A DNA stretch of 64,000 bases from a virus (IMGVR_UViG_3300033153_001906:55175-119174), one strand, 5' to 3'; positions 1 to 64,000 are shown, numbered from the stretch's first letter. The notes: generated by a model not told the origin, from the sequence alone. A program made the numbers and translations.

Positions 1-101
1 TATGTATCCTCTGAATACATATCAAGAGATTCATTGTCGTATTTCGCAAGAACCTCATTGAGTCTGCCAAGTGCAGCGCGTGTATCGAATTCTTCACTCA
101 T
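1..101 (-). CDS. hypothetical protein, partial (runs off window)
   Basis: ATG at 101 overlaps upstream stop (TAATG); MSEEFDTRAALGRLNEVLAKY open to window edge. Confidence 0.6.
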   Translation of the reverse strand, partial: MSEEFDTRAALGRLNEVLAKYDNESLDMYSEDT

Positions 102-295
102 TATCCGCTGCTCTTGTTTGCATCGCCCAGCGTCTTGTCTGCAAGGTTCTTGTTCACGTAGTCACGATATGCCACAAAGAAGTATACCCAAATTGCAACT
201 TCTGTATAACTGTAGAGGCCCCAACCAATAACTCCAAAGTAGCCAAGTGCCATCAACCAATCAAACGCAGTCATTGGATTAGAATAAAATCTCAT
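101..295 (-). CDS. small membrane protein
   Basis: 64 aa, two hydrophobic segments, overlaps both neighbours. Confidence 0.6.
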   Translation of the reverse strand: MRFYSNPMTAFDWLMALGYFGVIGWGLYSYTEVAIWVYFFVAYRDYVNKNLADKTLGDANKSSG

Positions 296-801
296 TCGCT
301 TCCCTCCACTACGGCGGCCAGTGGATGATCTGGCAGGAGCCAGAGGGTTCCATTGATTCCATTCGGGTTGTCTGAATCTTCACCAACTGAAAACTCTTGA
401 TCGAAAATGGTCATGAGGGTGTGTTCATCGCCACCAGCTAAGCCTGCGCCAATGAACGGGAAATGAACTTCTCTGCTTTCGATCATACCAGATGATGCCA
501 AGTGTTTAGCACCACGACAGGCCTGCTCAACTGCATTGTAATCAACTTGAACAACGTCAGTTCCAAAAAATTCTTGTGTGATTGCATTTACGACTACGAT
601 ATTGCGCTCGACAATGACGGGGATCACTTCGCCAAGAATATAATTCGGCGCTTGGTCATGGTACTGTTCATAAGCAATCGGATATTTATCACGAATGATC
701 TTCGCAACACCTGATCCCATTACGCCTTGAGCATTGCATCCATGCATGATGTAACCATCTGTGACTTCTGCAAACAAATCGCCAACTTTGACGTTATACA
801 T
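292..801 (-). CDS. macro domain (ADP-ribose processing) protein
   Basis: GDLF, HGCNAQGVMGSGVA, FPFIGAGLAGG macrodomain motifs. Confidence 0.9.
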   Translation of the reverse strand: MYNVKVGDLFAEVTDGYIMHGCNAQGVMGSGVAKIIRDKYPIAYEQYHDQAPNYILGEVIPVIVERNIVVVNAITQEFFGTDVVQVDYNAVEQACRGAKHLASSGMIESREVHFPFIGAGLAGGDEHTLMTIFDQEFSVGEDSDNPNGINGTLWLLPDHPLAAVVEGSE

Positions 802-1157
802 TATAATTTCTCCAATGCAATTTCGTTCAACTGCTTGGCATACTTCGCCAAACGCGGGTAACCATTTTTGGCTGGCTTAGTCCACTTGGCAATCTGCCAA
901 TCAAGCAAGCGATTGTCACGCGCAAACGTCTTTGCAGTAAGAGTTCCACTTCGCGCATCTGCGCCACTGAAACCCACGCCATTATTTTCGCGTGTGTCAT
1001 TTGCACGTACTTCATCGTCTGTCTGACGTTGCAGCAATGCGACTAGCGCACGACCAACAACAACTTCGACGTAACGAGCATTAGGATTACGCAACATCGT
1101 GCGAATCGTATCTCGCGTAACGAGTTTGCGTTGTCTCTTTGAATTGATAACTGTCAT
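801..1157 (-). CDS. hypothetical phage protein
   Basis: 118 aa ORF coupled to neighbours by TAATG. Confidence 0.75.
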   Translation of the reverse strand: MTVINSKRQRKLVTRDTIRTMLRNPNARYVEVVVGRALVALLQRQTDDEVRANDTRENNGVGFSGADARSGTLTAKTFARDNRLLDWQIAKWTKPAKNGYPRLAKYAKQLNEIALEKL

Positions 1158-1510
1158 TAGATTACTCCACTTTCAGAGAATGAATAAACGCCACCCTTGC
1201 CACCAAGAATCAAATGATCGTGAATCTTGACGTTAACTTTCTTGAGTCGATCTTGAAGGCCGAACGTCAATTCCAAATCGTCTTTGCTCGGACGAACAGG
1301 GCCATCAGGATGATTATGCACAAGCGTAATCATTGACGTTTTGTTGTCAACAATGCCTTGTGCAATATCACGAAATTGAAAACCAACGCGAGTAGCAGTA
1401 CCTTCGCCAATAATGCGAAAGTCTCTAACGCCAGTAGTGGAATGAAAGATAACGCCCATCAGTTCGACGGGCGAGTTCTTAATCTTGTCCAGAAATTCTT
1501 TGAGGGTCAT
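1157..1510 (-). CDS. RadC-like JAB/MPN domain protein
   Basis: JAMM motif HNHPDG-x3-PSKDD and DHLILG. Confidence 0.9.
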   Translation of the reverse strand: MTLKEFLDKIKNSPVELMGVIFHSTTGVRDFRIIGEGTATRVGFQFRDIAQGIVDNKTSMITLVHNHPDGPVRPSKDDLELTFGLQDRLKKVNVKIHDHLILGGKGGVYSFSESGVI

Positions 1511-1541
1511 GTATGAGTCACTTTTCTCAGTCTATAGTAAT

Positions 1542-1570
1542 ATTATACGGTAGAATGAGGAGAAAGTCAA
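1542..1570 (-). promoter_or_regulatory. sigma70-type promoter
   Basis: TTGACT-N17-TATAAT on minus strand. Confidence 0.85.
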
Positions 1571-1588
1571 ATCTAAATCTCTTTACAT

Positions 1589-1652
1589 ATCAATGACTTA
1601 CAAGTTTTTTCCTTGTTTTATGGGAATCAATAACTTATAAGTCTTTGATTTT
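1589..1652. repeat. ATCAAT(G/A)ACTTA / TAAGTC(A/T)TTGATT palindromic cassette, copy 1
   Basis: half-sites at 1589, 1625 and 1638; related copies at 8908-8964 and 33466-33521. Confidence 0.75.
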
Positions 1653-1661
1653 ATTTAGGTT

Positions 1662-2138
1662 TTACCACCCTTCGTCGCTGAATGTACGCCTATGCCCAAT
1701 TGTCGCGCTACCATCGTCGGAGAATGCGTCCCCGTCAGCGACACGAACATAAAATACTGTATTTGAATCCCACACCTTTCTGGTTTCTGTTTCGGGAAAC
1801 TTCAACTTTAGTTTGAATATATCTTTTTGACTACGTGTGCCAATAATCCATTTTGGACTGCTACGCTCCATGCATGTGCCATATGCAAATGTTGCGGACA
1901 TGCTTGCGCACAAGTACATACGCAATGCATTATCTGGTTCCATTGGGACTTCTACATTATTGATGATTCTTGGTTTATGACCAGGTATACACAACTTAAC
2001 GAATTCTATTTCTTCCACAGATTGTTTCTGTGGTTGCCGAAAATCCCAACTATGCATCGGCTTGTCAAGCAATAAGAAACTAAAGCCATCGCCCCCGCTT
2101 ATGTGTACATCAGAATGTAATGCAGTCCAGTCAGTCAT
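1662..2138 (-). CDS. hypothetical protein (FxxKL motif)
   Basis: 158 aa; IFKLKLKF. Confidence 0.7.
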   Translation of the reverse strand: MTDWTALHSDVHISGGDGFSFLLLDKPMHSWDFRQPQKQSVEEIEFVKLCIPGHKPRIINNVEVPMEPDNALRMYLCASMSATFAYGTCMERSSPKWIIGTRSQKDIFKLKLKFPETETRKVWDSNTVFYVRVADGDAFSDDGSATIGHRRTFSDEGW

Positions 2139-2752
2139 ACTTTTAGTTTCACTTTAAATAGATGCTTTTCAATATTCGCATCGGGTTCGTTTACTGTAAT
2201 CATCACTTCGACACCATTTGGATACTTCTTTCTGTAGAAGCTGGGTGCATTACCCAAGGTCACTGTCCTGCCGTCGTCATATGATTCGTAGTTTTTTAAT
2301 ACTTTCTGTAAATTCTTTACACCCTCACCCTTGATTTTCCAATTACCATATCCAAATTTTGTGTTAAACACAGAAGTAAGTGTACGAAATTGAGTAAAGC
2401 CAGTTAGAGTAAACTTACATGATGATGTTTCACCATCATATTTTGGCACAGTCGGTAGCTTCGGCACCAGGATTATGTCGATCTCATTTAACTTGTCGTA
2501 TATGTCGATTTTAGCTTTATCCAATATGTGTTTGTTGCCACGCACCACACCAATATATTGTTTATCTCCCGACCTACTCTTGGGAATATTTGTGTTAAAT
2601 TTACCATTTGATTCTATGTGTTTGGATGTTAAACTCATCGCGTCACTGGAATCCCAACGGCGAAGAACCCGCGTATCAACATTAATTTCTCTAACCAAGT
2701 CGCTAACTCGTTTATATTCGTTTTGGGTTCTGTAATGAAATGAAATCTTCAT
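2135..2752 (-). CDS. hypothetical protein (C-terminal FxxKL motif)
   Basis: start moved to ATGA overlap at 2752 (MKISF); ends LFKVKLKV. Confidence 0.7.
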   Translation of the reverse strand: MKISFHYRTQNEYKRVSDLVREINVDTRVLRRWDSSDAMSLTSKHIESNGKFNTNIPKSRSGDKQYIGVVRGNKHILDKAKIDIYDKLNEIDIILVPKLPTVPKYDGETSSCKFTLTGFTQFRTLTSVFNTKFGYGNWKIKGEGVKNLQKVLKNYESYDDGRTVTLGNAPSFYRKKYPNGVEVMITVNEPDANIEKHLFKVKLKV

Positions 2753-3126
2753 AGTAGCTTTCCGCAACACATGCATTCACGAGGATCATCGCGGTTTGGA
2801 TTTTTATCGCCATAATGGTACAAATAAACATGCTTTGAAACTGGTGATTCCTCACATGGCTTATCATTGTGTGAAATATAATCTTCTACTTCTAGTGTAG
2901 TCCAACAATGCATCTTGTCTGATAGTTTGGGTTTAAGTATTTTAATTAACAATTCGTTGGTTTGGTCTAGTCCTTCCCGATATTGTTTATAGTGTTCCCT
3001 GTATGTGTCATACATTTCTTGCGGGTCTTCACCATATTTTAGCCGCGCCTTGAACGCCACAAGTTGGGCCTTGCTTGCTTTTGGCTCTTTATCAGTCCAG
3101 CGTTTAAATAAACCCATTTGTATCAT
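2749..3126 (-). CDS. hypothetical protein (FxxRL motif, C-terminal Cys cluster)
   Basis: AFKARLKYG; ends CMCCGK. Confidence 0.7.
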   Translation of the reverse strand: MIQMGLFKRWTDKEPKASKAQLVAFKARLKYGEDPQEMYDTYREHYKQYREGLDQTNELLIKILKPKLSDKMHCWTTLEVEDYISHNDKPCEESPVSKHVYLYHYGDKNPNRDDPRECMCCGKLL

Positions 3127-3676
3127 TGTCCTTTATCTTGTCTACGAATACTTGTTTCTTGCGCCTTTTGAATGCGATTGTTCTGATGGTGAAGAATGGT
3201 AGTCCCAAAAATAATACAGCAGGCCATAGTATAGACCCAACTGCTCCAATAAACCAAACTGCGGCCAGTACAATTAGCACAGGCCACCATGCCAAGAAAG
3301 TCAAATCTGTATCTTGTTTTCCAGCCTCTTTTACCTGCCCGATCTTCAAAGCTACATCAAGTCTGTTTTTAAATAGTTTTGTGTCTTTCTCAACTGTCCA
3401 GAATGCAAACTGTCCGTGTGTGACGTATAGATGATAGTTAAATTTTAGTGAAGCTTGAATTCCGCCCACAGTGAGAATCAATGCCACTATTCCACACGCA
3501 GCAAGACAGCCTATCGCTCCCCATGCCCAAATCTGAAACAAGATTCCTTCTGCTACTGGTTCAGGCACTGGCGGGCCAGAGTATTGTACACCATCAACTT
3601 CATACCCGAATGCCAATACTGGAATCCATAGCATGACTATGATTAAGAAAACCCATTGCGCATTGATGCGTTTCAT
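3104..3676 (-). CDS. membrane protein, paralog of 32284-32682
   Basis: signal-like N-terminus, TM segments, tail KKQVFVDKIK. Confidence 0.7.
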   Translation of the reverse strand: MKRINAQWVFLIIVMLWIPVLAFGYEVDGVQYSGPPVPEPVAEGILFQIWAWGAIGCLAACGIVALILTVGGIQASLKFNYHLYVTHGQFAFWTVEKDTKLFKNRLDVALKIGQVKEAGKQDTDLTFLAWWPVLIVLAAVWFIGAVGSILWPAVLFLGLPFFTIRTIAFKRRKKQVFVDKIKDNDTNGFI

Positions 3677-4093
3677 TTAGTATCCATATTTTAATTTGAG
3701 TTTGAATGCGCTTTTATCGTCCACGCGATAGACTGTTGGGCTATCTACGCTGGCTGCGATGCCAAATCCTTTCAATGCTACACAGACTTTTCCAGTGCTG
3801 CATTCGTGAGATTGGCTCCATGAAATTAATTCAGCATTGCCATCGTAAATCAGGAAGCAGAATTGTCCAAACGGCACTGGCAGTCCATCAATGACAAGCA
3901 AATCATCGCGCACACTATAGAATCCTTCATCGTCCAGTTGTGAACGATCTACAATAAATGTGTTGGATTTGTGGTCTGCGTATAACAGAGGACATTGTTC
4001 ATCAATATGAATTGACAAGGTGCGATCATCGTCCATAACGTCGATTGTCGTATAAGCAGACGTATTAAGACATAAATTAGGAAAAGAGGCCAT
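3677..4093 (-). CDS. hypothetical protein (C-terminal FxxKL motif)
   Basis: ends SAFKLKLKYGY; follows promoter at 4120-4148. Confidence 0.7.
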   Translation of the reverse strand: MASFPNLCLNTSAYTTIDVMDDDRTLSIHIDEQCPLLYADHKSNTFIVDRSQLDDEGFYSVRDDLLVIDGLPVPFGQFCFLIYDGNAELISWSQSHECSTGKVCVALKGFGIAASVDSPTVYRVDDKSAFKLKLKYGY

Positions 4094-4119
4094 GATTACT
4101 CTAGTGTTAATGAGTTATC

Positions 4120-4148
4120 ATTATACTACATGGTCAGGCGCGTGTCAA
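4120..4148 (-). promoter_or_regulatory. sigma70-type promoter
   Basis: perfect TTGACA-N17-TATAAT; the -35 contains the TGA stop of the upstream gene. Confidence 0.85.
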
Positions 4149-5569
4149 GTCCTTACTTGCTTGTCCTCGACACGTAAACCATTGATTTCTAGATATGGCG
4201 CAACATATTTGAAGAAATAAAACTCAGGGATGTAATAATATCCTTCAGAACAGGAAATCATCAGTTCGCGCACACCACTTAATCCCTGTCTTAGTCGTTG
4301 GTCTACCACCATAGATTCCGCTATTTCGCGGAATGCATCTACGCCAGAAATGGTGTCGTCCTTGTACCTGAACTTTTCACCATCAACATAGCCGCCCTCA
4401 TCTGCTTTTTTGAAATGTTCCTGATAAGCGTCTAATATTTTATATGCATTTTTTAGTGGTTCTTGTTCGCCAAGGAGTTGTGCAATCCCATCCCAATCAA
4501 TGGTGTTTCGTGCTGAAACTGAATCATACGTATTGTACCAATCATCAATGAGTTCATGCCAAGTGTAATTGAAGTCGCCCATTGGAAAGAGAACATATAC
4601 TTCGCCATATATACTTGCAGTACGTGCGCTACCTGATACAAAAATAGAATTATTTCTATTAGCAGTTCCACCTTTTGAGTTAATGGCAAGATTGAACACT
4701 GTGGTTATTGCTTTACTAGAATCTTTAGGTGATCGGTTGTCGCGGTAGGCTCGGTGAAATGGATAGTTTTCAGCCCGTTCATATCCACGATATGCCAGCT
4801 TTAATGGTTGACCAGATTCGCCAATAAAATCTTTCGCATCACGCAGAATCTTCATTGCAACACGCTTATAGTATTCAGCATCGTCGCCACCATGTAAACC
4901 GTCAACAACTTCTTTCCAACTATCTACATCGCCTGGTAAACTATCTTGAGTATTGACTTCTTCTTCTACGGGCCATGATGTAGGCCGAGCATTGGGCGCA
5001 TTCAAAAATTTGGTGACTACTTTTTGCGCATCTACAAAGTCATTTCCATCTTCACTGTTATCAACGATGAGCATGTTATGAAAGATTGACTGTAATGATC
5101 CAAGTTTGCCTTTTAGTTCCGCATGAACGTTACGTACCCAATTACTATCTGCTTTGCGCCGACGTTCTTCGTTACGATCAAGTGCTTTGTTCAGTTCTGT
5201 GTTTACGAACACGGCCATTGTATCATAGCCCATTTTCTCTAGATCATTTTTGATTTCGGTTAGTCGTTCAATCTTACGTCCAGTGCCATCAATAATCAAT
5301 CCTATCCTGCCGCCCAGCAGTAAATCTAGTTTCTTCTGTGTGAGATTACCACTGTACTTGTACAGGTCATCATCGAAACCTTGTCCTTGGATACCTTGTC
5401 TGTCGCGTAGTAACTCATAGAATTCGTCCACATTCACTGTGCGCAAACCAGTGCCACCCGCAAGTTTTTTGGCTACATGGGTTTTGCCACTACCTGGCCC
5501 GCCAAGCATAAAGATAGCTTTGTGAGTGTGCGGATCGTTGCGGCCTTCGACTAGTTCGTACAGTTTCAT
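4145..5569 (-). CDS. P-loop kinase (zeta toxin/AAA_33-like) fused to a possible ADP-ribosyltransferase-like domain
   Basis: GGPGSGKT, VNVDEF, LIIDGTG; second half has AYRG...SIFVSGS...RELMI. Confidence 0.75.
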   Translation of the reverse strand: MKLYELVEGRNDPHTHKAIFMLGGPGSGKTHVAKKLAGGTGLRTVNVDEFYELLRDRQGIQGQGFDDDLYKYSGNLTQKKLDLLLGGRIGLIIDGTGRKIERLTEIKNDLEKMGYDTMAVFVNTELNKALDRNEERRRKADSNWVRNVHAELKGKLGSLQSIFHNMLIVDNSEDGNDFVDAQKVVTKFLNAPNARPTSWPVEEEVNTQDSLPGDVDSWKEVVDGLHGGDDAEYYKRVAMKILRDAKDFIGESGQPLKLAYRGYERAENYPFHRAYRDNRSPKDSSKAITTVFNLAINSKGGTANRNNSIFVSGSARTASIYGEVYVLFPMGDFNYTWHELIDDWYNTYDSVSARNTIDWDGIAQLLGEQEPLKNAYKILDAYQEHFKKADEGGYVDGEKFRYKDDTISGVDAFREIAESMVVDQRLRQGLSGVRELMISCSEGYYYIPEFYFFKYVAPYLEINGLRVEDKQVRT

Positions 5570-5574
5570 AAACG

Positions 5575-5582
5575 TATTTATC
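5575..5582 (-). promoter_or_regulatory. late-type promoter GATAAATA
   Basis: GATAAATA-N5-ATG. Confidence 0.8.
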
Positions 5583-5592
5583 TTGAAAACAC

Positions 5593-5619
5593 AAAAAAGC
5601 CCCGCGCATTGGCGGGGCT
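5593..5619 (-). terminator. intrinsic terminator
   Basis: GCCCCGC/GCGGGGC stem followed by T6 on minus strand. Confidence 0.85.
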
Positions 5620-5643
5620 AGTTTATTGTGCTACTATTTCTAG

Positions 5644-6171
5644 TTATTGTGCGAAACGTGCGCGCTTCAAACGCTCCATCAGTTCACGTTCCCACTTGTT
5701 GTACGTGAGGGTCAGCGGAGCAGTCTTGTTGTCGAACGTAATGCGAGTCTCCTCCAATAGATGATCGTAGACAACAACGTACTCATCATTCCACTTAGCT
5801 TCCCTCAGTGCTTGCACACCGTTGAAGATGCGCTCTGGCAGTATAGCTGCAACAGAAGTCAAGTTTCCGCCTTGCGACTCTTCCTCAGTGAAACCAACGA
5901 ACGGAAAGTCGTTCTGGTGGCTCAGTACTAGGCCATCTTCAAAGAATTGCAGCCAGCCAGTTACGTCTGCGAAAGCACCACCATTCAGACAAATGATCGT
6001 CTTGTGGTTCTGAACCCAATCAGACACTTGTTCTGCGTATCCGTTCTGCCAGCCCGTTACGAGCAGGTACTTGCTGACAAGTTCCATAGAAGCATGACCA
6101 GACTGAATTCCCTGCTGTATTGAAGACAGCATAAAGTCTGTAAATGTGTAACAACGTAGTTCTTCGTTCAT
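5644..6171 (-). CDS. peptidyl-tRNA hydrolase PTH2-like phage protein
   Basis: IQQGIQSGHA...W...KTIICLNG...LTSVA pattern. Confidence 0.55.
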   Translation of the reverse strand: MNEELRCYTFTDFMLSSIQQGIQSGHASMELVSKYLLVTGWQNGYAEQVSDWVQNHKTIICLNGGAFADVTGWLQFFEDGLVLSHQNDFPFVGFTEEESQGGNLTSVAAILPERIFNGVQALREAKWNDEYVVVYDHLLEETRITFDNKTAPLTLTYNKWERELMERLKRARFAQ

Positions 6172-6356
6172 GTTTTTTCCTCTGGTCGTTCTTGGTCAGC
6201 GCACACATCTAAATCTACAATATGTGCATAATATTTTTCCATACAAGTATTGATATACTGTATGATTTCCATTTGTTGCTCAATGCCTGGACGCTTAATA
6301 CCCTGCATCTTGCTACTTTGAAAGCGCAGCTTAACTCTTAATGAATCGAGTTTCAC
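6168..6356 (-). CDS. hypothetical protein
   Basis: 62 aa, 4-nt overlaps on both sides. Confidence 0.55.
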   Translation of the reverse strand: MKLDSLRVKLRFQSSKMQGIKRPGIEQQMEIIQYINTCMEKYYAHIVDLDVCADQERPEEKT

Positions 6357-6610
6357 CGTACTTTACTCCAAGCATCTTTGCTAAATGTACCAGTTTGACG
6401 AGGATCAAAGTCTTCCTCATCATTTTCAAGTGCGAGGGTGCGCAGCGTGTGCGTACCAATTTCAAGTTCACGTACTGCGAACTGTGCTACCCGCAGTTCT
6501 TTTTCAAGAGTGCGAATGCGCTCGTCTTTGATGTTAATGTCAACTTTTGCATCAATCAACTTGCGCTGCAATACGTCAATCTGATTGTTTAGTATTTCAG
6601 TTTTAGTCAT
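6353..6610 (-). CDS. coiled-coil hypothetical protein
   Basis: heptad pattern, ATGA overlap. Confidence 0.65.
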   Translation of the reverse strand: MTKTEILNNQIDVLQRKLIDAKVDINIKDERIRTLEKELRVAQFAVRELEIGTHTLRTLALENDEEDFDPRQTGTFSKDAWSKVR

Positions 6611-6894
6611 AATATTACCTCTTTGGCTAAAGTCCCATTTAGCCGCCTCTTAAATAACTCGTTATCAGTTATGTCTTCGCCCCACACATCGTAGTGTCTC
6701 AATGGGCAAGTCTTTCCCTGCTTCCAAAATGCTAGTGGTAGTTGCTCTAGCGCATCATCTGAGTAGCCATTATGCTCTCCCCAAATCATGTACAATTCTT
6801 TCGCTTTACCCTTCTCCACTTCGCACGTTAAATTAAAAATCACTTCTTGAATGTCTGGTCGCATACCCCTTGCTCTGCCAATAAAATATTTCAT
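6607..6894 (-). CDS. tandem paralog family member
   Basis: MKYF start; GEDITDNELFKRRLNG. Confidence 0.7.
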   Translation of the reverse strand: MKYFIGRARGMRPDIQEVIFNLTCEVEKGKAKELYMIWGEHNGYSDDALEQLPLAFWKQGKTCPLRHYDVWGEDITDNELFKRRLNGTLAKEVIL

Positions 6895-7178
6895 AGATTA
6901 TTCCAAGATCGTATCATCTGTCTTGGATCACCACTAAGATCAACGTATCCATCTTCTGCTTTTCCTTGCAGAATCAGCTTGAACCAAACAGACTCAGTAA
7001 TTTCTTTGCCATGCATTACAAAACTTGGCTCGCCTGGCATGGACACAGTGTTTCCAGTGTCGAACAGTTCTTGTCCGCGATCATTACCACACCACATTTG
7101 ATAGAAGTCTAACGCATAATTTTCCTTAATGCGCTTTGGCTTGCTCTGTCTGTGTTCCATAAAGTAAATCATTTCCAA
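6891..7178 (-). CDS. tandem paralog family member
   Basis: MIYF; GKEITESVWFKLILQG. Confidence 0.7.
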   Translation of the reverse strand: MEMIYFMEHRQSKPKRIKENYALDFYQMWCGNDRGQELFDTGNTVSMPGEPSFVMHGKEITESVWFKLILQGKAEDGYVDLSGDPRQMIRSWNNL

Positions 7179-7450
7179 ACCTTTTGCTCAATGTTTCCTT
7201 CCAATCTCTGTTTAAACAATTCGCTATCGTTCCACTCTCTGCCTTCAATGAGAAGTCCCATGTGATGAACGTTGGTAAATTGACCACGTTCAAATAATCT
7301 TATCACACGCTCCTCAGATTCTTCATTCTCTTTACCACTCAATTCGTACAAATATTTTGCTCTCTCATACGAAACTTCAAACCATTTGTTTTTCCCAAAT
7401 CGAAATCCATCAATTCGTACTGCTCTAACTTGTCTCGCAAAATATCTCAT
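7169..7450 (-). CDS. tandem paralog family member
   Basis: start moved to MRYF at 7450; GREWNDSELFKQRLEG. Confidence 0.7.
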   Translation of the reverse strand: MRYFARQVRAVRIDGFRFGKNKWFEVSYERAKYLYELSGKENEESEERVIRLFERGQFTNVHHMGLLIEGREWNDSELFKQRLEGNIEQKVWK

Positions 7451-7575
7451 ACTACGATTGGGGCCTTTCCTTGAAATACACGGATCCAATTCCAGATTCT
7501 AAGATCGCTGCCAGAATTCAAAATCTCATCGGGGCAACCATTTTCTTTTGCGTATGTTTTAAAGTAAACTATCAT
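7447..7575 (-). CDS. small hypothetical protein (42 aa, not in ORF track)
   Basis: MIVYFKTYAKENG...WNWIRVFQGKAPIVV; ATGA overlaps at both ends. Confidence 0.6.
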   Translation of the reverse strand: MIVYFKTYAKENGCPDEILNSGSDLRIWNWIRVFQGKAPIVV

Positions 7576-7844
7576 TCGCTAGGGTTCCATATCCAAAGTC
7601 TGTGTTTCTTACTAGCTTTAAATTCTGCTGTCCATCCTGCTGGAACTGGCCCTTCTCGGCCTGCTCTACGTGCTGCACTTGCAGACGGGAAAATTCCCAT
7701 TTCGCGCATCAGCGCACCCATTTCATCTGATTCAGCGAAAAAGACTTGCTCTACGTTTCCATCAAGATCGCCAAACAGCGTAGCAACATCTTCTTTGCTC
7801 CACGCTGAATTCTTGATAATTACGTTTTCAACTGTCATTTCCAA
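7572..7844 (-). CDS. S4-like RNA-binding domain protein
   Basis: LMREMGIFPSASAARRAGREG resembles the S4 / TyrRS C-terminal motif. Confidence 0.55.
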   Translation of the reverse strand: MEMTVENVIIKNSAWSKEDVATLFGDLDGNVEQVFFAESDEMGALMREMGIFPSASAARRAGREGPVPAGWTAEFKASKKHRLWIWNPSE

Positions 7845-8401
7845 AAGTATCCTCTAAAGCTTAATTTGAATTCATTCGTTCTTGATCCATGTGAACACTC
7901 GATAACTCGACACTCACGACCAAAAGAACCATACGTTAAATCAAATTCAAATCTCTTAATTTCTACTGTAACACCAGCACCAAAATAATCTGACGTTGGC
8001 TCGTTCTCGTCGTTGAATGGTCGGCCTCTCGTAATATCGCTAACGTGAGTCCAAACAAGCAACGGCCTAATTGTCTCTGTGGTGAATGGGTAAATACGTA
8101 TTGCTGCTACTGTTCCACTCTGCCATTCATCCATTTTCCATTCTGGTTCTGCTGATACGCGCCACTGTGTCTTTTGTACGCCATGTGACAAATCAAATTC
8201 TACGTGTTTCCATTCAACTGTCAAACCAACTTGTACTGTTTGTAACGCATCACCAGTTTGATCTGCGCCAACATACGCACCAAATTCTGCTGCATCTGCA
8301 GGCTTCATTATCAGGAAAAGGATTACAACAAATGCGCACCCCATCGCGTATCCTACTGCTAGTCCTGATCCAAAAATTCTTTGTTCGCGTTTAGTCGTCA
8401 T
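7835..8401 (-). CDS. putative outer-membrane beta-barrel protein
   Basis: signal peptide (ADA-A), amphipathic strands, aromatic C-terminus FRGYFWK. Confidence 0.6.
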   Translation of the reverse strand: MTTKREQRIFGSGLAVGYAMGCAFVVILFLIMKPADAAEFGAYVGADQTGDALQTVQVGLTVEWKHVEFDLSHGVQKTQWRVSAEPEWKMDEWQSGTVAAIRIYPFTTETIRPLLVWTHVSDITRGRPFNDENEPTSDYFGAGVTVEIKRFEFDLTYGSFGRECRVIECSHGSRTNEFKLSFRGYFWK

Positions 8402-8573
8402 TGCTGTAGATGCCAGCTTGCAATGAAGCTACGACTTCCTCAAGCGAATTGAATCTCTGCTTGCGCTCAAAAAGAAGTGTTGCAGTTTCATCTAACTGCG
8501 TATCAAGATCACCATTCCCTGATCCATCTTCGAATGTAAGAATTTTCAAAATTGTAGAATCTTCGTTGCTCAT
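8391..8573 (-). CDS. hypothetical protein
   Basis: 60 aa acidic ORF with SD. Confidence 0.6.
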   Translation of the reverse strand: MSNEDSTILKILTFEDGSGNGDLDTQLDETATLLFERKQRFNSLEEVVASLQAGIYSNDD

Positions 8574-8574
8574 T

Positions 8575-8787
8575 TCAAGCTCCTTTCAATGTTGGGTATT
8601 TGCCAGTCGGCTCGATTTTCAACTCACGACATTTGATGATTGCATTCTCAACTTCCAAAATATCCACGTTTGGATTTTTGAGTGCGTATTCATACGCGAG
8701 GGTTGAAATAAGATTCAACGATTCGTCTGTCGTGACGGCATCAGTAGCGCGCCTGCGATTTCCTGTATCTTCGATGTTTTCAGCCAT
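8575..8787 (-). CDS. hypothetical protein
   Basis: 70 aa, first gene after promoter 8863-8890. Confidence 0.6.
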   Translation of the reverse strand: MAENIEDTGNRRRATDAVTTDESLNLISTLAYEYALKNPNVDILEVENAIIKCRELKIEPTGKYPTLKGA

Positions 8788-8862
8788 TTTTGGGTCCTTT
8801 TGCTGCTCAGTGAGGGCGTAGTACTGGTGGCCCTATATAGCGTAAATTTGTAGTATAGTGAT

Positions 8863-8890
8863 ATTATACAGGAATATTCAGGAAAGTCAA
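8863..8890 (-). promoter_or_regulatory. sigma70-type promoter
   Basis: TTGACT-N16-TATAAT with upstream ATTTAG. Confidence 0.75.
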
Positions 8891-8907
8891 GCACTAAATA
8901 CCTAAGG

Positions 8908-8964
8908 AAATCAACAGGTTGCGAGCTTTTTGATTCCTGTTCTTTTCGTAAGTCATTGATTTTT
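8908..8964. repeat. palindromic cassette, copy 2
   Basis: AAATCAACAGGTTGCGA...TCGTAAGTCATTGATTTT. Confidence 0.65.
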
Positions 8965-8978
8965 GAAAATAACGCCTT

Positions 8979-9953
8979 TTAGAACTCAAACTCGTCCTGG
9001 CATATGAGTACTTTGCGCACAGGATCCCACTCAGAATCATCATCGTATTTCTTTGCCATTTCGTCTGCTACTTCTGTTGTGATCTTAGCCAAAAACTGAT
9101 GGCCGTCAGTATCAACGTCTTGTGAAGTGTTTGGCTGTGGCGTGAATGCTTTGCGCGACTCCATCATAAACCTATAGAGTATCGCGTACTTTGAAAACTC
9201 AGCAAGGAAGTCAGTCAACTGTTCATCTTGGTTTGCTTCTGCCATTGATTTGATCTTTTCACCAATAGACTTGTGAAACGGCTGTTGCTGTGACTCTTTA
9301 CTGTGAGCATAAATCCAGCGTACCACTGTGTTCGTATCTTTCATATCTGAATCGGGAACAGGATGAAACATGAGGGTGTGACTGACTCCGCCCATTACTT
9401 TTGCTTCTTCTTCTGCCTTCTTGTAATATGCTTTGAAAGTTTTGATTGCTTCTGGAATGCAGTCTAAGAAGTATTGGTAGTTGATTTTCTCATAGATGAA
9501 TGATTCATGTTCATCTTTTGCATAAAACGTTTCTTGCCATGAGAAATCTTCCATGATGCGATCAAGAATGTCTTTGCGGATGAACCCAAGTCTAGCGTGA
9601 TTGTCAGAATTTTCCATGCCCATGAGACTTGCTCTGAATGTTTTGACATCATGGAATTTTAGTTCTTCCCGCGCGATCTTTTCAACGAATTGATCAGGTT
9701 TCAGATCATCACCAATTGGGGTTTTGTATTTGCGAAATTCGTCTGCGGTAAAGTGAAGTCCTAGTCCGTGGCATTCTTCGCTAGTACCATACTCATTGTA
9801 CTCACCGTAGAACATGATAGGAGAAACATAAAACAAAGAATTTGGCTTGTACCATTCACCATCTTCATTTCTTGTTACAACTGTCATGGCGACTTCATCG
9901 CCGCCCGTAACTGGCAGATTCGATACAATGCACGTTTCATTCCAGCAACCCAT
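8979..9953 (-). CDS. hypothetical phage protein
   Basis: 324 aa, starts MGCWNETC, has its own promoter. Confidence 0.8.
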   Translation of the reverse strand: MGCWNETCIVSNLPVTGGDEVAMTVVTRNEDGEWYKPNSLFYVSPIMFYGEYNEYGTSEECHGLGLHFTADEFRKYKTPIGDDLKPDQFVEKIAREELKFHDVKTFRASLMGMENSDNHARLGFIRKDILDRIMEDFSWQETFYAKDEHESFIYEKINYQYFLDCIPEAIKTFKAYYKKAEEEAKVMGGVSHTLMFHPVPDSDMKDTNTVVRWIYAHSKESQQQPFHKSIGEKIKSMAEANQDEQLTDFLAEFSKYAILYRFMMESRKAFTPQPNTSQDVDTDGHQFLAKITTEVADEMAKKYDDDSEWDPVRKVLICQDEFEF

Positions 9954-9980
9954 AGTCTTAATCCTGTACGCTAAAACAAT

Positions 9981-10010
9981 ATTTTAGCATACATTTGGGC
10001 CGCGTGTCAA
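9981..10010 (-). promoter_or_regulatory. sigma70-type promoter (extended -10)
   Basis: TTGACA-N18-TAAAAT with TG extension; upstream ATTTAG. Confidence 0.65.
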
Positions 10011-10023
10011 CAACTAAATGTTG

Positions 10024-10317
10024 TTAATAAACATGCAGTTGCAGATTCCCCTCAATAAAAGCTTGTAGTTGCTTTGGAAAGTTCTCGTCAAGCTCGCTTC
10101 CTGTCTTTAATTTATGCACAAAATATTCTTTCTGGTCAAAGTCAACTATTATCTTGACCAGTGGTTGGCCGTTGATTTCAAAGTATCCACCATCTGAGGA
10201 AGGCACTTTCAATATCGTAGGTTCTAGCTCAAATGTAACGTCTTTTAGAATTTCAGGAAGTCTAAGATTCAGTTCATCCACGCATGTTGGTTTCCACTGT
10301 ACCAAATACTCTTTCAT
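10024..10317 (-). CDS. hypothetical protein (FxxKL motif)
   Basis: EYFVHKLKTG. Confidence 0.7.
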   Translation of the reverse strand: MKEYLVQWKPTCVDELNLRLPEILKDVTFELEPTILKVPSSDGGYFEINGQPLVKIIVDFDQKEYFVHKLKTGSELDENFPKQLQAFIEGNLQLHVY

Positions 10318-10712
10318 TAAATGTCACCAACTTTCCTGTTTTCTGACTTTTCGATGGAGAACTTGCCACCTGGGTAGCGAGACTCAAGCTTCGCAACATT
10401 TTGTGCAATCACTTCTTCGGGATCAATTTCAAGTGCGATACATGCTTGTATCCAGTACCATTCAATATCGCCGAGTTCTTTGATTAGGTGTGCGCGAATC
10501 TCAGGGGTGTAGTCTTTACCGTGATATTTGAGTTTCTTGATAAGATCAGCGGACTCACCAGATTCACTTGCTAGTCCAGTGAATGCTGTATCTAGCCGTG
10601 CAAAATTGCATCCTTGCGTTTCAAGCTTACGGACTTGTTTGATAAATTCTTCGGTGTCTTTGCTGGCTGCGGACGTAACTCCGTCCACGAACTTCGTGTA
10701 TTTGTCTAGCAT
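10317..10712 (-). CDS. MazG-like NTP pyrophosphohydrolase
   Basis: GLASESGE...KK...ELGDIEWY...NVAKLESRYP. Confidence 0.9.
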   Translation of the reverse strand: MLDKYTKFVDGVTSAASKDTEEFIKQVRKLETQGCNFARLDTAFTGLASESGESADLIKKLKYHGKDYTPEIRAHLIKELGDIEWYWIQACIALEIDPEEVIAQNVAKLESRYPGGKFSIEKSENRKVGDI

Positions 10713-10731
10713 TTCTGCTCCTTTACGTGTG

Positions 10732-10947
10732 TTATTTGTGTTTGTTTAGTGTTTCGTAATATTTGAGTGCAAAAAACCAAAGTGCAACATTGAATGTAAT
10801 TATAGTAAAGCTAACTGAAAAGATTCTACCAGCATTGCTCACAAATACATCAAAGAGACTTCCAAATAGACATAGCTCTATTATCGTAACCAGTACGAAA
10901 AATGCTATAGCAATTATTTTGCATTTCTTTTCTCTGTTTGGTGTCAT
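10732..10947 (-). CDS. small two-TM membrane protein
   Basis: two hydrophobic helices. Confidence 0.65.
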   Translation of the reverse strand: MTPNREKKCKIIAIAFFVLVTIIELCLFGSLFDVFVSNAGRIFSVSFTIITFNVALWFFALKYYETLNKHK

Positions 10948-11411
10948 ATTTTCTTCTTGAGCAAGCGAGCTATGAAGTCTAGTTCCTTGCCTCTACTGTC
11001 TATGTATTGTTCTGCTGCTTTTTTGAATTTTACTACGTGACTGCCTGTTATTTGTGTGGCTATTGTCTCCGTACTATCTTCTCTGTATTTAGCGGCAGAC
11101 TTTATATTTACTTTGATTATCACGCCATTACCATCGCTACGCATCACGATACACATATTCTTTTTATCATTTATGAGTGATGCATCTTTCATTTCTGACA
11201 TATTGTATGCAACTGGTGTCCACTCGTATGTGTTGTCGCGTATGTCAACCAGAATTTTATCTAATAGTTTTATTTCTTGTTGTCTGTGTTTCTTGGCATG
11301 TGCGGACAGTTTTGGTCCGACTTTTAAACGATAATATACGTAACCAAGAAGGGCCACTGATACAAATATACTAAGTATTTGCATCCATTCTATATCAACC
11401 CATTCGAACAT
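10944..11411 (-). CDS. membrane-anchored hypothetical protein
   Basis: N-terminal TM segment, basic tail. Confidence 0.7.
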   Translation of the reverse strand: MFEWVDIEWMQILSIFVSVALLGYVYYRLKVGPKLSAHAKKHRQQEIKLLDKILVDIRDNTYEWTPVAYNMSEMKDASLINDKKNMCIVMRSDGNGVIIKVNIKSAAKYREDSTETIATQITGSHVVKFKKAAEQYIDSRGKELDFIARLLKKKI

Positions 11412-11844
11412 TTCGTGGTTTCTCTATCTTTTGATTTTGTAGTTGTAGAAAATAATCGTGCATTCTGTCAGTATCAACTATACCCCAATCTACATGGCTT
11501 CTTCCGCCCAAGTGAGTTGAGCCAGCAACTAATGCTGTTCCTTCAACCAGTGCATCATCAGTAACGTGGGATTTATCATCCAATATTGCTTTATCTTTTA
11601 CGACTGCAAACCCACTGGCACACGTAGAGCCTAACAGTGTTGCTTCACCTAGTACTTGTGCATATTCAAACACCTCTGCACTAGGACTAATGTAACATTT
11701 CTCAGCAACTACAGCAGATTCAGCAACCCATCCACCAATAGTACCATCGGGATTGATATGTGGCATTGCATATGTTTCTACTCCATTGTGAAACTTATGC
11801 TTCCCATATTTCAATCTGTTCAAAAATGTTCCCTTCGTACTCAT
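11395..11844 (-). CDS. left-handed beta-helix (hexapeptide repeat) protein
   Basis: HINPDG-x2-GGWVA followed by hexapeptide repeats. Confidence 0.75.
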   Translation of the reverse strand: MSTKGTFLNRLKYGKHKFHNGVETYAMPHINPDGTIGGWVAESAVVAEKCYISPSAEVFEYAQVLGEATLLGSTCASGFAVVKDKAILDDKSHVTDDALVEGTALVAGSTHLGGRSHVDWGIVDTDRMHDYFLQLQNQKIEKPRNVRMG

Positions 11845-12077
11845 ATGCCGCCTGTCGTAAGTTGAAATTTCAAAGACTCTTTAGGATCTTCAAAATCAAA
11901 TGCTACCCAGCCTATTCCGTTTATTCTATTATCGTCAGTGGTGTTGAGATAATAACTATTCCAGCCTTTCTTAATATGTGCATAGCACCAAGTACGAAGA
12001 TCGCACAGCTCCTCAAATGCTGTGCGATCTTGAACTATTACCGAATCATGTACTTGTATTAAGACTGTTGTAGTCAT
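11841..12077 (-). CDS. hypothetical protein
   Basis: WC...W...FDFEDPKESLKFQLTTGG. Confidence 0.7.
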   Translation of the reverse strand: MTTTVLIQVHDSVIVQDRTAFEELCDLRTWCYAHIKKGWNSYYLNTTDDNRINGIGWVAFDFEDPKESLKFQLTTGGI

Positions 12078-12683
12078 TTAATCGTTCCGAGAAGTAACCA
12101 CCTTGTCAGCAAAGCCTAGCTCTACTGCTTCGTGTGCAGATAAAAAGCGATCACGCTCAAGCATTTCCGCAATTTTATCTTTGGTCAGGCTTGCTGAGTT
12201 GTGTCGCTCGTATAAACTATTTAGTCTGTCTTTAAGTTCCAGAACGTGGTTTGCATGAATCTCAATGTCTGTTGCTTGACCAGAGTATCCTGCACTTGGT
12301 TGGTGAACCATTGTCTCAGCATTCTCAAGGATAAAACGGTTTCCAGCTTCACCAGCATTGGCAATGAATGAACCCATTGATGCTGCCTGTCCCATAACCA
12401 TTGTGTGGATAGGGCAAGAAACAAACTGCATTGAGTCATATACTGCGAGACCCGCTGTAACACTACCACCTGGGCTATGAATGTACATATTGATTTCTTT
12501 GTCAGGGTTCTCTGACTCCAAGAATAGTAGCTGTGCTACCACAATATCTGCCATTTCTGGTGTTACTACCCCACGAAAGAACACGATTCGATCTTTCATC
12601 AACCTACTAAACAGATCAAATGCTCGTTCGCCCCGTGATGTTGACTCAATTACTGTTGGAATTAAATAATTACTAGCTGTCAT
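12078..12683 (-). CDS. clpP: ATP-dependent Clp protease proteolytic subunit
   Basis: PTVIE-x3[12 protein letters not shown], HSPGG, AASMG, HQP, ERDRF; start moved to MTASNY. Confidence 0.97.
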
Positions 12684-12698
12684 GTTGTTTCCTTTTTT

Positions 12699-12706
12699 GA
12701 TAAATA
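12699..12706 (+). promoter_or_regulatory. late-type promoter GATAAATA
   Basis: GATAAATA-N5-ATG(12712). Confidence 0.8.
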
Positions 12707-12711
12707 CTATT

Positions 12712-13038
12712 ATGAAAATTAGAGAAATTATTACAGAAGATGTGGATATGAGTTGGTGGCAAGATAAAGATGCTGAATTCAATCCCGAAGCCTTGAAACA
12801 AATTCGCAAGCAAGAAAAACGCTCGGAGATGTTTAAGGACAATGGTACGCAAGTATTCACCAAGCCTGTTCGTTCACCTGAAAATAATTTCTCTAATATT
12901 CCTCCTGAAGATGCTGCACCAAGCGCAGGCTATGTTGGCAATGTCGAAGTTCGTACTCGCGCAAAACATATTTCGCCTGAGTACGCTGAAAAACTAGCGT
13001 CTATGCCTCTCCCAAGACCTCCTCAATTGCCAAGGTAA
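12712..13038 (+). CDS. putative head-internal protein
   Basis: starts [10 protein letters not shown] directly after late promoter. Confidence 0.7.
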
Positions 13039-13804
13039 CTGAAGCAGCAAAATCTCTATCGTATGCTGAATCTTCCTCGTTAAGTGAGTTGAAGTTGTCC
13101 ATAGCCCACATCCAATAATCATTGGGTACTTCTGTTAATTTCTTACCTTTGTGTTTCCCAAATGGCATGATTGTAATGATAACTGGTTTATTCAACCAAT
13201 CTGTAATTTGATCACCGAGATCCTGCGTTGCATCCAGTTGGCCCGCAGCAATCGCATCTTCAACCAATCGAACAAAAAGTAATGTTGTAACCAGTACGTC
13301 TGCGTCTGCTAAGTGAGCAGGGACATCATCTGGAATTGGCAGATCAAGCGCGTAGCGCAAGAATGATAGGTTGTGTTTTGTGATGTTCACATCATCTTTG
13401 TAAAGTTTCTTGGCGAATCGCATTGTGCAAATAGTTTGAGGAAATTTAACTCCCTGTACCTTGAATATGCCTTCGTCGTAATACGAGTTGTGCGCCACCA
13501 TGTAGCGATGCGCATTGATATTTTCCTCAATCTCACTCGCCTTCTCTGCAAACTTTGGTGAACCAGCTACCATCCTGCCTGTGATGGTTGTGATTGACGA
13601 TGTTTCTGGTGTGATTGGGGTTTCTGTTGTAAAAAACTGCGCTGGTACTGCACCCTTGTGTCCGTTTTCTGCATATCGCTCTAGGATGTTGATAACGCTG
13701 TCGCCCGCGTACTGTATGACTTCCGCTTCTTTAAAATCGAGTGACGTAGTTTCTGTATCTATTACGATACATTCCGTCAATAATTGTTCTACTGGATTGC
13801 TCAT
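13001..13804 (-). CDS. DEDDh 3'-5' exonuclease (ExoX-like)
   Basis: IDTETT, VAHNSYYD, AHLADADV, C-terminal MPFGKHKG. Confidence 0.92.
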   Translation of the reverse strand: MSNPVEQLLTECIVIDTETTSLDFKEAEVIQYAGDSVINILERYAENGHKGAVPAQFFTTETPITPETSSITTITGRMVAGSPKFAEKASEIEENINAHRYMVAHNSYYDEGIFKVQGVKFPQTICTMRFAKKLYKDDVNITKHNLSFLRYALDLPIPDDVPAHLADADVLVTTLLFVRLVEDAIAAGQLDATQDLGDQITDWLNKPVIITIMPFGKHKGKKLTEVPNDYWMWAMDNFNSLNEEDSAYDRDFAASVTLAIEEVLGEA

Positions 13805-13827
13805 TATTTTTGTTCTCCTGTCTAGAC

Positions 13828-13864
13828 ATTATAGCGCATCTAAATGCATTTGTCAAGATAAATA
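13828..13864. promoter_or_regulatory. back-to-back promoters: sigma70 (minus, 13828-13856) and GATAAATA (plus, 13857-13864)
   Basis: TTGACA-N17-TATAAT abuts GATAAATA-N5-ATG. Confidence 0.8.
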
Positions 13865-13869
13865 GTAGT

Positions 13870-14439
13870 ATGAGAGCAATTGAATTATTAAAAGAGGAAA
13901 GCGGAAACGTTTGGTCTGTGACACTGAAAGATAAGTGGACAGACCCAGGCGATCCATCAGAATATCGAGAAGATGTTCAGAATTGGGAATACGATGTGCG
14001 CTATAACGGAAAAGTTGTTGGTAGCTTAACGTATGACACGTTCTTTGGGAACATGCTTGGAGACTTTGGTGCGCGCACAATCGAAATTGGGCGATATGCA
14101 GATCCTAGTTTGAATCCAATTGTTGATGATGATGAACAGATGGAAGCGTATGTTCTTTCCTCTATTGGTAATTACTTCAATTCAAAGACGGGCAATCGCC
14201 ACTTTGAGGTAATGACTCGCCAGCAAGGATTAGAAAAAGAGGAACTAGAAGAAATTAAAGTTACCAAGACTCTAGCTGGCAAGCGTACTAGACCTACTCA
14301 AGACCTTGCATCAAAAGAAAAGATGTCTCGTTCAAAGAAATATCGTGATGGTAGCGAAAAGAAAGATGCATCAACTCCTATGAACAGAAATGTTCACGAC
14401 CTCGCTAATATTACGCTGAAGGGCGAATATCGCTCTTAA
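13870..14439 (+). CDS. putative head-internal protein
   Basis: starts MRAIELLKEES after late promoter; internal LEE then basic tail. Confidence 0.7.
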   Translation: MRAIELLKEESGNVWSVTLKDKWTDPGDPSEYREDVQNWEYDVRYNGKVVGSLTYDTFFGNMLGDFGARTIEIGRYADPSLNPIVDDDEQMEAYVLSSIGNYFNSKTGNRHFEVMTRQQGLEKEELEEIKVTKTLAGKRTRPTQDLASKEKMSRSKKYRDGSEKKDASTPMNRNVHDLANITLKGEYRS

Positions 14440-14612
14440 TACTCACCAGAGTTCTTAAACCACTTCTCACCTTTCAACTGAAAGTTTGCGCTAACGATGA
14501 TTCGTTTGGCGGCGTTCTTGCATTCTGTGCATTCGGTAAGTGGTTCGTCGGTAATTCGTTGGACTGCTTCAAAGCGATGTCCGTCTTTGCATTCGTATGT
14601 GTATGTTGGCAT
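14436..14612 (-). CDS. FmdB-family zinc ribbon protein
   Basis: MPTYTYEC-x3-H-x-FE...CTEC...FQLKGEKWF. Confidence 0.88.
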   Translation of the reverse strand: MPTYTYECKDGHRFEAVQRITDEPLTECTECKNAAKRIIVSANFQLKGEKWFKNSGEY

Positions 14613-14613
14613 T

Positions 14614-16031
14614 TTATCCCTTGAGTTTAAATGTGATGCGACCCTTTGGTCTGTCTGTGCTGTAAAAGTTTGTGTTAGCATCGAATACAATTTTGCCTTC
14701 GAATGTTGCGGGGAATACTACTCTGAACACTGTAAATGCTAGTGCGTCCCCTTTCTTTTGTGTGATTGCGTATACTTGACACATTGCGCTCTGTGCCAGT
14801 ACTGCGCGGAATACTTCTGTTGGATTTAAGTCATTCAAGTAATTTGATACTTTTCTAGCGAGTGACGCGAGTATTCTGTAACCCAAGTTATAGTTGGGGT
14901 GGTTGATCGTCTTCTCGACATTCTCTTTGTTTGGATAAAATTTCACAAGCTTTTTCAATCTGCCTGTAAGCCCCTTGGTATCGTTGTCGAACTCTTTGAT
15001 TAGGTAGTTGATGATTTTAATGTCTGCATCACTAACGAAACCATACAGCTTGCCAGTCTTGAACACACCATCAACAGCAGAATTCTTTGACAATAAATTA
15101 ATTCCGTGAATCAATTCTTCATTATCTGCTAAGAATCCATCTTCGAATTTGTCAGATTTCTCATCTAGAATACGTGCAACAGAAGCAAGACTTGCACTTG
15201 CACCACCACCTCGTGCTTTAGAACTAATCGCTACTCGCGCATTACGTTCTTCATTAAGAAGGTACGAATCAACTAGTGCTTGTGTTACGCTTGTTGGGAA
15301 TTGTACTAGTGTCATGTCTGACCAATCAGCGCCCTGTGGTGCTAGTACTTGTGTCTCTACATCATCATAAGCACCTTCGATGAAATTACCTGTTAACATT
15401 GCAATGGCAGCAGCATATTCGCCCACATATTTCTCAATGACCGAGCGATATTGGTCTGCACCAGAGACATACGTTACTTCGCCGCGCGCGGAACAATCAG
15501 CTTAAGGTCTTCTGGTAGTGATTCTGGAAGTTCTTTATTAATGATAGTAAGCAATTCAGGAACTGTCATTGGCTCACTTGTGAATAGGTCAGAAGGTTTC
15601 AGTGCAATATTTTCAGATTGGCTCACTGTACTCTGTGACGAGTAGCCAGTTTCTTTTGCAAATTGGGTGTTCGACCAGTTAATTCCTAGTGCGCCAGGGC
15701 GAATGCCATTCGCATAGCGGCCCCACGCAACATACTCTTCGCCTTTTCTCCAAACACTAACAGCAGCAGCCTTTGCTGGTGCGTTAACCATATCAAAATT
15801 CTCAGGGGAGATACTACTATTTTCTAGCCATTCCATTACCGCAGCAACAGACTTGTCTCTGCCCTTTACTGGCACATCGACTTCACCCTTAACATCATCT
15901 TCGTACTTGCCACCACCATCGGGGAAGTAGATAATGTCATAGAGTTCAATCTCTTCGCCTTGGTCATTAGCAAAGACAGCGCCTTCGCCGTCGTTTACGA
16001 TAGTTTCTCTTGCTGCAATTCCTCTAGCCAT
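14614..16031 (-). pseudogene. single hypothetical gene split by a frameshift near 15482-15491
   Basis: upstream frame ends IVPRAAK*; downstream frame is open across the junction (RGEVTYVSGADQYRSVIEKYVGEY) with no good start. Confidence 0.65.
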
Positions 16032-16034
16032 TTA

Positions 16035-16544
16035 TTATCTATTCCACCAGCGTTTCTTTTTGAGTTCTGGATGTTCGACGTTAAGCACAATGTAATCGCC
16101 ATCGTCGCTTAGTGTCGCAGGAACATCTGATAGGTCAGCTTTTGCTAGTACATCGTGAATTAGCCGTTTGTTTACTCTTTCACCAACATCAGCACCGATA
16201 GCAAAAGCATCGTAAACATATTCGAGGCCTTCGCCATAAGGGTCGTCGGTATTGTCTACTGCATCGTTGTAAGCATCTTGCGCCTTGAAAGCAATTTCAT
16301 TCACAAGCTCATTGTAGCCTTCAGTTGTAACATCTATCTGCTCTTGCCTAGTAAAATCTCGCTGTCTGGGATTATCACGATTGTAGTTTGCATTATCATA
16401 TACCCAAATTGTTTTAGCAAAAACTGCCTTGCCACTTACTTTAACGTCATCGTGTTGTACAGACGTAACAATGTTCTTAAAACCTAGCTGTGAATCTTCG
16501 TATAGAGCTTCAACAGTCTCCATTAGTTTTCTCATTTCATTCAT
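16035..16544 (-). CDS. putative head-internal protein (MNEMRKLME family)
   Basis: N-terminus shared with 50669-51049 and 63405-64000. Confidence 0.75.
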   Translation of the reverse strand: MNEMRKLMETVEALYEDSQLGFKNIVTSVQHDDVKVSGKAVFAKTIWVYDNANYNRDNPRQRDFTRQEQIDVTTEGYNELVNEIAFKAQDAYNDAVDNTDDPYGEGLEYVYDAFAIGADVGERVNKRLIHDVLAKADLSDVPATLSDDGDYIVLNVEHPELKKKRWWNR

Positions 16545-18476
16545 TAGTCAAACCTCAGTCCTAGTTCTTCATCTTTGATTTCTGGATCAATCGTGTCATT
16601 TTCGTAATCACTCATTGGCATATCTTTTGCGCCATGCGCTTTCATAATATCAGATTTGCCGCGAGCAATTGGCCCTAGATCATCTGGATCTGGATTCTAG
16701 ATTAATGCCTTCAACCCATTTCTTTACAGGCACTTCATGTAGCGACCATCGTTGATCGAACGAGCCTTCACTATATCTAGGATCATGTGGTATTTTTCCT
16801 TGCCACACTGTAGATCCTCGCTCATGTGTTACTGAAGGATCATCGAACGCAGAGATATAAGCTTGCACTTCCGCTTTAATTTGTGCTAATGCTTCTTGGC
16901 GGGTGTCGTGGGTCGTTGTTATTTCATTGTGCTTGTATGGAGAATCTATTTCGTGCATATACTCAACAGGATAAGTGTCACGTTTTACTGCATACCTCTG
17001 ACCAACACGCTTATAATCTGCTGGCTTCATTCCAATGCCGAGTGAATCCTCATTATCTTCGTCTAAGTATTCTTCAGGATCAGCAAGCTGTACCCAAATG
17101 TACTTGAACACTTTGTTATTATTGTAACACTTGATGTAAACATCTCTGCCCTTGCGTTGTGCTTTACTCTGTCCTTCTTTGTGGTCGTCCGCCCAATCAA
17201 GTGCAACATCACGCGGTAGTGCTTCGCTGTTCATCTGATCCCAGTATTCTTGATCTTTGTACTTGAGTAGTACGTTGAAATACTCTTGATCCTTGTCGTA
17301 ATGGTCTTCTTCAATCTTTGGACACTTGCCTGTGCCTTTGCACTCAGGACAATCTGCGCCACCCTTTGGAACACGACCTAAGCCGTAGCAAGCATTACAT
17401 TCACCATCATTTTCATATACTGGTGTTGCACCGTAATCATCATACTTGACTGCGCCAACTTCGTCTAGTTCATCATCCATGCGCGCAAACTCTGCATCTG
17501 CTTCTAGATCGTCTGCACGTTCATCGTCGCCATCTTCTCGCGCCCAATGTGCATCCCAATCTGTATCGTCTGGATCACCTTCAAACATTTCATCTTTTCC
17601 ATGACAAACTTCACAATCATCATCTTCGCCATCACAATACATACAAGGATTGTTATCGGCCAATTTGGATTCGAAGTCATCTATGAATTCTTTTCCTTCT
17701 GGATCATCGCCTATGCCGCCCTCAGCCACTCCGTTTCTGCGATTGTCTAGTTGGCGATCAATCATTGATTGAAGTTCTTCACCATAGTCACGTTCTAGAT
17801 TATCAAGTACGTAACCGTCAACATCGTCAGGACGACCAGTTCTATGACCAACTGGAATTTCGTCAGCGTGAGTAGTTAAGAAATGATCGTATAGTATATC
17901 AAAGTACGATGAACCATAAACAATATCACCTTGTTCATCTAAATCTTTAAGCAAGTCAGCAACTTCATTATCAGCAAGGATATCTTTTATGCTGTGTCCA
18001 GAATCTTCGCTTAGTTCAGAATCAGCAACTTTGTCTTGTAGTTTTCTTTCATCGCTGTCGCTACATCTTGGGCAGTCGAATGTGCCATGATCGCCATAAA
18101 GAAATCCTTTGCCCTTGCATAGACATTCTTCGCCCTCATCTTCACCAACAAATTGCTTGCTGCCACAGTTCAAACATGCTACGCCGTCGAGTGGTTCTTC
18201 ATCGTCACAATAAGGACACTCAGGTTCTGCATCTTCGCCAACAAACTGAGTTGATTGCTTAACATCTGTTAAAGTTGCACTTATTCCCGCTGTAGAGTCT
18301 AGCCCCCAAGCTTCTGCTGCTTTCTTTACAGCACCGTAGCTAGAATCTGCCTTGCATTCATGCTCGCCTTTTTTATTATGATGGCAAACGTATGGACGTT
18401 CGTTGCCTTCATTAATGTCTTCCATTGCTTGACGGAGACGTTTCATTTCATTTAGTTGTTGTCTTGCATCTGACAT
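16544..18476 (-). CDS. acidic multi-module protein with CxxC units, putative polyprotein; apparent frameshift near 16680-16696
   Basis: start MSDARQQ after GGAG; main frame stops at 16680, shifted frame continues to TAATG at 16544. Confidence 0.7.
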
Positions 18477-18490
18477 ATCAAACTCCACAT

Positions 18491-18510
18491 TATTTATATG
18501 TGTATTTATC
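18491..18510 (-). promoter_or_regulatory. tandem late-type promoters GATAAATA (18503-18510) and TATAAATA (18491-18498)
   Basis: direct motif match in intergenic gap. Confidence 0.75.
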
Positions 18511-18523
18511 GCATTCTTATTTT

Positions 18524-18856
18524 TTAGTGGAGTGTTTGTGGTATGTAGTATGTTACGTCTAGTTCGTCTACGCCCTTTTCATATAAATCCACTATGAAGT
18601 CAGACAGTTTGCTGTGATAGTTGTTTCTTGTGACTTCGCCAACGTCTGGAATCCCCGTTGCAATCAAATATGCAGGGGCTACTTCATCAAAATATCCCAA
18701 AAGTTCTTGTTTCGTAAATGCTTCGTCGGCGTCTGTTAGAAATATCCCCATTGCTCGCGCTTGATTAAAACCGTCGTATTCGTATGCCACGACAACGTGT
18801 TGGTCAGGGAAGTAATATGTTTCATTTTTGTTGTTCTCCATTCTTATCTTCTCCAA
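18524..18856 (-). CDS. hypothetical protein
   Basis: about 105 aa, likely start MENNK. Confidence 0.7.
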   Translation of the reverse strand: MEKIRMENNKNETYYFPDQHVVVAYEYDGFNQARAMGIFLTDADEAFTKQELLGYFDEVAPAYLIATGIPDVGEVTRNNYHSKLSDFIVDLYEKGVDELDVTYYIPQTLH

Positions 18857-20612
18857 TTAGTATACGGAATTGGTCAAAGTCAATCGTTTCGTGTTCAACG
18901 AGAGCCAAAGCCACCTCAGTAAGTTTTTTCTTATTGCGTTTTAGAAGATTGTATGCTTTCTCATACGATTTTTCCAGTAGTTCACGTACTTGATCGTCAA
19001 TCTTCTGCTTCGTGTCCTCAGATAGCATAGGGTAATCACGATCACGAAAACTGATGAGGCCAGTGTTACTAAACCCCCATTTCGTTATCATTGCCCTTGC
19101 TAGATCGGTTGCACGTTCAAGATCGTTCGACGCGCCCGTAGTAATGGCATCTTCGCCATACTGTAGGTGCTCTGCTGCTCGACCGCCCATTAAACTGACG
19201 ATCTGACTCTTTAAGTACTGCTGACTGTGACTGTATGTGTCGCCTTCTGGTAGATACATAGTGACACCCAACGCACGACCACGCGGAACGATGGAGATTT
19301 TGTAGATAGGATCGTGTTCTGGCATCTTGTGTCCCACAAGTGCGTGTCCTGCTTCGTGAAATGCAGTCATTTCTTTTTCTTTGGCTGACATTTCAAGTGT
19401 TTTCTCTTTGCCCATGAGTATGCGATCACGCGCACCATCCAAATCAGCCATAATCATTTGTTCACGATCATTTTTGGCGATTAGCATTGCTGCTTCATTG
19501 ACAAGATTCTTTAAATCTGCTCCACTGAATCCTGGAGTTCCCTTAGCGATAGTGCGTAAGTCAATAGATTCTTCCATGTTACGCCCGTTCGTATGCACTT
19601 GTAGTATCTTTTCACGCGCATTAATGTCAGGCAATCCAATTGCAATCTGGCGATCAAAACGACCAGGGCGCACAAGCGCAGGATCAAGTACATCTGCTCT
19701 ATTGGTTGCGCCAATGACCAGAATACTTGCGTGTTCATCGAATCCATCCATTTCGATCAACAATTGGTTCAATGTTTGGCCGTGTTCTCTGCTACCACCA
19801 CCAATTCCAGTATCACGCGCACCACCCAATGCATCAATTTCATCAATAAACAAAATCGCAGGGGAATGTTGCTTCAAATCTGCGAACAAACTGCGAACGC
19901 GAGAGGCACCAACACCAACAAACATTTCTACGAAATCTGAACCACCAATTGTAAAGAACGGAACTTTAGCTTCACCAGCAATTGCTCTTGCTAGAAGTGT
20001 TTTACCACATCCAGGAGGCCCATGTAATAGAATTCCATGAGGGAGTTCTGCATCAGCTTTCCAGAATTTTTGTGGGTTGTGTAAGAATTCTACGAGTTCA
20101 TGCACTTCATCGAAGTCGCCAGGGTTACCAGCAACGTCTGCCAGTGTCGTTTTGTTGTCTTCGGGATTAATGAGGTGTGCTGGACTGCCACCCATTCCAG
20201 CAGTTGCGCCTGCACCATTCTTTCTACTTATCCATATCAGCGCACCAATAAGAATGAACACTGGAACGATTGACATTAATATCATTGAACCCATGCCTGC
20301 TGGCTTTGGTGGAGCTTCAACGCCAATACTAGCACCCTGTGCTTGTAATTCATCAAGTATGAGTGTTACTTTACCAGGTGGAAACACTGATTGATATACG
20401 GTGTCGTCATTTTTGAGTGAATATAAAAATGATGTTTGGTCACCCTTGAGATATATCTCGTCTACATCATCTAAGTGCTGTGTGAAGTGAGTATACTGTT
20501 TTGAAATTACATCACTTGATGGAAAGAGTAAGTCAATCGTGAACCAAGTCAATATTGCTGCTGCAACAAAGACTAACACCCGCGTCTGCATTGGCTTTTT
20601 ATTGTCTGACAC
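18822..20612 (-). CDS. ftsH: ATP-dependent zinc metalloprotease FtsH
   Basis: two TMs, GPPGCGKT, FIDEID, RPGRFDR, HEAGH, TGASNDL. Confidence 0.97.
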   Translation of the reverse strand: MSDNKKPMQTRVLVFVAAAILTWFTIDLLFPSSDVISKQYTHFTQHLDDVDEIYLKGDQTSFLYSLKNDDTVYQSVFPPGKVTLILDELQAQGASIGVEAPPKPAGMGSMILMSIVPVFILIGALIWISRKNGAGATAGMGGSPAHLINPEDNKTTLADVAGNPGDFDEVHELVEFLHNPQKFWKADAELPHGILLHGPPGCGKTLLARAIAGEAKVPFFTIGGSDFVEMFVGVGASRVRSLFADLKQHSPAILFIDEIDALGGARDTGIGGGSREHGQTLNQLLIEMDGFDEHASILVIGATNRADVLDPALVRPGRFDRQIAIGLPDINAREKILQVHTNGRNMEESIDLRTIAKGTPGFSGADLKNLVNEAAMLIAKNDREQMIMADLDGARDRILMGKEKTLEMSAKEKEMTAFHEAGHALVGHKMPEHDPIYKISIVPRGRALGVTMYLPEGDTYSHSQQYLKSQIVSLMGGRAAEHLQYGEDAITTGASNDLERATDLARAMITKWGFSNTGLISFRDRDYPMLSEDTKQKIDDQVRELLEKSYEKAYNLLKRNKKKLTEVALALVEHETIDFDQFRILIGEDKNGEQQK

Positions 20613-20623
20613 TACAATCTCCC

Positions 20624-20833
20624 TTAAAAGTTAATTTTTTGTTTGTATTCTGTATTTTTCCTAACTTTCTTCTCTGGCACTCTATATGCCAGCTTCAAGT
20701 GCTTCGCACAATATGCTGTACTATCAGCAACGGGCGCCGAGCAAGATTCAAGGTGCGTCCACTCACACGTAATCGCACGATGAGGGCCAAATTGGGCTTC
20801 AATGTCGGTCATTTCTCTCAAGGGGTTCTCCAA
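20624..20833 (-). CDS. GcrA C-terminal-like Cys/His domain protein
   Basis: TCEW...C-x2-P...AYCAKH-x3-AY; start may be 20812. Confidence 0.5.
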   Translation of the reverse strand: MENPLREMTDIEAQFGPHRAITCEWTHLESCSAPVADSTAYCAKHLKLAYRVPEKKVRKNTEYKQKINF

Positions 20834-20851
20834 ATATGATATGAATATGCT

Positions 20852-20880
20852 ATTCTACAGTAGTTTGGAGTCAAAGTCAA
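20852..20880 (-). promoter_or_regulatory. sigma70-type promoter
   Basis: TTGACT-N17-TAGAAT. Confidence 0.75.
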
Positions 20881-20882
20881 GC

Positions 20883-21218
20883 TTATTCCCTGATATTTGA
20901 CGGTAATTCGTCTAAAATCTCCGTGACCAGTACAGTATTTCCCTCTTTTTTGGCTTGTACGATTGCTTCCCTGAGTTCAAACTCTTTTTCGTATGCTGAA
21001 TACCATGAAATATGGTGAGGGCTCTTTGCGAAATTACGAAACCCTTTGAGAAGTTCAGTTGTGTGGTAAGAAGTGTATGAGTAATCCGTACTCTGATATT
21101 CACCTATAACAGCAAACAATTCAGCAGCATCTATGATACGAATATTATCCGTCTCTTTAGTATCCTTGTCGAGAATTGTATAGTTTGTTCCAATGTTATT
21201 AAAGTTAAATTTATCCAT
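20883..21218 (-). CDS. hypothetical protein
   Basis: start moved to TAATG overlap at 21218 (MDKFNF). Confidence 0.7.
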   Translation of the reverse strand: MDKFNFNNIGTNYTILDKDTKETDNIRIIDAAELFAVIGEYQSTDYSYTSYHTTELLKGFRNFAKSPHHISWYSAYEKEFELREAIVQAKKEGNTVLVTEILDELPSNIRE

Positions 21219-21660
21219 TATATTGTATAAAACGACACCGTGTTTCCTTCGATAACGTAGTCGATGTCGTTGACTAGAGTAACTTCTACGTACTCTGTCC
21301 ATCCTTCTGGCCCCTCTTCCCACACTACTTGTGCGTCTGATTTGCCGAAACCACCTTTTATAATCTGTTCTTTTGTTCTTACCTTGATTGTTTTTGGTTT
21401 GAACCCTTCTTGTCTAGCTTGTTCTTCTAATGCTATTGCAAATTTTGTTGCTGCGTATTGTGCAGCAGAAGTATTGCACGACTCCCATTGTTCTTCGGTA
21501 CACATAATCTTGTACTCCGTCTGTAAGTTCCAAATTAACTCTTTGTGTCTTTGCCGTTCTCCTTTTTGGCGTTCTTCACATTCATATCTGGATAGAGTGT
21601 ATGTATTGCTTGCAAGATTTCGTGCGTGTTTTTCAAGTGCTGTTCAAATGTCAATTTCAT
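21218..21660 (-). pseudogene. hypothetical gene with an apparent 1-nt frameshift near 21643
   Basis: AAGGAG-ATG at 21660 gives MKLTFE; the downstream frame is open from TALEKHARNL into MCTEEQW. Confidence 0.6.
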
Positions 21661-21792
21661 TGCCTTACTCCTTTAAATGAATAGACACATATTGGACAAG
21701 TGTGCGTATATGTATGGTATTACCCAATACATAATATTATTTAGCACTTTTATGCAGCCGTAACTATCCGCAGAACGCAGATACTAGGTAGG

Positions 21793-22008
21793 TTATAGGA
21801 AGCGGAAGCTCTTGTTGCCTGGCTTACGCTTTGTCAGATGGAAGGCTTCGCAGCTATCACAATAGTAAATAGAGCCAATTTCTTTGCCCTCTTTCCAGTG
21901 ACTCATTACTGCTTTACGTGCCGCTTTCCTGTCAACGTGGGAAATTTTTTTGCATTTGATTGTTTCATTGGATAATTTTTTACGAATATCATCCATTGAA
22001 CCAGTCAT
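21793..22008 (-). CDS. small basic zinc-finger-like protein
   Basis: CKK...YYCDSCEAFHLT. Confidence 0.7.
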   Translation of the reverse strand: MTGSMDDIRKKLSNETIKCKKISHVDRKAARKAVMSHWKEGKEIGSIYYCDSCEAFHLTKRKPGNKSFRFL

Positions 22009-22010
22009 GC

Positions 22011-22310
22011 TTATTCCTCTTCTTCTATTGAGACATTCAGTGGGAAGCCTTCTTGTCTCGCTGTGTTTATGCAGACATTCATTTTGTTCTCTGCAAGTTC
22101 GTGTGTGTATACGCCAACGATTGCGGCGTTTTTCTCATGTACTTCCATTGTGATCGCTGTTGCTTGCTCCTCAGTCTTATGAAAGATTTGCAATAACAGA
22201 AAAATGACAAATTCCATTGTGGTTTTGTTATCGTTGTGGAAAATCACGCGCCAAAGATTTGGCTCTTTGATTTCAATTTCTTCTTTAACTTGTTCTTCAA
22301 TTTCAGACAT
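22011..22310 (-). CDS. clpS: Clp protease adaptor ClpS
   Basis: VIFHNDNKTTMEFV...MEVHEK...FPL; start moved to MSEIEE. Confidence 0.95.
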   Translation of the reverse strand: MSEIEEQVKEEIEIKEPNLWRVIFHNDNKTTMEFVIFLLLQIFHKTEEQATAITMEVHEKNAAIVGVYTHELAENKMNVCINTARQEGFPLNVSIEEEE

Positions 22311-22341
22311 AATAGACCCGCAAATTAATGTACAGACATAC

Positions 22342-22370
22342 ATAATAGCATGCCTGTACATCATTGTCAA
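22342..22370 (-). promoter_or_regulatory. sigma70-type promoter of clpS; -10 lies inside a 14-bp inverted repeat
   Basis: TTGACA-N17-TATTAT with TG extension. Confidence 0.65.
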
Positions 22371-22376
22371 GCGGTT

Positions 22377-22796
22377 TTACTTAATTTCTATCTGTTTTGG
22401 CTTTTTAGCTTCTGGAATTTCCTGTTTTAGCAGAATTGTGAGAATTCCATCGCTGAATTCAGCACTATCAATCTCCCAATACTCAGCTAAACTGAATTGC
22501 TTCGTGAAACTACGTGATGCAATACCCTGATGAACATAAATTTTATCTTCATCTACTGCTGGTTCTCCACTAACAGTCAATACATCATCTTCTACTGTAA
22601 TATCAACATCATCCCGCTGGAATCCAGCAAGCGCAAATTCGATACTACGAGTATCGTCGCCTGTAATGATAATGTTATGTGGTGGATAGTTGTTTGATTG
22701 TAAGCTTGATAGGTGATCTACGATGCGATCAAAGCCTATGAATTGGCGATTAAAAATATCTGCCGAAGTGATACGTGCTAGTTCTTTGGTGTTCAT
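22377..22796 (-). CDS. small heat shock protein Hsp20 (IbpA-like)
   Basis: IGFD, NYPPHNI, ALAGF, HQGIASRSF, DGILTI, IPEAKKP. Confidence 0.95.
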   Translation of the reverse strand: MNTKELARITSADIFNRQFIGFDRIVDHLSSLQSNNYPPHNIIITGDDTRSIEFALAGFQRDDVDITVEDDVLTVSGEPAVDEDKIYVHQGIASRSFTKQFSLAEYWEIDSAEFSDGILTILLKQEIPEAKKPKQIEIK

Positions 22797-22876
22797 GTTG
22801 TTACTCCTTTATAGTAAGCAAGTAGTTGGGCGCCGTGCCCTGTAGCCAATTACGCCATTGTAATTGTATACACACT

Positions 22877-22884
22877 TATTTATC
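22877..22884 (-). promoter_or_regulatory. late-type promoter GATAAATA
   Basis: 80 nt upstream of hsp20, just after a terminator. Confidence 0.75.
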
Positions 22885-22890
22885 ACCATT

Positions 22891-22925
22891 AAAAAAGGCT
22901 GTGACGAAAATCATCACAGCCTTTT
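22891..22925 (-). terminator. intrinsic terminator
   Basis: GGCTGTGA/TCACAGCC stem flanked by A and T tracts. Confidence 0.85.
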
Positions 22926-22948
22926 GATCTTTCTTTTGTTACTGTTGC

Positions 22949-23698
22949 TTAGAACCAGTAATATCCGAGTGCGTATCGACCGCTAAACCTTGGACCTTCA
23001 CATAGTACAGTATTGCTACTGCTTAGTCTATGGAAGATTTGAGGATTACGTGCGACCACTACTTCTTCTGTTACTTCTGTTTCTACAGCTACATCAGCTA
23101 CTCTTGATACAACTAGCTCAACCCTACGATTGGTCTGACGACCTTCTGGATTGTCACTACCATCTGCATTCTCATTCGGTACAAGTGGGAATTGCTCACC
23201 ACCCGAACTTGCTGTGACTGCTTCTGATGGGAAACCTAGATAAACTAGAACTGCTGCTACTGCATCAGCCCTACGTAGTCCAAGTCCATCGTTGTACTCG
23301 TCCGTACCCTTTGAATCAGTGTGTCCAACCACATCAACACCTTCAACACCAAACTCTACAAGCTTTGCGTAGATTCGATCTGCTAGAATGCTTTCGCCTT
23401 CTGGTAGAACAATATCTTTGTCGAAGTCAAACAACACAGTTGCGGGGATTAAAATTACATCACCTGCAACTAGTGTTGTTACTGTCTTTGTCTGTGTCGT
23501 GCGCATGTGCGTCATTGACACTGGATTGATTACACAATCATTACCTGGGATTCCAACTGGACGACCGTAATGTAGTCCTGCACCATCTGCGCCATAACCT
23601 GGCTTCATATCTACAGGGCTATCTGGAAATAGCGACTGAGCCATACTTGTCAACGGTAGCAATAGTGCTATTGTTAGTATAAGCTTTCTCATCGTCAT
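22949..23698 (-). CDS. exported OmpA-like peptidoglycan-binding protein
   Basis: signal peptide; LFDFDK, VGHTDSKG-x3-YN-x2-LG-x-RRA, NRRVE. Confidence 0.92.
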   Translation of the reverse strand: MTMRKLILTIALLLPLTSMAQSLFPDSPVDMKPGYGADGAGLHYGRPVGIPGNDCVINPVSMTHMRTTQTKTVTTLVAGDVILIPATVLFDFDKDIVLPEGESILADRIYAKLVEFGVEGVDVVGHTDSKGTDEYNDGLGLRRADAVAAVLVYLGFPSEAVTASSGGEQFPLVPNENADGSDNPEGRQTNRRVELVVSRVADVAVETEVTEEVVVARNPQIFHRLSSSNTVLCEGPRFSGRYALGYYWF

Positions 23699-23704
23699 TT
23701 CTCC

Positions 23705-24754
23705 TTACATGATGCCTATTGTTAGTACGTGACGGATGTAGCCCATGCCACCTTTCCACTTAGCGTGTCGTGCTGCTGCTTCAACCCACTTGAGAGCGTT
23801 CTCCATGTCACCCATTGCTGCATATGCGTCAGCTACCATAAGTGCTTGACATACATCATTTGTTACTGCTAGGGATAGAGAGAAGCTCTTACCAGTTCCT
23901 GCGCCGCCACTTGAGCAGATTGCAGAGAACGATGGTGCTGCTGAATTAACAGGCATTACTGTAGCTTCATAAACGATTTCGTCGCCTTCAACTGTAAGCG
24001 TAGAACCCTCAACTGTCTGAGTGCTTGCTGTCAAAGGACCATCTTCGCCAATGCTAACGTTAACTTCTGTGTTGTTGCCTTCGTTAGTTGCAGAGCTAGT
24101 GTTGTCGTTTGTGTTGTTGCTTTCGCTAGTTGTATCGCCAACGTTAGATGAAAGAATTCCGTTACCAGAACCTTCGCCTTGGCCTTCGCCATATCCGCCT
24201 TCACCACCACCGATGTTGATTGAAGCGTTGCCGCCAGTTGCATCAGAATTGCCGCCTGCACCGCCACCTGAGATAGCTGTTCCGCCACCTACGATGTTAG
24301 TGTTACGACTTGATGCATCTACGTCTGTTTCGGCGCCGCCGCCAATACCTACGCCAACTCCGAAGCCGTCTCCGCCTTCTCCACCAGCACCGCCTGTAGC
24401 AGTATTAGTGTTCTCGCTGTTTCCAGAACCAAAAACGCCTGCGCCAGCGATTGACGTAGCATCAGAATTTCCGCCCGTAGCGATCTGACCCTGTGCCTGA
24501 CCTTGTGCTTGACCCTGTGCTTGACCCTGTGCTTGGCCTTGCGTGTTTGTGTTGTCGTTGTTGTTACGATTGGTGTTGTCGTTGTTGTTACGATTGGTGT
24601 TGTCGTTAGTGTTTGAACCACCTTCGCCACCACCTTCGTTACAATTGTGTCCACCTTGACAAGTATGATCTTGTCCGCCGTTGCCGCCGTTTCCAGTAGC
24701 GTAAGCAGGTGCCGCTAGCATGAAGAATGCTAGAAAAATTGCCATGTACTTCAT
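23705..24754 (-). CDS. secreted Gly/Asn/Gln-rich low-complexity protein
   Basis: signal peptide (AYA-T), QGQA and NDNTNRNN repeats, C-terminal Cys pair. Confidence 0.8.
   Translation of the reverse strand: MKYMAIFLAFFMLAAPAYATGNGGNGGQDHTCQGGHNCNEGGGEGGSNTNDNTNRNNNDNTNRNNNDNTNTQGQAQGQAQGQAQGQAQGQIATGGNSDATSIAGAGVFGSGNSENTNTATGGAGGEGGDGFGVGVGIGGGAETDVDASSRNTNIVGGGTAISGGGAGGNSDATGGNASINIGGGEGGYGEGQGEGSGNGILSSNVGDTTSESNNTNDNTSSATNEGNNTEVNVSIGEDGPLTASTQTVEGSTLTVEGDEIVYEATVMPVNSAAPSFSAICSSGGAGTGKSFSLSLAVTNDVCQALMVADAYAAMGDMENALKWVEAAARHAKWKGGMGYIRHVLTIGIM
24485..24612. repeat. coding tandem repeats (12-nt QGQA units and 24-nt NDNTNRNN units)
   Basis: tgaccctgtgc(c/t) repeats and gtgttgtcgttgttgttacgattg repeats. 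Confidence 0.85.
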
Positions 24755-24858
24755 TTGTGTATCTCCTGTTTATAAACATTAATCGACCGAGTTCAGTGGG
24801 TCTTAGAAAACAAGAGTGCCAACTGCCGATTGCAACAAGATTTTTTGTTGTTACGGCT

Positions 24859-24887
24859 ATTATACTAAATTTTGACCAAAAAGTCAA
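24859..24887 (-). promoter_or_regulatory. sigma70-type promoter
   Basis: TTGACT-N17-TATAAT. Confidence 0.85.
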
Positions 24888-24905
24888 GCACTTTCCTAAA
24901 TTAAT

Positions 24906-25208
24906 TTAGTAAAGTCTTTTCCGTTTTGTAATGTCACCTTCACGACGCTTTTCTTCTCTCTTTACTGCGATTGCTCTTTTTCGTTTCCGAATTATCGAAG
25001 GCTTCTCGTAGTACTCGCGTTCGCGCAGGTCTCTCAATAGGCGGGAGTCTTGCACTTTTTTATTAAAAATGCGGAGGGCTTTTGTAAATGAACGATCATC
25101 GTCACCTTGAATCGTTACTTTTAATCCAGGACATACTGTACGTACATCAAATTCTGGCTTCTTACTGTAGTTATTATGCTTGTTTCTTGGCTTATTATTT
25201 CTGTTCAT
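24906..25208 (-). CDS. rpsU: ribosomal protein bS21 (N-terminally extended)
   Basis: FTKALRIFNKKV...REREYYEKPSIIRKRKR. Confidence 0.92.
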   Translation of the reverse strand: MNRNNKPRNKHNNYSKKPEFDVRTVCPGLKVTIQGDDDRSFTKALRIFNKKVQDSRLLRDLREREYYEKPSIIRKRKRAIAVKREEKRREGDITKRKRLY

Positions 25209-26388
25209 TAATTTTACTCTTAGTGTATACTACGTGTGGTTTTCCTACTTTGTTAATGATTATTTGTGTTGCTCCCTTCGATCTAAGGTGTGGCAACTCA
25301 AACTGCGTACGGAGCAAGGCTTTTTCCATTAGGTTTTGTAATCCTCTTGCTCCTGTTTTTTGCTTAGACGCTTGTTCTGCTATAGTCTCCAAAAATTCTT
25401 CTTCAAATAATAGTTCAACACCGTCAAGCGAAAATAAACTCTTATATTGATCCACCAAACAATCTTTTGGTTCTGTCAATATTCGTACTAATGATTCTGT
25501 TGTTAGTTCTGATAATGGAACTACACTTGGGAACCGTCCTACAAATTCAGGAATCATTCCATATTCAATTAGATCCTCTGATGTAGTAGTCAATAATAAC
25601 TCAAGTGCGGGTGGTTTGTCAACCTTTGATATAAATCCGATGCCTGTTGCATTTCGATCACTCCTCAATATAATCTTGTCAAGGCCCACAAATGCGCCCG
25701 CCGCGATGAACAGAATGTTGGTCGTATCGAACTCACTACCGTTGGAAAGCTTGACTTGTGACCCCTCAACCAGTTTTAATAATGCTTGCTGTACGCCCTC
25801 ACCAGACACATCTCTGTTGGTTGATGGTGATGAAATTTCCCTGCTTTTTTTATCTATCTCATCAATGTAAATAATGCCTTGTTGCGCAAGTTCAATGTCG
25901 CCATCCGCTTTTTCTAGCAAACGATCAACCATGCTGTCTACATCTTCGCCTACGTAGCCTGCCGATGTTAATGTGGTTGCATCTGCATGTACAAATGGTA
26001 ATTTCAAAAGATTTGCAATCGTACTGACCAATAATGTTTTGCCAGTTCCACTTGGGCCTATGAGCAATACATTAGATTTTTTGAGTGTTGTTTCTCCGAC
26101 TACTGGATTATTGATACGCTTATTGTGATTATAAAGTGCTACTGCTAGTGCCTCTTTTGCACTACCCTGTTCTATCACATACGTATCTAAGTAGTGTTTG
26201 ATTTCATGCGGGGTTGGTGTATCTGAACTTGGCTGGCGCAATGTCTTTGTGCTGACTGCGCGATAGCCAACTTCTATACATTCTTCACAAATATAGACTG
26301 TTTCTTCGCCCTTGTCTGGGCCTGCAATTATTTTCTTAACATCATTTCTAGTATTGGGACAAAAACTACATTTGATTGTATCAGTCAT
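25195..26388 (-). CDS. clpX: ATP-dependent Clp protease ATP-binding subunit ClpX
   Basis: CSFC/CEEC zinc finger, KSNVLLIGPSGTGKT, GYVGEDV, IDEIDK, DVSGEGVQQALLK, IGF loop. Confidence 0.97.
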   Translation of the reverse strand: MTDTIKCSFCPNTRNDVKKIIAGPDKGEETVYICEECIEVGYRAVSTKTLRQPSSDTPTPHEIKHYLDTYVIEQGSAKEALAVALYNHNKRINNPVVGETTLKKSNVLLIGPSGTGKTLLVSTIANLLKLPFVHADATTLTSAGYVGEDVDSMVDRLLEKADGDIELAQQGIIYIDEIDKKSREISSPSTNRDVSGEGVQQALLKLVEGSQVKLSNGSEFDTTNILFIAAGAFVGLDKIILRSDRNATGIGFISKVDKPPALELLLTTTSEDLIEYGMIPEFVGRFPSVVPLSELTTESLVRILTEPKDCLVDQYKSLFSLDGVELLFEEEFLETIAEQASKQKTGARGLQNLMEKALLRTQFELPHLRSKGATQIIINKVGKPHVVYTKSKINEQK

Positions 26389-27402
26389 TTATTTCTTCCT
26401 GAAGTGTTGTGGTGCGTATACGCCTTGGCCGTGGGGTTTTATTTCTTCATGCGGCTCGGCTGGTATCTCTATTGACTTTGCTTTATTCTCTGTGTTTGTA
26501 ATTTCTACAGGTTCGTCTGTGGTTGTTTCTGGTTTTGGTGGAATCTTTTCATCTATGATTTCTGCCACGACTTCTGCTATAACTTCTGCTGGTACGAATT
26601 TCGTATCTGCATTTGGCACGATCTTTTTCTTAGGCGGCTTAGGCACACTAGGTGCCATACCAATTCTACCCATGAGTGTATAGTTACCAGCCATAAGCAA
26701 TAGAATAGCCATTGGATCAAATACGAAAATAAACGCAATGATAACCATACGTACAGCTTCTTCTAAATTATTATCAGGATCGTCGTAAATGATCGCTGCA
26801 ATATATTTGACAGGCCCAACTTCTAATTCAAGTGCGTTTAGTTCTTGGTTGAGCAATAGTTTCGCATCTTCGTATTCATCAATAGAATCAAAAGATTCAT
26901 CAATAATTCCTTTGAGTTGGTCACGTTGCGGTTGTTGATTAATGCGTACAATCTTTGACCCTTCAGTGGGGTGGCTAATCTTTCTAGCGTCTACGAGTAC
27001 TCGCACAGTATCATCTAATTGGTCAATGATAAGTTCTGCATCTGCAATTTCAGACTGTTCTCTGGTAATACGCTGATCTAAGCGTTCGATTTTTGCAGAG
27101 TTATTTGCGACGGGCGCGACTTGTTCAATATGTGCTTTAGATAGTAAACCAAAAATACCCATACTCGTAAGTAAAACTGCAATGAATGTAACAGGAATCA
27201 TTACATACTTTAATCTGGTTTTGTGTTCCCAATGCCTGTATATCCAAGTGATGCCAACGACCTTACCAGCCTCGACAACGATTCCCATTATCATTCCATA
27301 GAGAGGCAAACCAGCAAAAAGTACCATTATACCTTCGATAGCGAACCATGCGGCGACTGTAGATAATGCCAGCCCCGTTAAGAGAGTTATATATCCGAAC
27401 AT
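26389..27402 (-). CDS. multi-TM coiled-coil membrane protein
   Basis: three N-terminal TMs, coiled coil, TM, Pro/Glu-rich tail; late promoter. Confidence 0.8.
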   Translation of the reverse strand: MFGYITLLTGLALSTVAAWFAIEGIMVLFAGLPLYGMIMGIVVEAGKVVGITWIYRHWEHKTRLKYVMIPVTFIAVLLTSMGIFGLLSKAHIEQVAPVANNSAKIERLDQRITREQSEIADAELIIDQLDDTVRVLVDARKISHPTEGSKIVRINQQPQRDQLKGIIDESFDSIDEYEDAKLLLNQELNALELEVGPVKYIAAIIYDDPDNNLEEAVRMVIIAFIFVFDPMAILLLMAGNYTLMGRIGMAPSVPKPPKKKIVPNADTKFVPAEVIAEVVAEIIDEKIPPKPETTTDEPVEITNTENKAKSIEIPAEPHEEIKPHGQGVYAPQHFRKK

Positions 27403-27407
27403 ATGTA

Positions 27408-27415
27408 TATTTATC
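27408..27415 (-). promoter_or_regulatory. late-type promoter GATAAATA
   Basis: GATAAATA-N5-ATG(27402). Confidence 0.8.
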
Positions 27416-27441
27416 TACTTTTCACAGTCATAAACACTGGT

Positions 27442-27789
27442 TTAGTCATCATTCAGCAGCGAGCCGTCCAACTTGCCCTTAAATACTTGCTTTTTAGTGA
27501 TTGTTGTAAACTTCAAATCGTGTGGGCCGACAATGATTGTCGTGCCTGGAATTGCTTCTACAAAGCGTTCTTTAATTCTATCGAGATATTGAAGAAACTT
27601 GTTTGGTGGCATTCCCATGTTGTTTTCTACATAGATATACAACGCATCATTATCACCCACTTCAACGTGTGTGCTACAAACACTTTGCGCGCTTTTGTAG
27701 TCGGGGTGGTTAACATCTGGCTCTGGTACAATCCCCGAAAAAATATCCTGAGCGAAATGGTTAACTCCACTTGGCGGACCCACGCTCAT
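27442..27789 (-). CDS. hypothetical protein (C-terminal FxxKL motif)
   Basis: KKQVFKGKLDG. Confidence 0.7.
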   Translation of the reverse strand: MSVGPPSGVNHFAQDIFSGIVPEPDVNHPDYKSAQSVCSTHVEVGDNDALYIYVENNMGMPPNKFLQYLDRIKERFVEAIPGTTIIVGPHDLKFTTITKKQVFKGKLDGSLLNDD

Positions 27790-28349
27790 ATTTCTGGCTC
27801 ACTGTATCTGCTGCAACTCTTTGGTGTTTCCCACCATTCAACTTCACCAACTTTCACGCCAAGCTTTGCCATTTTTACTGCTGCGAGTTCGTATGCCCAC
27901 TTCGATAGATTCTCAGAAGTAGGAATAAAATCAACTATGAAAAAGCTTTCCAAGTATTCATACTCAGGGTGGTCGGATGTAAACCCACGCAATTCTTCGT
28001 CCATATCAATAACGTGGCCTGCGATGTGGTCTGTATCTGGTACAAACACTGGCTTCAATTGCTTGCGTACACCAATCATTCTCTGATACAGCGGATCACT
28101 ATGATCTATGATGAATCTGTGATCTACAGTTTCGTCAAAGAATTTCTTGAGCCAACTTAGATGCAAGAAATCTGTTACCATTCCTTGCTCGTCTAGTTCG
28201 TCACCTTGCAAATGAATATGCACTTCTGCTTCGTGTCCATGCAAATGTCTGCAAACACACTTACGATCAAGTGCAAATTCACTCTCTAGCTTCTGTACCC
28301 AAACGCGATGACCGTATGCAAAGTTGAATTGCTTACTAATCTTCCACAT
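27786..28349 (-). CDS. queD: 6-carboxy-5,6,7,8-tetrahydropterin synthase
   Basis: YGHR, CRHLHGH, VTDF, DHRF, PTSENL, ETPKS. Confidence 0.92.
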   Translation of the reverse strand: MWKISKQFNFAYGHRVWVQKLESEFALDRKCVCRHLHGHEAEVHIHLQGDELDEQGMVTDFLHLSWLKKFFDETVDHRFIIDHSDPLYQRMIGVRKQLKPVFVPDTDHIAGHVIDMDEELRGFTSDHPEYEYLESFFIVDFIPTSENLSKWAYELAAVKMAKLGVKVGEVEWWETPKSCSRYSEPEI

Positions 28350-28516
28350 TAGAATTTGCCGTTATTCATTACATCAAAAAGAATATACAAATTTTCTTCT
28401 GCTTTTTGTTTACTAGAAAACCCCTGTGAAGATGCACCAACAATTTTTCCATTTGCTGCCTGTACGCGCCAGCGATGCTTTCCACCCTTGTCTATATAAT
28501 ATTCAATCTTGTCCAT
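28349..28516 (-). CDS. DUF1508/YegP-like small protein (55 aa, not in ORF track)
   Basis: [42 protein letters not shown]. Confidence 0.8.
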
Positions 28517-28829
28517 TTTCCTCTCCTGCTATATATGCTGTGCTGCCTGTACCCCAATGACGAGGCCGATTTACTTCTGGTCCTCGTGTCTTGGCTGGTT
28601 GACCAAATGCATCTTTCGATGGGATTACAACTTCACTGAAATCAGTGTATCCTGCTGCAATCTCACGCAATGCAATTACTGTTGGTTTATCTTTATCTGG
28701 TGATACAAGTGGTTGTGCGCCATGCTGCAACTGATGGGCGCGATTTGCAGCAATTAGAATCATATGAAAGATTCCTCCGCCCGCTGCTACCACTGTGGTT
28801 AGTGAATCTTCAACTGTTACTCTTGCCAT
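28503..28829 (-). CDS. rpoZ: RNA polymerase omega subunit
   Basis: MARVTVED...F[13 protein letters not shown]...[14 protein letters not shown]. Confidence 0.92.
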
Positions 28830-28980
28830 CTTTATTTTCCTCTATAAATTCTGTTAACATATCATTAATTAATTGGTTCAATGTAATATCTTTCTCATGT
28901 GCTTTCTGCATTAGATAAAAGAGATCATCTTCTTCAAAATCAATTTCCACATCTACCATCTTTTCTTTCTTTTCACTCAT
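28810..28980 (-). CDS. small ribbon-helix-helix-like protein (56 aa, not in ORF track)
   Basis: [34 protein letters not shown]. Confidence 0.65.
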
Positions 28981-29657
28981 TTGTAATCCCTCGCAAGTGC
29001 CATAAATTCTGCGCGTGTCGCTGGATCACCTTTGAATCCACCGCCTAGTTTGCTGGTTATTGTGCTTGAACCAGTATCTTCAATTCCTCTGCTCTTGACA
29101 CAGAAATGATCTGCGTCAATTACTACTGCAACCTGTTCTGTTTTAAGTATGTAACAGAGTGCATGATAAATCTGTGCTGTTAATCTTTCTTGTACTTGTG
29201 GTCTACGCGCAAAATATTCTGCTACGCGATTAAGCTTCGATAGACCAATAACTTTCCCATTTGGGATATAGCCAATTGTCGCTTTGCCCACGATGCCAAC
29301 AAAATGATGCTCACATACAGACATGATATTGATGTTCTTTTCGACCAGCATTTCATCGTAATTGAATTCATTCTCTACGACTGTGATCTTGGGGAAGTTT
29401 TCTATTCGTAATCCATAGAATGTTTCATCCACATACATCTTTGCTACTCGCTTCGGCGTATCTTGTAAGCTATCGTTTTCAAGGTCAAGACCAAGAACAG
29501 TCATGGTTGATTGCACATTCTTTCCAATCAACTCAACCATTAGGTCTTCGTTCATTGCTTCCCTTGCTGCAAATGGCGTTTCCACGCCCAACTCAAGTAA
29601 GTGTTCGTGAATCTCTTGCCCAAGTACTGCGTCTGTTTTATTTTTATTAAGCGCCAT
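28977..29657 (-). CDS. folE: GTP cyclohydrolase I
   Basis: DTPKRVAKMY, CEHH, IGLSKLNR, RRPQVQERLT, HFCVKSRG. Confidence 0.97.
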   Translation of the reverse strand: MALNKNKTDAVLGQEIHEHLLELGVETPFAAREAMNEDLMVELIGKNVQSTMTVLGLDLENDSLQDTPKRVAKMYVDETFYGLRIENFPKITVVENEFNYDEMLVEKNINIMSVCEHHFVGIVGKATIGYIPNGKVIGLSKLNRVAEYFARRPQVQERLTAQIYHALCYILKTEQVAVVIDADHFCVKSRGIEDTGSSTITSKLGGGFKGDPATRAEFMALARDYK

Positions 29658-30036
29658 TTTCGTTTTGATTCCAACTGTAGTATTGTGATCGGGTTTGGAT
29701 GCCTTGAAGACTTTGCATCGCTTCCATTTTCTCTGATGCAGTATGCGCCATTGCAGCTTTGCTCATTATGCGTGACATTTCTGTTATATCACTTATTGCA
29801 CGTTGCATATCCATTTGGCTGCGAGTAAACTCGCGCTCCATTGTAGCCATTTTCTCAATCAACTGTTTCAACGGCCCAGGCTTGCCATTATACGTGCCCT
29901 CCAACTTTTTGATGAATTTAAGCTTTGAAAATTCATCTTTAAGATCGCCCTCGTCTGATATATTCTGTAAGATAGCATCAAACAGATCAATAAGTTCAGG
30001 ATCAAAATCAAACCCTTGTTTTTCGTATTGGTTCAT
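29647..30036 (-). CDS. coiled-coil protein, paralog of 30036-30482
   Basis: KLKFIKKLEG then coiled coil. Confidence 0.7.
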   Translation of the reverse strand: MNQYEKQGFDFDPELIDLFDAILQNISDEGDLKDEFSKLKFIKKLEGTYNGKPGPLKQLIEKMATMEREFTRSQMDMQRAISDITEMSRIMSKAAMAHTASEKMEAMQSLQGIQTRSQYYSWNQNENGA

Positions 30037-30482
30037 TAGTATTTGCTCTTGAAATTCGTAATGAAGTTATCAACTGCGCTCTGGTCAATATTAATGGCAT
30101 AGTTCTGTCCCAATGGATCAGGATTCGCTATTGCTATAAATGCGTTTGCTACGCCACGCATATCAGTGTTGTAGTTGTTTACTTTTGTTTCCAATTCTGT
30201 GATTCTAACCTCTGCGTCGATTGATTTACTTCGTTCAGTAGAAAGGTCTATCTGTAGATCGTGAATACATTTCTGCTGGTCTTCAACAAAAGCCAATAAA
30301 CTTTCAACAAACTTCTTAGAATCTTCACCCTTTAATTTCTGGTGGAAATCAATCTTTTTGGATAAGTCTTTGAATAAGCCATTTTCGACGCCTTGAATTA
30401 CAAAGTCGATCTTCTCTATTGTTGCTTCGCTTGGCTTCTCAATATAGTATTGAACTGGTGCGCCGCCTGTTCCTGAATTCAT
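30036..30482 (-). CDS. coiled-coil protein, paralog of 29647-30036
   Basis: start at ATGA overlap (MNSGTG); KIDFHQKLKG then coiled coil. Confidence 0.7.
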   Translation of the reverse strand: MNSGTGGAPVQYYIEKPSEATIEKIDFVIQGVENGLFKDLSKKIDFHQKLKGEDSKKFVESLLAFVEDQQKCIHDLQIDLSTERSKSIDAEVRITELETKVNNYNTDMRGVANAFIAIANPDPLGQNYAINIDQSAVDNFITNFKSKY

Positions 30483-30640
30483 TGTTTTTCTGCCTCTGTC
30501 TCTGCCCATTCTTTTATGTGCTGCATAGTTTCAAGTAGCCCTTGTCTATAACATTCGCTACACTGTTCATGCCACGCACGGCACATATCTTCCATTTCTG
30601 GTTTTGTGAATTCATCCCCACATTCAGTACAATTCTTCAT
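30479..30640 (-). CDS. small zinc-finger protein (53 aa, not in ORF track)
   Basis: MKNCTECGDEF...QCSECY; SD AGGA. Confidence 0.7.
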   Translation of the reverse strand: MKNCTECGDEFTKPEMEDMCRAWHEQCSECYRQGLLETMQHIKEWAETEAEKQ

Positions 30641-30648
30641 TATTATCC

Positions 30649-31524
30649 TTATACAGCCATTTTTGGCTTGTTCTTAATGTCTGGTTCTGCGACATAATTT
30701 GTCAGTGATACATCATTATACTCTAATTCTAATAGATCGTCAAGTTTATTTAGGTCTTTTAGAATTTCTAATTGAGGAAGTGGATGTGGTGTACGCTCTA
30801 GTTGCTCATTCACCATATCAAATTGATTCTTGTATATGTGAACGTCGTTACCAGTGTACGAAAGAATTCCTGGTTTATATCCCAAAAGTTTTGCAAGAGC
30901 CATATTTAGGAATGCGTAATTCATAATATTGTATGGTAGACCAAATGGAACATCATTACTGCGCATCATAAAATTAGAGTTTAACCTTCCATCTGGCGTG
31001 ACCTGATATTGTTGTAATATATGACAGGGCGGTAACGCGCATTTTTCTATTTGTTGTGGATTCCATGCGCTTATGATATGTCTTCGGCTGAACGGATCGT
31101 TTTTGATTTGTTCTATCATCTGCACTAACTGGTCGATTCCTGTGTAGTGCCAGTCTTCGGGACTGTCTGCTGTGTCCCAGCCGCCAAAGTTTCGCCATTG
31201 GTGGCCGTACCCATAGCCCATATCGCCCTCTTCTAGCCAATCTAAACCTCTTGCGTCCAGAAATTCTCTTGTTGTATTTCCTGTCCATATGTGTATATTC
31301 TTTTCTTCTAGTTCTTTCGTTTGTCTGCCACCACGTAGCATAAACATGGTTTCTTCGAATGAAATACGAAACGCTACTTTGCGCGTAGTAATGATTGGGA
31401 ATCCCTCTTCTAAATTCCAATGTAACATTCTGCCCCAAACTGAGCGTGAACCAATGCCAGTTCGATCATCTTTGTCGAACCCATTGTCCATTATATCTTG
31501 TAGTAAATCTAAGTAATTTTTCAT
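30649..31524 (-). CDS. thyA: thymidylate synthase
   Basis: DRTGIG, FPIITTRK, YGHQWR, ALPPCH, RSND-x3-GLPYN, HIYKN. Confidence 0.96.
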   Translation of the reverse strand: MKNYLDLLQDIMDNGFDKDDRTGIGSRSVWGRMLHWNLEEGFPIITTRKVAFRISFEETMFMLRGGRQTKELEEKNIHIWTGNTTREFLDARGLDWLEEGDMGYGYGHQWRNFGGWDTADSPEDWHYTGIDQLVQMIEQIKNDPFSRRHIISAWNPQQIEKCALPPCHILQQYQVTPDGRLNSNFMMRSNDVPFGLPYNIMNYAFLNMALAKLLGYKPGILSYTGNDVHIYKNQFDMVNEQLERTPHPLPQLEILKDLNKLDDLLELEYNDVSLTNYVAEPDIKNKPKMAV

Positions 31525-31525
31525 T

Positions 31526-31723
31526 TTAGTCGTCTAGTGCCCCTTCGCCCATCTTACCCATTACCTTCATCATTCGCCGCCTGGGTTTAGGTGTGGTTTT
31601 GCCCCGTTTAAGCCGATACTGAAAAACCTCTTTTCGCAAGCTATTATTTTCTTCTTCTAATTCAATAACTCTAGTTTTCAGTTTTCGAATCTTATTGGCT
31701 TTTCGTTTTCTCAAAAATTTCAT
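31526..31723 (-). CDS. small basic protein (FxxRL motif)
   Basis: EVFQYRLKRG. Confidence 0.65.
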   Translation of the reverse strand: MKFLRKRKANKIRKLKTRVIELEEENNSLRKEVFQYRLKRGKTTPKPRRRMMKVMGKMGEGALDD

Positions 31724-31878
31724 TAGTGCGGCCCAGGATCATTGGTTCTATTATTGTCACCATGCTTTAAACGATTAGTAAATTTCCGTTTCTTGGCGTC
31801 CCGCGTCAGTTTCTTTTGGATAGTTTTCCAATCAACCCAGCTTGGAACTTTTTTCCATTTAACTATTTTGGAAGCCAT
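31723..31878 (-). CDS. small basic protein (51 aa, not in ORF track; FxxRL motif)
   Basis: MASKIVKWKKVPSW...KRKFTNRLKHGD; TAATG overlap. Confidence 0.65.
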   Translation of the reverse strand: MASKIVKWKKVPSWVDWKTIQKKLTRDAKKRKFTNRLKHGDNNRTNDPGPH

Positions 31879-32216
31879 TCTAAACACCCATTTTCATCTA
31901 TGATACGAATATCTTTTTCTTGCTCTTGTGCAATGTCCCACTGTAAAGATAGATATTCTTCCAATTCGTGATTTGTGAGTGATATGGGGCCGTTAGCAGA
32001 ATTCCCCCACATTTGCCACTTATCGCCGAGTTTCATTATTTGGTGCATTTCTTCTGTTGCTGTATTGCAAATGGTGAATGTCACGCCACTCGCAACTCTC
32101 AATACTTTAACGCGAAGTTTTCCTTTTAACCTGTCAACAAATTTCTGCTTTGCATCTGGATCAGGAACCATAGATGGTTTGATAATTTCTGTAGTTGGTT
32201 GAGAAAATCGTGTCAT
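31863..32216 (-). CDS. hypothetical protein (FxxRL motif), predicted leaderless
   Basis: start MTRFSQ 6 nt after -10; KQKFVDRLKG. Confidence 0.7.
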   Translation of the reverse strand: MTRFSQPTTEIIKPSMVPDPDAKQKFVDRLKGKLRVKVLRVASGVTFTICNTATEEMHQIMKLGDKWQMWGNSANGPISLTNHELEEYLSLQWDIAQEQEKDIRIIDENGCLEWLPK

Positions 32217-32222
32217 ATAACG

Positions 32223-32251
32223 AGTATACAACAAAAAAAGCAGTACGTCAA
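32223..32251 (-). promoter_or_regulatory. sigma70-type promoter
   Basis: TTGACG-N17-TATACT. Confidence 0.75.
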
Positions 32252-32262
32252 GTACTGCTTTT
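32233..32262 (-). terminator. intrinsic terminator overlapping the -35 element
   Basis: GCAGTAC/GTACTGC stem plus T7. Confidence 0.8.
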
Positions 32263-32283
32263 CCTAAATTTAAATTGTGGGAG

Positions 32284-32682
32284 TTATTCTCCGCTTTTTA
32301 GCTTATCGACAAACTCTAGTTTCTTTAAATGTCGATTTCGAAGATATTGCGCATATTTTGTAATACTATAGACGAGTAATGCGCCAGTTGCTACTATTGG
32401 AACCAATCCCCATGCTATAAATAGTGCAACACCCACTCCTGCAAGAGTAACTGCGTCCATAAGAATCGCCCCTGGGTGTGTCTCATTAAAGAGATTGTAT
32501 ATTCTTCCCTTGGAGTCTTTACTCCAACCAAACATTAAATCATTATCGTCGTTGCCCATATTTCCGTTTTTCACGTAATATGGTATTGTGCGAAATAAAC
32601 GAAATAACAAAACTGGAACAAAAAACGCAATCATGGCATATGCGATATACCATGATATGGTGAAATATAGTGCGCCGTCCAT
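32284..32682 (-). CDS. membrane protein, paralog of 3104-3676
   Basis: TM segments; ends KKLEFVDKLKSGE. Confidence 0.7.
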   Translation of the reverse strand: MDGALYFTISWYIAYAMIAFFVPVLLFRLFRTIPYYVKNGNMGNDDNDLMFGWSKDSKGRIYNLFNETHPGAILMDAVTLAGVGVALFIAWGLVPIVATGALLVYSITKYAQYLRNRHLKKLEFVDKLKSGE

Positions 32683-32692
32683 GTAGAATTCC

Positions 32693-33388
32693 TTATAGTA
32701 AGCTTGCTGTGGTTTGAATTACTGGTTCATAATAGAAGAGGTGGGTGTCGATCTTCGCTTTCAATATCATGTACTCGTTCCAATACGGAGAAACATAGTC
32801 TGCATGATAATGCGTTGAACCATACGTGAAGTCAAACATAGCCATATCTGCATCGAGCATAGCACTAGCAACTAGCGCAATACTATCATATGATGCATAA
32901 TTGCGGGGACGATCTGACAAGCCATCCCAATACCAAGAAAATTGATTGCTGTCGTAAACTACGTCGCAAACTTCACTTGACCAACGTGCCTCTTGTAAGC
33001 GGTTCAGCGTTACAAGCGCAATAGCAACTTGGCCTTTAAGAGACTCATTGCGAGCCTCAAAATATATATTTTTAGCAAGACATACGTGTTCTGCTGCTGT
33101 ATAACTTCTGTCGTTGACAAATATGAATTCTGGCTCTACAGAATTTAGACTTTCAGCTTCGTAGTCGTGATACCAGTCTGGTGAACCACCAAGACCAACC
33201 TCATTGTCGATTGCATCCCACATTGTTACAACGCCTTTGCGTGTTTGTGGGAGTTCAACTGCGACGGTAATCATATCGGGGCGAGTCAACACATTAACTA
33301 CAGCATAAGTCGCTGGTGCAGCCAACAGGACACCAGCAATAGCTGTAAACGTGATAATACCGTTTTGAATTCGTTTCATTGTGTTCAT
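32693..33388 (-). CDS. cell wall hydrolase (SleB/Hydrolase_2)
   Basis: CLAKNIYFEARNE, VTLNR, QFSW, THYHA-x-YVSP-x-W, HLFY. Confidence 0.93.
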   Translation of the reverse strand: MNTMKRIQNGIITFTAIAGVLLAAPATYAVVNVLTRPDMITVAVELPQTRKGVVTMWDAIDNEVGLGGSPDWYHDYEAESLNSVEPEFIFVNDRSYTAAEHVCLAKNIYFEARNESLKGQVAIALVTLNRLQEARWSSEVCDVVYDSNQFSWYWDGLSDRPRNYASYDSIALVASAMLDADMAMFDFTYGSTHYHADYVSPYWNEYMILKAKIDTHLFYYEPVIQTTASLL

Positions 33389-33420
33389 TTATTACTTCTC
33401 ATGCGACAATGTATTCATAC

Positions 33421-33449
33421 ATTATACGCAAATAAACAGGAAATGTCAA
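33421..33449 (-). promoter_or_regulatory. sigma70-type promoter
   Basis: perfect TTGACA-N17-TATAAT with upstream ATTTAG. Confidence 0.88.
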
Positions 33450-33465
33450 TACCTAAATCCCGTAT

Positions 33466-33521
33466 AAAATCAAGCACTTACGAAGCCCGTTTAATTCGGG
33501 GCCTCGTAAGTCATTGATTTT
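33466..33521. repeat. palindromic cassette, copy 3
   Basis: AAAATCAAGCACTTACGA...TCGTAAGTCATTGATTTT long inverted repeat. Confidence 0.8.
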
Positions 33522-33523
33522 TC

Positions 33524-34033
33524 TTATAGTCCTAGCTTCTGTAGCTGTGAAATTGTGTCTGCTGCGCTGGTATGTAAGATGCCGATGCCTCCCGCCTCGC
33601 GCCAAGGCTGGATAGATTTTTCTCGATCATCAATTAGAATGTGATTTGGTTCTGCGTATGCTGCTTTCATTATACTCTTTTTGACAGTGTGTATGTTATC
33701 AAAGCCGCTAAGATTATCATGTACCCATCGAATCTTTTCTGCGGCCGCTGGCGCTTCTGGTACGCCTGTTGCTGTGAGGATAGAAGGCTTATATTTAACA
33801 ATGTAATTCCAAAGTTCGTGCGCATCAGGATGCGGATCCAGATCATCAAAAACAGTATGGCCTTCTGCTCGTTCACTGTCTACGAAATTTTGAAAACCAT
33901 CATCGTTGTCATTCTGACGCAATTGCGGAAACGTTTTGCCCGTTAGTTCAAGAACGTGTTTATCTAAATCAGCCACGACACCATCGAGGTCAACGAAAAG
34001 TTTATAGTCTTTCTTTACTTCAAATAATTTCAT
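33524..34033 (-). CDS. HAD-family 5'(3')-deoxyribonucleotidase-like protein
   Basis: FVDLDGVVAD, ILTA, K-x2-W, LIDDR. Confidence 0.88.
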   Translation of the reverse strand: MKLFEVKKDYKLFVDLDGVVADLDKHVLELTGKTFPQLRQNDNDDGFQNFVDSERAEGHTVFDDLDPHPDAHELWNYIVKYKPSILTATGVPEAPAAAEKIRWVHDNLSGFDNIHTVKKSIMKAAYAEPNHILIDDREKSIQPWREAGGIGILHTSAADTISQLQKLGL

Positions 34034-34839
34034 TAGATTGCCTCATGCCCTGTCATTTCAACTTTTTCACCATCCACACTGAATACTGCGAGACAGAGTT
34101 GACCACCCTTACCACAGCCCATGTCAGTGAAGACTGCTTTGCCACCCAACGCACCTGCGTGTGTATGAGGGCCAGTTTTCTTTAATTTCTTTCCCATTGG
34201 TTTGCGATCATGTCCCACAACAACATTCTGATCTGCTGGAATGTCATCAACCCAATCGTATTCTCTAACAGGGAAATCTTTGTCGGTGTCGCGTATGGCA
34301 TCAGGTATTAGTTTCCTCCAACCCAGCGGCTCCATTTTGCCACTTGATTGACCATACAATGCGCGATGCTTCGCGCTCTTATGTAGGTTATCTCTATCAT
34401 CCCATACTGTTCTGTGTGCAGCACCATGCACGAACGTCCAATTATGTAGACGATGCGTTAGTGCAGCATTCTTGTGAAGAACAATATCAGTCATTGTCTG
34501 CAGGAAGAAATCTCGCTTGTTTTCTGGTATATCTTCAAGCGTTTTCTTTTGTGCACCTTTCAGATGTACTTTATTTCCTTTAGCGTAACGATGGAATTTG
34601 TCATCGTGGTTTCCGATAACAAATACAGCACGATCCTCGTCAAGTAGCTGCTTTACGGTAACTACGGTTTCAAGGGGCTTATCATGGCCGTCCACTAGGT
34701 CGCCCAAGAATACGATAAACAAATCGTTCTTTATAGCGTAGCGAATACCCATTTTCAGCTTATCTGCGTGAGCGTGAATATCACTAAATGTTACCAAGCC
34801 TTTGTAGTTACCAGAGGCTATCTTGCTTGCTAAATCCAT
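34033..34839 (-). CDS. calcineurin-like metallophosphoesterase
   Basis: SDIH, LGDLVD, GNHD, VHGA, VVGH, DMGC. Confidence 0.9.
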   Translation of the reverse strand: MDLASKIASGNYKGLVTFSDIHAHADKLKMGIRYAIKNDLFIVFLGDLVDGHDKPLETVVTVKQLLDEDRAVFVIGNHDDKFHRYAKGNKVHLKGAQKKTLEDIPENKRDFFLQTMTDIVLHKNAALTHRLHNWTFVHGAAHRTVWDDRDNLHKSAKHRALYGQSSGKMEPLGWRKLIPDAIRDTDKDFPVREYDWVDDIPADQNVVVGHDRKPMGKKLKKTGPHTHAGALGGKAVFTDMGCGKGGQLCLAVFSVDGEKVEMTGHEAI

Positions 34840-34852
34840 GTTGGTTCCTGTT

Positions 34853-35200
34853 TTATGTATTTATCGAATTTACGACAAGAATGACGTTGTTGATTACGAT
34901 AAATGCTAACAAAACATTTAATACCCATAAAGAAATATGGGCGGCGAATTGTGCGCGTTCTCTGCCAACGCGCTTGACAGCATTGATGGTCAAACCTAAG
35001 AACGCCACTACTACGAATTTAATCATATAGATGCCTGAGACACCATATACTTCAATCCAGTGGCGAACTATGGGATTAGCTTCAACATTTGGTCCGTACT
35101 GATTCACCAGTACTGCTGTTGTGGCAGCATCTAGCACATTCAGCGTCATAAGTATTGCGAACGCAGTCCAAATGTTAAACTTCGAAGGTAAGCTGTTCAT
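34853..35200 (-). CDS. three-TM membrane protein (DUF5658-like)
   Basis: LDAATT...EANP...K...NN pattern. Confidence 0.7.
   Translation of the reverse strand: MNSLPSKFNIWTAFAILMTLNVLDAATTAVLVNQYGPNVEANPIVRHWIEVYGVSGIYMIKFVVVAFLGLTINAVKRVGRERAQFAAHISLWVLNVLLAFIVINNVILVVNSINT
34858..34865 (-). promoter_or_regulatory. late-type promoter GATAAATA
   Basis: 18 nt upstream of ATG 34839, inside the 3' end of the upstream gene. Confidence 0.6.
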
Positions 35201-35969
35201 CGAAACCCTCGTTTAGATCATCGGGGGTGTATCCACGGGGATTGCACAAAATTCTTGTGTCGTGAACTTCAACATCAACATTCGTGTGCGTGTGGCCGTG
35301 AACCCAAACAGCAATGTCATTGGCTTCAATCACTTCATCCAAGTTTGTCATGTATGCAGGATTAAGCGGATCAGTGCGAAAGTCCTGCGCAACACACAAT
35401 GGATGCGGCAGGTGATGCGTAACAACTATCGTAGGCCCATCAAATGGGACTCGAATTGTTTCTGTAATAAGAAACAATGTTTGCTTATGCGCCCGAACAG
35501 TATCATTTGGATGAAGGGGGCGTTTACGATAACCGCTTACTTTGTCGCCACTCTTGAATTTGGCACAGTTGTAATCGTTCATGCACTGTATTGCAAGATT
35601 TTTAGCAAAGTAATCGTCGCCGTTAAAATCTGTCCACAGAGTACCACCAACGAGCCTGACTTGCTCATCAATAATTGCTACATGATCGTCAAGCAAAATG
35701 AAATTGCTTGGCATTTCAGGCCGATCACTCCATCGTGCGCGAGTCTTGTTGTATTCGTTGTAGTAAAATTCGTGGTTACCGAGACAGTATACGACTTTGT
35801 AGAATTGCTTGCACATTTTCTGTATGAACCCCACAGCATCAATGCCGAGCGCAACGTCGCCAGCAAGGATCAAAACTGTAGTTTTGTCATCCTTCAGCGG
35901 AATCGGGGTAAAATCTAGTGTACGATCTTCAAATTCTAGATGAAGGTCACTCATCAAGCGAAAGCGCAT
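35175..35969 (-). CDS. metallophosphoesterase
   Basis: SDLHLE, LAGD, GNHEFY, THH-x-P, HGHTH, NPRGY; start moved to MRFRL. Confidence 0.92.
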   Translation of the reverse strand: MRFRLMSDLHLEFEDRTLDFTPIPLKDDKTTVLILAGDVALGIDAVGFIQKMCKQFYKVVYCLGNHEFYYNEYNKTRARWSDRPEMPSNFILLDDHVAIIDEQVRLVGGTLWTDFNGDDYFAKNLAIQCMNDYNCAKFKSGDKVSGYRKRPLHPNDTVRAHKQTLFLITETIRVPFDGPTIVVTHHLPHPLCVAQDFRTDPLNPAYMTNLDEVIEANDIAVWVHGHTHTNVDVEVHDTRILCNPRGYTPDDLNEGFDEQLTFEV

Positions 35970-35994
35970 GTAAAATCTCCAATAAGTAACAACC

Positions 35995-36032
35995 ATTATA
36001 GAACATTCAGTGCTTGAAGTCAAGCACTAAAT
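35995..36032 (-). promoter_or_regulatory. sigma70-type promoter with a palindrome over the -35
   Basis: TTGACT-N17-TATAAT; AGTGCTTGA-ag-TCAAGCACT; upstream ATTTAG. Confidence 0.85.
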
Positions 36033-36056
36033 TATGTAATAATTCAAGGGGTTACG

Positions 36057-36263
36057 TTACTTATCGCGGCGGTCGTTACCAGATCGAGAGATAAACTCGT
36101 TTAGTTTACGTGCCTCGTCAATTATTTCTTCTGAGGTCGGGGACGTTTCTGCTGCTGTCCCGCCGTTGGCGATTGCTTTGGCATGGTGTTGCGAAAGCAA
36201 CATATCATATGCCAGCTTTAGCAAGTCCGCACGTAATTCGAATGGTGATTTTCCTTGAGCCAT
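36057..36263 (-). CDS. small phage protein
   Basis: SPFELRADLLKLA...PTSEEII-x2-A-x2-L-x2-FIS; strong SD; own late promoter. Confidence 0.8.
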   Translation of the reverse strand: MAQGKSPFELRADLLKLAYDMLLSQHHAKAIANGGTAAETSPTSEEIIDEARKLNEFISRSGNDRRDK

Positions 36264-36311
36264 TGTATACTCCTTATCCCGTTAGTGTGGTGTCGTGTAA
36301 CGCTCACAGAG

Positions 36312-36319
36312 TATTTATC
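36312..36319 (-). promoter_or_regulatory. late-type promoter GATAAATA
   Basis: intergenic motif match. Confidence 0.75.
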
Positions 36320-36328
36320 GTTTTAGCT

Positions 36329-36667
36329 CTATTTTGCACCTGCTGGTAATACTAATCCACCCTTCTTTGCTATTGCAACTGGTGATGCATATTGCTCGTA
36401 TGAATCTGCTGCATCGGCGCGCGGCGTCATAATTGCTACAATTGCATTACGTTGATATATAATATCTTTCTCTGGATCAGACAGCAGGCTTGCTGGCATT
36501 AGACCAACGTTACCCGTCTGTGGATCAAAGGTAAGTGTGCATGGCTTTTTAACAGTCACACTTTGGCTATCGAAAGATGTAACCTTTCCAATAACTTCGT
36601 CACCTGTGATTATGCGGAATGCAATAATCTTGTCTTTTTCAAAGACGGCCTCTTTATTTTCTAACAT
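36329..36667 (-). CDS. Sm-like fold phage protein
   Basis: FRIITGDEVIGKV...VKKP...Y-x2-Y pattern. Confidence 0.6.
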   Translation of the reverse strand: MLENKEAVFEKDKIIAFRIITGDEVIGKVTSFDSQSVTVKKPCTLTFDPQTGNVGLMPASLLSDPEKDIIYQRNAIVAIMTPRADAADSYEQYASPVAIAKKGGLVLPAGAK

Positions 36668-36668
36668 T

Positions 36669-38705
36669 TTAATCTCCTGTGTGTGTTTGTGCGTCTAGTC
36701 CAACTGCTAATCCTGTCTCAGCAGTTAAGTCTACTATCTCACATGAACCTGCAGAACACGCCATTGTTTGCGCCCCTGCTGTGTTATCTTCATTTTCGTA
36801 TTCAGTAAGTAATGTCCAATCTACATTCTTTGGCATTTGCTTAACTAGTGCGTCGTATGTCTTTTTATCAATCTCTTGATACGGTGGTTGTCGATATGAA
36901 TGATTCGTGTGCGGCAAAAATGATACGCCACTCATAACGTCAAAATTCTTATAAACCCATGCGCCAACTTCTAGCCATTCATTATCATGTACATATACTG
37001 TGATGGATGGTTTGTGTTCGCACCAATGAGTTGCGTAAATCTTCCATAATTCTAATTGTTCAATTGCATTCATTTCATTTCGTCCAACACTATTTTTTGG
37101 AGCGTGAATGGGAAAACTGAATACACTATTATGATCTGGTTTTGTTACATCATCTTCAACTGGAAATGAGTATGCTTCCATGAACATGCCCAGCGGATCT
37201 TTCTTGTCTGCGCGTACTGTGCGAATATAGTATTCGCTATAGCGAGGATGAATACCACTGGCTGAATCAACTAATTGTGAAACTGTTCCAGATGGTTTAA
37301 CGCATGTAATTGCTGCTGCTTGTTCGACGCCGATCTTCTTTGCCCAATCTTTGTTTTCTTTTACGCAAACGGCTTTAAGGTCTTCAAGAAAATCAGCCAA
37401 TGTTATATCGCGTTTGCCCTTTTTACCACTCAAGAATTCATTGTCCATGATGCCAGTCAAACTCACACCAAGTAATGCTTCTTCTCTTGTGTTCTTTTCC
37501 CATGCGCCTGAAAGATAACGAAAGTTTGTCAACGACGATTGAAGTGTTCCCAAGATTGTAGCCAATTTCGCTTTACGAGCTAGTGAATCAAAATCATCAT
37601 CTGCACGTACTACAACTTCTGACAGATTACAAAATTGTTTGTTGCGTAGAAGAATCTCCGAACATGGGTTTGTGCCTTGAACGAGCGAACCATCACGACG
37701 GCCATTCTTTGCTGCGTGTGCTTGTGCTGCTGCAACATTATAAATGCCACGTTCACCAGATTTTGACTCAATTAGTGCAAGCCATTCACGCATGAAAATT
37801 TCTACTTCTGGTTTTTCTGTATATGCTACGCTATTGTTTGCAAGTGCGCGCTGAACATTGTTCTCCCACCAGTTACCAGATTTAGCATGACGCATACGCT
37901 CATCTGAAAGATTTGACAAAGAGATCAACGCAGAACGCCTTACCCCGCCTACTACAACTATATCTCCCACTTTACACATTAGATCGTGACACTCAATAGA
38001 GTTCAATTTACGACCTGCTGCATTTGTAAAAACGTTTACTGCAAAACGAAATAATTCATCAAGGGGCGCTGGTCCGCTACTGCGACCACCAAATGTTTTT
38101 AGTCGTGCCCCCGCTGGACGCAAACGACTCAAATCCCACTTTGGAATGCGACCAGTGTAGAGCATAGCGATTAATTCACGAAAACTACTAGCCCAACCAA
38201 GCTTTGAATCTGGTACAACAATTGTTGTGTCGCTCTCAAAGAAATCTTCTGCAACGAGAGGCAATTTTGTAACTTCTTGACGCTCTACACTAAAGCCAAC
38301 ACCAGTGCCACACATAAGAATATACATAGTTTCATCAAACGCACGGGGTGAATCTACAGCTAGAAAAGAACAGTTATAGCCCGCAACGTTATCACGCTCC
38401 AACGCCTTACCAGCACTCATCATGCAACGCATAGATGGCATTACTTCTAGATTTTCAATAGCGAATTCAAGTTCAGGTCGAACTTTCTTATATGCTTTCA
38501 ATCCCTTTGGGAAATTTTCTTCTACATGGTTTTCGAAAAAATCGAGATAACGAGTAATCGTGTCATTCCATGTTTCGCGCCTTCCTAGTTCTTCTCTGTA
38601 TCGTGCGTATCTGCTTAGGTGAATGAATTGTTGATATTCTGTTGGTAGTGTGACTTTGTGTGTTTCATTCCCATTGCTGTTGCGATTGGTCGCGCCATTT
38701 TCCAT
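36669..38705 (-). CDS. nrdJ: class II (B12-dependent) ribonucleotide reductase
   Basis: SRYARY, MPSMR, YNCS, GTGVGFS, VVGGVRRSA, TNPCSEI, TCVKPSGT, C-terminal CSAGSC. Confidence 0.93.
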   Translation of the reverse strand: MENGATNRNSNGNETHKVTLPTEYQQFIHLSRYARYREELGRRETWNDTITRYLDFFENHVEENFPKGLKAYKKVRPELEFAIENLEVMPSMRCMMSAGKALERDNVAGYNCSFLAVDSPRAFDETMYILMCGTGVGFSVERQEVTKLPLVAEDFFESDTTIVVPDSKLGWASSFRELIAMLYTGRIPKWDLSRLRPAGARLKTFGGRSSGPAPLDELFRFAVNVFTNAAGRKLNSIECHDLMCKVGDIVVVGGVRRSALISLSNLSDERMRHAKSGNWWENNVQRALANNSVAYTEKPEVEIFMREWLALIESKSGERGIYNVAAAQAHAAKNGRRDGSLVQGTNPCSEILLRNKQFCNLSEVVVRADDDFDSLARKAKLATILGTLQSSLTNFRYLSGAWEKNTREEALLGVSLTGIMDNEFLSGKKGKRDITLADFLEDLKAVCVKENKDWAKKIGVEQAAAITCVKPSGTVSQLVDSASGIHPRYSEYYIRTVRADKKDPLGMFMEAYSFPVEDDVTKPDHNSVFSFPIHAPKNSVGRNEMNAIEQLELWKIYATHWCEHKPSITVYVHDNEWLEVGAWVYKNFDVMSGVSFLPHTNHSYRQPPYQEIDKKTYDALVKQMPKNVDWTLLTEYENEDNTAGAQTMACSAGSCEIVDLTAETGLAVGLDAQTHTGD

Positions 38706-38731
38706 CTGTGTAGCCCCTGTGTTTATTATTA

Positions 38732-39169
38732 TTATTGAATAACATCAACGCTCTCGCTAGAGAAATTATCAATGATATTTATATTTTTGTAATCTGCAAT
38801 GTTATTTACCTTGCCTAGCTCGTAGTTAAAAATATGCTTTTTATCCACGATGGGCAACAGAAAGCGATCATCTTCTGTTTCGACCAACATTATTTCAACT
38901 CTATCTTTTCCTAATATCACGCCAAGTGTGTGATAGATTAGCAAGCTGATAGAGTTTGTACAAAACAATTTATGATAGAGTAATTCCCAAGGATTCGGCC
39001 AAGACTCTGGCGTATAGTAATCTATACACCTTGCACCTATGGGAACCGTTGCAAAGAATTCTGCAACGTTATTTAGCAGTTCTGTTTCAGGGAGGCCATC
39101 TAAGCTTTCTCTGAAATTCCGCCATTTTTCTATGCGTTCTTCTGGTGTTGAATTATTCCATTCTGACAT
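38732..39169 (-). CDS. hypothetical protein, predicted leaderless
   Basis: 145 aa; ATG 6 nt after TATAAT. Confidence 0.75.
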   Translation of the reverse strand: MSEWNNSTPEERIEKWRNFRESLDGLPETELLNNVAEFFATVPIGARCIDYYTPESWPNPWELLYHKLFCTNSISLLIYHTLGVILGKDRVEIMLVETEDDRFLLPIVDKKHIFNYELGKVNNIADYKNINIIDNFSSESVDVIQ

Positions 39170-39175
39170 CTATGT

Positions 39176-39204
39176 ATTATACTAGATTCCTAGCAAATAG
39201 TCAA
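39176..39204 (-). promoter_or_regulatory. sigma70-type promoter
   Basis: TTGACT-N17-TATAAT. Confidence 0.85.
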
Positions 39205-39206
39205 GT

Positions 39207-42200
39207 TTATTGTAAGTTAATTACGTGAGTTGTATGCCATGTGAGAGTAACAGTCTTGGCATCATCCGCCGAGTTAAATTCTAATCTTCCTGATCTAGGA
39301 TTTAGTGTCACTTCGCCAGCCGCAGGAGTTACGTTTGGATTAGTATTTATTGTCGCATCAACGCCCGCAATTTGCACTTGGAGGTCTTTACCAGCAATAT
39401 ACCACGGCACACACATAAAGTTTGGATTATGCGCGCCTGTTGTTGTTCCATTTCCTATGCTGCGTAAACGTTTAGTACTAATATAATCAGTTTCCATATC
39501 ATAGAGTGTGGCGCCTGCAGCCCCATCGTAGTAATCCATACAGCCAGTGTATTCTCCAGAATGTATGCCAGTCGAACGATAATACTCGACGCCGTTGAGT
39601 GAGTAACGAAGATTGCCTGCTGAAGTGCCTACCCGATGAATACTAAACTCGTCGCCGCCAATGTCTGCTGACGCTTCGTTGGCAGTCCCTAGTATCAATG
39701 CAAATAATGTACCTGATCCAGTTGAGGCTGTTTGAACTAGCGCCGAATTGATTTGCGCAGCCGCGTCAACGGCATTGGTTGTCGTTATGGATTCAGCCAC
39801 TCCTATTTCTGTTGTCGTTACACTTGTGATTGTATATGCACCATTGTTTGCAGATTCAGTTGCACTATAAATTACAATCTTCATACCAACTAAGAATCCA
39901 TCAGCTACAAAATCTGTGCCGCCTGTACGTGTAATAGTATCCGTGCCACTATCAAGATCGAGAGTTGTATAATCATTTACTCCGATTCCTGCTTCGCCTA
40001 CGCCGCGTGTCGCAGTACCTTTTGTCGTAATATCAAATAATAGAACATCACCGTTACCGTCTATTTCTGCACCAGCCGCGTCTGGGATTGTAACTGTTGT
40101 GCCATCATCTAGTGTTATAACATCGAGTGCTGCATGTGCTGTGCCGCCCGCACCGTCGCCACCAATCCAGGTCCCGTTAGTGCTAACGCCGTCAAAGTCA
40201 GTTTCATCTTGTGCTGCAATAGTTACAATACGATCTGCGTTATATGCGAGCAAAAGCGTACCATTATGCGTATCACGAACGTCTATTGTATACTGATCCA
40301 GCGTAGGGTTATTAACTAAGTCGTATGCAAGCCTAATATTATTAGCCATGCTTATGCCGTCTCTTGGAACAGATGCAACAGCAGTAGTCCACAGTAGTAA
40401 TCCGATTGACGCTCGGACTGTTGAGTGTGAGCCTGAACACTTAAATCTAAATGCAAAATCGCCCGTACCGAAATTCTGTTCTCCGTATGGCAGATTAGTC
40501 ATTGATCCCTCTATAGTAGTAATCATGCCTGGCTCTACCCAAAAAGTAAGGGCATTGTTTGAAAAGAAGGTCATTGCATTATTAAATGCAAACGGTTCAG
40601 CGGTTATTTGGCCCGCTACAGCACTAGGCGCTGTAGTAACTGTAGAACCAGTTACGCCCATGTGTGTAGCATCACTAATCGTTGTGCCTGCTTCGTTGCC
40701 GCCTTCATACCAAATTGTGTCCCACGAAGCTGATGTTGCGTTATCGCTAAGTATTCCGTCATATACTTGGGAATCATAGTATTCGCCTACTACTAACTCA
40801 TTCCCCACACCCCCAACAGTATCAAACGAAAGAGCAAGTCCGTCTATGAACGCTTTATCACCAACTGCTGTTGCTGATGCGTTTGTTGCATCTGTGCTTG
40901 TTAGCGTATTGCTGTACGGGGCGATTGTTAATGAAGTGCCTGATAGAGATTCAATAACAAACGTGCCGTTATTGCCTGTGTCATCCATAAGTGCCACTGT
41001 TATGTGATCGCCTGCTGCGAAACCATCACCAGCCCAATCTGTGCTTGCAAATCCAGCACCAACTAATACACCAGTTGTATGATTAACGTCAATATTGTTA
41101 CCACTGAATGTTACTTGTGCATGTGTTGTCCTTGCACTTGCATTACCTAGTACCCAGTTCGTGCCGTCCCAGCCAAACTCATCCCAAAAACCATACGGCA
41201 ATTGTTCTTCACCATTTGCGCCAGCTAGTGTTCCGTCGCCGTTCATGCTGTATATGAACGCACCAACTGGCGCCGAAGTCGAGCCGTTCATCGCATTCAT
41301 AAATATTCCGTTGCCCCAACTATGCACTGGCCCGCCTTGGTTGTGGTAGCTAGGAGAATAAGCTGAAGGCCTGTCAACGCTTTGATACTGCAACACGCCT
41401 TCCCATGCTGTGCCATCACTAAATTGTAGCGCATTCTTTCTAAAGACGACTGATGATGTGATTGGTGTTGAGGCGTTGCCTGGTATAACAGTATCCATCG
41501 TCTTATCTTTCATACATACGTTTGCAGCGCGGCCGTTTGCGACATACCCGTTGGTGGTGTTGTCTGTGTTACTAGTACTGCCATATGCAATCGAAGCTGC
41601 TTCTTTGCCGTCATTACCCATCGTTATCCATAAATTATCATTGTTCATTGGTACAATACATTGTGTTGCTAGATGTTCTACACGCGCCGCTGAGTTATAA
41701 GCAGAATTAGTTGTTTGTATATAGTCTGTTGTGCCTGCTGTTGTTGTGCCTGTTGAGATTCCGTGCGCCCACCAGCTAAACCCTGCAGAAGCATCGGCAG
41801 TTTGACCGTCGTTTACAGTTTTAGCACTAGGTGTTAACATTACGAAACGATCATCTGCATGTTCTCTATCCCAAAGCAGTCCAATAATGCCCGTGCGCCC
41901 AGGCGTACCACTTGTATAGTTTGTTAGAGTAAAGTCAGTTAGTGTAGACATGACTGCTGTTACATCATTTGTGCTTGCTGATAATGTTTGTTCACTGTCT
42001 ATAGTAATAGTATCGGCAGTAACATCAGCGATTGTGTAAACACCATCGTTAGCACCTACTGTCGCAGCCGAAACAACAATTTCCATACCTTCTCTAAAGC
42101 CTTGTAGTAAGAAACTTGTACCAGCATTTCTAAAAATCGTATCTGGGTTAGCATCTGCAAATGTTAGATCGCTACTATCGTCTGTGATAGTCTCTGTCAT

Positions 42201-44396
42201 TATCTCCCACTTCTCGCCGAAGATTTGTGCCTGTGTATCTGTTGCATTAGTGAATAAGTTCTCGGAGACGGTAATAACTGTTGTTGTAACTGCTGCAATT
42301 GTAAATATGCCTGTATTGCCAGCGTCTTCTGCGGTACGAATAATTAATTTTTGTCCAACGCGGAAGCCTTCTGCCAAGAAATCGCTTGCGCCGCCAGTAC
42401 GTGTTATTGTTTCAGGACCAGTTGAATCAAAGGCCAAGTTTGTAGCATCAGTAGTAACATATGTCATGTGTGCAAGATATAATGCGGCATCTGTTGCATC
42501 GTCAAACAATGCCCATAGTTCATTTATTCCAACTTCTGGAATAATTTTTGCACCAACGCCGTTGCCAGTCGATATGTATGCTTGAACGTTATCTTGAATA
42601 TATCCGCTGCCTGCTGCTGTTACAGCAACAGATGTGATTGCACCATCGGCGTCAACAGTAGCTACGTGTGCTGTTGCAGCCGCACCGTTCGCACCCGCAA
42701 CAAGTACAGTATCGTCTACAGCATAATTAGTTCCACCAAATACTACACGAATCTTAGTAATAATGCCTTCTTGGAATGCATAACCCGATGTTACGCCTCT
42801 GCATGAAGTTGCATCTGTAATACCAGGTGGCACAAGTGTAGAAATTGCATAATTACCAACAGTATAATCAGCAGTTTGACGTTCAATACGATATAAGCCT
42901 GTGTCTTCACATGCTGCGTAAATTGTTGAGCCGTCTGTTGCGCACTGTAGCAAACTTGTTACGCTAAGTGCAGGTGTGCTATTTGTATCAATGTTTGCAT
43001 ATTGGCAATTAATGCCGTGAATAGTGATGCCAGTGTAATCAAAGAACAATGCATCAGGGTACATATACCGTTGCAGAATGAATCCCGCTTCGTATATTGA
43101 AGCGTTGACCGCCGTATTCCGACTATTGCTAGTGTTACCGAAAAAGCCGCCCCAATTTCTCTGTCCGTGCCTAAGCGATACGCCATCATCACTGTAAACT
43201 GATGTGTTTGATGCTGTCCAATTAATCGTAGGAATAACAATACCAGTTGGCTCCCAGCGAACACTATTTGCATACCACATGCATAGCGGTCGCCTACGCA
43301 GTTTATATGTGGCTGTTCCAGTAATGCCACCAGTTTCTATTGTAATGCGATACAGATATGGCATTGTGTAGCTGTCTTCAAGATAATCCACCCAGTCACC
43401 TCGATCAGACGTAGTTACTACCGCCGCCGAAGATGCAATATATGTGTTATCTAGATATGCTGGTCTAGCTTCGCTACCGTCTACTGAACGACCAAACGTA
43501 TTTTGAATAGAGGATGTTGATCCTTTCTGTACGCTAGATATATGCCGTAAAGCGTCTTCTCCTACTCCCATTCCCTTGATGGGCATTCCACAATGTCTTC
43601 CTTCTCCTGTGGGGCTATCGCTTAAGCCGAATCTAGAATCGACAGACATGCGGCGAGTAAACCCTTGCGCCCAATCGGTAGTCGTGTTATCAAGTTGTGT
43701 CCATACTATTTCATTATCATCCATTAGAACACCGTGTACATATTTAGTAAGACCTAAGCCCCACAGGGTGTTGTCCCAGCTTAATATGTACGGGTCGTTT
43801 GTACCACCCATATCCCAATTGGATGTGCCGTCAATTGAACTGTTAGCAAAATGAGTTTTAGAAAATAAATCTTCAGCAACCGTAGCTGAAGTTTGTGAAT
43901 TAGACTGCAATGCAGTAATATCATGCGTAATACGATATGTAATCTGTAGAATTTCATCGGCGCCCTGTAGACACGGACTAGCAAGGCTTACAATACTAGT
44001 AATACGATTAGCAGCAGTACTTGTTAACGCGAGTGTCCTGATTTGTCGTGTCGCAGGACTTGGCGGACCAATTGTACTGACTATATCATAGAATGCATCA
44101 ACCATTCCTGCAGACGGCGTATACGCTGCTGGGCTACCGCCGTAGCTGCCGTCAATCCAGTACGCTGTTTGGCTTACATTTGCGCCGTGCGCCCCAACAA
44201 AAATGGCCTCACTAATAGTAACAATAGCTTGCGTCGAATGCACCCAATAGTCACCATCATACAACCCTGATGCATAGTCTGCGGTCATTCTGTTTTCAAT
44301 ATTATCTATTACTTCGATAGGATCACCAATAGCAACCCATTCATCATTAATGAGTTCCGCCTTGTATTTCTCTATTTTATATACGCCTTTAGCCAT
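39207..44396 (-). CDS. large virion structural protein with repeated beta modules
   Basis: 1729 aa, Thr/Gly/Ala/Asp-rich; four GF-x2-G...N-x-G-x-YTI modules; late promoter. Confidence 0.8.
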   Translation of the reverse strand: MAKGVYKIEKYKAELINDEWVAIGDPIEVIDNIENRMTADYASGLYDGDYWVHSTQAIVTISEAIFVGAHGANVSQTAYWIDGSYGGSPAAYTPSAGMVDAFYDIVSTIGPPSPATRQIRTLALTSTAANRITSIVSLASPCLQGADEILQITYRITHDITALQSNSQTSATVAEDLFSKTHFANSSIDGTSNWDMGGTNDPYILSWDNTLWGLGLTKYVHGVLMDDNEIVWTQLDNTTTDWAQGFTRRMSVDSRFGLSDSPTGEGRHCGMPIKGMGVGEDALRHISSVQKGSTSSIQNTFGRSVDGSEARPAYLDNTYIASSAAVVTTSDRGDWVDYLEDSYTMPYLYRITIETGGITGTATYKLRRRPLCMWYANSVRWEPTGIVIPTINWTASNTSVYSDDGVSLRHGQRNWGGFFGNTSNSRNTAVNASIYEAGFILQRYMYPDALFFDYTGITIHGINCQYANIDTNSTPALSVTSLLQCATDGSTIYAACEDTGLYRIERQTADYTVGNYAISTLVPPGITDATSCRGVTSGYAFQEGIITKIRVVFGGTNYAVDDTVLVAGANGAAATAHVATVDADGAITSVAVTAAGSGYIQDNVQAYISTGNGVGAKIIPEVGINELWALFDDATDAALYLAHMTYVTTDATNLAFDSTGPETITRTGGASDFLAEGFRVGQKLIIRTAEDAGNTGIFTIAAVTTTVITVSENLFTNATDTQAQIFGEKWEIMTETITDDSSDLTFADANPDTIFRNAGTSFLLQGFREGMEIVVSAATVGANDGVYTIADVTADTITIDSEQTLSASTNDVTAVMSTLTDFTLTNYTSGTPGRTGIIGLLWDREHADDRFVMLTPSAKTVNDGQTADASAGFSWWAHGISTGTTTAGTTDYIQTTNSAYNSAARVEHLATQCIVPMNNDNLWITMGNDGKEAASIAYGSTSNTDNTTNGYVANGRAANVCMKDKTMDTVIPGNASTPITSSVVFRKNALQFSDGTAWEGVLQYQSVDRPSAYSPSYHNQGGPVHSWGNGIFMNAMNGSTSAPVGAFIYSMNGDGTLAGANGEEQLPYGFWDEFGWDGTNWVLGNASARTTHAQVTFSGNNIDVNHTTGVLVGAGFASTDWAGDGFAAGDHITVALMDDTGNNGTFVIESLSGTSLTIAPYSNTLTSTDATNASATAVGDKAFIDGLALSFDTVGGVGNELVVGEYYDSQVYDGILSDNATSASWDTIWYEGGNEAGTTISDATHMGVTGSTVTTAPSAVAGQITAEPFAFNNAMTFFSNNALTFWVEPGMITTIEGSMTNLPYGEQNFGTGDFAFRFKCSGSHSTVRASIGLLLWTTAVASVPRDGISMANNIRLAYDLVNNPTLDQYTIDVRDTHNGTLLLAYNADRIVTIAAQDETDFDGVSTNGTWIGGDGAGGTAHAALDVITLDDGTTVTIPDAAGAEIDGNGDVLLFDITTKGTATRGVGEAGIGVNDYTTLDLDSGTDTITRTGGTDFVADGFLVGMKIVIYSATESANNGAYTITSVTTTEIGVAESITTTNAVDAAAQINSALVQTASTGSGTLFALILGTANEASADIGGDEFSIHRVGTSAGNLRYSLNGVEYYRSTGIHSGEYTGCMDYYDGAAGATLYDMETDYISTKRLRSIGNGTTTGAHNPNFMCVPWYIAGKDLQVQIAGVDATINTNPNVTPAAGEVTLNPRSGRLEFNSADDAKTVTLTWHTTHVINLQ

Positions 44397-44428
44397 GTTT
44401 ATGAATTCCGTTGTGTGCTTACTTTACT

Positions 44429-44436
44429 TATTTATC
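44429..44436 (-). promoter_or_regulatory. late-type promoter GATAAATA
   Basis: intergenic motif match. Confidence 0.8.
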
Positions 44437-44461
44437 GTTTTTCTAGGACACTGTTATAGTT

Positions 44462-46276
44462 TTATCCGCCGCCGATTGCTCCACCATACGTTCTAGTAAT
44501 TACAAGAGTGTATATTGCATCTGTTTGTGACTGCGCATCTGAGTGACCAGTAAGTACATTTTCGCCACCTAGGTCTGGTGTTTTCGCCGCCTGTTTGAAA
44601 CGTTGTAGGTTCATCGAGTATATCTGATTACGTTGTGTTGCTGCACTCGATAGATTATTCGCAGGCTCAGTCTGGAATTTAGTAATTTTGCTTGGATTCT
44701 GGATGTCAATTACTAAATTATATACTTGTGAAGTTTGACTAGACTGAAATGAAGTTGTTGCCAGTGCGGATCCGCCTGGTCGTGAACTACCAAATGCAGA
44801 AGCAAACGATTTTGGATGTAACGTGTTTATGGTCTGGATTACGTTATCATTAAATGTTTTGTTCCAGCGCCAGGTTGCTCTTAGTGCCTTGCCATCTTCT
44901 ATTGGTATATGGCGTTGAACACCTGGGGTGAATGCATCATGTACCCAATTCGTTCCCTCTAGTCGCTCAGTACGTGTACCAACAAATTTATATTTGTAGC
45001 CCTTGTGTTTACTAAGAAAATCAAATCCATTTGACGTATTAGGTACGTCACGTTGAGTGTAAAACGACACCATGCTTGAATCGCATGTTGTGTCTAGTAA
45101 ACGACCAGTGAATTGTTCTTGTACAGTAGCAGGAGAGACACCTTCGTCAATTTCCCACGTATCTATAAAGTCCCAGCCAGTATAATTTGCTTCTACATTT
45201 AGTTGTCCTGTTGTTAGTCCGCTAACTTCTGTTGCGCCAGGCGCACCAGTACCAACAATACTCGCGGTCTTTGTTGTATTGCCATAGTTTTCTAGATACG
45301 TTGGTGTGCCGCTAAATGTGCCTGCCCAACCGCCTGTATCTGTGCCACCGCCAGTGACAGTAACATCTGCATACGTATTTGTAAATGTGCTGCTAACATT
45401 TGTGCCAGTATCACCAACAAATCCGCCAGCTAAATCACCGCCAGAAGCAACTGTACCCTCAGTGTAGCAATTTTGTATTGTGGCTTCATCTACAACACCT
45501 GCTAGTATACCTTTATAGAAACTAGAACTAACGCCACTAATGTTTGCACCACTAATACCAACATCTTCAATATTGGCTCCACTGCTGATATGTGAGAATA
45601 GTCCAGCATCTTTACTAGCACTCGTAATTGTTAAATTATCAATTACAAATCCGTTGCCTTGAAAATCTCCAGAGAATGGTCTTGATGCTGTGCCAATAGG
45701 ATTCCAGTTCGGATATTCGCTTAAATCAATGTCATTCATTAACCAATATTTTGCGAACGGCCATTCTCTTATACGGTCTAAATCTTCTGCTGTATAGATA
45801 GGGCTATATGTTGCTGGCGGCTGATCGTATGCAAGAGGAAATACTTTTGCATTTGCGTCAAAAAATGATTGAGTTGATACTTGTGCTGCACCACTTGCAG
45901 CACTTATCTGGTAGACTTTAGCTGCTTGAGTACTTATATTTGATGTAGTAACTGCTGATTGTGGTCTACGTGAGATGAACACGGTATCTGAATCTTCAAA
46001 TGGTGTGTTTCGATCTAAATAAAATGTAAATTCGATGTCCGTTGTTTGTGGGTTTACAAATGAGGGTGTTAATGTTAGTGGGTTAATAAGAATGACTGCT
46101 GTACCAAATGTTTGCTCCCACTCAAACGTATGGTTTGCAATATCGTCGCCGATGATTGATGCTCCTAGTGTAACTAAAGACGCGCAAAGAACTGATTGGT
46201 CTGTGCCTGCGTTAGCTAATGCTGCACCAGTATCAGTTCGTATGACACTAACAACTCTCGCCGTAATAAATGGCAT
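44462..46276 (-). CDS. virion protein with GLUG-type beta-helix domain
   Basis: DIDLS-x3-NWNPIG...FSGDFQGNG...GLF...GGFVG...GWDF-x2-TW. Confidence 0.75.
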   Translation of the reverse strand: MPFITARVVSVIRTDTGAALANAGTDQSVLCASLVTLGASIIGDDIANHTFEWEQTFGTAVILINPLTLTPSFVNPQTTDIEFTFYLDRNTPFEDSDTVFISRRPQSAVTTSNISTQAAKVYQISAASGAAQVSTQSFFDANAKVFPLAYDQPPATYSPIYTAEDLDRIREWPFAKYWLMNDIDLSEYPNWNPIGTASRPFSGDFQGNGFVIDNLTITSASKDAGLFSHISSGANIEDVGISGANISGVSSSFYKGILAGVVDEATIQNCYTEGTVASGGDLAGGFVGDTGTNVSSTFTNTYADVTVTGGGTDTGGWAGTFSGTPTYLENYGNTTKTASIVGTGAPGATEVSGLTTGQLNVEANYTGWDFIDTWEIDEGVSPATVQEQFTGRLLDTTCDSSMVSFYTQRDVPNTSNGFDFLSKHKGYKYKFVGTRTERLEGTNWVHDAFTPGVQRHIPIEDGKALRATWRWNKTFNDNVIQTINTLHPKSFASAFGSSRPGGSALATTSFQSSQTSQVYNLVIDIQNPSKITKFQTEPANNLSSAATQRNQIYSMNLQRFKQAAKTPDLGGENVLTGHSDAQSQTDAIYTLVITRTYGGAIGGG

Positions 46277-47502
46277 TAGACAGTAATCGTACCAGTTAGA
46301 GTTATTGAAATTTGGTCAAGCGTTCCATCAGGGGACGCAGGGCCAAATACCTCTAATCGGTCGCCTTTTGCGAATGTTGTGCTTGCACCAATGGTAACTG
46401 TGCCAACATTTGTACCAATTGCAAATGTTACTGAACCAAACGATACACCATTTTTCTGTATATCATAAATTTGCTCTGCAATAGAAACTACGTTTGCGTA
46501 TGCTTCTGATGCCACGCCTGATGCGAATGTTACTGCTTGCGTTGTAACGTGTAGTGATTTTAGTGCATTTGCAGCTAATATTAGTCCTTCGAAATAATAA
46601 CCAGCTTCATACGGCAGTATTACTGCACCAGCATCCGTACCACCAGTGATTTCTATGTTTAGGTTGGTGTGTACTAGACCTGTTATCTGGCCTGGTGTTG
46701 ATGCATTAACTCTATTAATGAGTGTAACTGCATTTTCTGCTTCGGTATGGTTTATAGCTAACCTTGCGTTGTTTGTAAATGTACCGCCAAATGCAGCGGA
46801 TCCGATCAACTGGGCTAGAACAGGGTTAAGTACATCGGCTACTGCTAATATAACATTATCTCTCGTATTAGCTACATCAATGGTTGTATCAGCAGCAATT
46901 AATACTGTTGAGCCTAATATGTCTGATGTTGCAACTGATAGTGTTTCACCAGAACCACCTGCAACTATAAATGTTGTATTAGCAGAGCGATAATTTATAC
47001 CACCACTAGTTACCTCTATAGTAGCAATGCCTGTGCCTGGTCCGCCAGTTGTGGTAAGGACTTTACCAACAAAGCCTGACCCAGTTGCACTAATTGCTGT
47101 AATACTATCGTTAACGTTAAACCCTGTACCAGCAACATCAACACTAATCGTAATTATATTTCCACGAAATGTAGGATCCCATAGAATGTCATTTTCAGTC
47201 AGAACTACTGCTGGATTCGGCGAACCAATTAAATACGTAACAAGTGAGTTAAAGTTTGTAGCAGTAAAGCTTTCGTCAAATTGTGATTCAACTAATTTGT
47301 TATCTACGATATCCTGTGCTACTGCCTCGAACCCAATATCAGCATATACTACAATACTAGCAAGTGCTAGGGCTGGGTCTTGCCCAATCCACGCTTGTCC
47401 AGTATCAGACGTTAACGCAACTTCACCTGGAAGTAGCGGCTGCGGCAGATTCTCGCGTCGTCCGCGTCTGTTTTGAATTCTACTGATTACGATATTAGCC
47501 AT
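46276..47502 (-). CDS. virion fibre-like protein, paralog of 47513-49012
   Basis: ISRIQNRRG-x-RENLPQPLLPGE-x-ALT-x-DTG N-terminus. Confidence 0.8.
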   Translation of the reverse strand: MANIVISRIQNRRGRRENLPQPLLPGEVALTSDTGQAWIGQDPALALASIVVYADIGFEAVAQDIVDNKLVESQFDESFTATNFNSLVTYLIGSPNPAVVLTENDILWDPTFRGNIITISVDVAGTGFNVNDSITAISATGSGFVGKVLTTTGGPGTGIATIEVTSGGINYRSANTTFIVAGGSGETLSVATSDILGSTVLIAADTTIDVANTRDNVILAVADVLNPVLAQLIGSAAFGGTFTNNARLAINHTEAENAVTLINRVNASTPGQITGLVHTNLNIEITGGTDAGAVILPYEAGYYFEGLILAANALKSLHVTTQAVTFASGVASEAYANVVSIAEQIYDIQKNGVSFGSVTFAIGTNVGTVTIGASTTFAKGDRLEVFGPASPDGTLDQISITLTGTITV

Positions 47503-47512
47503 TTATACTTCC

Positions 47513-49012
47513 TTAGAACGACATCCAACGCTTACGTACAACTCTTAGAGTCACAATACTAGTAAACGTGTTTGTATATTGAATTTGAATTGTGTTTGGT
47601 GCGCCACCAACATATATTGCTTCAAAATTAACATCACCAGCGCCAATCAATGCCACATCTCTGACTTCTACTTGATTATCTGTTAATGTTGCAGTACCAG
47701 CGCCAACATTGATGTTACCAACCACAATCAACTGGCCCGCGCCAGTGTAGTTATTAGCGCCTGGGGTTGCACCAGCAATGTTAATACTATAATCTATGAA
47801 AATTACGTCTGATACTGAATCTATATCAAAATTCAGTCCAGTCACGTTAGTAAATGCTGCTTGGCTTGCGCTTAATGTATATTCGTTAGCTGGAATATCA
47901 GCAAAAGTGTTTGTAATGCGAATATAATCTTCGTTTATGTCTGCATCAAGAGCAATGCCTTCGCCAGCAACGAATCTTGCTGTGTCAGTAACCGAATCAG
48001 CAGAGATTGTACGCGGAGTTGATGCGCTCAACCATGTTGGAACCACTGGTAAGTTGGCTTCATTATCGTAAAGGCCCCAATTTTGAAATGTTGGCGTACC
48101 AACACCAATACCAGTCGTTGTTACTTGCAAATTTGCAAGAGTTGTGACAAGCTGCGTTCCATGAATCTTATTAATTATCGTTGAAGCCATTGATCCCTGT
48201 TCAGCGTTAGATCCTGAAATTGAGAATAGAAAATCGCCATCGGCTGCATCGAATGCGAGCGATAGAAGAGGATCAGCACGACCAAGTAGCATGGTTGTTG
48301 TTGCTGCTATTGGGCCTTCTGCTGCAAGTGTCTCATCAAGTGTTAATACTGTTGCTGCAAGGCCACCTGCTGCAATTGTATACGTTCCATCATTTGATAC
48401 AGTTCCCCTAACACCAATCTTTTGACCAACAAAGAATCCGTCAGTAATGAAACTACCTGTTGAACGTGTTATCGTGTCTGGGCCTGTTGCGAATGTTAGT
48501 GTTGGTGCACCTGTTAAGTCTACTGCCACCGATGGTGCGTTTAATACGCCAAGTGCGCCACTATTACCAGAATCGAAATCACCGACAGTAGATGTTTCCA
48601 CAGCATCTAGTACAAAGTTAATCGTATTTGCTACGTCAACACTTGTGTCGGCTGTAATAAAGATAGTTTCACGTTCATCCCATAGGATATCATCAGCGAG
48701 CAGAGATACTGCTGGTGATGGTGTTCCAAGTAAGTATATAACTAGTGAATCAAACTCTGCTTCTGTGAATGGAGCGATGAATTTAACTGATACAACTTGA
48801 GTATCAGCAATGCTCTCAGCCGCTGCTATATCGCCGCCAGCAGAACTGTACGTTCTTATCCCAAATGGTGGTTGGTTTGGATCAGTTCCGATCCATAATT
48901 CACCAGTATCAACGGTTAGTGCGAATTCACCAGGGAGTAGAGGCTGAGGTAGATTTTCTCTAATGCCTCTTCGATTCTGAATTCGTGAAATTACTATCTG
49001 ATTATTTGCCAT
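47513..49012 (-). CDS. virion fibre-like protein, paralog of 46276-47502
   Basis: same N-terminal domain; late promoter at 49042. Confidence 0.8.
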   Translation of the reverse strand: MANNQIVISRIQNRRGIRENLPQPLLPGEFALTVDTGELWIGTDPNQPPFGIRTYSSAGGDIAAAESIADTQVVSVKFIAPFTEAEFDSLVIYLLGTPSPAVSLLADDILWDERETIFITADTSVDVANTINFVLDAVETSTVGDFDSGNSGALGVLNAPSVAVDLTGAPTLTFATGPDTITRSTGSFITDGFFVGQKIGVRGTVSNDGTYTIAAGGLAATVLTLDETLAAEGPIAATTTMLLGRADPLLSLAFDAADGDFLFSISGSNAEQGSMASTIINKIHGTQLVTTLANLQVTTTGIGVGTPTFQNWGLYDNEANLPVVPTWLSASTPRTISADSVTDTARFVAGEGIALDADINEDYIRITNTFADIPANEYTLSASQAAFTNVTGLNFDIDSVSDVIFIDYSINIAGATPGANNYTGAGQLIVVGNINVGAGTATLTDNQVEVRDVALIGAGDVNFEAIYVGGAPNTIQIQYTNTFTSIVTLRVVRKRWMSF

Positions 49013-49041
49013 TCGATAAATCCTGTGTAGTCGTTACACAG

Positions 49042-49049
49042 TATTTATC
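49042..49049 (-). promoter_or_regulatory. late-type promoter GATAAATA
   Basis: intergenic motif match. Confidence 0.8.
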
Positions 49050-49055
49050 TAAGTT

Positions 49056-49721
49056 TCACGCTTTTTGTTCGAAGTATTGCTCTAGTCGTTCTGCCCACTC
49101 AATCGCCGCTTTATCAAAGTCTTCACCTTCTACAATCCATTCTTGGTACTCACCAGTTTGGCAAGCAAGCATGATAACTCCACGTTTGATGTCAGTTCCA
49201 TGCATTTCGTTGTGCGCGAGCGCGTATGCAACGACTTGAAGCTTATAATCAGCGATCCATTCTTCTTTGCGAAATGAGCGGGAATTCTTGAAGTCGATAA
49301 TAGCTGGAACACCTTCGTGTAAGCCAACAGCATCAGTCGTTCCAGCATATAGATTTTCAGCATATACTTTCACTTCACATCCCCAAATTTCATCAACTTT
49401 TGATAAACCATTATTGATGATTTTATTGGTCATGTGCCTAACCCAGATGTTGCCCTTTGGTTCAGCACCTTCCATGATATAATCTTCTAGATTTTGATGG
49501 ACTGTATTTCCGTAATTTGTAGATCGCTTAACGATTTCGTTTGCTTTGTGATCGCCAATGCGTTCTTTCCATTCTTTCAAGAAAGACATATCTTTAGTAC
49601 CAGATAGTACTGTAGTGACTGAGGGGACTTTATTGCCACCAGGCGTAAGATATACGCGGGGGCCTTCTGGATCAGTTTCGCTTGTTAATTCTTTATATTT
49701 GAACTTATCTATTACAATCAT
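49056..49721 (-). CDS. PD-(D/E)XK exonuclease, predicted leaderless
   Basis: PSVTTVL, G-x2-VH, E, YAGTTD, IIDFKNS, Q-x2-AYA; start moved to MIVIDK. Confidence 0.88.
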   Translation of the reverse strand: MIVIDKFKYKELTSETDPEGPRVYLTPGGNKVPSVTTVLSGTKDMSFLKEWKERIGDHKANEIVKRSTNYGNTVHQNLEDYIMEGAEPKGNIWVRHMTNKIINNGLSKVDEIWGCEVKVYAENLYAGTTDAVGLHEGVPAIIDFKNSRSFRKEEWIADYKLQVVAYALAHNEMHGTDIKRGVIMLACQTGEYQEWIVEGEDFDKAAIEWAERLEQYFEQKA

Positions 49722-49727
49722 TGTATT

Positions 49728-49756
49728 AGTATAGCACAATATTTAGGAAGTGTCAA
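49728..49756 (-). promoter_or_regulatory. sigma70-type promoter
   Basis: TTGACA-N17-TATACT with TG extension. Confidence 0.8.
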
Positions 49757-49757
49757 C

Positions 49758-50276
49758 TTAATTAACTCGTATCGTTTCCTGAGTTATAACTTGTCCGTTA
49801 ACTAGAATTTGAACCACAACAACTTTGCCTGCGAATGGAGTAATAGTCTTTGTAGACCATACGCGCCAACGATCTGCACCAACTCTGAAGTCTTTTGAAT
49901 AAATGACTTCACCAGATACAGACCAACGATGCGTTGCTGTTTTTCCGTTTAAATTACGTAGCTCTGTGAAAAATGAAATTTCTCTTGCTGACGTAGTAAC
50001 ACTAGCTAGATTATCAACGGGTTCTCTGTTCTGAATGCTTGTTGTAAAGATTGCGCGGTGTGGAGAACCAGATGCTTCTGCATTAAGATTACCTAATTTC
50101 TTCTTGTAGTAACCAAGCATGAAAATTTCGCGTTCAGTTGCAAGTCCACCTTCTTTCAAAGCTTCAATTTCTTCGATGTTCTGCTGTAATTCTGATTTGT
50201 ATGCTTCAGTAAGAATACCTTGTGAAAAAGCTGGCATAGCGAACAGTAATGTAAGTGTAAGTAGTAGTGTTCTCAT
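49758..50276 (-). CDS. exported DUF2914-like protein
   Basis: signal peptide; FTTSIQNREPVD...FFTEL...HRW...RWRVWSTK. Confidence 0.8.
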   Translation of the reverse strand: MRTLLLTLTLLFAMPAFSQGILTEAYKSELQQNIEEIEALKEGGLATEREIFMLGYYKKKLGNLNAEASGSPHRAIFTTSIQNREPVDNLASVTTSAREISFFTELRNLNGKTATHRWSVSGEVIYSKDFRVGADRWRVWSTKTITPFAGKVVVVQILVNGQVITQETIRVN

Positions 50277-50288
50277 TTTATCTCTCGT

Positions 50289-50672
50289 TTATTCTATTTG
50301 TGATCCCACAACATCTGAGCCTGATTGTAGATTTATGCTACGTAGCTCTAGTTTGTCTAATTTTTCTTTTAAGCTCTGAATGCGTCGTTCAACGTTTGCT
50401 TTGGCAACACGATCTGCTGGTGTTGCTTGGTCTGTTTCAATTAGAAAATCATAGCCGATTAGCTCATCTTCATATCCCATCATTGTTACTGTGACCAGTT
50501 CAATAGATGAGTTAATTTCAGATTGCTGCACTTCAACTTTAGTGGCTAACGTATCAAGATAGCCAGTTGTGACAGAATAGGTTTTGTATATTGCACCAGA
50601 AAGAGCAAGAATGATGCCGAGTATGACACTCAACCGCTTGATGTCAATGGTAACGTTTTGAGTTTCGGTCAT
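50289..50672 (-). CDS. single-TM coiled-coil protein
   Basis: N-terminal TM segment then heptads. Confidence 0.7.
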   Translation of the reverse strand: MTETQNVTIDIKRLSVILGIILALSGAIYKTYSVTTGYLDTLATKVEVQQSEINSSIELVTVTMMGYEDELIGYDFLIETDQATPADRVAKANVERRIQSLKEKLDKLELRSINLQSGSDVVGSQIE

Positions 50673-51049
50673 GTTTCGTCCAACCAGTAGTCAACCCATT
50701 CAATATAGTGCTTCTGGAAGTTTACTAGTATCGCTTTCTTATAATCTTTATCCAAGAAACGTTTTGCTGCAATACGAACATACTCATCTTGGCTTTGTGC
50801 GCCAGTTGCAAATTTGCCTTCGCCTGGGCCTTCTTCATCATACACGCCTGCAGATTGCTGAATTGCATCTTGGGCTAATGCTTGGGCAGCACGTTCTAAG
50901 AACCCATCAACGCGGTCGTTTGCTAGATCAGCAGACACAGGTGGGGTTTTTGGATATGGCTTATCATGCGGCCAGCGATCATCGCTAGGATGCACATCCG
51001 CTTCTTCGATAGCATCAATAGCTTCCATTAATTTGCGCATTTCATTCAT
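50669..51049 (-). CDS. putative head-internal protein (MNEMRKLME family)
   Basis: MNEMRKLMEAIDAIEEA. Confidence 0.75.
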   Translation of the reverse strand: MNEMRKLMEAIDAIEEADVHPSDDRWPHDKPYPKTPPVSADLANDRVDGFLERAAQALAQDAIQQSAGVYDEEGPGEGKFATGAQSQDEYVRIAAKRFLDKDYKKAILVNFQKHYIEWVDYWLDET

Positions 51050-51055
51050 AATTGT

Positions 51056-52792
51056 TTACCAAATAAGTTGCCATTGCATTGTATCACCAGTGGCGGGGTT
51101 GACTTGTGCGCGAACATTATATCCGAGCGCAGTAAAGTAATCTAGTACATATTGAATCTGATCTGCAATAACTGCATCTGTTGCTTGACCAGAAAGAACT
51201 GAATAGTAATCTGTTGCTTCAACTCCAAATGATGCTGCATCTTTTGTAAGTGTAATTGATGCGGAGCCATTTGGAGTACCATCACTATTAAAGAATAGCG
51301 TTGATGCGTTGGTTTCGCCAGCATTAGTACCATCACTATAACCAGAGCCGCCATCAGCAAGTTGAACCGATGTAATTACGCCAGCACTTACACCCGTAAT
51401 GTTAAGCTGTGCGCCAGTTCCACTAACATCACTAATTACGATTGTTGGGTATGCATCACTATATCCAGAACCACCATTTTGTATGCTAATATTAATAACT
51501 GTGCCGCCAGTGGTGTTAACGACCCCAACGAATCCAGTACCAGATGGGTGTGATACAGAAATTTGTGCAGTAGCAGTATCGTAGCCTGCACCACCGTTAG
51601 TAATTACATAGCCTGTAATTGTTCCTGATCCATCTATGGATGCGACAGAAGCAGTTGCAGTTGTAGTAATATTAGGTGCTGTAAGAAGAATTGGGTTTCC
51701 AACCGTATAGCTTGTTCCGCCATTGTTTATAGTAATGGATGTCACCGCACCATTAGTAACAATTGGTGTCAGTGTTGCTGCTACTCCGCCATGTGCAATT
51801 GTTGTTGCGTTAAGCGTAGTTGGCCTTAGCGTGAAACCAGTACCAATGCCAGTCGTAGATGCTTGGTCTAGTGACTGACCCAAGAAGAATGTATCATTAC
51901 CTGGGGAAGCGAGTGTAAATGTGAGTACTCCACCTACTGCTGTTTCATTGTTGGTTCCAGTTATAATAGCAAATCCAGAGCCAACACCATCAGTGCTAAA
52001 TTGGCTTAGTGTAGCCCCACTTGTAGCAAAGCTGGACGTACTTGATGAAGTAACTGTGAACGTTAGTACGCCACCACCACTTACTGAGTCAACTGTAATA
52101 ATAGTACCATCTGATAGCGTTATTGTGTCTAGTGCTACATAGCCACTACCACTTGGCAAGCCACCTGGAACTGAGCCGTTAGCAGCAACGCCGTTGTATT
52201 GTGCATCTGTATCGCCCGCGACTGTTACAAAACCACTGCCACCGCCAACCAAACTTACTACTGTTACAGTAGAATTTTCAGTTAGTGTAATTACTTCGCC
52301 AACGAAGTATTCATCGCCTGCTGTAAATGTACCATTACCACCAGCACCATCAAAGTCTGTATTATCTTGCGTGTTTGTTAGATTGGCAGGATCTTGCAAG
52401 CTTGCTGTAGCTGGAACTGGATCATAGCCAGCGCCAGCGTTTGTGATATTGAAGTTGTCAATAACGCCATTACTATTAACCACTGGCTCGACAGTCGCTA
52501 CGACTGTTGGTGATGTTCCGTTGGCATCAATTGTCGCAGTCGCAGATATGATTGAGAAACCAGAACCACCAACCAAGTTAGTAAATCCTGTGATAGCATC
52601 AGTATACGTAAATGGTGTGCCGCCAGCTACAATAACGCTATATGCGCCTTGAACTGGTGGTGTTGCACACGGGTCGCCGTCAATTGCTGCAAGGATCGCC
52701 GCTTGAACTTCGCAAATCTCTGTCCAAAGCAATGTATCGTTTCTAGCAATATTACGTGCTTCAGTTGCTTTTATGAATGAACAGTTTGCCAT
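51056..52792 (-). CDS. virion structural protein with I-x-NGGSGY repeats
   Basis: multiple A-x-V-x2-G-x-I-x2-I-x-I-x-N-x-G-x-GY modules. Confidence 0.8.
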   Translation of the reverse strand: MANCSFIKATEARNIARNDTLLWTEICEVQAAILAAIDGDPCATPPVQGAYSVIVAGGTPFTYTDAITGFTNLVGGSGFSIISATATIDANGTSPTVVATVEPVVNSNGVIDNFNITNAGAGYDPVPATASLQDPANLTNTQDNTDFDGAGGNGTFTAGDEYFVGEVITLTENSTVTVVSLVGGGSGFVTVAGDTDAQYNGVAANGSVPGGLPSGSGYVALDTITLSDGTIITVDSVSGGGVLTFTVTSSSTSSFATSGATLSQFSTDGVGSGFAIITGTNNETAVGGVLTFTLASPGNDTFFLGQSLDQASTTGIGTGFTLRPTTLNATTIAHGGVAATLTPIVTNGAVTSITINNGGTSYTVGNPILLTAPNITTTATASVASIDGSGTITGYVITNGGAGYDTATAQISVSHPSGTGFVGVVNTTGGTVINISIQNGGSGYSDAYPTIVISDVSGTGAQLNITGVSAGVITSVQLADGGSGYSDGTNAGETNASTLFFNSDGTPNGSASITLTKDAASFGVEATDYYSVLSGQATDAVIADQIQYVLDYFTALGYNVRAQVNPATGDTMQWQLIW

Positions 52793-53178
52793 TATGCGCC
52801 TATATCCTTACCTGCTTGTTTTGTTTGGTCTTGCTTCTGTTTAACGCTATCTATAGCGGTCTTAGATGCAAGTTTTTCTGCATCCACTTCTATGTCCTCA
52901 TAGTCTCCTGCAGATTCATCATCTAGTGAGTGTGTCTTGAGTATGATTTTGTCGAGTGTGGTAGTCTTAATAAAGTCGTGAGCGTGGTCGTGATTCTCGA
53001 TAGAAGATATTAGACCGTCTGGTGTGACTGCATAGCCCATACCATTAAGTTGATCCACTAAGGAATCAACTTCAATATCAGTTATGCCGTTAGCTTTAGC
53101 AGCTATCAGCAAATCTTCAAGATCAGAGTCAAAACTTGACTCGCTATCTTCTACTAGTAGCTCCCAAGCGCGCACCAT
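52792..53178 (-). CDS. acidic protein with capsid-targeting-like N-terminus
   Basis: MVRAWELLVED. Confidence 0.75.
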   Translation of the reverse strand: MVRAWELLVEDSESSFDSDLEDLLIAAKANGITDIEVDSLVDQLNGMGYAVTPDGLISSIENHDHAHDFIKTTTLDKIILKTHSLDDESAGDYEDIEVDAEKLASKTAIDSVKQKQDQTKQAGKDIGA

Positions 53179-53189
53179 GAAGTTCTCGC

Positions 53190-54668
53190 TTACTGCTTTG
53201 CTTTAATGCGAGCAATCTTTTGTTCAGCTTCAACAATCTTCTTGCCGATAATTCTGATAGACTCTTTCTTTGCACGACCAAGTGGCTCATCTTCCATGCC
53301 AGCTAGTTCGTCCGCGCCGCCAAACTCGTCACCGAGTTCTGCATCGCCAAGATCAAGTTCTACATCAGAATCAATGTCAATATCTAGATCATCTTCTGCG
53401 CCAAACTCGCCTTCGTCACCAAAATCGCCCATGTCATTTACTGAACTTGGCATTCCGCCGTCTGCGATAGTGCTTACTGCGTTATCTAGCTCTTGTTTTG
53501 AAGTGCGTAGACTGTCCATGATACCATTTAGCGTTGTGCTAACTGTATCTTCGAAGCCTGATGCAACATCAGAACCGTATGCTTCACGCATTTGTGTAGA
53601 AACTGCTGGAAGGTCTTCGTTAACTAGGCGTCCTAGTTTCTCTACCATGTCCTGTAGTTCCTGACTAAAGCTCTTAGCTGCGATCAAGCTTTCTGCCTGC
53701 TCAACTTCTGCTTCTAGTAATTTTCTTAGTTCTTTTACGTAGCCTTCTTTCATTTCGTTTTTCTTTCCTTTTTTTGCTTGATATGAGAAAAAATCTTCTG
53801 GTTCATCTTCTGGTACTGCTGCTTCATAATCGAAGCTTGGATCAGCTTTAGCTTTCTTTTGATTGCTGATGTCACGTACCCACTCGCGGGAAGCATGACG
53901 ATCTTGAATTTCATCAATTTGTTCTTCTTCGACTACTTCTTTCTTGTCATCATCTTTGTCATCAGCTTTGTCATCGTCTTTGTCATCGTCTTTGTCATCG
54001 TCTTTGTCATCGTCTTTGTCATCAGCTTTATCGTCATCAGCTTTATCGTCATCTTTCTTGCCGAATTGATACTGCTTGAGAGCGTCGGGCAACTTGCCTT
54101 CTTCAACTTTATCACATTCGCACGGATCACATTCGCATTTATCACAAGCATCACAGTCATCGCCTTCTAGTACACTTTCAATAGCAAATCGGTCTGTGTC
54201 TTCGCACTCATGTTCAGTAATCTTGCGTAGTTCATACTCAACTAGTTCCTTATCGAAACGATACGGCCATAGTTCATATGCGCGCATTGCATCTGCAACT
54301 GCTGTTTCAAAAGAGTCGCCAACGTCACATGCTTTGAATACGTAATCAGCAAGCTTATTAACTACAAGTTCCAATTTGCGGCCACCACGACCAGCAAGCA
54401 TTGCAGCTTCGTTCAAACGCTGATTACTCTTAGTAATAAGCATTTTTAGTCCTTCTTGAACCAATAGTGCCTGCATATACGCAGGATCTTGTGCAGTATT
54501 CAAATTCAACTTTAGATCATAAAGATCATCTGCGATCTTTGTGTAAAGTTGATTTAGCTTACCTGACTTAACTTCAGATACCAGTGTAAAGCCATAAGTC
54601 TCTTTTAGAGCCTTATTGATCTTCTCGATTTTCACTTCATCACTAGTTGTGATTTCATTTAAAAGCAT
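53190..54668 (-). CDS. putative prohead core/scaffold-like protein
   Basis: helical and acidic, many [ILVM]xE sites, own late promoter. Confidence 0.6.
   Translation of the reverse strand: MLLNEITTSDEVKIEKINKALKETYGFTLVSEVKSGKLNQLYTKIADDLYDLKLNLNTAQDPAYMQALLVQEGLKMLITKSNQRLNEAAMLAGRGGRKLELVVNKLADYVFKACDVGDSFETAVADAMRAYELWPYRFDKELVEYELRKITEHECEDTDRFAIESVLEGDDCDACDKCECDPCECDKVEEGKLPDALKQYQFGKKDDDKADDDKADDKDDDKDDDKDDDKDDDKADDKDDDKKEVVEEEQIDEIQDRHASREWVRDISNQKKAKADPSFDYEAAVPEDEPEDFFSYQAKKGKKNEMKEGYVKELRKLLEAEVEQAESLIAAKSFSQELQDMVEKLGRLVNEDLPAVSTQMREAYGSDVASGFEDTVSTTLNGIMDSLRTSKQELDNAVSTIADGGMPSSVNDMGDFGDEGEFGAEDDLDIDIDSDVELDLGDAELGDEFGGADELAGMEDEPLGRAKKESIRIIGKKIVEAEQKIARIKAKQ
53946..54054. repeat. 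coding tandem repeat (DDKD/DDKA)
   Basis: gtcatcgtcttt 12-mer repeated with variants. Confidence 0.9.
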
Positions 54669-54698
54669 TTTTCAGTTTTCCTCAAAAGCTGTTTGTTG

Positions 54699-54706
54699 TA
54701 TTTATC
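54699..54706 (-). promoter_or_regulatory. late-type promoter GATAAATA
   Basis: intergenic motif match. Confidence 0.8.
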
Positions 54707-54715
54707 AAAATACAG

Positions 54716-55309
54716 CTATTTACCCGCTGCATTAAATCCTCTAAGTAACTCACGGGCTGCTTTGGCCTTATATTTCGCAATATCGTAGCGATCTTCAAAT
54801 ATTCCGAGCGAGTCATCTTCGTGATCTTTAGCGTGGTTGTATGCATTCTTAAAATGCATCATTTCCATATAATTTCGTGCGTATTTTTCCTCTATTTCAA
54901 GTATGTGTTTTGCACTGTTTTCGTTCTTCATGTTTAGTGATTCAACAATTGCCATTGCTGCATCAAAAATCATAATATTTTCGTGAATCAGATTGTGTAT
55001 GTTCTTCTTGTATATGTTATACATTTCATCTTTATTCTTGGTGATGATATACGAACCCACTGCAATCTTATTCTTTGTCCTTTTTTGCAGAAACAAGTGG
55101 TTACGGAGAAACGTATCGTTCTCTATTTCACTCATCACTGTCAGAAATGCTTTATTTAATGTTTGTTTTGCTTTAGCTTTCTTTCTGCGTGATAGTTTAT
55201 TTCTTGTTGCGGCCGATCCCATCTTCGGTGCTCTCTTTTGCCCGTTCTTTTGGCTTCGGTTTCTTGTTTGTCTTGCCATATATTGACTGAGTCCTTGAAT
55301 GTATTCCAT
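54716..55309 (-). CDS. hypothetical late protein (start uncertain, possibly MGSAATR)
   Basis: fills gap in late operon. Confidence 0.7.
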   Translation of the reverse strand: MEYIQGLSQYMARQTRNRSQKNGQKRAPKMGSAATRNKLSRRKKAKAKQTLNKAFLTVMSEIENDTFLRNHLFLQKRTKNKIAVGSYIITKNKDEMYNIYKKNIHNLIHENIMIFDAAMAIVESLNMKNENSAKHILEIEEKYARNYMEMMHFKNAYNHAKDHEDDSLGIFEDRYDIAKYKAKAARELLRGFNAAGK

Positions 55310-58241
55310 TCATTGCTGCTGGCGCACTTGCGATAGCACCAGCGCCTGTTCCGCCAGCACTTGATGTTTCTTGTATGCCTGCCATACGTTTCATTTCTCT
55401 AAGGTTGTCTAAATCATCAGCATCAGCATCAGCTTGATTGATTGCATCATCTAAATTACTATGTGACCATTGTTCAATCCCGCTTCCATATGGATTGCCT
55501 TGGCCGACTGCCCAATGTCCAGCATTGCCTGCTGTAACAACAATGAAACGACCCTTTGGATCAGTATACTCTACTTTTACATGGTCTGACAACACACTTT
55601 CATCTACTTCGCCACGCATACGTGCTTGGTGTGCTTTAGCCTTTTCTGCTTTGCGAAATGCTTTACGGTTCTTGCGATTTTTTGCTCCGCCGTCGTACAT
55701 CGGGCTATCTGTGCCTGCGCCTCTACCCCTATCTTTGCTTTTGTAATCCCACTTACCCTCTTCAACCCCAATTGCATTGCCATCGTTATCTTTACCAAAC
55801 TCAGCATTCAAGCGACGTACTTCTTGCATCGCTGTTTCTGTATCGTCATAGTGATCGTGAATGTCGCCTTTACTACTCATCACTGTTGCTCCATCTCCGC
55901 GACCATCTGGGTCTAAGAAGAAAAAGAAGCTATCGCCTTCATTAACTGCTTGTTTGTCGTTTGCTCTGCGTTTCTTATTACTGTCGCGCTTTGCTGTTTT
56001 CTTTTGTCCATAGTATGCGCCCTTGCCTTTCTTCGCGCCACTATGTTCTGTTTTATTTGCGTTCTGGCCTTCTTCAACAGTTGCGGAAGCTTCTATAGCC
56101 TTGATTACATGCATTAGTTCAGCGGCATCACCAGATTCAGTCGGCATATCATCGTTATACTTAGTGCGCTGTGTCTGCCAGCTACCTGTTGCTTTATCTA
56201 CTTTTAAGAAGCGATAATCTCCTCTATTATTATCTTTATCTATGTTCTTGTACATTGCAAAGTCGAGATCATCACGCTTCCAACTAATATAAACGATCCA
56301 ACCATACGTGCCAAGTTGTTCAGCGAGAGATGCTCCCTCGCCTTCTATATCGTAGTAGCCTTCCTTTATTACTGCCGAATCTAACGCCAATGCATCTTCA
56401 TCTGATAGTCCCTCAGCAATGAATCCATCAAACGCTGATTCTTGTAATGCTGGTGTGCCACTTACTGCCATTTTCTTAATCATGTGTTCTTCGCCTTTAT
56501 CTGTTTGGACTATTAGCGTCTCGCCTGGTCCTCGTGGGTTCTTTACTGTTACTGGTGTTGGATCACCACTAATATCAATAACTTCAATGTCATCACCGAT
56601 TGATAGATCACTAACTTCTTTGCGACCAAGTTCACCATCTTCTTTGCCGAGTATATCATTTATACCACGCTTAACATCGGCCATTGCATCTTTTGCGCCT
56701 GACGTAATTTCACTAGAAATTGATTTGAGTGCGTCAATGCTTGAGCCGTCGCTTGGTGCAGATGCAAATGGATTATCTGCTTCTTTTACTGACTTGCTAA
56801 CTTTGCGAGCAAACAGTGTTTCGCCCTTTGAGTTATCAGCTATCCATTTATATGCTGCTTTCTTGTTCTTAAAAGTAACATGCTTACCACCACGCCGCAC
56901 TTCTGCGCTGGCTGAAGATGTGTGTCCATCATCGCTGTCATATTGTTGTTTAGATTTTCTATATACTCCGATTTGCGCACTTTCTTTGAGTTTCACAGCA
57001 GACTTGACACCAATGATATGCTGCTCAGGACTTAGTTGTCCATGTATTGCATTATAGCGAGAGTCAGCCCAAGTCGTTTTCGACTTGCCATTGTTAAGTG
57101 TTATTAGCCACTTGTATTGCTGCTTGTTACCACCTTTGCGTGAATAGTTTTTAGATTTGTTTGGACGTTTGCCTTCAATGCCAGCTTCTTCTTCGTGTAG
57201 TTCATCACTATATGGCTTGAATGCTTTATACTTGGTGATGAGATGGTTCCAAACAAGATTGGCGTAATATTCAGGCATGTTATTCCAAGCATCAACAAAG
57301 TCATAATATGTTTGTGTATCTTGGAAGTCATAATCATTGAACTCATCACTGTCCATTACTGATTTACTAATTTGATCTAGCCACCAATCGACAGGCTTGC
57401 CAACATCAGATTTACGAGAGTTTCGAGCAACTTGCTTTGCAAAAGATCGTATGTTCTTGTCTATATACTTAACCAATCGCTGACTAATCTTTGTACTTGG
57501 TCCGCCAGTAATATCATCTGCTTCTTCCATCTTTTCTAGCTTAGTATAGTAATCTGGTAATTCATTCAAATGATCCAGTGCAATTTCTTTTGCAACGAGC
57601 ATATCTGATGTATGCTCTTTTTCTGCTTTAATTCCCATCGCCAATTGCGCGCCCATATCACCCAAAGACATATCATGCTTTTTAGCAAGGTCTTTTAGTG
57701 TTGGTGTTGGCTTGTCTAGTAACTTTTCTTCGTCGTAACGATCTTCTCTTACATTTCTGTCATACCCAATACGATAAACGTCTTTGCCGTACTTATCTAC
57801 CCACGTTTGGATACCACTAGCGTTAAATAGTTCATACAAGTCAGTACCAAAGTGTTTCGCCACATCTCGTCCACGAACTCCGCCAACTACCCACGCACCG
57901 TCCCATTTCACGTTAGGGAAAAGATCAGGATTCTTTTTAATTGACGTAATGATTTTACGAACTTTTTTATCATTTGCCCAAGCTTCGTCTGAATCATAAT
58001 CCATATCTGCATACTTCGTAGAACGATATGATTCTTCGATTTCTGAAACTGTGCCAAGAATTTCTCTGGCTGTTTCTACATCTTCTATATCGACAGCATT
58101 GCCTAGCTCAAGATAGTTTGCAAAGCTAAGTCCAGAAATACGATCTGCTACATCTTCTTTTTCGATGCCAACGAGTTCTGCTGCATCTTCAACAACACTT
58201 TCTCGCAATACATTTTCAACTACGTTATCTAATTTTGCCAT
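55197..58241 (-). CDS. large multi-module protein, putative polyprotein, includes a DUF5661-like module
   Basis: QLAMGIKAEKEHT...AKEIALDHL-x-E-x-PDYYTKL; modules separated by [ILVM]xE. Confidence 0.8.
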   Translation of the reverse strand: MAKLDNVVENVLRESVVEDAAELVGIEKEDVADRISGLSFANYLELGNAVDIEDVETAREILGTVSEIEESYRSTKYADMDYDSDEAWANDKKVRKIITSIKKNPDLFPNVKWDGAWVVGGVRGRDVAKHFGTDLYELFNASGIQTWVDKYGKDVYRIGYDRNVREDRYDEEKLLDKPTPTLKDLAKKHDMSLGDMGAQLAMGIKAEKEHTSDMLVAKEIALDHLNELPDYYTKLEKMEEADDITGGPSTKISQRLVKYIDKNIRSFAKQVARNSRKSDVGKPVDWWLDQISKSVMDSDEFNDYDFQDTQTYYDFVDAWNNMPEYYANLVWNHLITKYKAFKPYSDELHEEEAGIEGKRPNKSKNYSRKGGNKQQYKWLITLNNGKSKTTWADSRYNAIHGQLSPEQHIIGVKSAVKLKESAQIGVYRKSKQQYDSDDGHTSSASAEVRRGGKHVTFKNKKAAYKWIADNSKGETLFARKVSKSVKEADNPFASAPSDGSSIDALKSISSEITSGAKDAMADVKRGINDILGKEDGELGRKEVSDLSIGDDIEVIDISGDPTPVTVKNPRGPGETLIVQTDKGEEHMIKKMAVSGTPALQESAFDGFIAEGLSDEDALALDSAVIKEGYYDIEGEGASLAEQLGTYGWIVYISWKRDDLDFAMYKNIDKDNNRGDYRFLKVDKATGSWQTQRTKYNDDMPTESGDAAELMHVIKAIEASATVEEGQNANKTEHSGAKKGKGAYYGQKKTAKRDSNKKRRANDKQAVNEGDSFFFFLDPDGRGDGATVMSSKGDIHDHYDDTETAMQEVRRLNAEFGKDNDGNAIGVEEGKWDYKSKDRGRGAGTDSPMYDGGAKNRKNRKAFRKAEKAKAHQARMRGEVDESVLSDHVKVEYTDPKGRFIVVTAGNAGHWAVGQGNPYGSGIEQWSHSNLDDAINQADADADDLDNLREMKRMAGIQETSSAGGTGAGAIASAPAAMNGIHSRTQSIYGKTNKKPKPKERAKESTEDGIGRNKK

Positions 58242-58504
58242 TATTTATTCATCGTCTTCAATCGACGGCTCGCTGGGTTAAAACTCTTTGTACGTTTTGC
58301 TTTGCGCTGAAGTCGAGAACCCATCTTGGCTTTCGTCTTACGCAATGTCATACGTTTCTTAATATCAATTGGTTTGAAGCACTGAGATGCACTTGCTACG
58401 ACGCGGCCTTTGCGCGGCCCAGATGAACAACGGAACTGTCGCTTTAGCGTGTTGCCCCGACGTTTCCATGCAATCTTCTCTGTTACAATTTCGTCAATTC
58501 TCAT
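58241..58504 (-). CDS. small very basic protein with capsid-targeting-like N-terminus
   Basis: MRIDEIVTE then K/R-rich body with FRCSSGPRKGRVV. Confidence 0.8.
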   Translation of the reverse strand: MRIDEIVTEKIAWKRRGNTLKRQFRCSSGPRKGRVVASASQCFKPIDIKKRMTLRKTKAKMGSRLQRKAKRTKSFNPASRRLKTMNK

Positions 58505-58950
58505 AAGTTGTCTCGTCCTTCAAATTCTATATTCTGTCCTGCACCGTTGGTATCAAGAACTGCGCCGTTAACTAATACAATTCCGTTCATTTCTTCAACC
58601 AACAATCCCACTTCATTCGCTTTCGTTGCAAACACGTTTTCTTGCTCGGCGCTAAATTCCCAAACAAAGCCTTCGCCCGTTACAGATGTAGCACCATCTG
58701 CTGCTAGGTCAGCTACGGCAAGCGGATCATTCAAAATAATAGGCATTGCACGAAGTCCTACGCTTTGTATGAGTATTTCAAAGTTCTTTTGGGTTTCATC
58801 TGCAATATCGCCAGTGATTCGAATATTAATTCCCGTAGCATTATCTGGATCAGAGAATGCGTTGGGTGACTCGCACCAAACTGTGTAATACTGCAAATTT
58901 CCAGTGAGAACTTGAGATGCACTAGCTAAGCCGTGTGCTTTGCTAACCAT
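58501..58950 (-). CDS. virion structural protein, paralog array member
   Basis: start moved to MVSKAHG after AGGAG. Confidence 0.75.
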   Translation of the reverse strand: MVSKAHGLASASQVLTGNLQYYTVWCESPNAFSDPDNATGINIRITGDIADETQKNFEILIQSVGLRAMPIILNDPLAVADLAADGATSVTGEGFVWEFSAEQENVFATKANEVGLLVEEMNGIVLVNGAVLDTNGAGQNIEFEGRDNL

Positions 58951-58982
58951 ATCGTCTCCTATTATGTGTGTGTTTGCACAAG

Positions 58983-58990
58983 TATTTATC
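58983..58990 (-). promoter_or_regulatory. late-type promoter GATAAATA
   Basis: intergenic motif match. Confidence 0.8.
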
Positions 58991-59018
58991 ACCATTCTTG
59001 CAGACGGGCGCATAAAAG

Positions 59019-59041
59019 AAAAGGCGCCGAAGCGCCTTTTT
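59019..59041 (-). terminator. intrinsic terminator with cUUCGg loop
   Basis: AGGCGC-TTCG-GCGCCT-TTT. Confidence 0.88.
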
Positions 59042-59064
59042 GTATTACTTAATTGATTTACTGC

Positions 59065-59793
59065 TTACGTGAACGTTTCGAAGAAGCGTTCTGTAACAGT
59101 TGCGCCCGTGAAGTTAAATGTTGCGCCAGTATTTGTATTATTTGGAACAGTAACAGAGCCTAACGCAACGATTGCTGTTGCCATGTCTGCTGCTGCATCA
59201 CCACCACCTGGACGATCCCATGCAAAGCCGTTGTTTGCACATGCAATTCGAATTACGTTTGCACTAACAATTGCAGTCTGTACGATTGTTGCATACTTGG
59301 CAACCTCAGCTAGTGCCAAATCTGCTGCACTGCTTGGAACTGGTGCATTGTATCCAACATATGTTTCAATACCAACTTGTGGACTTGCCCCTGGGACAAT
59401 AATTGTACTTCCCCACACTAGATTAAATGTTGCTGCGGATCCTGCACCACCAGTTACACTAACTGGGTTTGCTGGAAGTACGCTGTACACACCTGGCTCA
59501 CTAATGCTAAAGTAAACAACACCACCCGAACCATCTACACCATCTGCGCCACCTGGTCCTGCACCTGCGCCCAGAATTGTTAGTGTTGCTGGTGTAGATG
59601 ATGTTCCGCCTGATACTGTAAGAACGTTGCCATTGGCGTATGATGAACCTTCGTCAACGATGGTTGCTTCAACGATACGACCAGCATCGCCAATAACGTC
59701 TGTGCCTAGTCCTGTGTCATTAATATCGAAATAGCGTAAGCTACCTGTTAGCATTTGGTCAGTAATAATACCGCCGCTTACTCTTACTACCAT
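59065..59793 (-). CDS. virion structural protein, paralog array member with inserted module
   Basis: MVVRVSGG...LTGSLRYF. Confidence 0.78.
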   Translation of the reverse strand: MVVRVSGGIITDQMLTGSLRYFDINDTGLGTDVIGDAGRIVEATIVDEGSSYANGNVLTVSGGTSSTPATLTILGAGAGPGGADGVDGSGGVVYFSISEPGVYSVLPANPVSVTGGAGSAATFNLVWGSTIIVPGASPQVGIETYVGYNAPVPSSAADLALAEVAKYATIVQTAIVSANVIRIACANNGFAWDRPGGGDAAADMATAIVALGSVTVPNNTNTGATFNFTGATVTERFFETFT

Positions 59794-59823
59794 TTTATTA
59801 AACTCCTGAATTCGTTATACTGT

Positions 59824-59831
59824 TATTTATC
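59824..59831 (-). promoter_or_regulatory. late-type promoter GATAAATA
   Basis: intergenic motif match. Confidence 0.8.
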
Positions 59832-59852
59832 AACAATGCGAATTATCTAGTC

Positions 59853-59880
59853 AAAAAAAAGCAGCACCGAAGTGCTGCTT
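59853..59880 (-). terminator. intrinsic terminator with cUUCGg loop
   Basis: GCAGCAC-TTCG-GTGCTGC-T8. Confidence 0.9.
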
Positions 59881-59905
59881 GATTTTGTTTTGCTATGTAG
59901 AGCTA

Positions 59906-60322
59906 TTATGCTGCTACTGCTGCAAAGTTTGTTCCAACAAGTGAGAACGTTGCGCTGGCAAGGTCTGGGCCCGCTACTGGCAATGCGCCAGATAGATCAA
60001 TTAGATTAATCTCATCTTGAATTTCTACTAGAACGTCTTGTGCAGTCTGGTTACCGACTGTTGTGCCAGATGAACCAAGAGCCTGACCGTAATCCAGAAT
60101 TAACTGAAGTACTGTAGGTGATGCTGCTGCGATTGAAATACCAAGTACTGTGCCGCGTGACTCTAGGATCTCAATTACCTTGTCAAGACCGTTAGCATTA
60201 ACGTTATTAACGCCTGCTGCGTCATCAACAAAGTCGCCTGCTGATACTGTTAGTGTTGCGAAAATTACATCAGCACTGAACCATAGTCCTTCTTGAACTC
60301 TACCATTTACTTTAACTACCAT
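59906..60322 (-). CDS. virion structural protein, paralog array member
   Basis: MVVKVNG...G-x-WFS-x-DV...RGTVLG...DYGQ. Confidence 0.8.
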   Translation of the reverse strand: MVVKVNGRVQEGLWFSADVIFATLTVSAGDFVDDAAGVNNVNANGLDKVIEILESRGTVLGISIAAASPTVLQLILDYGQALGSSGTTVGNQTAQDVLVEIQDEINLIDLSGALPVAGPDLASATFSLVGTNFAAVAA

Positions 60323-60369
60323 TTTACTTCTCCTAATTTTGTTGCAGAGTTAATCTCTGCTTATGCTTT

Positions 60370-60377
60370 TATTTATC
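60370..60377 (-). promoter_or_regulatory. late-type promoter GATAAATA
   Basis: intergenic motif match. Confidence 0.8.
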
Positions 60378-60397
60378 ACTTTTGTCAATTTTTAGCC

Positions 60398-60424
60398 AAA
60401 AAAAAGCAGTCCGAAGACTGCTTT
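60398..60424 (-). terminator. intrinsic terminator with cUUCGg loop
   Basis: GCAGTC-TTCG-GACTGC-T8. Confidence 0.9.
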
Positions 60425-60446
60425 AATTTCATTATTATAATGATTA

Positions 60447-60857
60447 TTACGCTGGTGTACCTAGTGCATTACCAGTAAAGCCACGGAACGTTGCAACTGC
60501 TGCCGTTGATAGGCCTGCGATTGCGTTGATTGCTGCTGTGATTTCTGCATCAATGTCTTGTGCAGCTTGGCCGCCCAAAACAACGCTGTCTGGATCGTAA
60601 CCCTGACCGTAATCTACTAGTACGCTGAATGCTGCATCAGTAAGGACTGTTAGGCCGATAACTGTACCGCGTGTTGCGATTGCTTCGATGCATTGCTCTA
60701 GATGACTATTTACTACGTCATCCTGACGAGGGTCAGTTGTTGTTACTGTTAGATCAGTTAGGAATGTGCTTCCTGTTACGCTATCAACGTCAACTACAAC
60801 TACGTCTGACGAGAACCATACGCCCTGTCGAGGTGCTCCTTTAATTCTAACTACCAT
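60447..60857 (-). CDS. virion structural protein, paralog array member
   Basis: MVVRIKG...G-x-WFS-x-DV...RGTVIG...DYGQ. Confidence 0.8.
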   Translation of the reverse strand: MVVRIKGAPRQGVWFSSDVVVVDVDSVTGSTFLTDLTVTTTDPRQDDVVNSHLEQCIEAIATRGTVIGLTVLTDAAFSVLVDYGQGYDPDSVVLGGQAAQDIDAEITAAINAIAGLSTAAVATFRGFTGNALGTPA

Positions 60858-60904
60858 TTTCTTATTCTCCTAATATTGTGCAGAGAAATACTCTGCGATA
60901 AAAG

Positions 60905-60939
60905 TATTTATCAGTTTTGAATATTTTTAGGGATAAATA
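60905..60939. promoter_or_regulatory. divergent pair of GATAAATA late promoters
   Basis: minus 60905-60912, plus 60932-60939. Confidence 0.75.
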
Positions 60940-60947
60940 ACTGTATA

Positions 60948-61112
60948 ATGAACACAGAACACGAATTACTCTTAATAACTGAACTTGAATCCCAAGCTGC
61001 TCAACTTCGTCAATATGATCGAGAGGCGCGGGCGCGAGAGTGGTATCTCAATGGTCAAATTAAAGAACTTAGACGAGAAGTGGACGAACTCAAGTCGAGG
61101 TTGGCTGATTAA
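60948..61112 (+). CDS. small coiled-coil protein (54 aa, not in ORF track)
   Basis: MNTEHELLLITELESQ...IKELRREVDELKSRLAD; fills gap after plus-strand GATAAATA. Confidence 0.65.
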   Translation: MNTEHELLLITELESQAAQLRQYDREARAREWYLNGQIKELRREVDELKSRLAD

Positions 61113-62197
61113 TCAGTTTCTACTTGATCGCCTGCTTCTGCGTGTCGATCAATTTGCATACGACATTCTTTGTTGTTGCAATGAAGAACACCTTGCATAT
61201 CATCTTGGATGCCAGTTTCTACGTACTGCCCTGCACCGCACCGCGTACAAGTCTCGTCAGTCATATCAAAGCTCTCGCCAAGAACGTGCCATTCCCAACC
61301 TTCGTTAATTCCACGCTTTTCTTCGTGGCCCTTTGCGAATGGTGCTGGTCGAATTTCCATCTCGTATGCATTGCCGTCTGTAGTACGAACGAATGCGCTG
61401 ATGCCATCTGCAATATAATTCACACTGATTATTTTTTCTACTTCTGGGTGCTTGCGCATGTCTTGAACTAGTTGAAATAGCTGTGTAGCACGATCTTCAT
61501 TTAGTGGAGTTTCGTCAACTTCTACACTATTGAAAACACTGTAGCGTTTGTTGGGATCGTGTCTCAGACCCAAAGCAAGACCAGCAAGACCAGCACCAGC
61601 GATTTTTGCTATAGTCTTGAGTGCTGAATCTTTACCATAGTGTCCTGCTTCACCCTTAGTTAATGTAATCAAGTATGGCAATACTTCTGCAAGCTTTGCG
61701 CGAGTACGAATAAAGCGATGCAACTGTGTTATTGCAGTTTTACGTGCAACTGGTGATGAATCGCCCCAATTGTTAAGTGTGCGACGAACATTGCGTAGTT
61801 TTGTATCAGTAATGCTCAGTGAACGTTCCATTCTCAATAGAAACTGTTGAACAAATGATTTGTCAATGTTGCCTTTACCAATTCCTCTGTACAAACGCAA
61901 TATTTGTTGTTTCTGTGGCTTGCTTATAGCATTCAATTCATTTTGGAGAATGTATGTCAATACATATAGATCATTAGCTGATACGCGAAAGAAATCAAAG
62001 TTAGAGAATGCTGACGCTGCCGATGCATATTGTCTTGCCCAATGTGTTGTCTTTGTATCAAGCGCGAGCGCAATGGTAGCTAACAATACAGAATAGTACA
62101 AGTCACGCTTTTGGCGATCATTGAACTTTCCTAAATCGTGTTTACTACGAAAGATTCGACTCTCGCATAGTGTATTGATTAGCTGTAAATCTTTCAT
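61109..62197 (-). CDS. hypothetical late protein with appended modules
   Basis: LCESR N-terminus; LNED, INEG and LGES junctions; terminal CxxC module. Confidence 0.8.
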   Translation of the reverse strand: MKDLQLINTLCESRIFRSKHDLGKFNDRQKRDLYYSVLLATIALALDTKTTHWARQYASAASAFSNFDFFRVSANDLYVLTYILQNELNAISKPQKQQILRLYRGIGKGNIDKSFVQQFLLRMERSLSITDTKLRNVRRTLNNWGDSSPVARKTAITQLHRFIRTRAKLAEVLPYLITLTKGEAGHYGKDSALKTIAKIAGAGLAGLALGLRHDPNKRYSVFNSVEVDETPLNEDRATQLFQLVQDMRKHPEVEKIISVNYIADGISAFVRTTDGNAYEMEIRPAPFAKGHEEKRGINEGWEWHVLGESFDMTDETCTRCGAGQYVETGIQDDMQGVLHCNNKECRMQIDRHAEAGDQVETD

Positions 62198-63405
62198 CTT
62201 GGTTCCTTGTTGAAATTCTGGCGAGAGAATTCTAGTCTATCAACTAGCTTGACCGCATTCCCGTCGTGCCCTACTGCAACAAAGCCTTCTGGGTTTGTTA
62301 CGTCATATCCATCGTATGAACGAATGAATGTTTTTAGTCCGTCTAATGTATTTAGTTTGTTGACCATCACCAACTTGATTTCATTCAAGTGGTTGTATAG
62401 ATCAATTATCTTGTAGATGGTTTCTTTATGTTCGTCAATCCACACTTCTTTATCAGAGATTTTCTGGTGTCTTGCAGCAACCGCTTTGTCAGTCTTGATC
62501 TTATCAATGTCTTTCAGTACGCGGCCTTTGTAAAACTCCAGAAAATCTTTCGTAAATTCATATGGGTCTTTCATGTGTTCGCCTTCACGTACATTTTGGT
62601 TGATGTACATTGGGAGATTTTTCTTGAACTCTGGATTCTCAATTACTACATCCAAGTCTTTGCCTAGCTCAGAAATTCTCGCCTTAGCTGCGATAATCTC
62701 GCGCTTCAAGTCTGCATCTTCTTCTGGTGTTAGTGAAGCAATGCCAGTATAGTCTTTATACGTGGCATCATCGAACCATACATCAGGCGTCTTCTTTAGA
62801 TTGGAAATGTCTACATCAAAAGAAGATGAAACATTCTGCAAAGAGCCTTCGCCCTCATATGCTGTATGGAATACAATTCCAATTTTTGCTTTCTGAATTG
62901 TGTTAGCCAAATTTGAGCCAACTGGAACGGCGTATGTGATTGTGTTTGGAGTGAACGTGATATATTCTTCACCTTCAATCGTTTCCTCTTTCACATCGTC
63001 GCCTGTAAACATAAGGTCGCCCTGGAGAATGCCTTTTATGCCCAACTTTCGCAGGCCGTTAAACGCTGCGAGTAACTTATTTCCAAGTTCGGGTTGTTCG
63101 CTGTAATACTTCTCAACATCTCCAGGACGTTTGATTGTTTTTGATGCTTTCGCAAATGCAGATTTTGTTCCAATAAAGAACTTTCCATCTGCGGGATCTA
63201 TACCACAAATGATAGCTGGGCTACCATCCCACTTAACTGTTACTTTGCCTTGCTTGCCACGACCTTGCGATAGCGTGTTTCTCACGCCAGTAGCAAGCTT
63301 GACTGCGCGTATTGCGCCTTTGTATCCATGATCGAAGATAAGATCCTCTAGATGAACTAGATGGACATTCTTACCAGCTTCAAAGAGTAATTCCCATGCT
63401 CGCAT
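62194..63405 (-). CDS. DUF6267-like, ligase/nucleotidyltransferase-like protein
   Basis: HLVHLED, TVKWDG, QGDLM, PEGFV, VKLVDRLEFS. Confidence 0.75.
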   Translation of the reverse strand: MRAWELLFEAGKNVHLVHLEDLIFDHGYKGAIRAVKLATGVRNTLSQGRGKQGKVTVKWDGSPAIICGIDPADGKFFIGTKSAFAKASKTIKRPGDVEKYYSEQPELGNKLLAAFNGLRKLGIKGILQGDLMFTGDDVKEETIEGEEYITFTPNTITYAVPVGSNLANTIQKAKIGIVFHTAYEGEGSLQNVSSSFDVDISNLKKTPDVWFDDATYKDYTGIASLTPEEDADLKREIIAAKARISELGKDLDVVIENPEFKKNLPMYINQNVREGEHMKDPYEFTKDFLEFYKGRVLKDIDKIKTDKAVAARHQKISDKEVWIDEHKETIYKIIDLYNHLNEIKLVMVNKLNTLDGLKTFIRSYDGYDVTNPEGFVAVGHDGNAVKLVDRLEFSRQNFNKEPR

Positions 63406-64000
63406 TACTTTCTCTCACGAATCCATTTTTGAAGTTCGATTAAATCTTTACGTACTGAAGTTATAGTTTTTACTAGAATCTCAGCATCGTCGGCATTGCG
63501 CATCTTCATACCCAATTCCAAGTGATTGATTGCTTGCTCAACGTAAATATTAACCATGCGCTCAAGTCCAGCTTTGTCAGTGACGCGGCCAGTTGCTTTA
63601 CGATAAACGTCTTTGGCTGCATCGCCAGCAATGCCTTCTTCAACATATGGCTCTGGTGCTTCTTCATCACCAACTTCTATCTCTAGCATATTCTTATCGC
63701 GAGCAAGATGGAAAATGAAATCCCATTCGTATGTCAGTCCATTTTCTTCGCTGTATGCTTCGCCATGATTGTTTGTTGGTTGCAAACGCAGTTTGTCGCC
63801 AGCATTCATATACATGGCTGGAACGTCAACTAGTGCAACAACAGTCAATGGTTGCGCAGGTTCTTCATCACGAAAGCGATCTCCAGATGGTTCTGAAAAT
63901 TGGTGAACTTCCATTGGCTCTGTGACGAAGTTTTCATCAAGCTTTTTCTCGTCTAGTGATGCTGCTGCTTCCATCAATTTTCGCATTTGTTCTGTACTCA
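63405..64000 (-). CDS. putative head-internal protein (MRKLME family), 5' end at window edge
   Basis: (S)TEQMRKLMEAAASLDE; LDE and VEE junctions. Confidence 0.7.
   Translation of the reverse strand, partial: STEQMRKLMEAAASLDEKKLDENFVTEPMEVHQFSEPSGDRFRDEEPAQPLTVVALVDVPAMYMNAGDKLRLQPTNNHGEAYSEENGLTYEWDFIFHLARDKNMLEIEVGDEEAPEPYVEEGIAGDAAKDVYRKATGRVTDKAGLERMVNIYVEQAINHLELGMKMRNADDAEILVKTITSVRKDLIELQKWIRERK

Follow-up and report, generated by a model that had tools for sequence, protein, structure and literature searches.

The window, a 64,000-nt stretch of virus DNA (IMGVR_UViG_3300033153_001906:55175-119174), belongs to an uncultured giant phage related to PA5oct, and the contig covers about 44% of the genome. 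Genes were called by a simple rule, as the longest non-overlapping ORFs and not with a trained gene finder. A short peptide tag was surveyed in the window and in the entire 119-kb contig. The strict pattern F-x-x-[KR]-L-x(1,2)-G had 13 matches in the window, every one in minus-strand coding frames between positions 3031 and 32313. The plus-strand frames gave two matches, one of them across a stop codon. An earlier note on this DNA had listed 18 such peptides, and all were present in the minus-strand ORFs named for them (Table 1). Thirteen were strict, and those of ORFs 1662, 2135 and 3104 were recovered with a position matrix (pass mark: score of 9 or higher). The variants in ORFs 6891 and 11841 failed. 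The peptide listed for ORF 11841 exists, but its real end is TTGGI and not TTGG.

Table 1. Tag sites in the window. Strict denotes a match to F-x-x-[KR]-L-x(1,2)-G; matrix denotes the position-matrix score.
Peptide	Position	Strand	ORF	Placement	Remarks
KDIFKLKLK	1800..1826	-	1662-2138	internal, residue 108/158	no Gly cap; matrix 17.4; kept in L045 and G001 orthologues
KHLFKVKLKV	2138..2167	-	2135-2776	C-terminus	matrix 13.4; orthologue ends LFKVVLKG
LVAFKARLKYG	3031..3063	-	2749-3126	near N-terminus, residue 25/125	strict; kept in L045 and G001
KQVFVDKIKD	3128..3157	-	3104-3676	after last hydrophobic segment	membrane-like; matrix 10.7; strict forms NFTQKLKG and EFKQKLNG in equivalent place in orthologues
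KSAFKLKLKYG (then Y and stop)	3683..3715	-	3677-4093	C-terminus	strict; F130, L132, L134 and K135 invariant in 16 sequences of the family
NELFKRRLNG	6634..6663	-	6607-6894	near C-terminus	strict; kept in G001 and L051; paralogue of ORF 7169-7489
SVWFKLILQG	6963..6992	-	6891-7178		weak variant, doubtful; matrix only 0.8
SELFKQRLEG	7196..7225	-	7169-7489	near C-terminus	strict
KEYFVHKLKTG	10099..10131	-	10024-10317	internal, residue 66/97	strict; L045 orthologue KKEYFIKALK-G
KGTFLNRLKYG	11803..11835	-	11395-11844	N-terminus, residues 4-14	beta-helix-like; K4, F7, R10, L11 and G14 invariant in 12 sequences, identity down to 52%
KESLKFQLTTG	11850..11882	-	11841-12077	C-terminus	possible divergent variant, Leu at anchor; matrix -1.8, below threshold; register-compatible; K-E-x-[LM]-K-F-x-L-x-x-G kept in 10 relatives
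KQVFKGKLDG	27463..27492	-	27442-27789	near C-terminus	strict; matrix 19.0
KLKFIKKLEG	29896..29925	-	29647-30036	internal, residue 41/129	strict
KIDFHQKLKG	30327..30356	-	30036-30509	internal, residue 55/157	F, H, Q, K, L and G invariant in 30 sequences, identity down to 39%
KEVFQYRLKRG	31601..31633	-	31526-31723		65 aa; strict
KRKFTNRLKHG	31759..31791	-	31723-31887		54 aa; strict
KQKFVDRLKG	32121..32150	-	31863-32234	residue 32/123	strict
KLEFVDKLKSG (then E and stop)	32290..32322	-	32284-32682	C-terminus	membrane-like; strict

The 119-kb contig held 20-22 strict matches compared with about 1.5 expected. Among the 192 called proteins (37,856 aa), 20 strict matches stood against 1.54 +/- 1.24 (maximum 6) in 300 within-protein shuffles, which places the proposed tag far above what composition would give. 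The strict pattern ranked first among 4,078 patterns of the same shape, with a Poisson P of 1e-14. An unbiased gapped-pattern search was topped by +..F..+L, with 20 occurrences vs 0.85 expected (log10P -20). Unrelated viral and metagenome loci contained 7 strict matches in 178,083 aa and 8 in 142,137 aa. Chance is excluded as the source of the enrichment.

The full consensus of the tag was [ST]-K-x-E-x-F-[KV]-x-[KR]-L-K-(x)-G, a capped helix of about 11 residues. Phe (41/43 sites) and Leu (42/43) were near-invariant anchors. Lys at position -3, which lies outside the search pattern, was present at 16 of 22 sites and at 31 of 43 in a larger set. Positions -3, +1 and +5 held Lys and not Arg, with 52 K vs 1 R against a background ratio of 1.4 to 1. 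An N-cap box occurred at 14 of the 43 sites (1.4 expected). The Gly was found at two alternative distances from the Leu and was missing from at least 5 of 30 sites. Tested as a short linear motif, the tag had fixed positions at Phe 0, Leu +4, K/R +3 and Lys -3, the others being free. The codons for its F, K/R, L and G differed synonymously; the tag thus acts at the protein level and is not a DNA motif.

About 30 carriers were identified in the contig, and roughly one fifth of the small early proteins were tagged. With the motif masked, BLAST similarity was detected in only 2 of 496 carrier pairs, so that the description of the carriers as otherwise unrelated held. A Pfam scan of 30 carriers returned none at the cut-off. 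Seventeen of the 30 sites were C-terminal, three N-terminal and ten internal, and the near-C-terminal tags were followed by 0 to 12 residues. Twenty sites lay within 12 residues of a protein end compared with 8.1 at random, and the motif is indeed often terminal. Three carriers also had a longer C-terminal stretch in common, AY.KY.[FM].

Promoter classes were set by consensus matches alone and not from RNA data; on this assignment, 30 carriers were found among 122 genes behind sigma70-like promoters and none among 52 genes behind the late motif GATAAATA (Fisher 1e-5). We read the units behind sigma70-like promoters as the early class, and every carrier belonged to it. The tag was present in 0 of 32 small late proteins. 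It was not found in enzymes or virion proteins, as the first reading of the sequence had suggested, and the best tag score in the phage DNA polymerase was -1.0.

Restriction to the early class and the position of sites near protein ends would suit a degron or a dock for an unfoldase N-domain, by which early proteins are fed to phage AAA+ proteases (ClpXP, ClpAP with ClpS, FtsH) for removal at the onset of the late phase. The contig encodes ClpP, ClpX with a zinc-finger domain, a ClpA-like protein with a Clp_N domain, ClpS, FtsH, Hsp20 and DnaJ. The ClpX gene follows a gene with a late-type motif upstream at 27415, and no sigma70-like site lies between them. However, the complete genome of PA5oct holds homologues of all seven (ClpX, ClpA, ClpS, ClpP, FtsH, Hsp20 and DnaJ), and contig G009 (92% complete) holds the Clp, FtsH and Hsp20 homologues and lacks only DnaJ, yet neither showed an excess of the motif or an analogue. 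Because these homologues are kept without the motif, phage ClpXP and FtsH are less likely as hubs, and this reading is improbable. The earlier note had proposed docking to one common hub and named these proteases among the candidates. This interpretation is supported in part, for the short helix and for its portability. A ClpX recognition signal, which lies at the very terminus, was rejected since the tag has 0-12 residues after it and is internal at 10 of 30 sites. Of the ClpX signal classes, the one compared, N-motif-2 with the consensus given in PMC7857489, bore no likeness to the tag.

Conservation was assessed in 24 orthologue pairs. The four key positions were kept in 75 of 96 cells compared with 1,236 of 3,007 (41%) elsewhere, and the Phe was kept in 24 of 24 pairs (rows read by eye). 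Where orthologues shared only 25-40% identity, the motif was the best-kept part, and in families A1, A2 and A4 the key tag residues were invariant. Judged from these alignments, selection on the tag is supported. In the family of ORF 8979-9953, L045 has the strict motif, the window a degenerate form and L051 none. For ORF 11395-11844, which is tagged at its N-terminus, both distant homologues and PHROG models spanned only residues ~26-119. Portability of the tag is supported: it sits at the C-terminus, at the N-terminus or inside unrelated bodies and was gained and lost between orthologues.

The motif was limited to one lineage. Strict matches numbered 21 vs 1.9 expected in the contig itself and 8 vs 0.7 in G001, and close metagenome relatives held 13 in 19,995 aa. 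The tag was absent from thirteen other phages or contigs, PA5oct among them; no excess was detected in T4, HTVC008M, Melnitz-3, S-WAM1, PA5oct, G006, G007, G009, G010, G012, G013 and G014. The motif-positive genomes may form one clade, so that presence and absence would represent few independent events. The distantly related contig G005 carried a different form. There, the unbiased search was topped by M..+L.G (9 vs 0.23), and M..[KR]L.{1,2}G occurred 10 times vs 1.0, with the Phe form at chance (2 vs 1.8). One G005 protein homologous to a carrier of the window genome (E 5e-13) had Met where the carrier has Phe. The Met form was represented by one contig with 10 sites, about one of which is expected by chance, and Lys at -3 was present in only 5 of the 10. 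A relative with Met for Phe across its carriers lends indirect support to a common reader.

The gene neighbourhood pointed to a further candidate, namely that the tag is the recognition site of a modifying or cutting enzyme. Five consecutive carriers in the window are followed by a RadC-like JAB peptidase gene (ORF 1157-1510, E 5e-21) and a macro-domain gene (ORF 292-801, just below the Pfam cut-off, with a weak DarG match), both at the end of this operon. The two genes adjoin the same carriers in G001, as does the macro gene in L045, and the macro gene of G005 lies ~1 kb from two carriers. Macro homologues were present in all four motif-positive sources (own contig, G001, L045 and G005) and were not found in PA5oct, G006 or G007-G016; this co-occurrence perhaps reflects just shared descent. 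Macro domains are known to bind ADP-ribose and not peptides, which speaks against the macro protein as tag reader. RadC was present in the contig itself and in G001 and was not found in PA5oct, Melnitz-3, HTVC008M and T4, but it was also not found in the motif-bearing G005. The RadC proteins of the window and G001 shared only 30% identity, less than would be expected of a protein that reads an invariant motif. The preference for Lys over Arg at three positions could mark a modified residue, whereas a Gly that shifts and is sometimes missing is more in keeping with a helix cap than with a cleavage site. An enzyme of this kind is a doubtful explanation.

AlphaFold2 placed a helix on the motif in both carriers that were folded, in agreement with the short helix originally proposed. 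In ORF 3677-4093 it comprised residues 126-136 with fairly high confidence (block means 88 and 69). In ORF 11395-11844 it comprised residues 4-10 with low confidence, and the N-terminal tag had a pLDDT below 50. Since the C-terminal helix of ORF 3677-4093 was modelled fairly confidently, it could fold back against its own carrier and have a partly structural role. In a further reading, the carriers would have no partner in common, and the tag would serve as a structural cassette, passed on by descent or copied through recombination, that keeps small fast-evolving proteins stable or soluble. Its own N-cap and C-cap, the helix modelled at the end of one carrier and the C-terminal stretch common to three carriers are consistent with a cassette. 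Nevertheless, the same key residues on 30 unrelated bodies indicate a constraint external to those bodies, and the carriers share no nucleotide sequence. The lack of the tag in small late proteins (0/32) and the switch of an anchor across a whole lineage also argue against a cassette, which is very improbable.

The helix had further been described as amphipathic, and this part was not supported. The mean hydrophobic moment of the tag (0.33) matched the background (0.30) and was lower than those of MinD (0.47) and FtsA (0.67), and its mean hydrophobicity was 0.12 compared with 0.36 for background 10-mers, 0.24 for MinD and 0.43 for FtsA. A helix of the MinD/FtsA amphipathic type was rejected on the same moment. 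These values weigh against a membrane-targeting sequence, a short basic helix that would bring the tagged proteins to the inner membrane, on its cytoplasmic face, in the manner of the C-terminal anchors of MinD and FtsA. MinD binds the membrane via a C-terminal amphipathic helix, according to PMC7857489. The end of E. coli MinD, ...EEEKKGFLKRLFGG, is an exact fit to K-x-x-F-x-x-R-L-x-G, Lys -3 included, and FtsA ends in ...GSWIKRLNSWLRKEF. The richness of the tag in Lys, its C-terminal position at 17 of 30 sites and its placement right after the last hydrophobic segment in two membrane-like carriers (by eye) would fit membrane targeting as well. On the other hand, MinD scored only 6.1 on the motif matrix, under the threshold of 9, and carriers already in the membrane have no need for such an anchor. 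A lipid anchor should tolerate any large hydrophobic residue, whereas Phe and Leu were nearly invariant, and lipid binding would not lead one to expect that a relative replaces Phe by Met throughout its genome. Lineage restriction and the Met form of the distant relative argue for one co-evolving reader rather than membrane binding, which we regard as unlikely.

The preferred explanation, to which we assign a probability of about 0.55, is a portable short linear motif on about 30 early proteins, shown to a single reader and handled as one group. In this view the tag is an independent alpha-helix, about 11 residues long and with its own N-cap and C-cap, that has been grafted mostly C-terminally onto some 30 otherwise unrelated small proteins. 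Its face of Lys -3, Phe 0, K/R +3 and Leu +4 would be offered to one macromolecular reader, for which a protein encoded by the phage lineage or by the host is the likeliest candidate. We infer one common reader for all carriers, by which the tagged early proteins would be dealt with collectively, with relocation, timed removal or modification among the possible consequences. More tentatively, the tag may work as an address code that has dialects. It would then co-evolve with a reader of its own, which has a Phe pocket here and a Met pocket in the G005 lineage, and about one fifth of the small early proteins would form one group that is, for instance, moved or removed at a set time.

In large phage genomes, no part is less well understood than the small early proteins. 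If the shared handle is real, many of them work through one common step. The tag would also give experimental access to some thirty ORFans in one step, with the peptide as bait for the reader, and the Phe and Met dialects provide a natural specificity swap for testing candidate readers. If the dialect reading is true, the phage would own a hub-and-motif network like those known in eukaryotic cells and in the viruses that infect them. Should such tags be widespread among giant phages, motif-based wiring would be a neglected layer of phage biology.

Several known systems resemble the tag in part. The T4 capsid-targeting sequence, an N-terminal peptide of ~10 residues on late internal virion proteins that is cut off, is likewise a common peptide on otherwise unrelated phage proteins. 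It was rejected as a match because the tag is mostly C-terminal and occurs in 0 of 52 genes behind the late motif. An FtsH-inhibitor helix of the lambda CIII type was also rejected, its stretch ERITRKLRDGW scoring -0.6 on the motif matrix. The C-terminal membrane-targeting sequence of MinD and FtsA is likewise a short basic helix, and the MinD tail EEEKKGFLKRLFGG fits the core pattern. At +1 and +5 the residues of MinD are hydrophobic, whereas those of the phage tag are Lys. Unlike MinD and FtsA, the phage tag is not amphipathic above background, keeps Phe and Leu invariant and also occurs at N-termini and internally. Peptides that bind many clients to one hub are known from T4-type sliding-clamp tails, bacterial clamp-binding motifs and PIP boxes. 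Clamp tails and PIP boxes are also one short, often terminal peptide on unrelated proteins that meets one hub, although their sequences differ from the tag. The DNA polymerase of this phage ends in EELFDFS, which resembles an acidic clamp tail and not the tag, and a T4-type clamp tail was rejected. The last likeness, an analogy of mechanism only, is to a eukaryotic and archaeal system, in which MIM1 helices of ESCRT-III, with the consensus (D/E)xxLxxRLxxL(K/R), dock on the MIT domain of the AAA+ ATPase Vps4. There, a short C-terminal helix with a hydrophobic-x-x-R-L core is carried by several proteins and bound by one reading domain, as is proposed for the phage tag.

The strict pattern of the tag, F..[KR]L.{1,2}G, numbered from its Phe anchor as position 0, had 13 matches in the window, all of them between 3031 and 32313 and in coding frames of the minus strand. 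Another two were in plus-strand frames, and one of these ran across a stop codon. The whole contig is a single virus contig of 119,174 bp (window, bases 55,175-119,174) with a CheckV completeness of 44% and nearly all genes on the minus strand; a simple gene caller yielded 192 proteins with 37,856 aa. Enrichment over amino acid composition, a check proposed in the earlier note, was borne out, with 20 strict matches in these proteins compared to 1.54 ± 1.24, and at most 6, in 300 within-protein shuffles. Two window ORFs dropped by the gene caller raised the strict total to 22. Nineteen of the 20 matches fell in the 137 proteins of at most 200 aa. The sole match in a large protein was FRNRLDG, a conserved ClpA motif that also occurs in the Pseudomonas jumbo phage PA5oct and in further ClpA genes. 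The strict pattern ranked first among 4,078 occurring patterns of the same shape (Poisson P 1e-14), followed by its variant with Asp for Gly. When all gapped patterns of four residues were counted without bias in the small proteins, +..F..+L came out on top (20 vs 0.85, log10P -20). The background in unrelated loci was 7 matches in 178,083 aa and 8 in 142,137 aa. A composition artefact was ruled out by the shuffles, the same-shape patterns and the unrelated loci. Codons varied synonymously at Phe, Lys/Arg, Leu and Gly, which excluded a DNA-level motif and placed the signal in the protein. A position matrix identified 29 sites scoring at least 10 (0.7 in shuffles) and 30 scoring at least 9; as it was trained on strict sites, only about 10 additional sites represent new information. 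All 18 peptide strings quoted in the earlier note were found. Thirteen of these sites were strict and three more passed the matrix; the remaining two failed it, one being a register-compatible variant kept in relatives.

Residues outside the search pattern were also constrained. Lys was present at -3 in 16 of 22 sites (31 of 43 in a larger set), +1 was Lys, Val or Ile, and +5 was Lys. A capping box, [STDN](-5)...[ED](-2), was found at 14 of 43 sites versus 1.4 expected. The Lys:Arg ratio was 52:1 at -3, +1 and +5 and about equal at +3 (14:12), compared to a background of 1.4:1. AlphaFold2 placed a helix over the tag in both carriers folded, the tag-bearing beta-helix protein (residues 4-10, low confidence) and ORF 3677-4093 (residues 126-136, block means 88 and 69). 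The model of the latter had no match at E 0.001 or better in a PDB fold search. The reading as a docking helix, proposed in the earlier note, was partly supported.

That the carriers are otherwise unrelated was confirmed: with the motif masked, BLAST similarity was detected in 2 of 496 pairs, which ruled out paralogy. None of 30 carriers had a Pfam match at cut-off, and PHROGs matched the beta-helix protein over its body only, leaving out the N-terminus that bears the tag. Twenty of 30 sites were located no more than 12 residues from one end of the protein, 17 on the C-terminal and three on the N-terminal side, versus 8.1 expected. Conservation in orthologues was likewise established, using 24 pairs formed with L040-L051 and the 43-kb contig G001, all of them syntenic relatives. 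The four key positions were kept in 75 of 96 cells versus 1,236 of 3,007 (41%) other aligned columns, and Phe was kept in all 24 pairs when the rows were read by eye. K4, F7, R10, L11 and G14 were invariant in 12 sequences of the beta-helix family, down to 52% identity. The same was true of F130, L132, L134 and K135 in 16 sequences of the ORF 3677-4093 family, and of F, H, Q, K, L and G in 30 sequences of the ORF 30036-30509 family, down to 39% identity. In this last family the element KKIDFHQKLKG had a similar tandem partner, EKIDFVIQG, and the stretch that contains the two was the best conserved of the family. Gain and loss of the tag were observed in the ORF 8979-9953 family, where L045 has the strict form, the window a degenerate one and L051 none.

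Genes were assigned to a promoter class by the nearest upstream promoter-like site, using consensus matches only. The element GATAAATA was present in the contig with 20 minus-strand versus 3 plus-strand copies; 14 of the 20 were inside the window (690-60912, minus strand), and the sites were often upstream of structural-looking genes. Sigma70-like sites, TTGAC[AT]-N15-19-TAnnnT, numbered 29 versus 5 on the two strands. Judged by sequence, the GATAAATA elements are probably late promoters and the sigma70-like sites early promoters. The 122 genes preceded by sigma70-like sites included all 30 carriers, and the 52 behind GATAAATA included none (Fisher 1e-5, classes from consensus matches), in line with the earlier note, which had seen no tag in virion proteins. 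Several proteins (window 16035-16544, 50669-51049 and 63405-63986; contig 32987-33499) have another peptide in common at the N-terminus, MNEMRKLME... or MRKLME..., and other proteins begin with MR/K-x-x-E-L (e.g. window 4145-5569, 52792-53178 and 62194-63405). Some genes of these types were located just downstream of late-type GATAAATA sites, e.g. at 5582, 18510 and 54706.

On the basis of its gene content, the contig is distantly related to PA5oct. Homologues in PA5oct were found for 50 contig proteins in collinear order, including the DnaJ gene beside clpA; links to marine T4-like phages were weaker. Pfam confirmed ClpP, ClpX with zinc finger, ClpA-like, ClpS, FtsH, Hsp20, DnaJ, ribosomal protein S21 and an RNA polymerase omega-like protein. 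PA5oct homologues in the same order were found for the whole quality-control and S21 set, and no match was listed for the omega-like protein. Small genes near the PA5oct genome ends (MK797984.1, 408-2693 and 266-286 kb) share a repeated peptide of their own, [IV]L.LQ, often N-terminal as MD[LF]IL.LQ; these genes are probably paralogue families. No relatives were detected among viral contigs with ORF 30036-30509, ORF 4145-5569 or the ORF 30036-30509 family alignment as query, nor in the phage collection with ORF 14614-15426, ORF 7835-8401 or by megablast. Where L042 and G001 have one ORF of 480-495 aa, there are two here, 15474-16031 and 14614-15426 (window 14614-16031), suggesting either a sequencing error or a gene that has been split or frameshifted. 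Its product showed 75-76% identity between relatives and had no Pfam family and no PA5oct homologue.

A motif excess was found in the contig itself (21 vs 1.9) and in G001 (8 vs 0.7), and close metagenome relatives held 13 matches in 19,995 aa. There was no excess in T4, HTVC008M, Melnitz-3, S-WAM1, PA5oct or the compared contigs G006, G007, G009 (92% complete), G010, G012, G013 and G014. The short contigs G002-G004, mainly ClpA neighbourhood, showed small nominal excesses, with conserved ClpA motifs making up 1/3, 2/5 and 2/3 of the matches; we read them as uninformative. PA5oct has homologues of ClpA, ClpX, ClpS, ClpP, FtsH, Hsp20 and DnaJ, and G009 of all but DnaJ; as neither has a motif excess, this set is not sufficient for the tag.

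The contig G005 (113 kb) stands at about the same distance as the relatives without the tag, given a ClpA 53% identical to that of the window genome and matches to 42 window-genome proteins, with a mean identity near 43% in the reciprocal search. Its unbiased pattern search placed M..+L.G on top (9 vs 0.23). M..[KR]L.{1,2}G reached 10 versus 1.0 (P 1e-7), the Phe form was at chance (2 vs 1.8), and Lys occupied -3 in 5 of the 10 Met sites. One G005 carrier, ...AYEKYKMLEKLLGE, was homologous (E 5e-13) to the window-genome carrier ...TYKKYKFLEELIG, with Met where the latter has Phe. An anchor residue that is near-exclusive and changes from lineage to lineage is predicted by a co-evolving binding pocket; neither lipid binding nor a purely structural helix predicts it. 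A common reader, that is, one binding partner shared by the carriers, is the best explanation of the tag, with a probability of roughly 0.55. No description of such a tag was found in titles and abstract openings of the literature.

Five proteins only were common to the window genome and G005 without a PA5oct match, among them one carrier, a macro-domain protein (ORF 292-801) and an unannotated late protein of 340 aa. Homologues of the macro-domain protein, which adjoins carriers, were present in the contig, G001, L045 and G005 and were not found in PA5oct, G006 and G007-G016. Its macro domain narrowly missed the Pfam cut-off and matched the DarG model weakly. This distribution makes it a candidate reader, as a lead only, and shared descent could explain the co-occurrence. 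The neighbouring RadC-like JAB gene was absent from G005. Other conserved lineage-specific hub candidates (ORFs 14614-15426, 15474-16031, 7835-8401 and others) had no Pfam family. An ORF at window -21060..-20038, ADP-ribosyltransferase-like by eye, was dropped with no Pfam or PADLOC match. Complex prediction of the 54-aa carrier ORF 31723-31887 with the ClpA N-domain, DnaJ and two copies of the ClpX zinc-finger domain gave no verdict (score 0.00, no controls), which speaks neither for nor against binding.

Coordinates of the candidate-reader locus, the quality-control genes and the DNA polymerase
Feature	Coordinates	Basis or remark
RadC-like JAB domain and macro domain	window 292-1510	JAB E 5e-21; close an operon of five consecutive tagged genes
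Large protein-quality-control set, S21 and omega-like protein	window 12078-12863, 18822-20612, 22011-22796, 24906-26388, 28503-28829; contig 28260-31375	Pfam
DNA polymerase	contig 16277-19222 (window -38897..-35952)	C-terminal end ...EAELMEELFDFS

Among known systems, the tail of E. coli MinD, EEEKKGFLKRLFGG, fits the strict pattern as the phage tag does, and FtsA has the C-terminal end GSWIKRLNSWLRKEF. According to PMC7857489, the ClpX signal of MinD sits at the N-terminus, not in the anchor, and ClpX recognition of the MinD tail was rejected. A membrane anchor of this kind was disfavoured by the phage sites themselves, which were less hydrophobic than background. Their hydrophobic moment was 0.33 versus 0.30 in the background, 0.47 in MinD and 0.67 in FtsA, and the amphipathic character proposed in the earlier note was not supported. 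On the tag matrix MinD scored 6.1 and lambda CIII -0.6, which likewise counted against a membrane anchor, and a likeness to CIII was rejected. Also against the membrane anchor, the phage DNA polymerase ends in ...EELFDFS, a different, acidic tail, and this difference ruled out a clamp tail as the identity of the tag. The polymerase tail ...EAELMEELFDFS is similar to the acidic tails with which T4-type polymerases bind the clamp.
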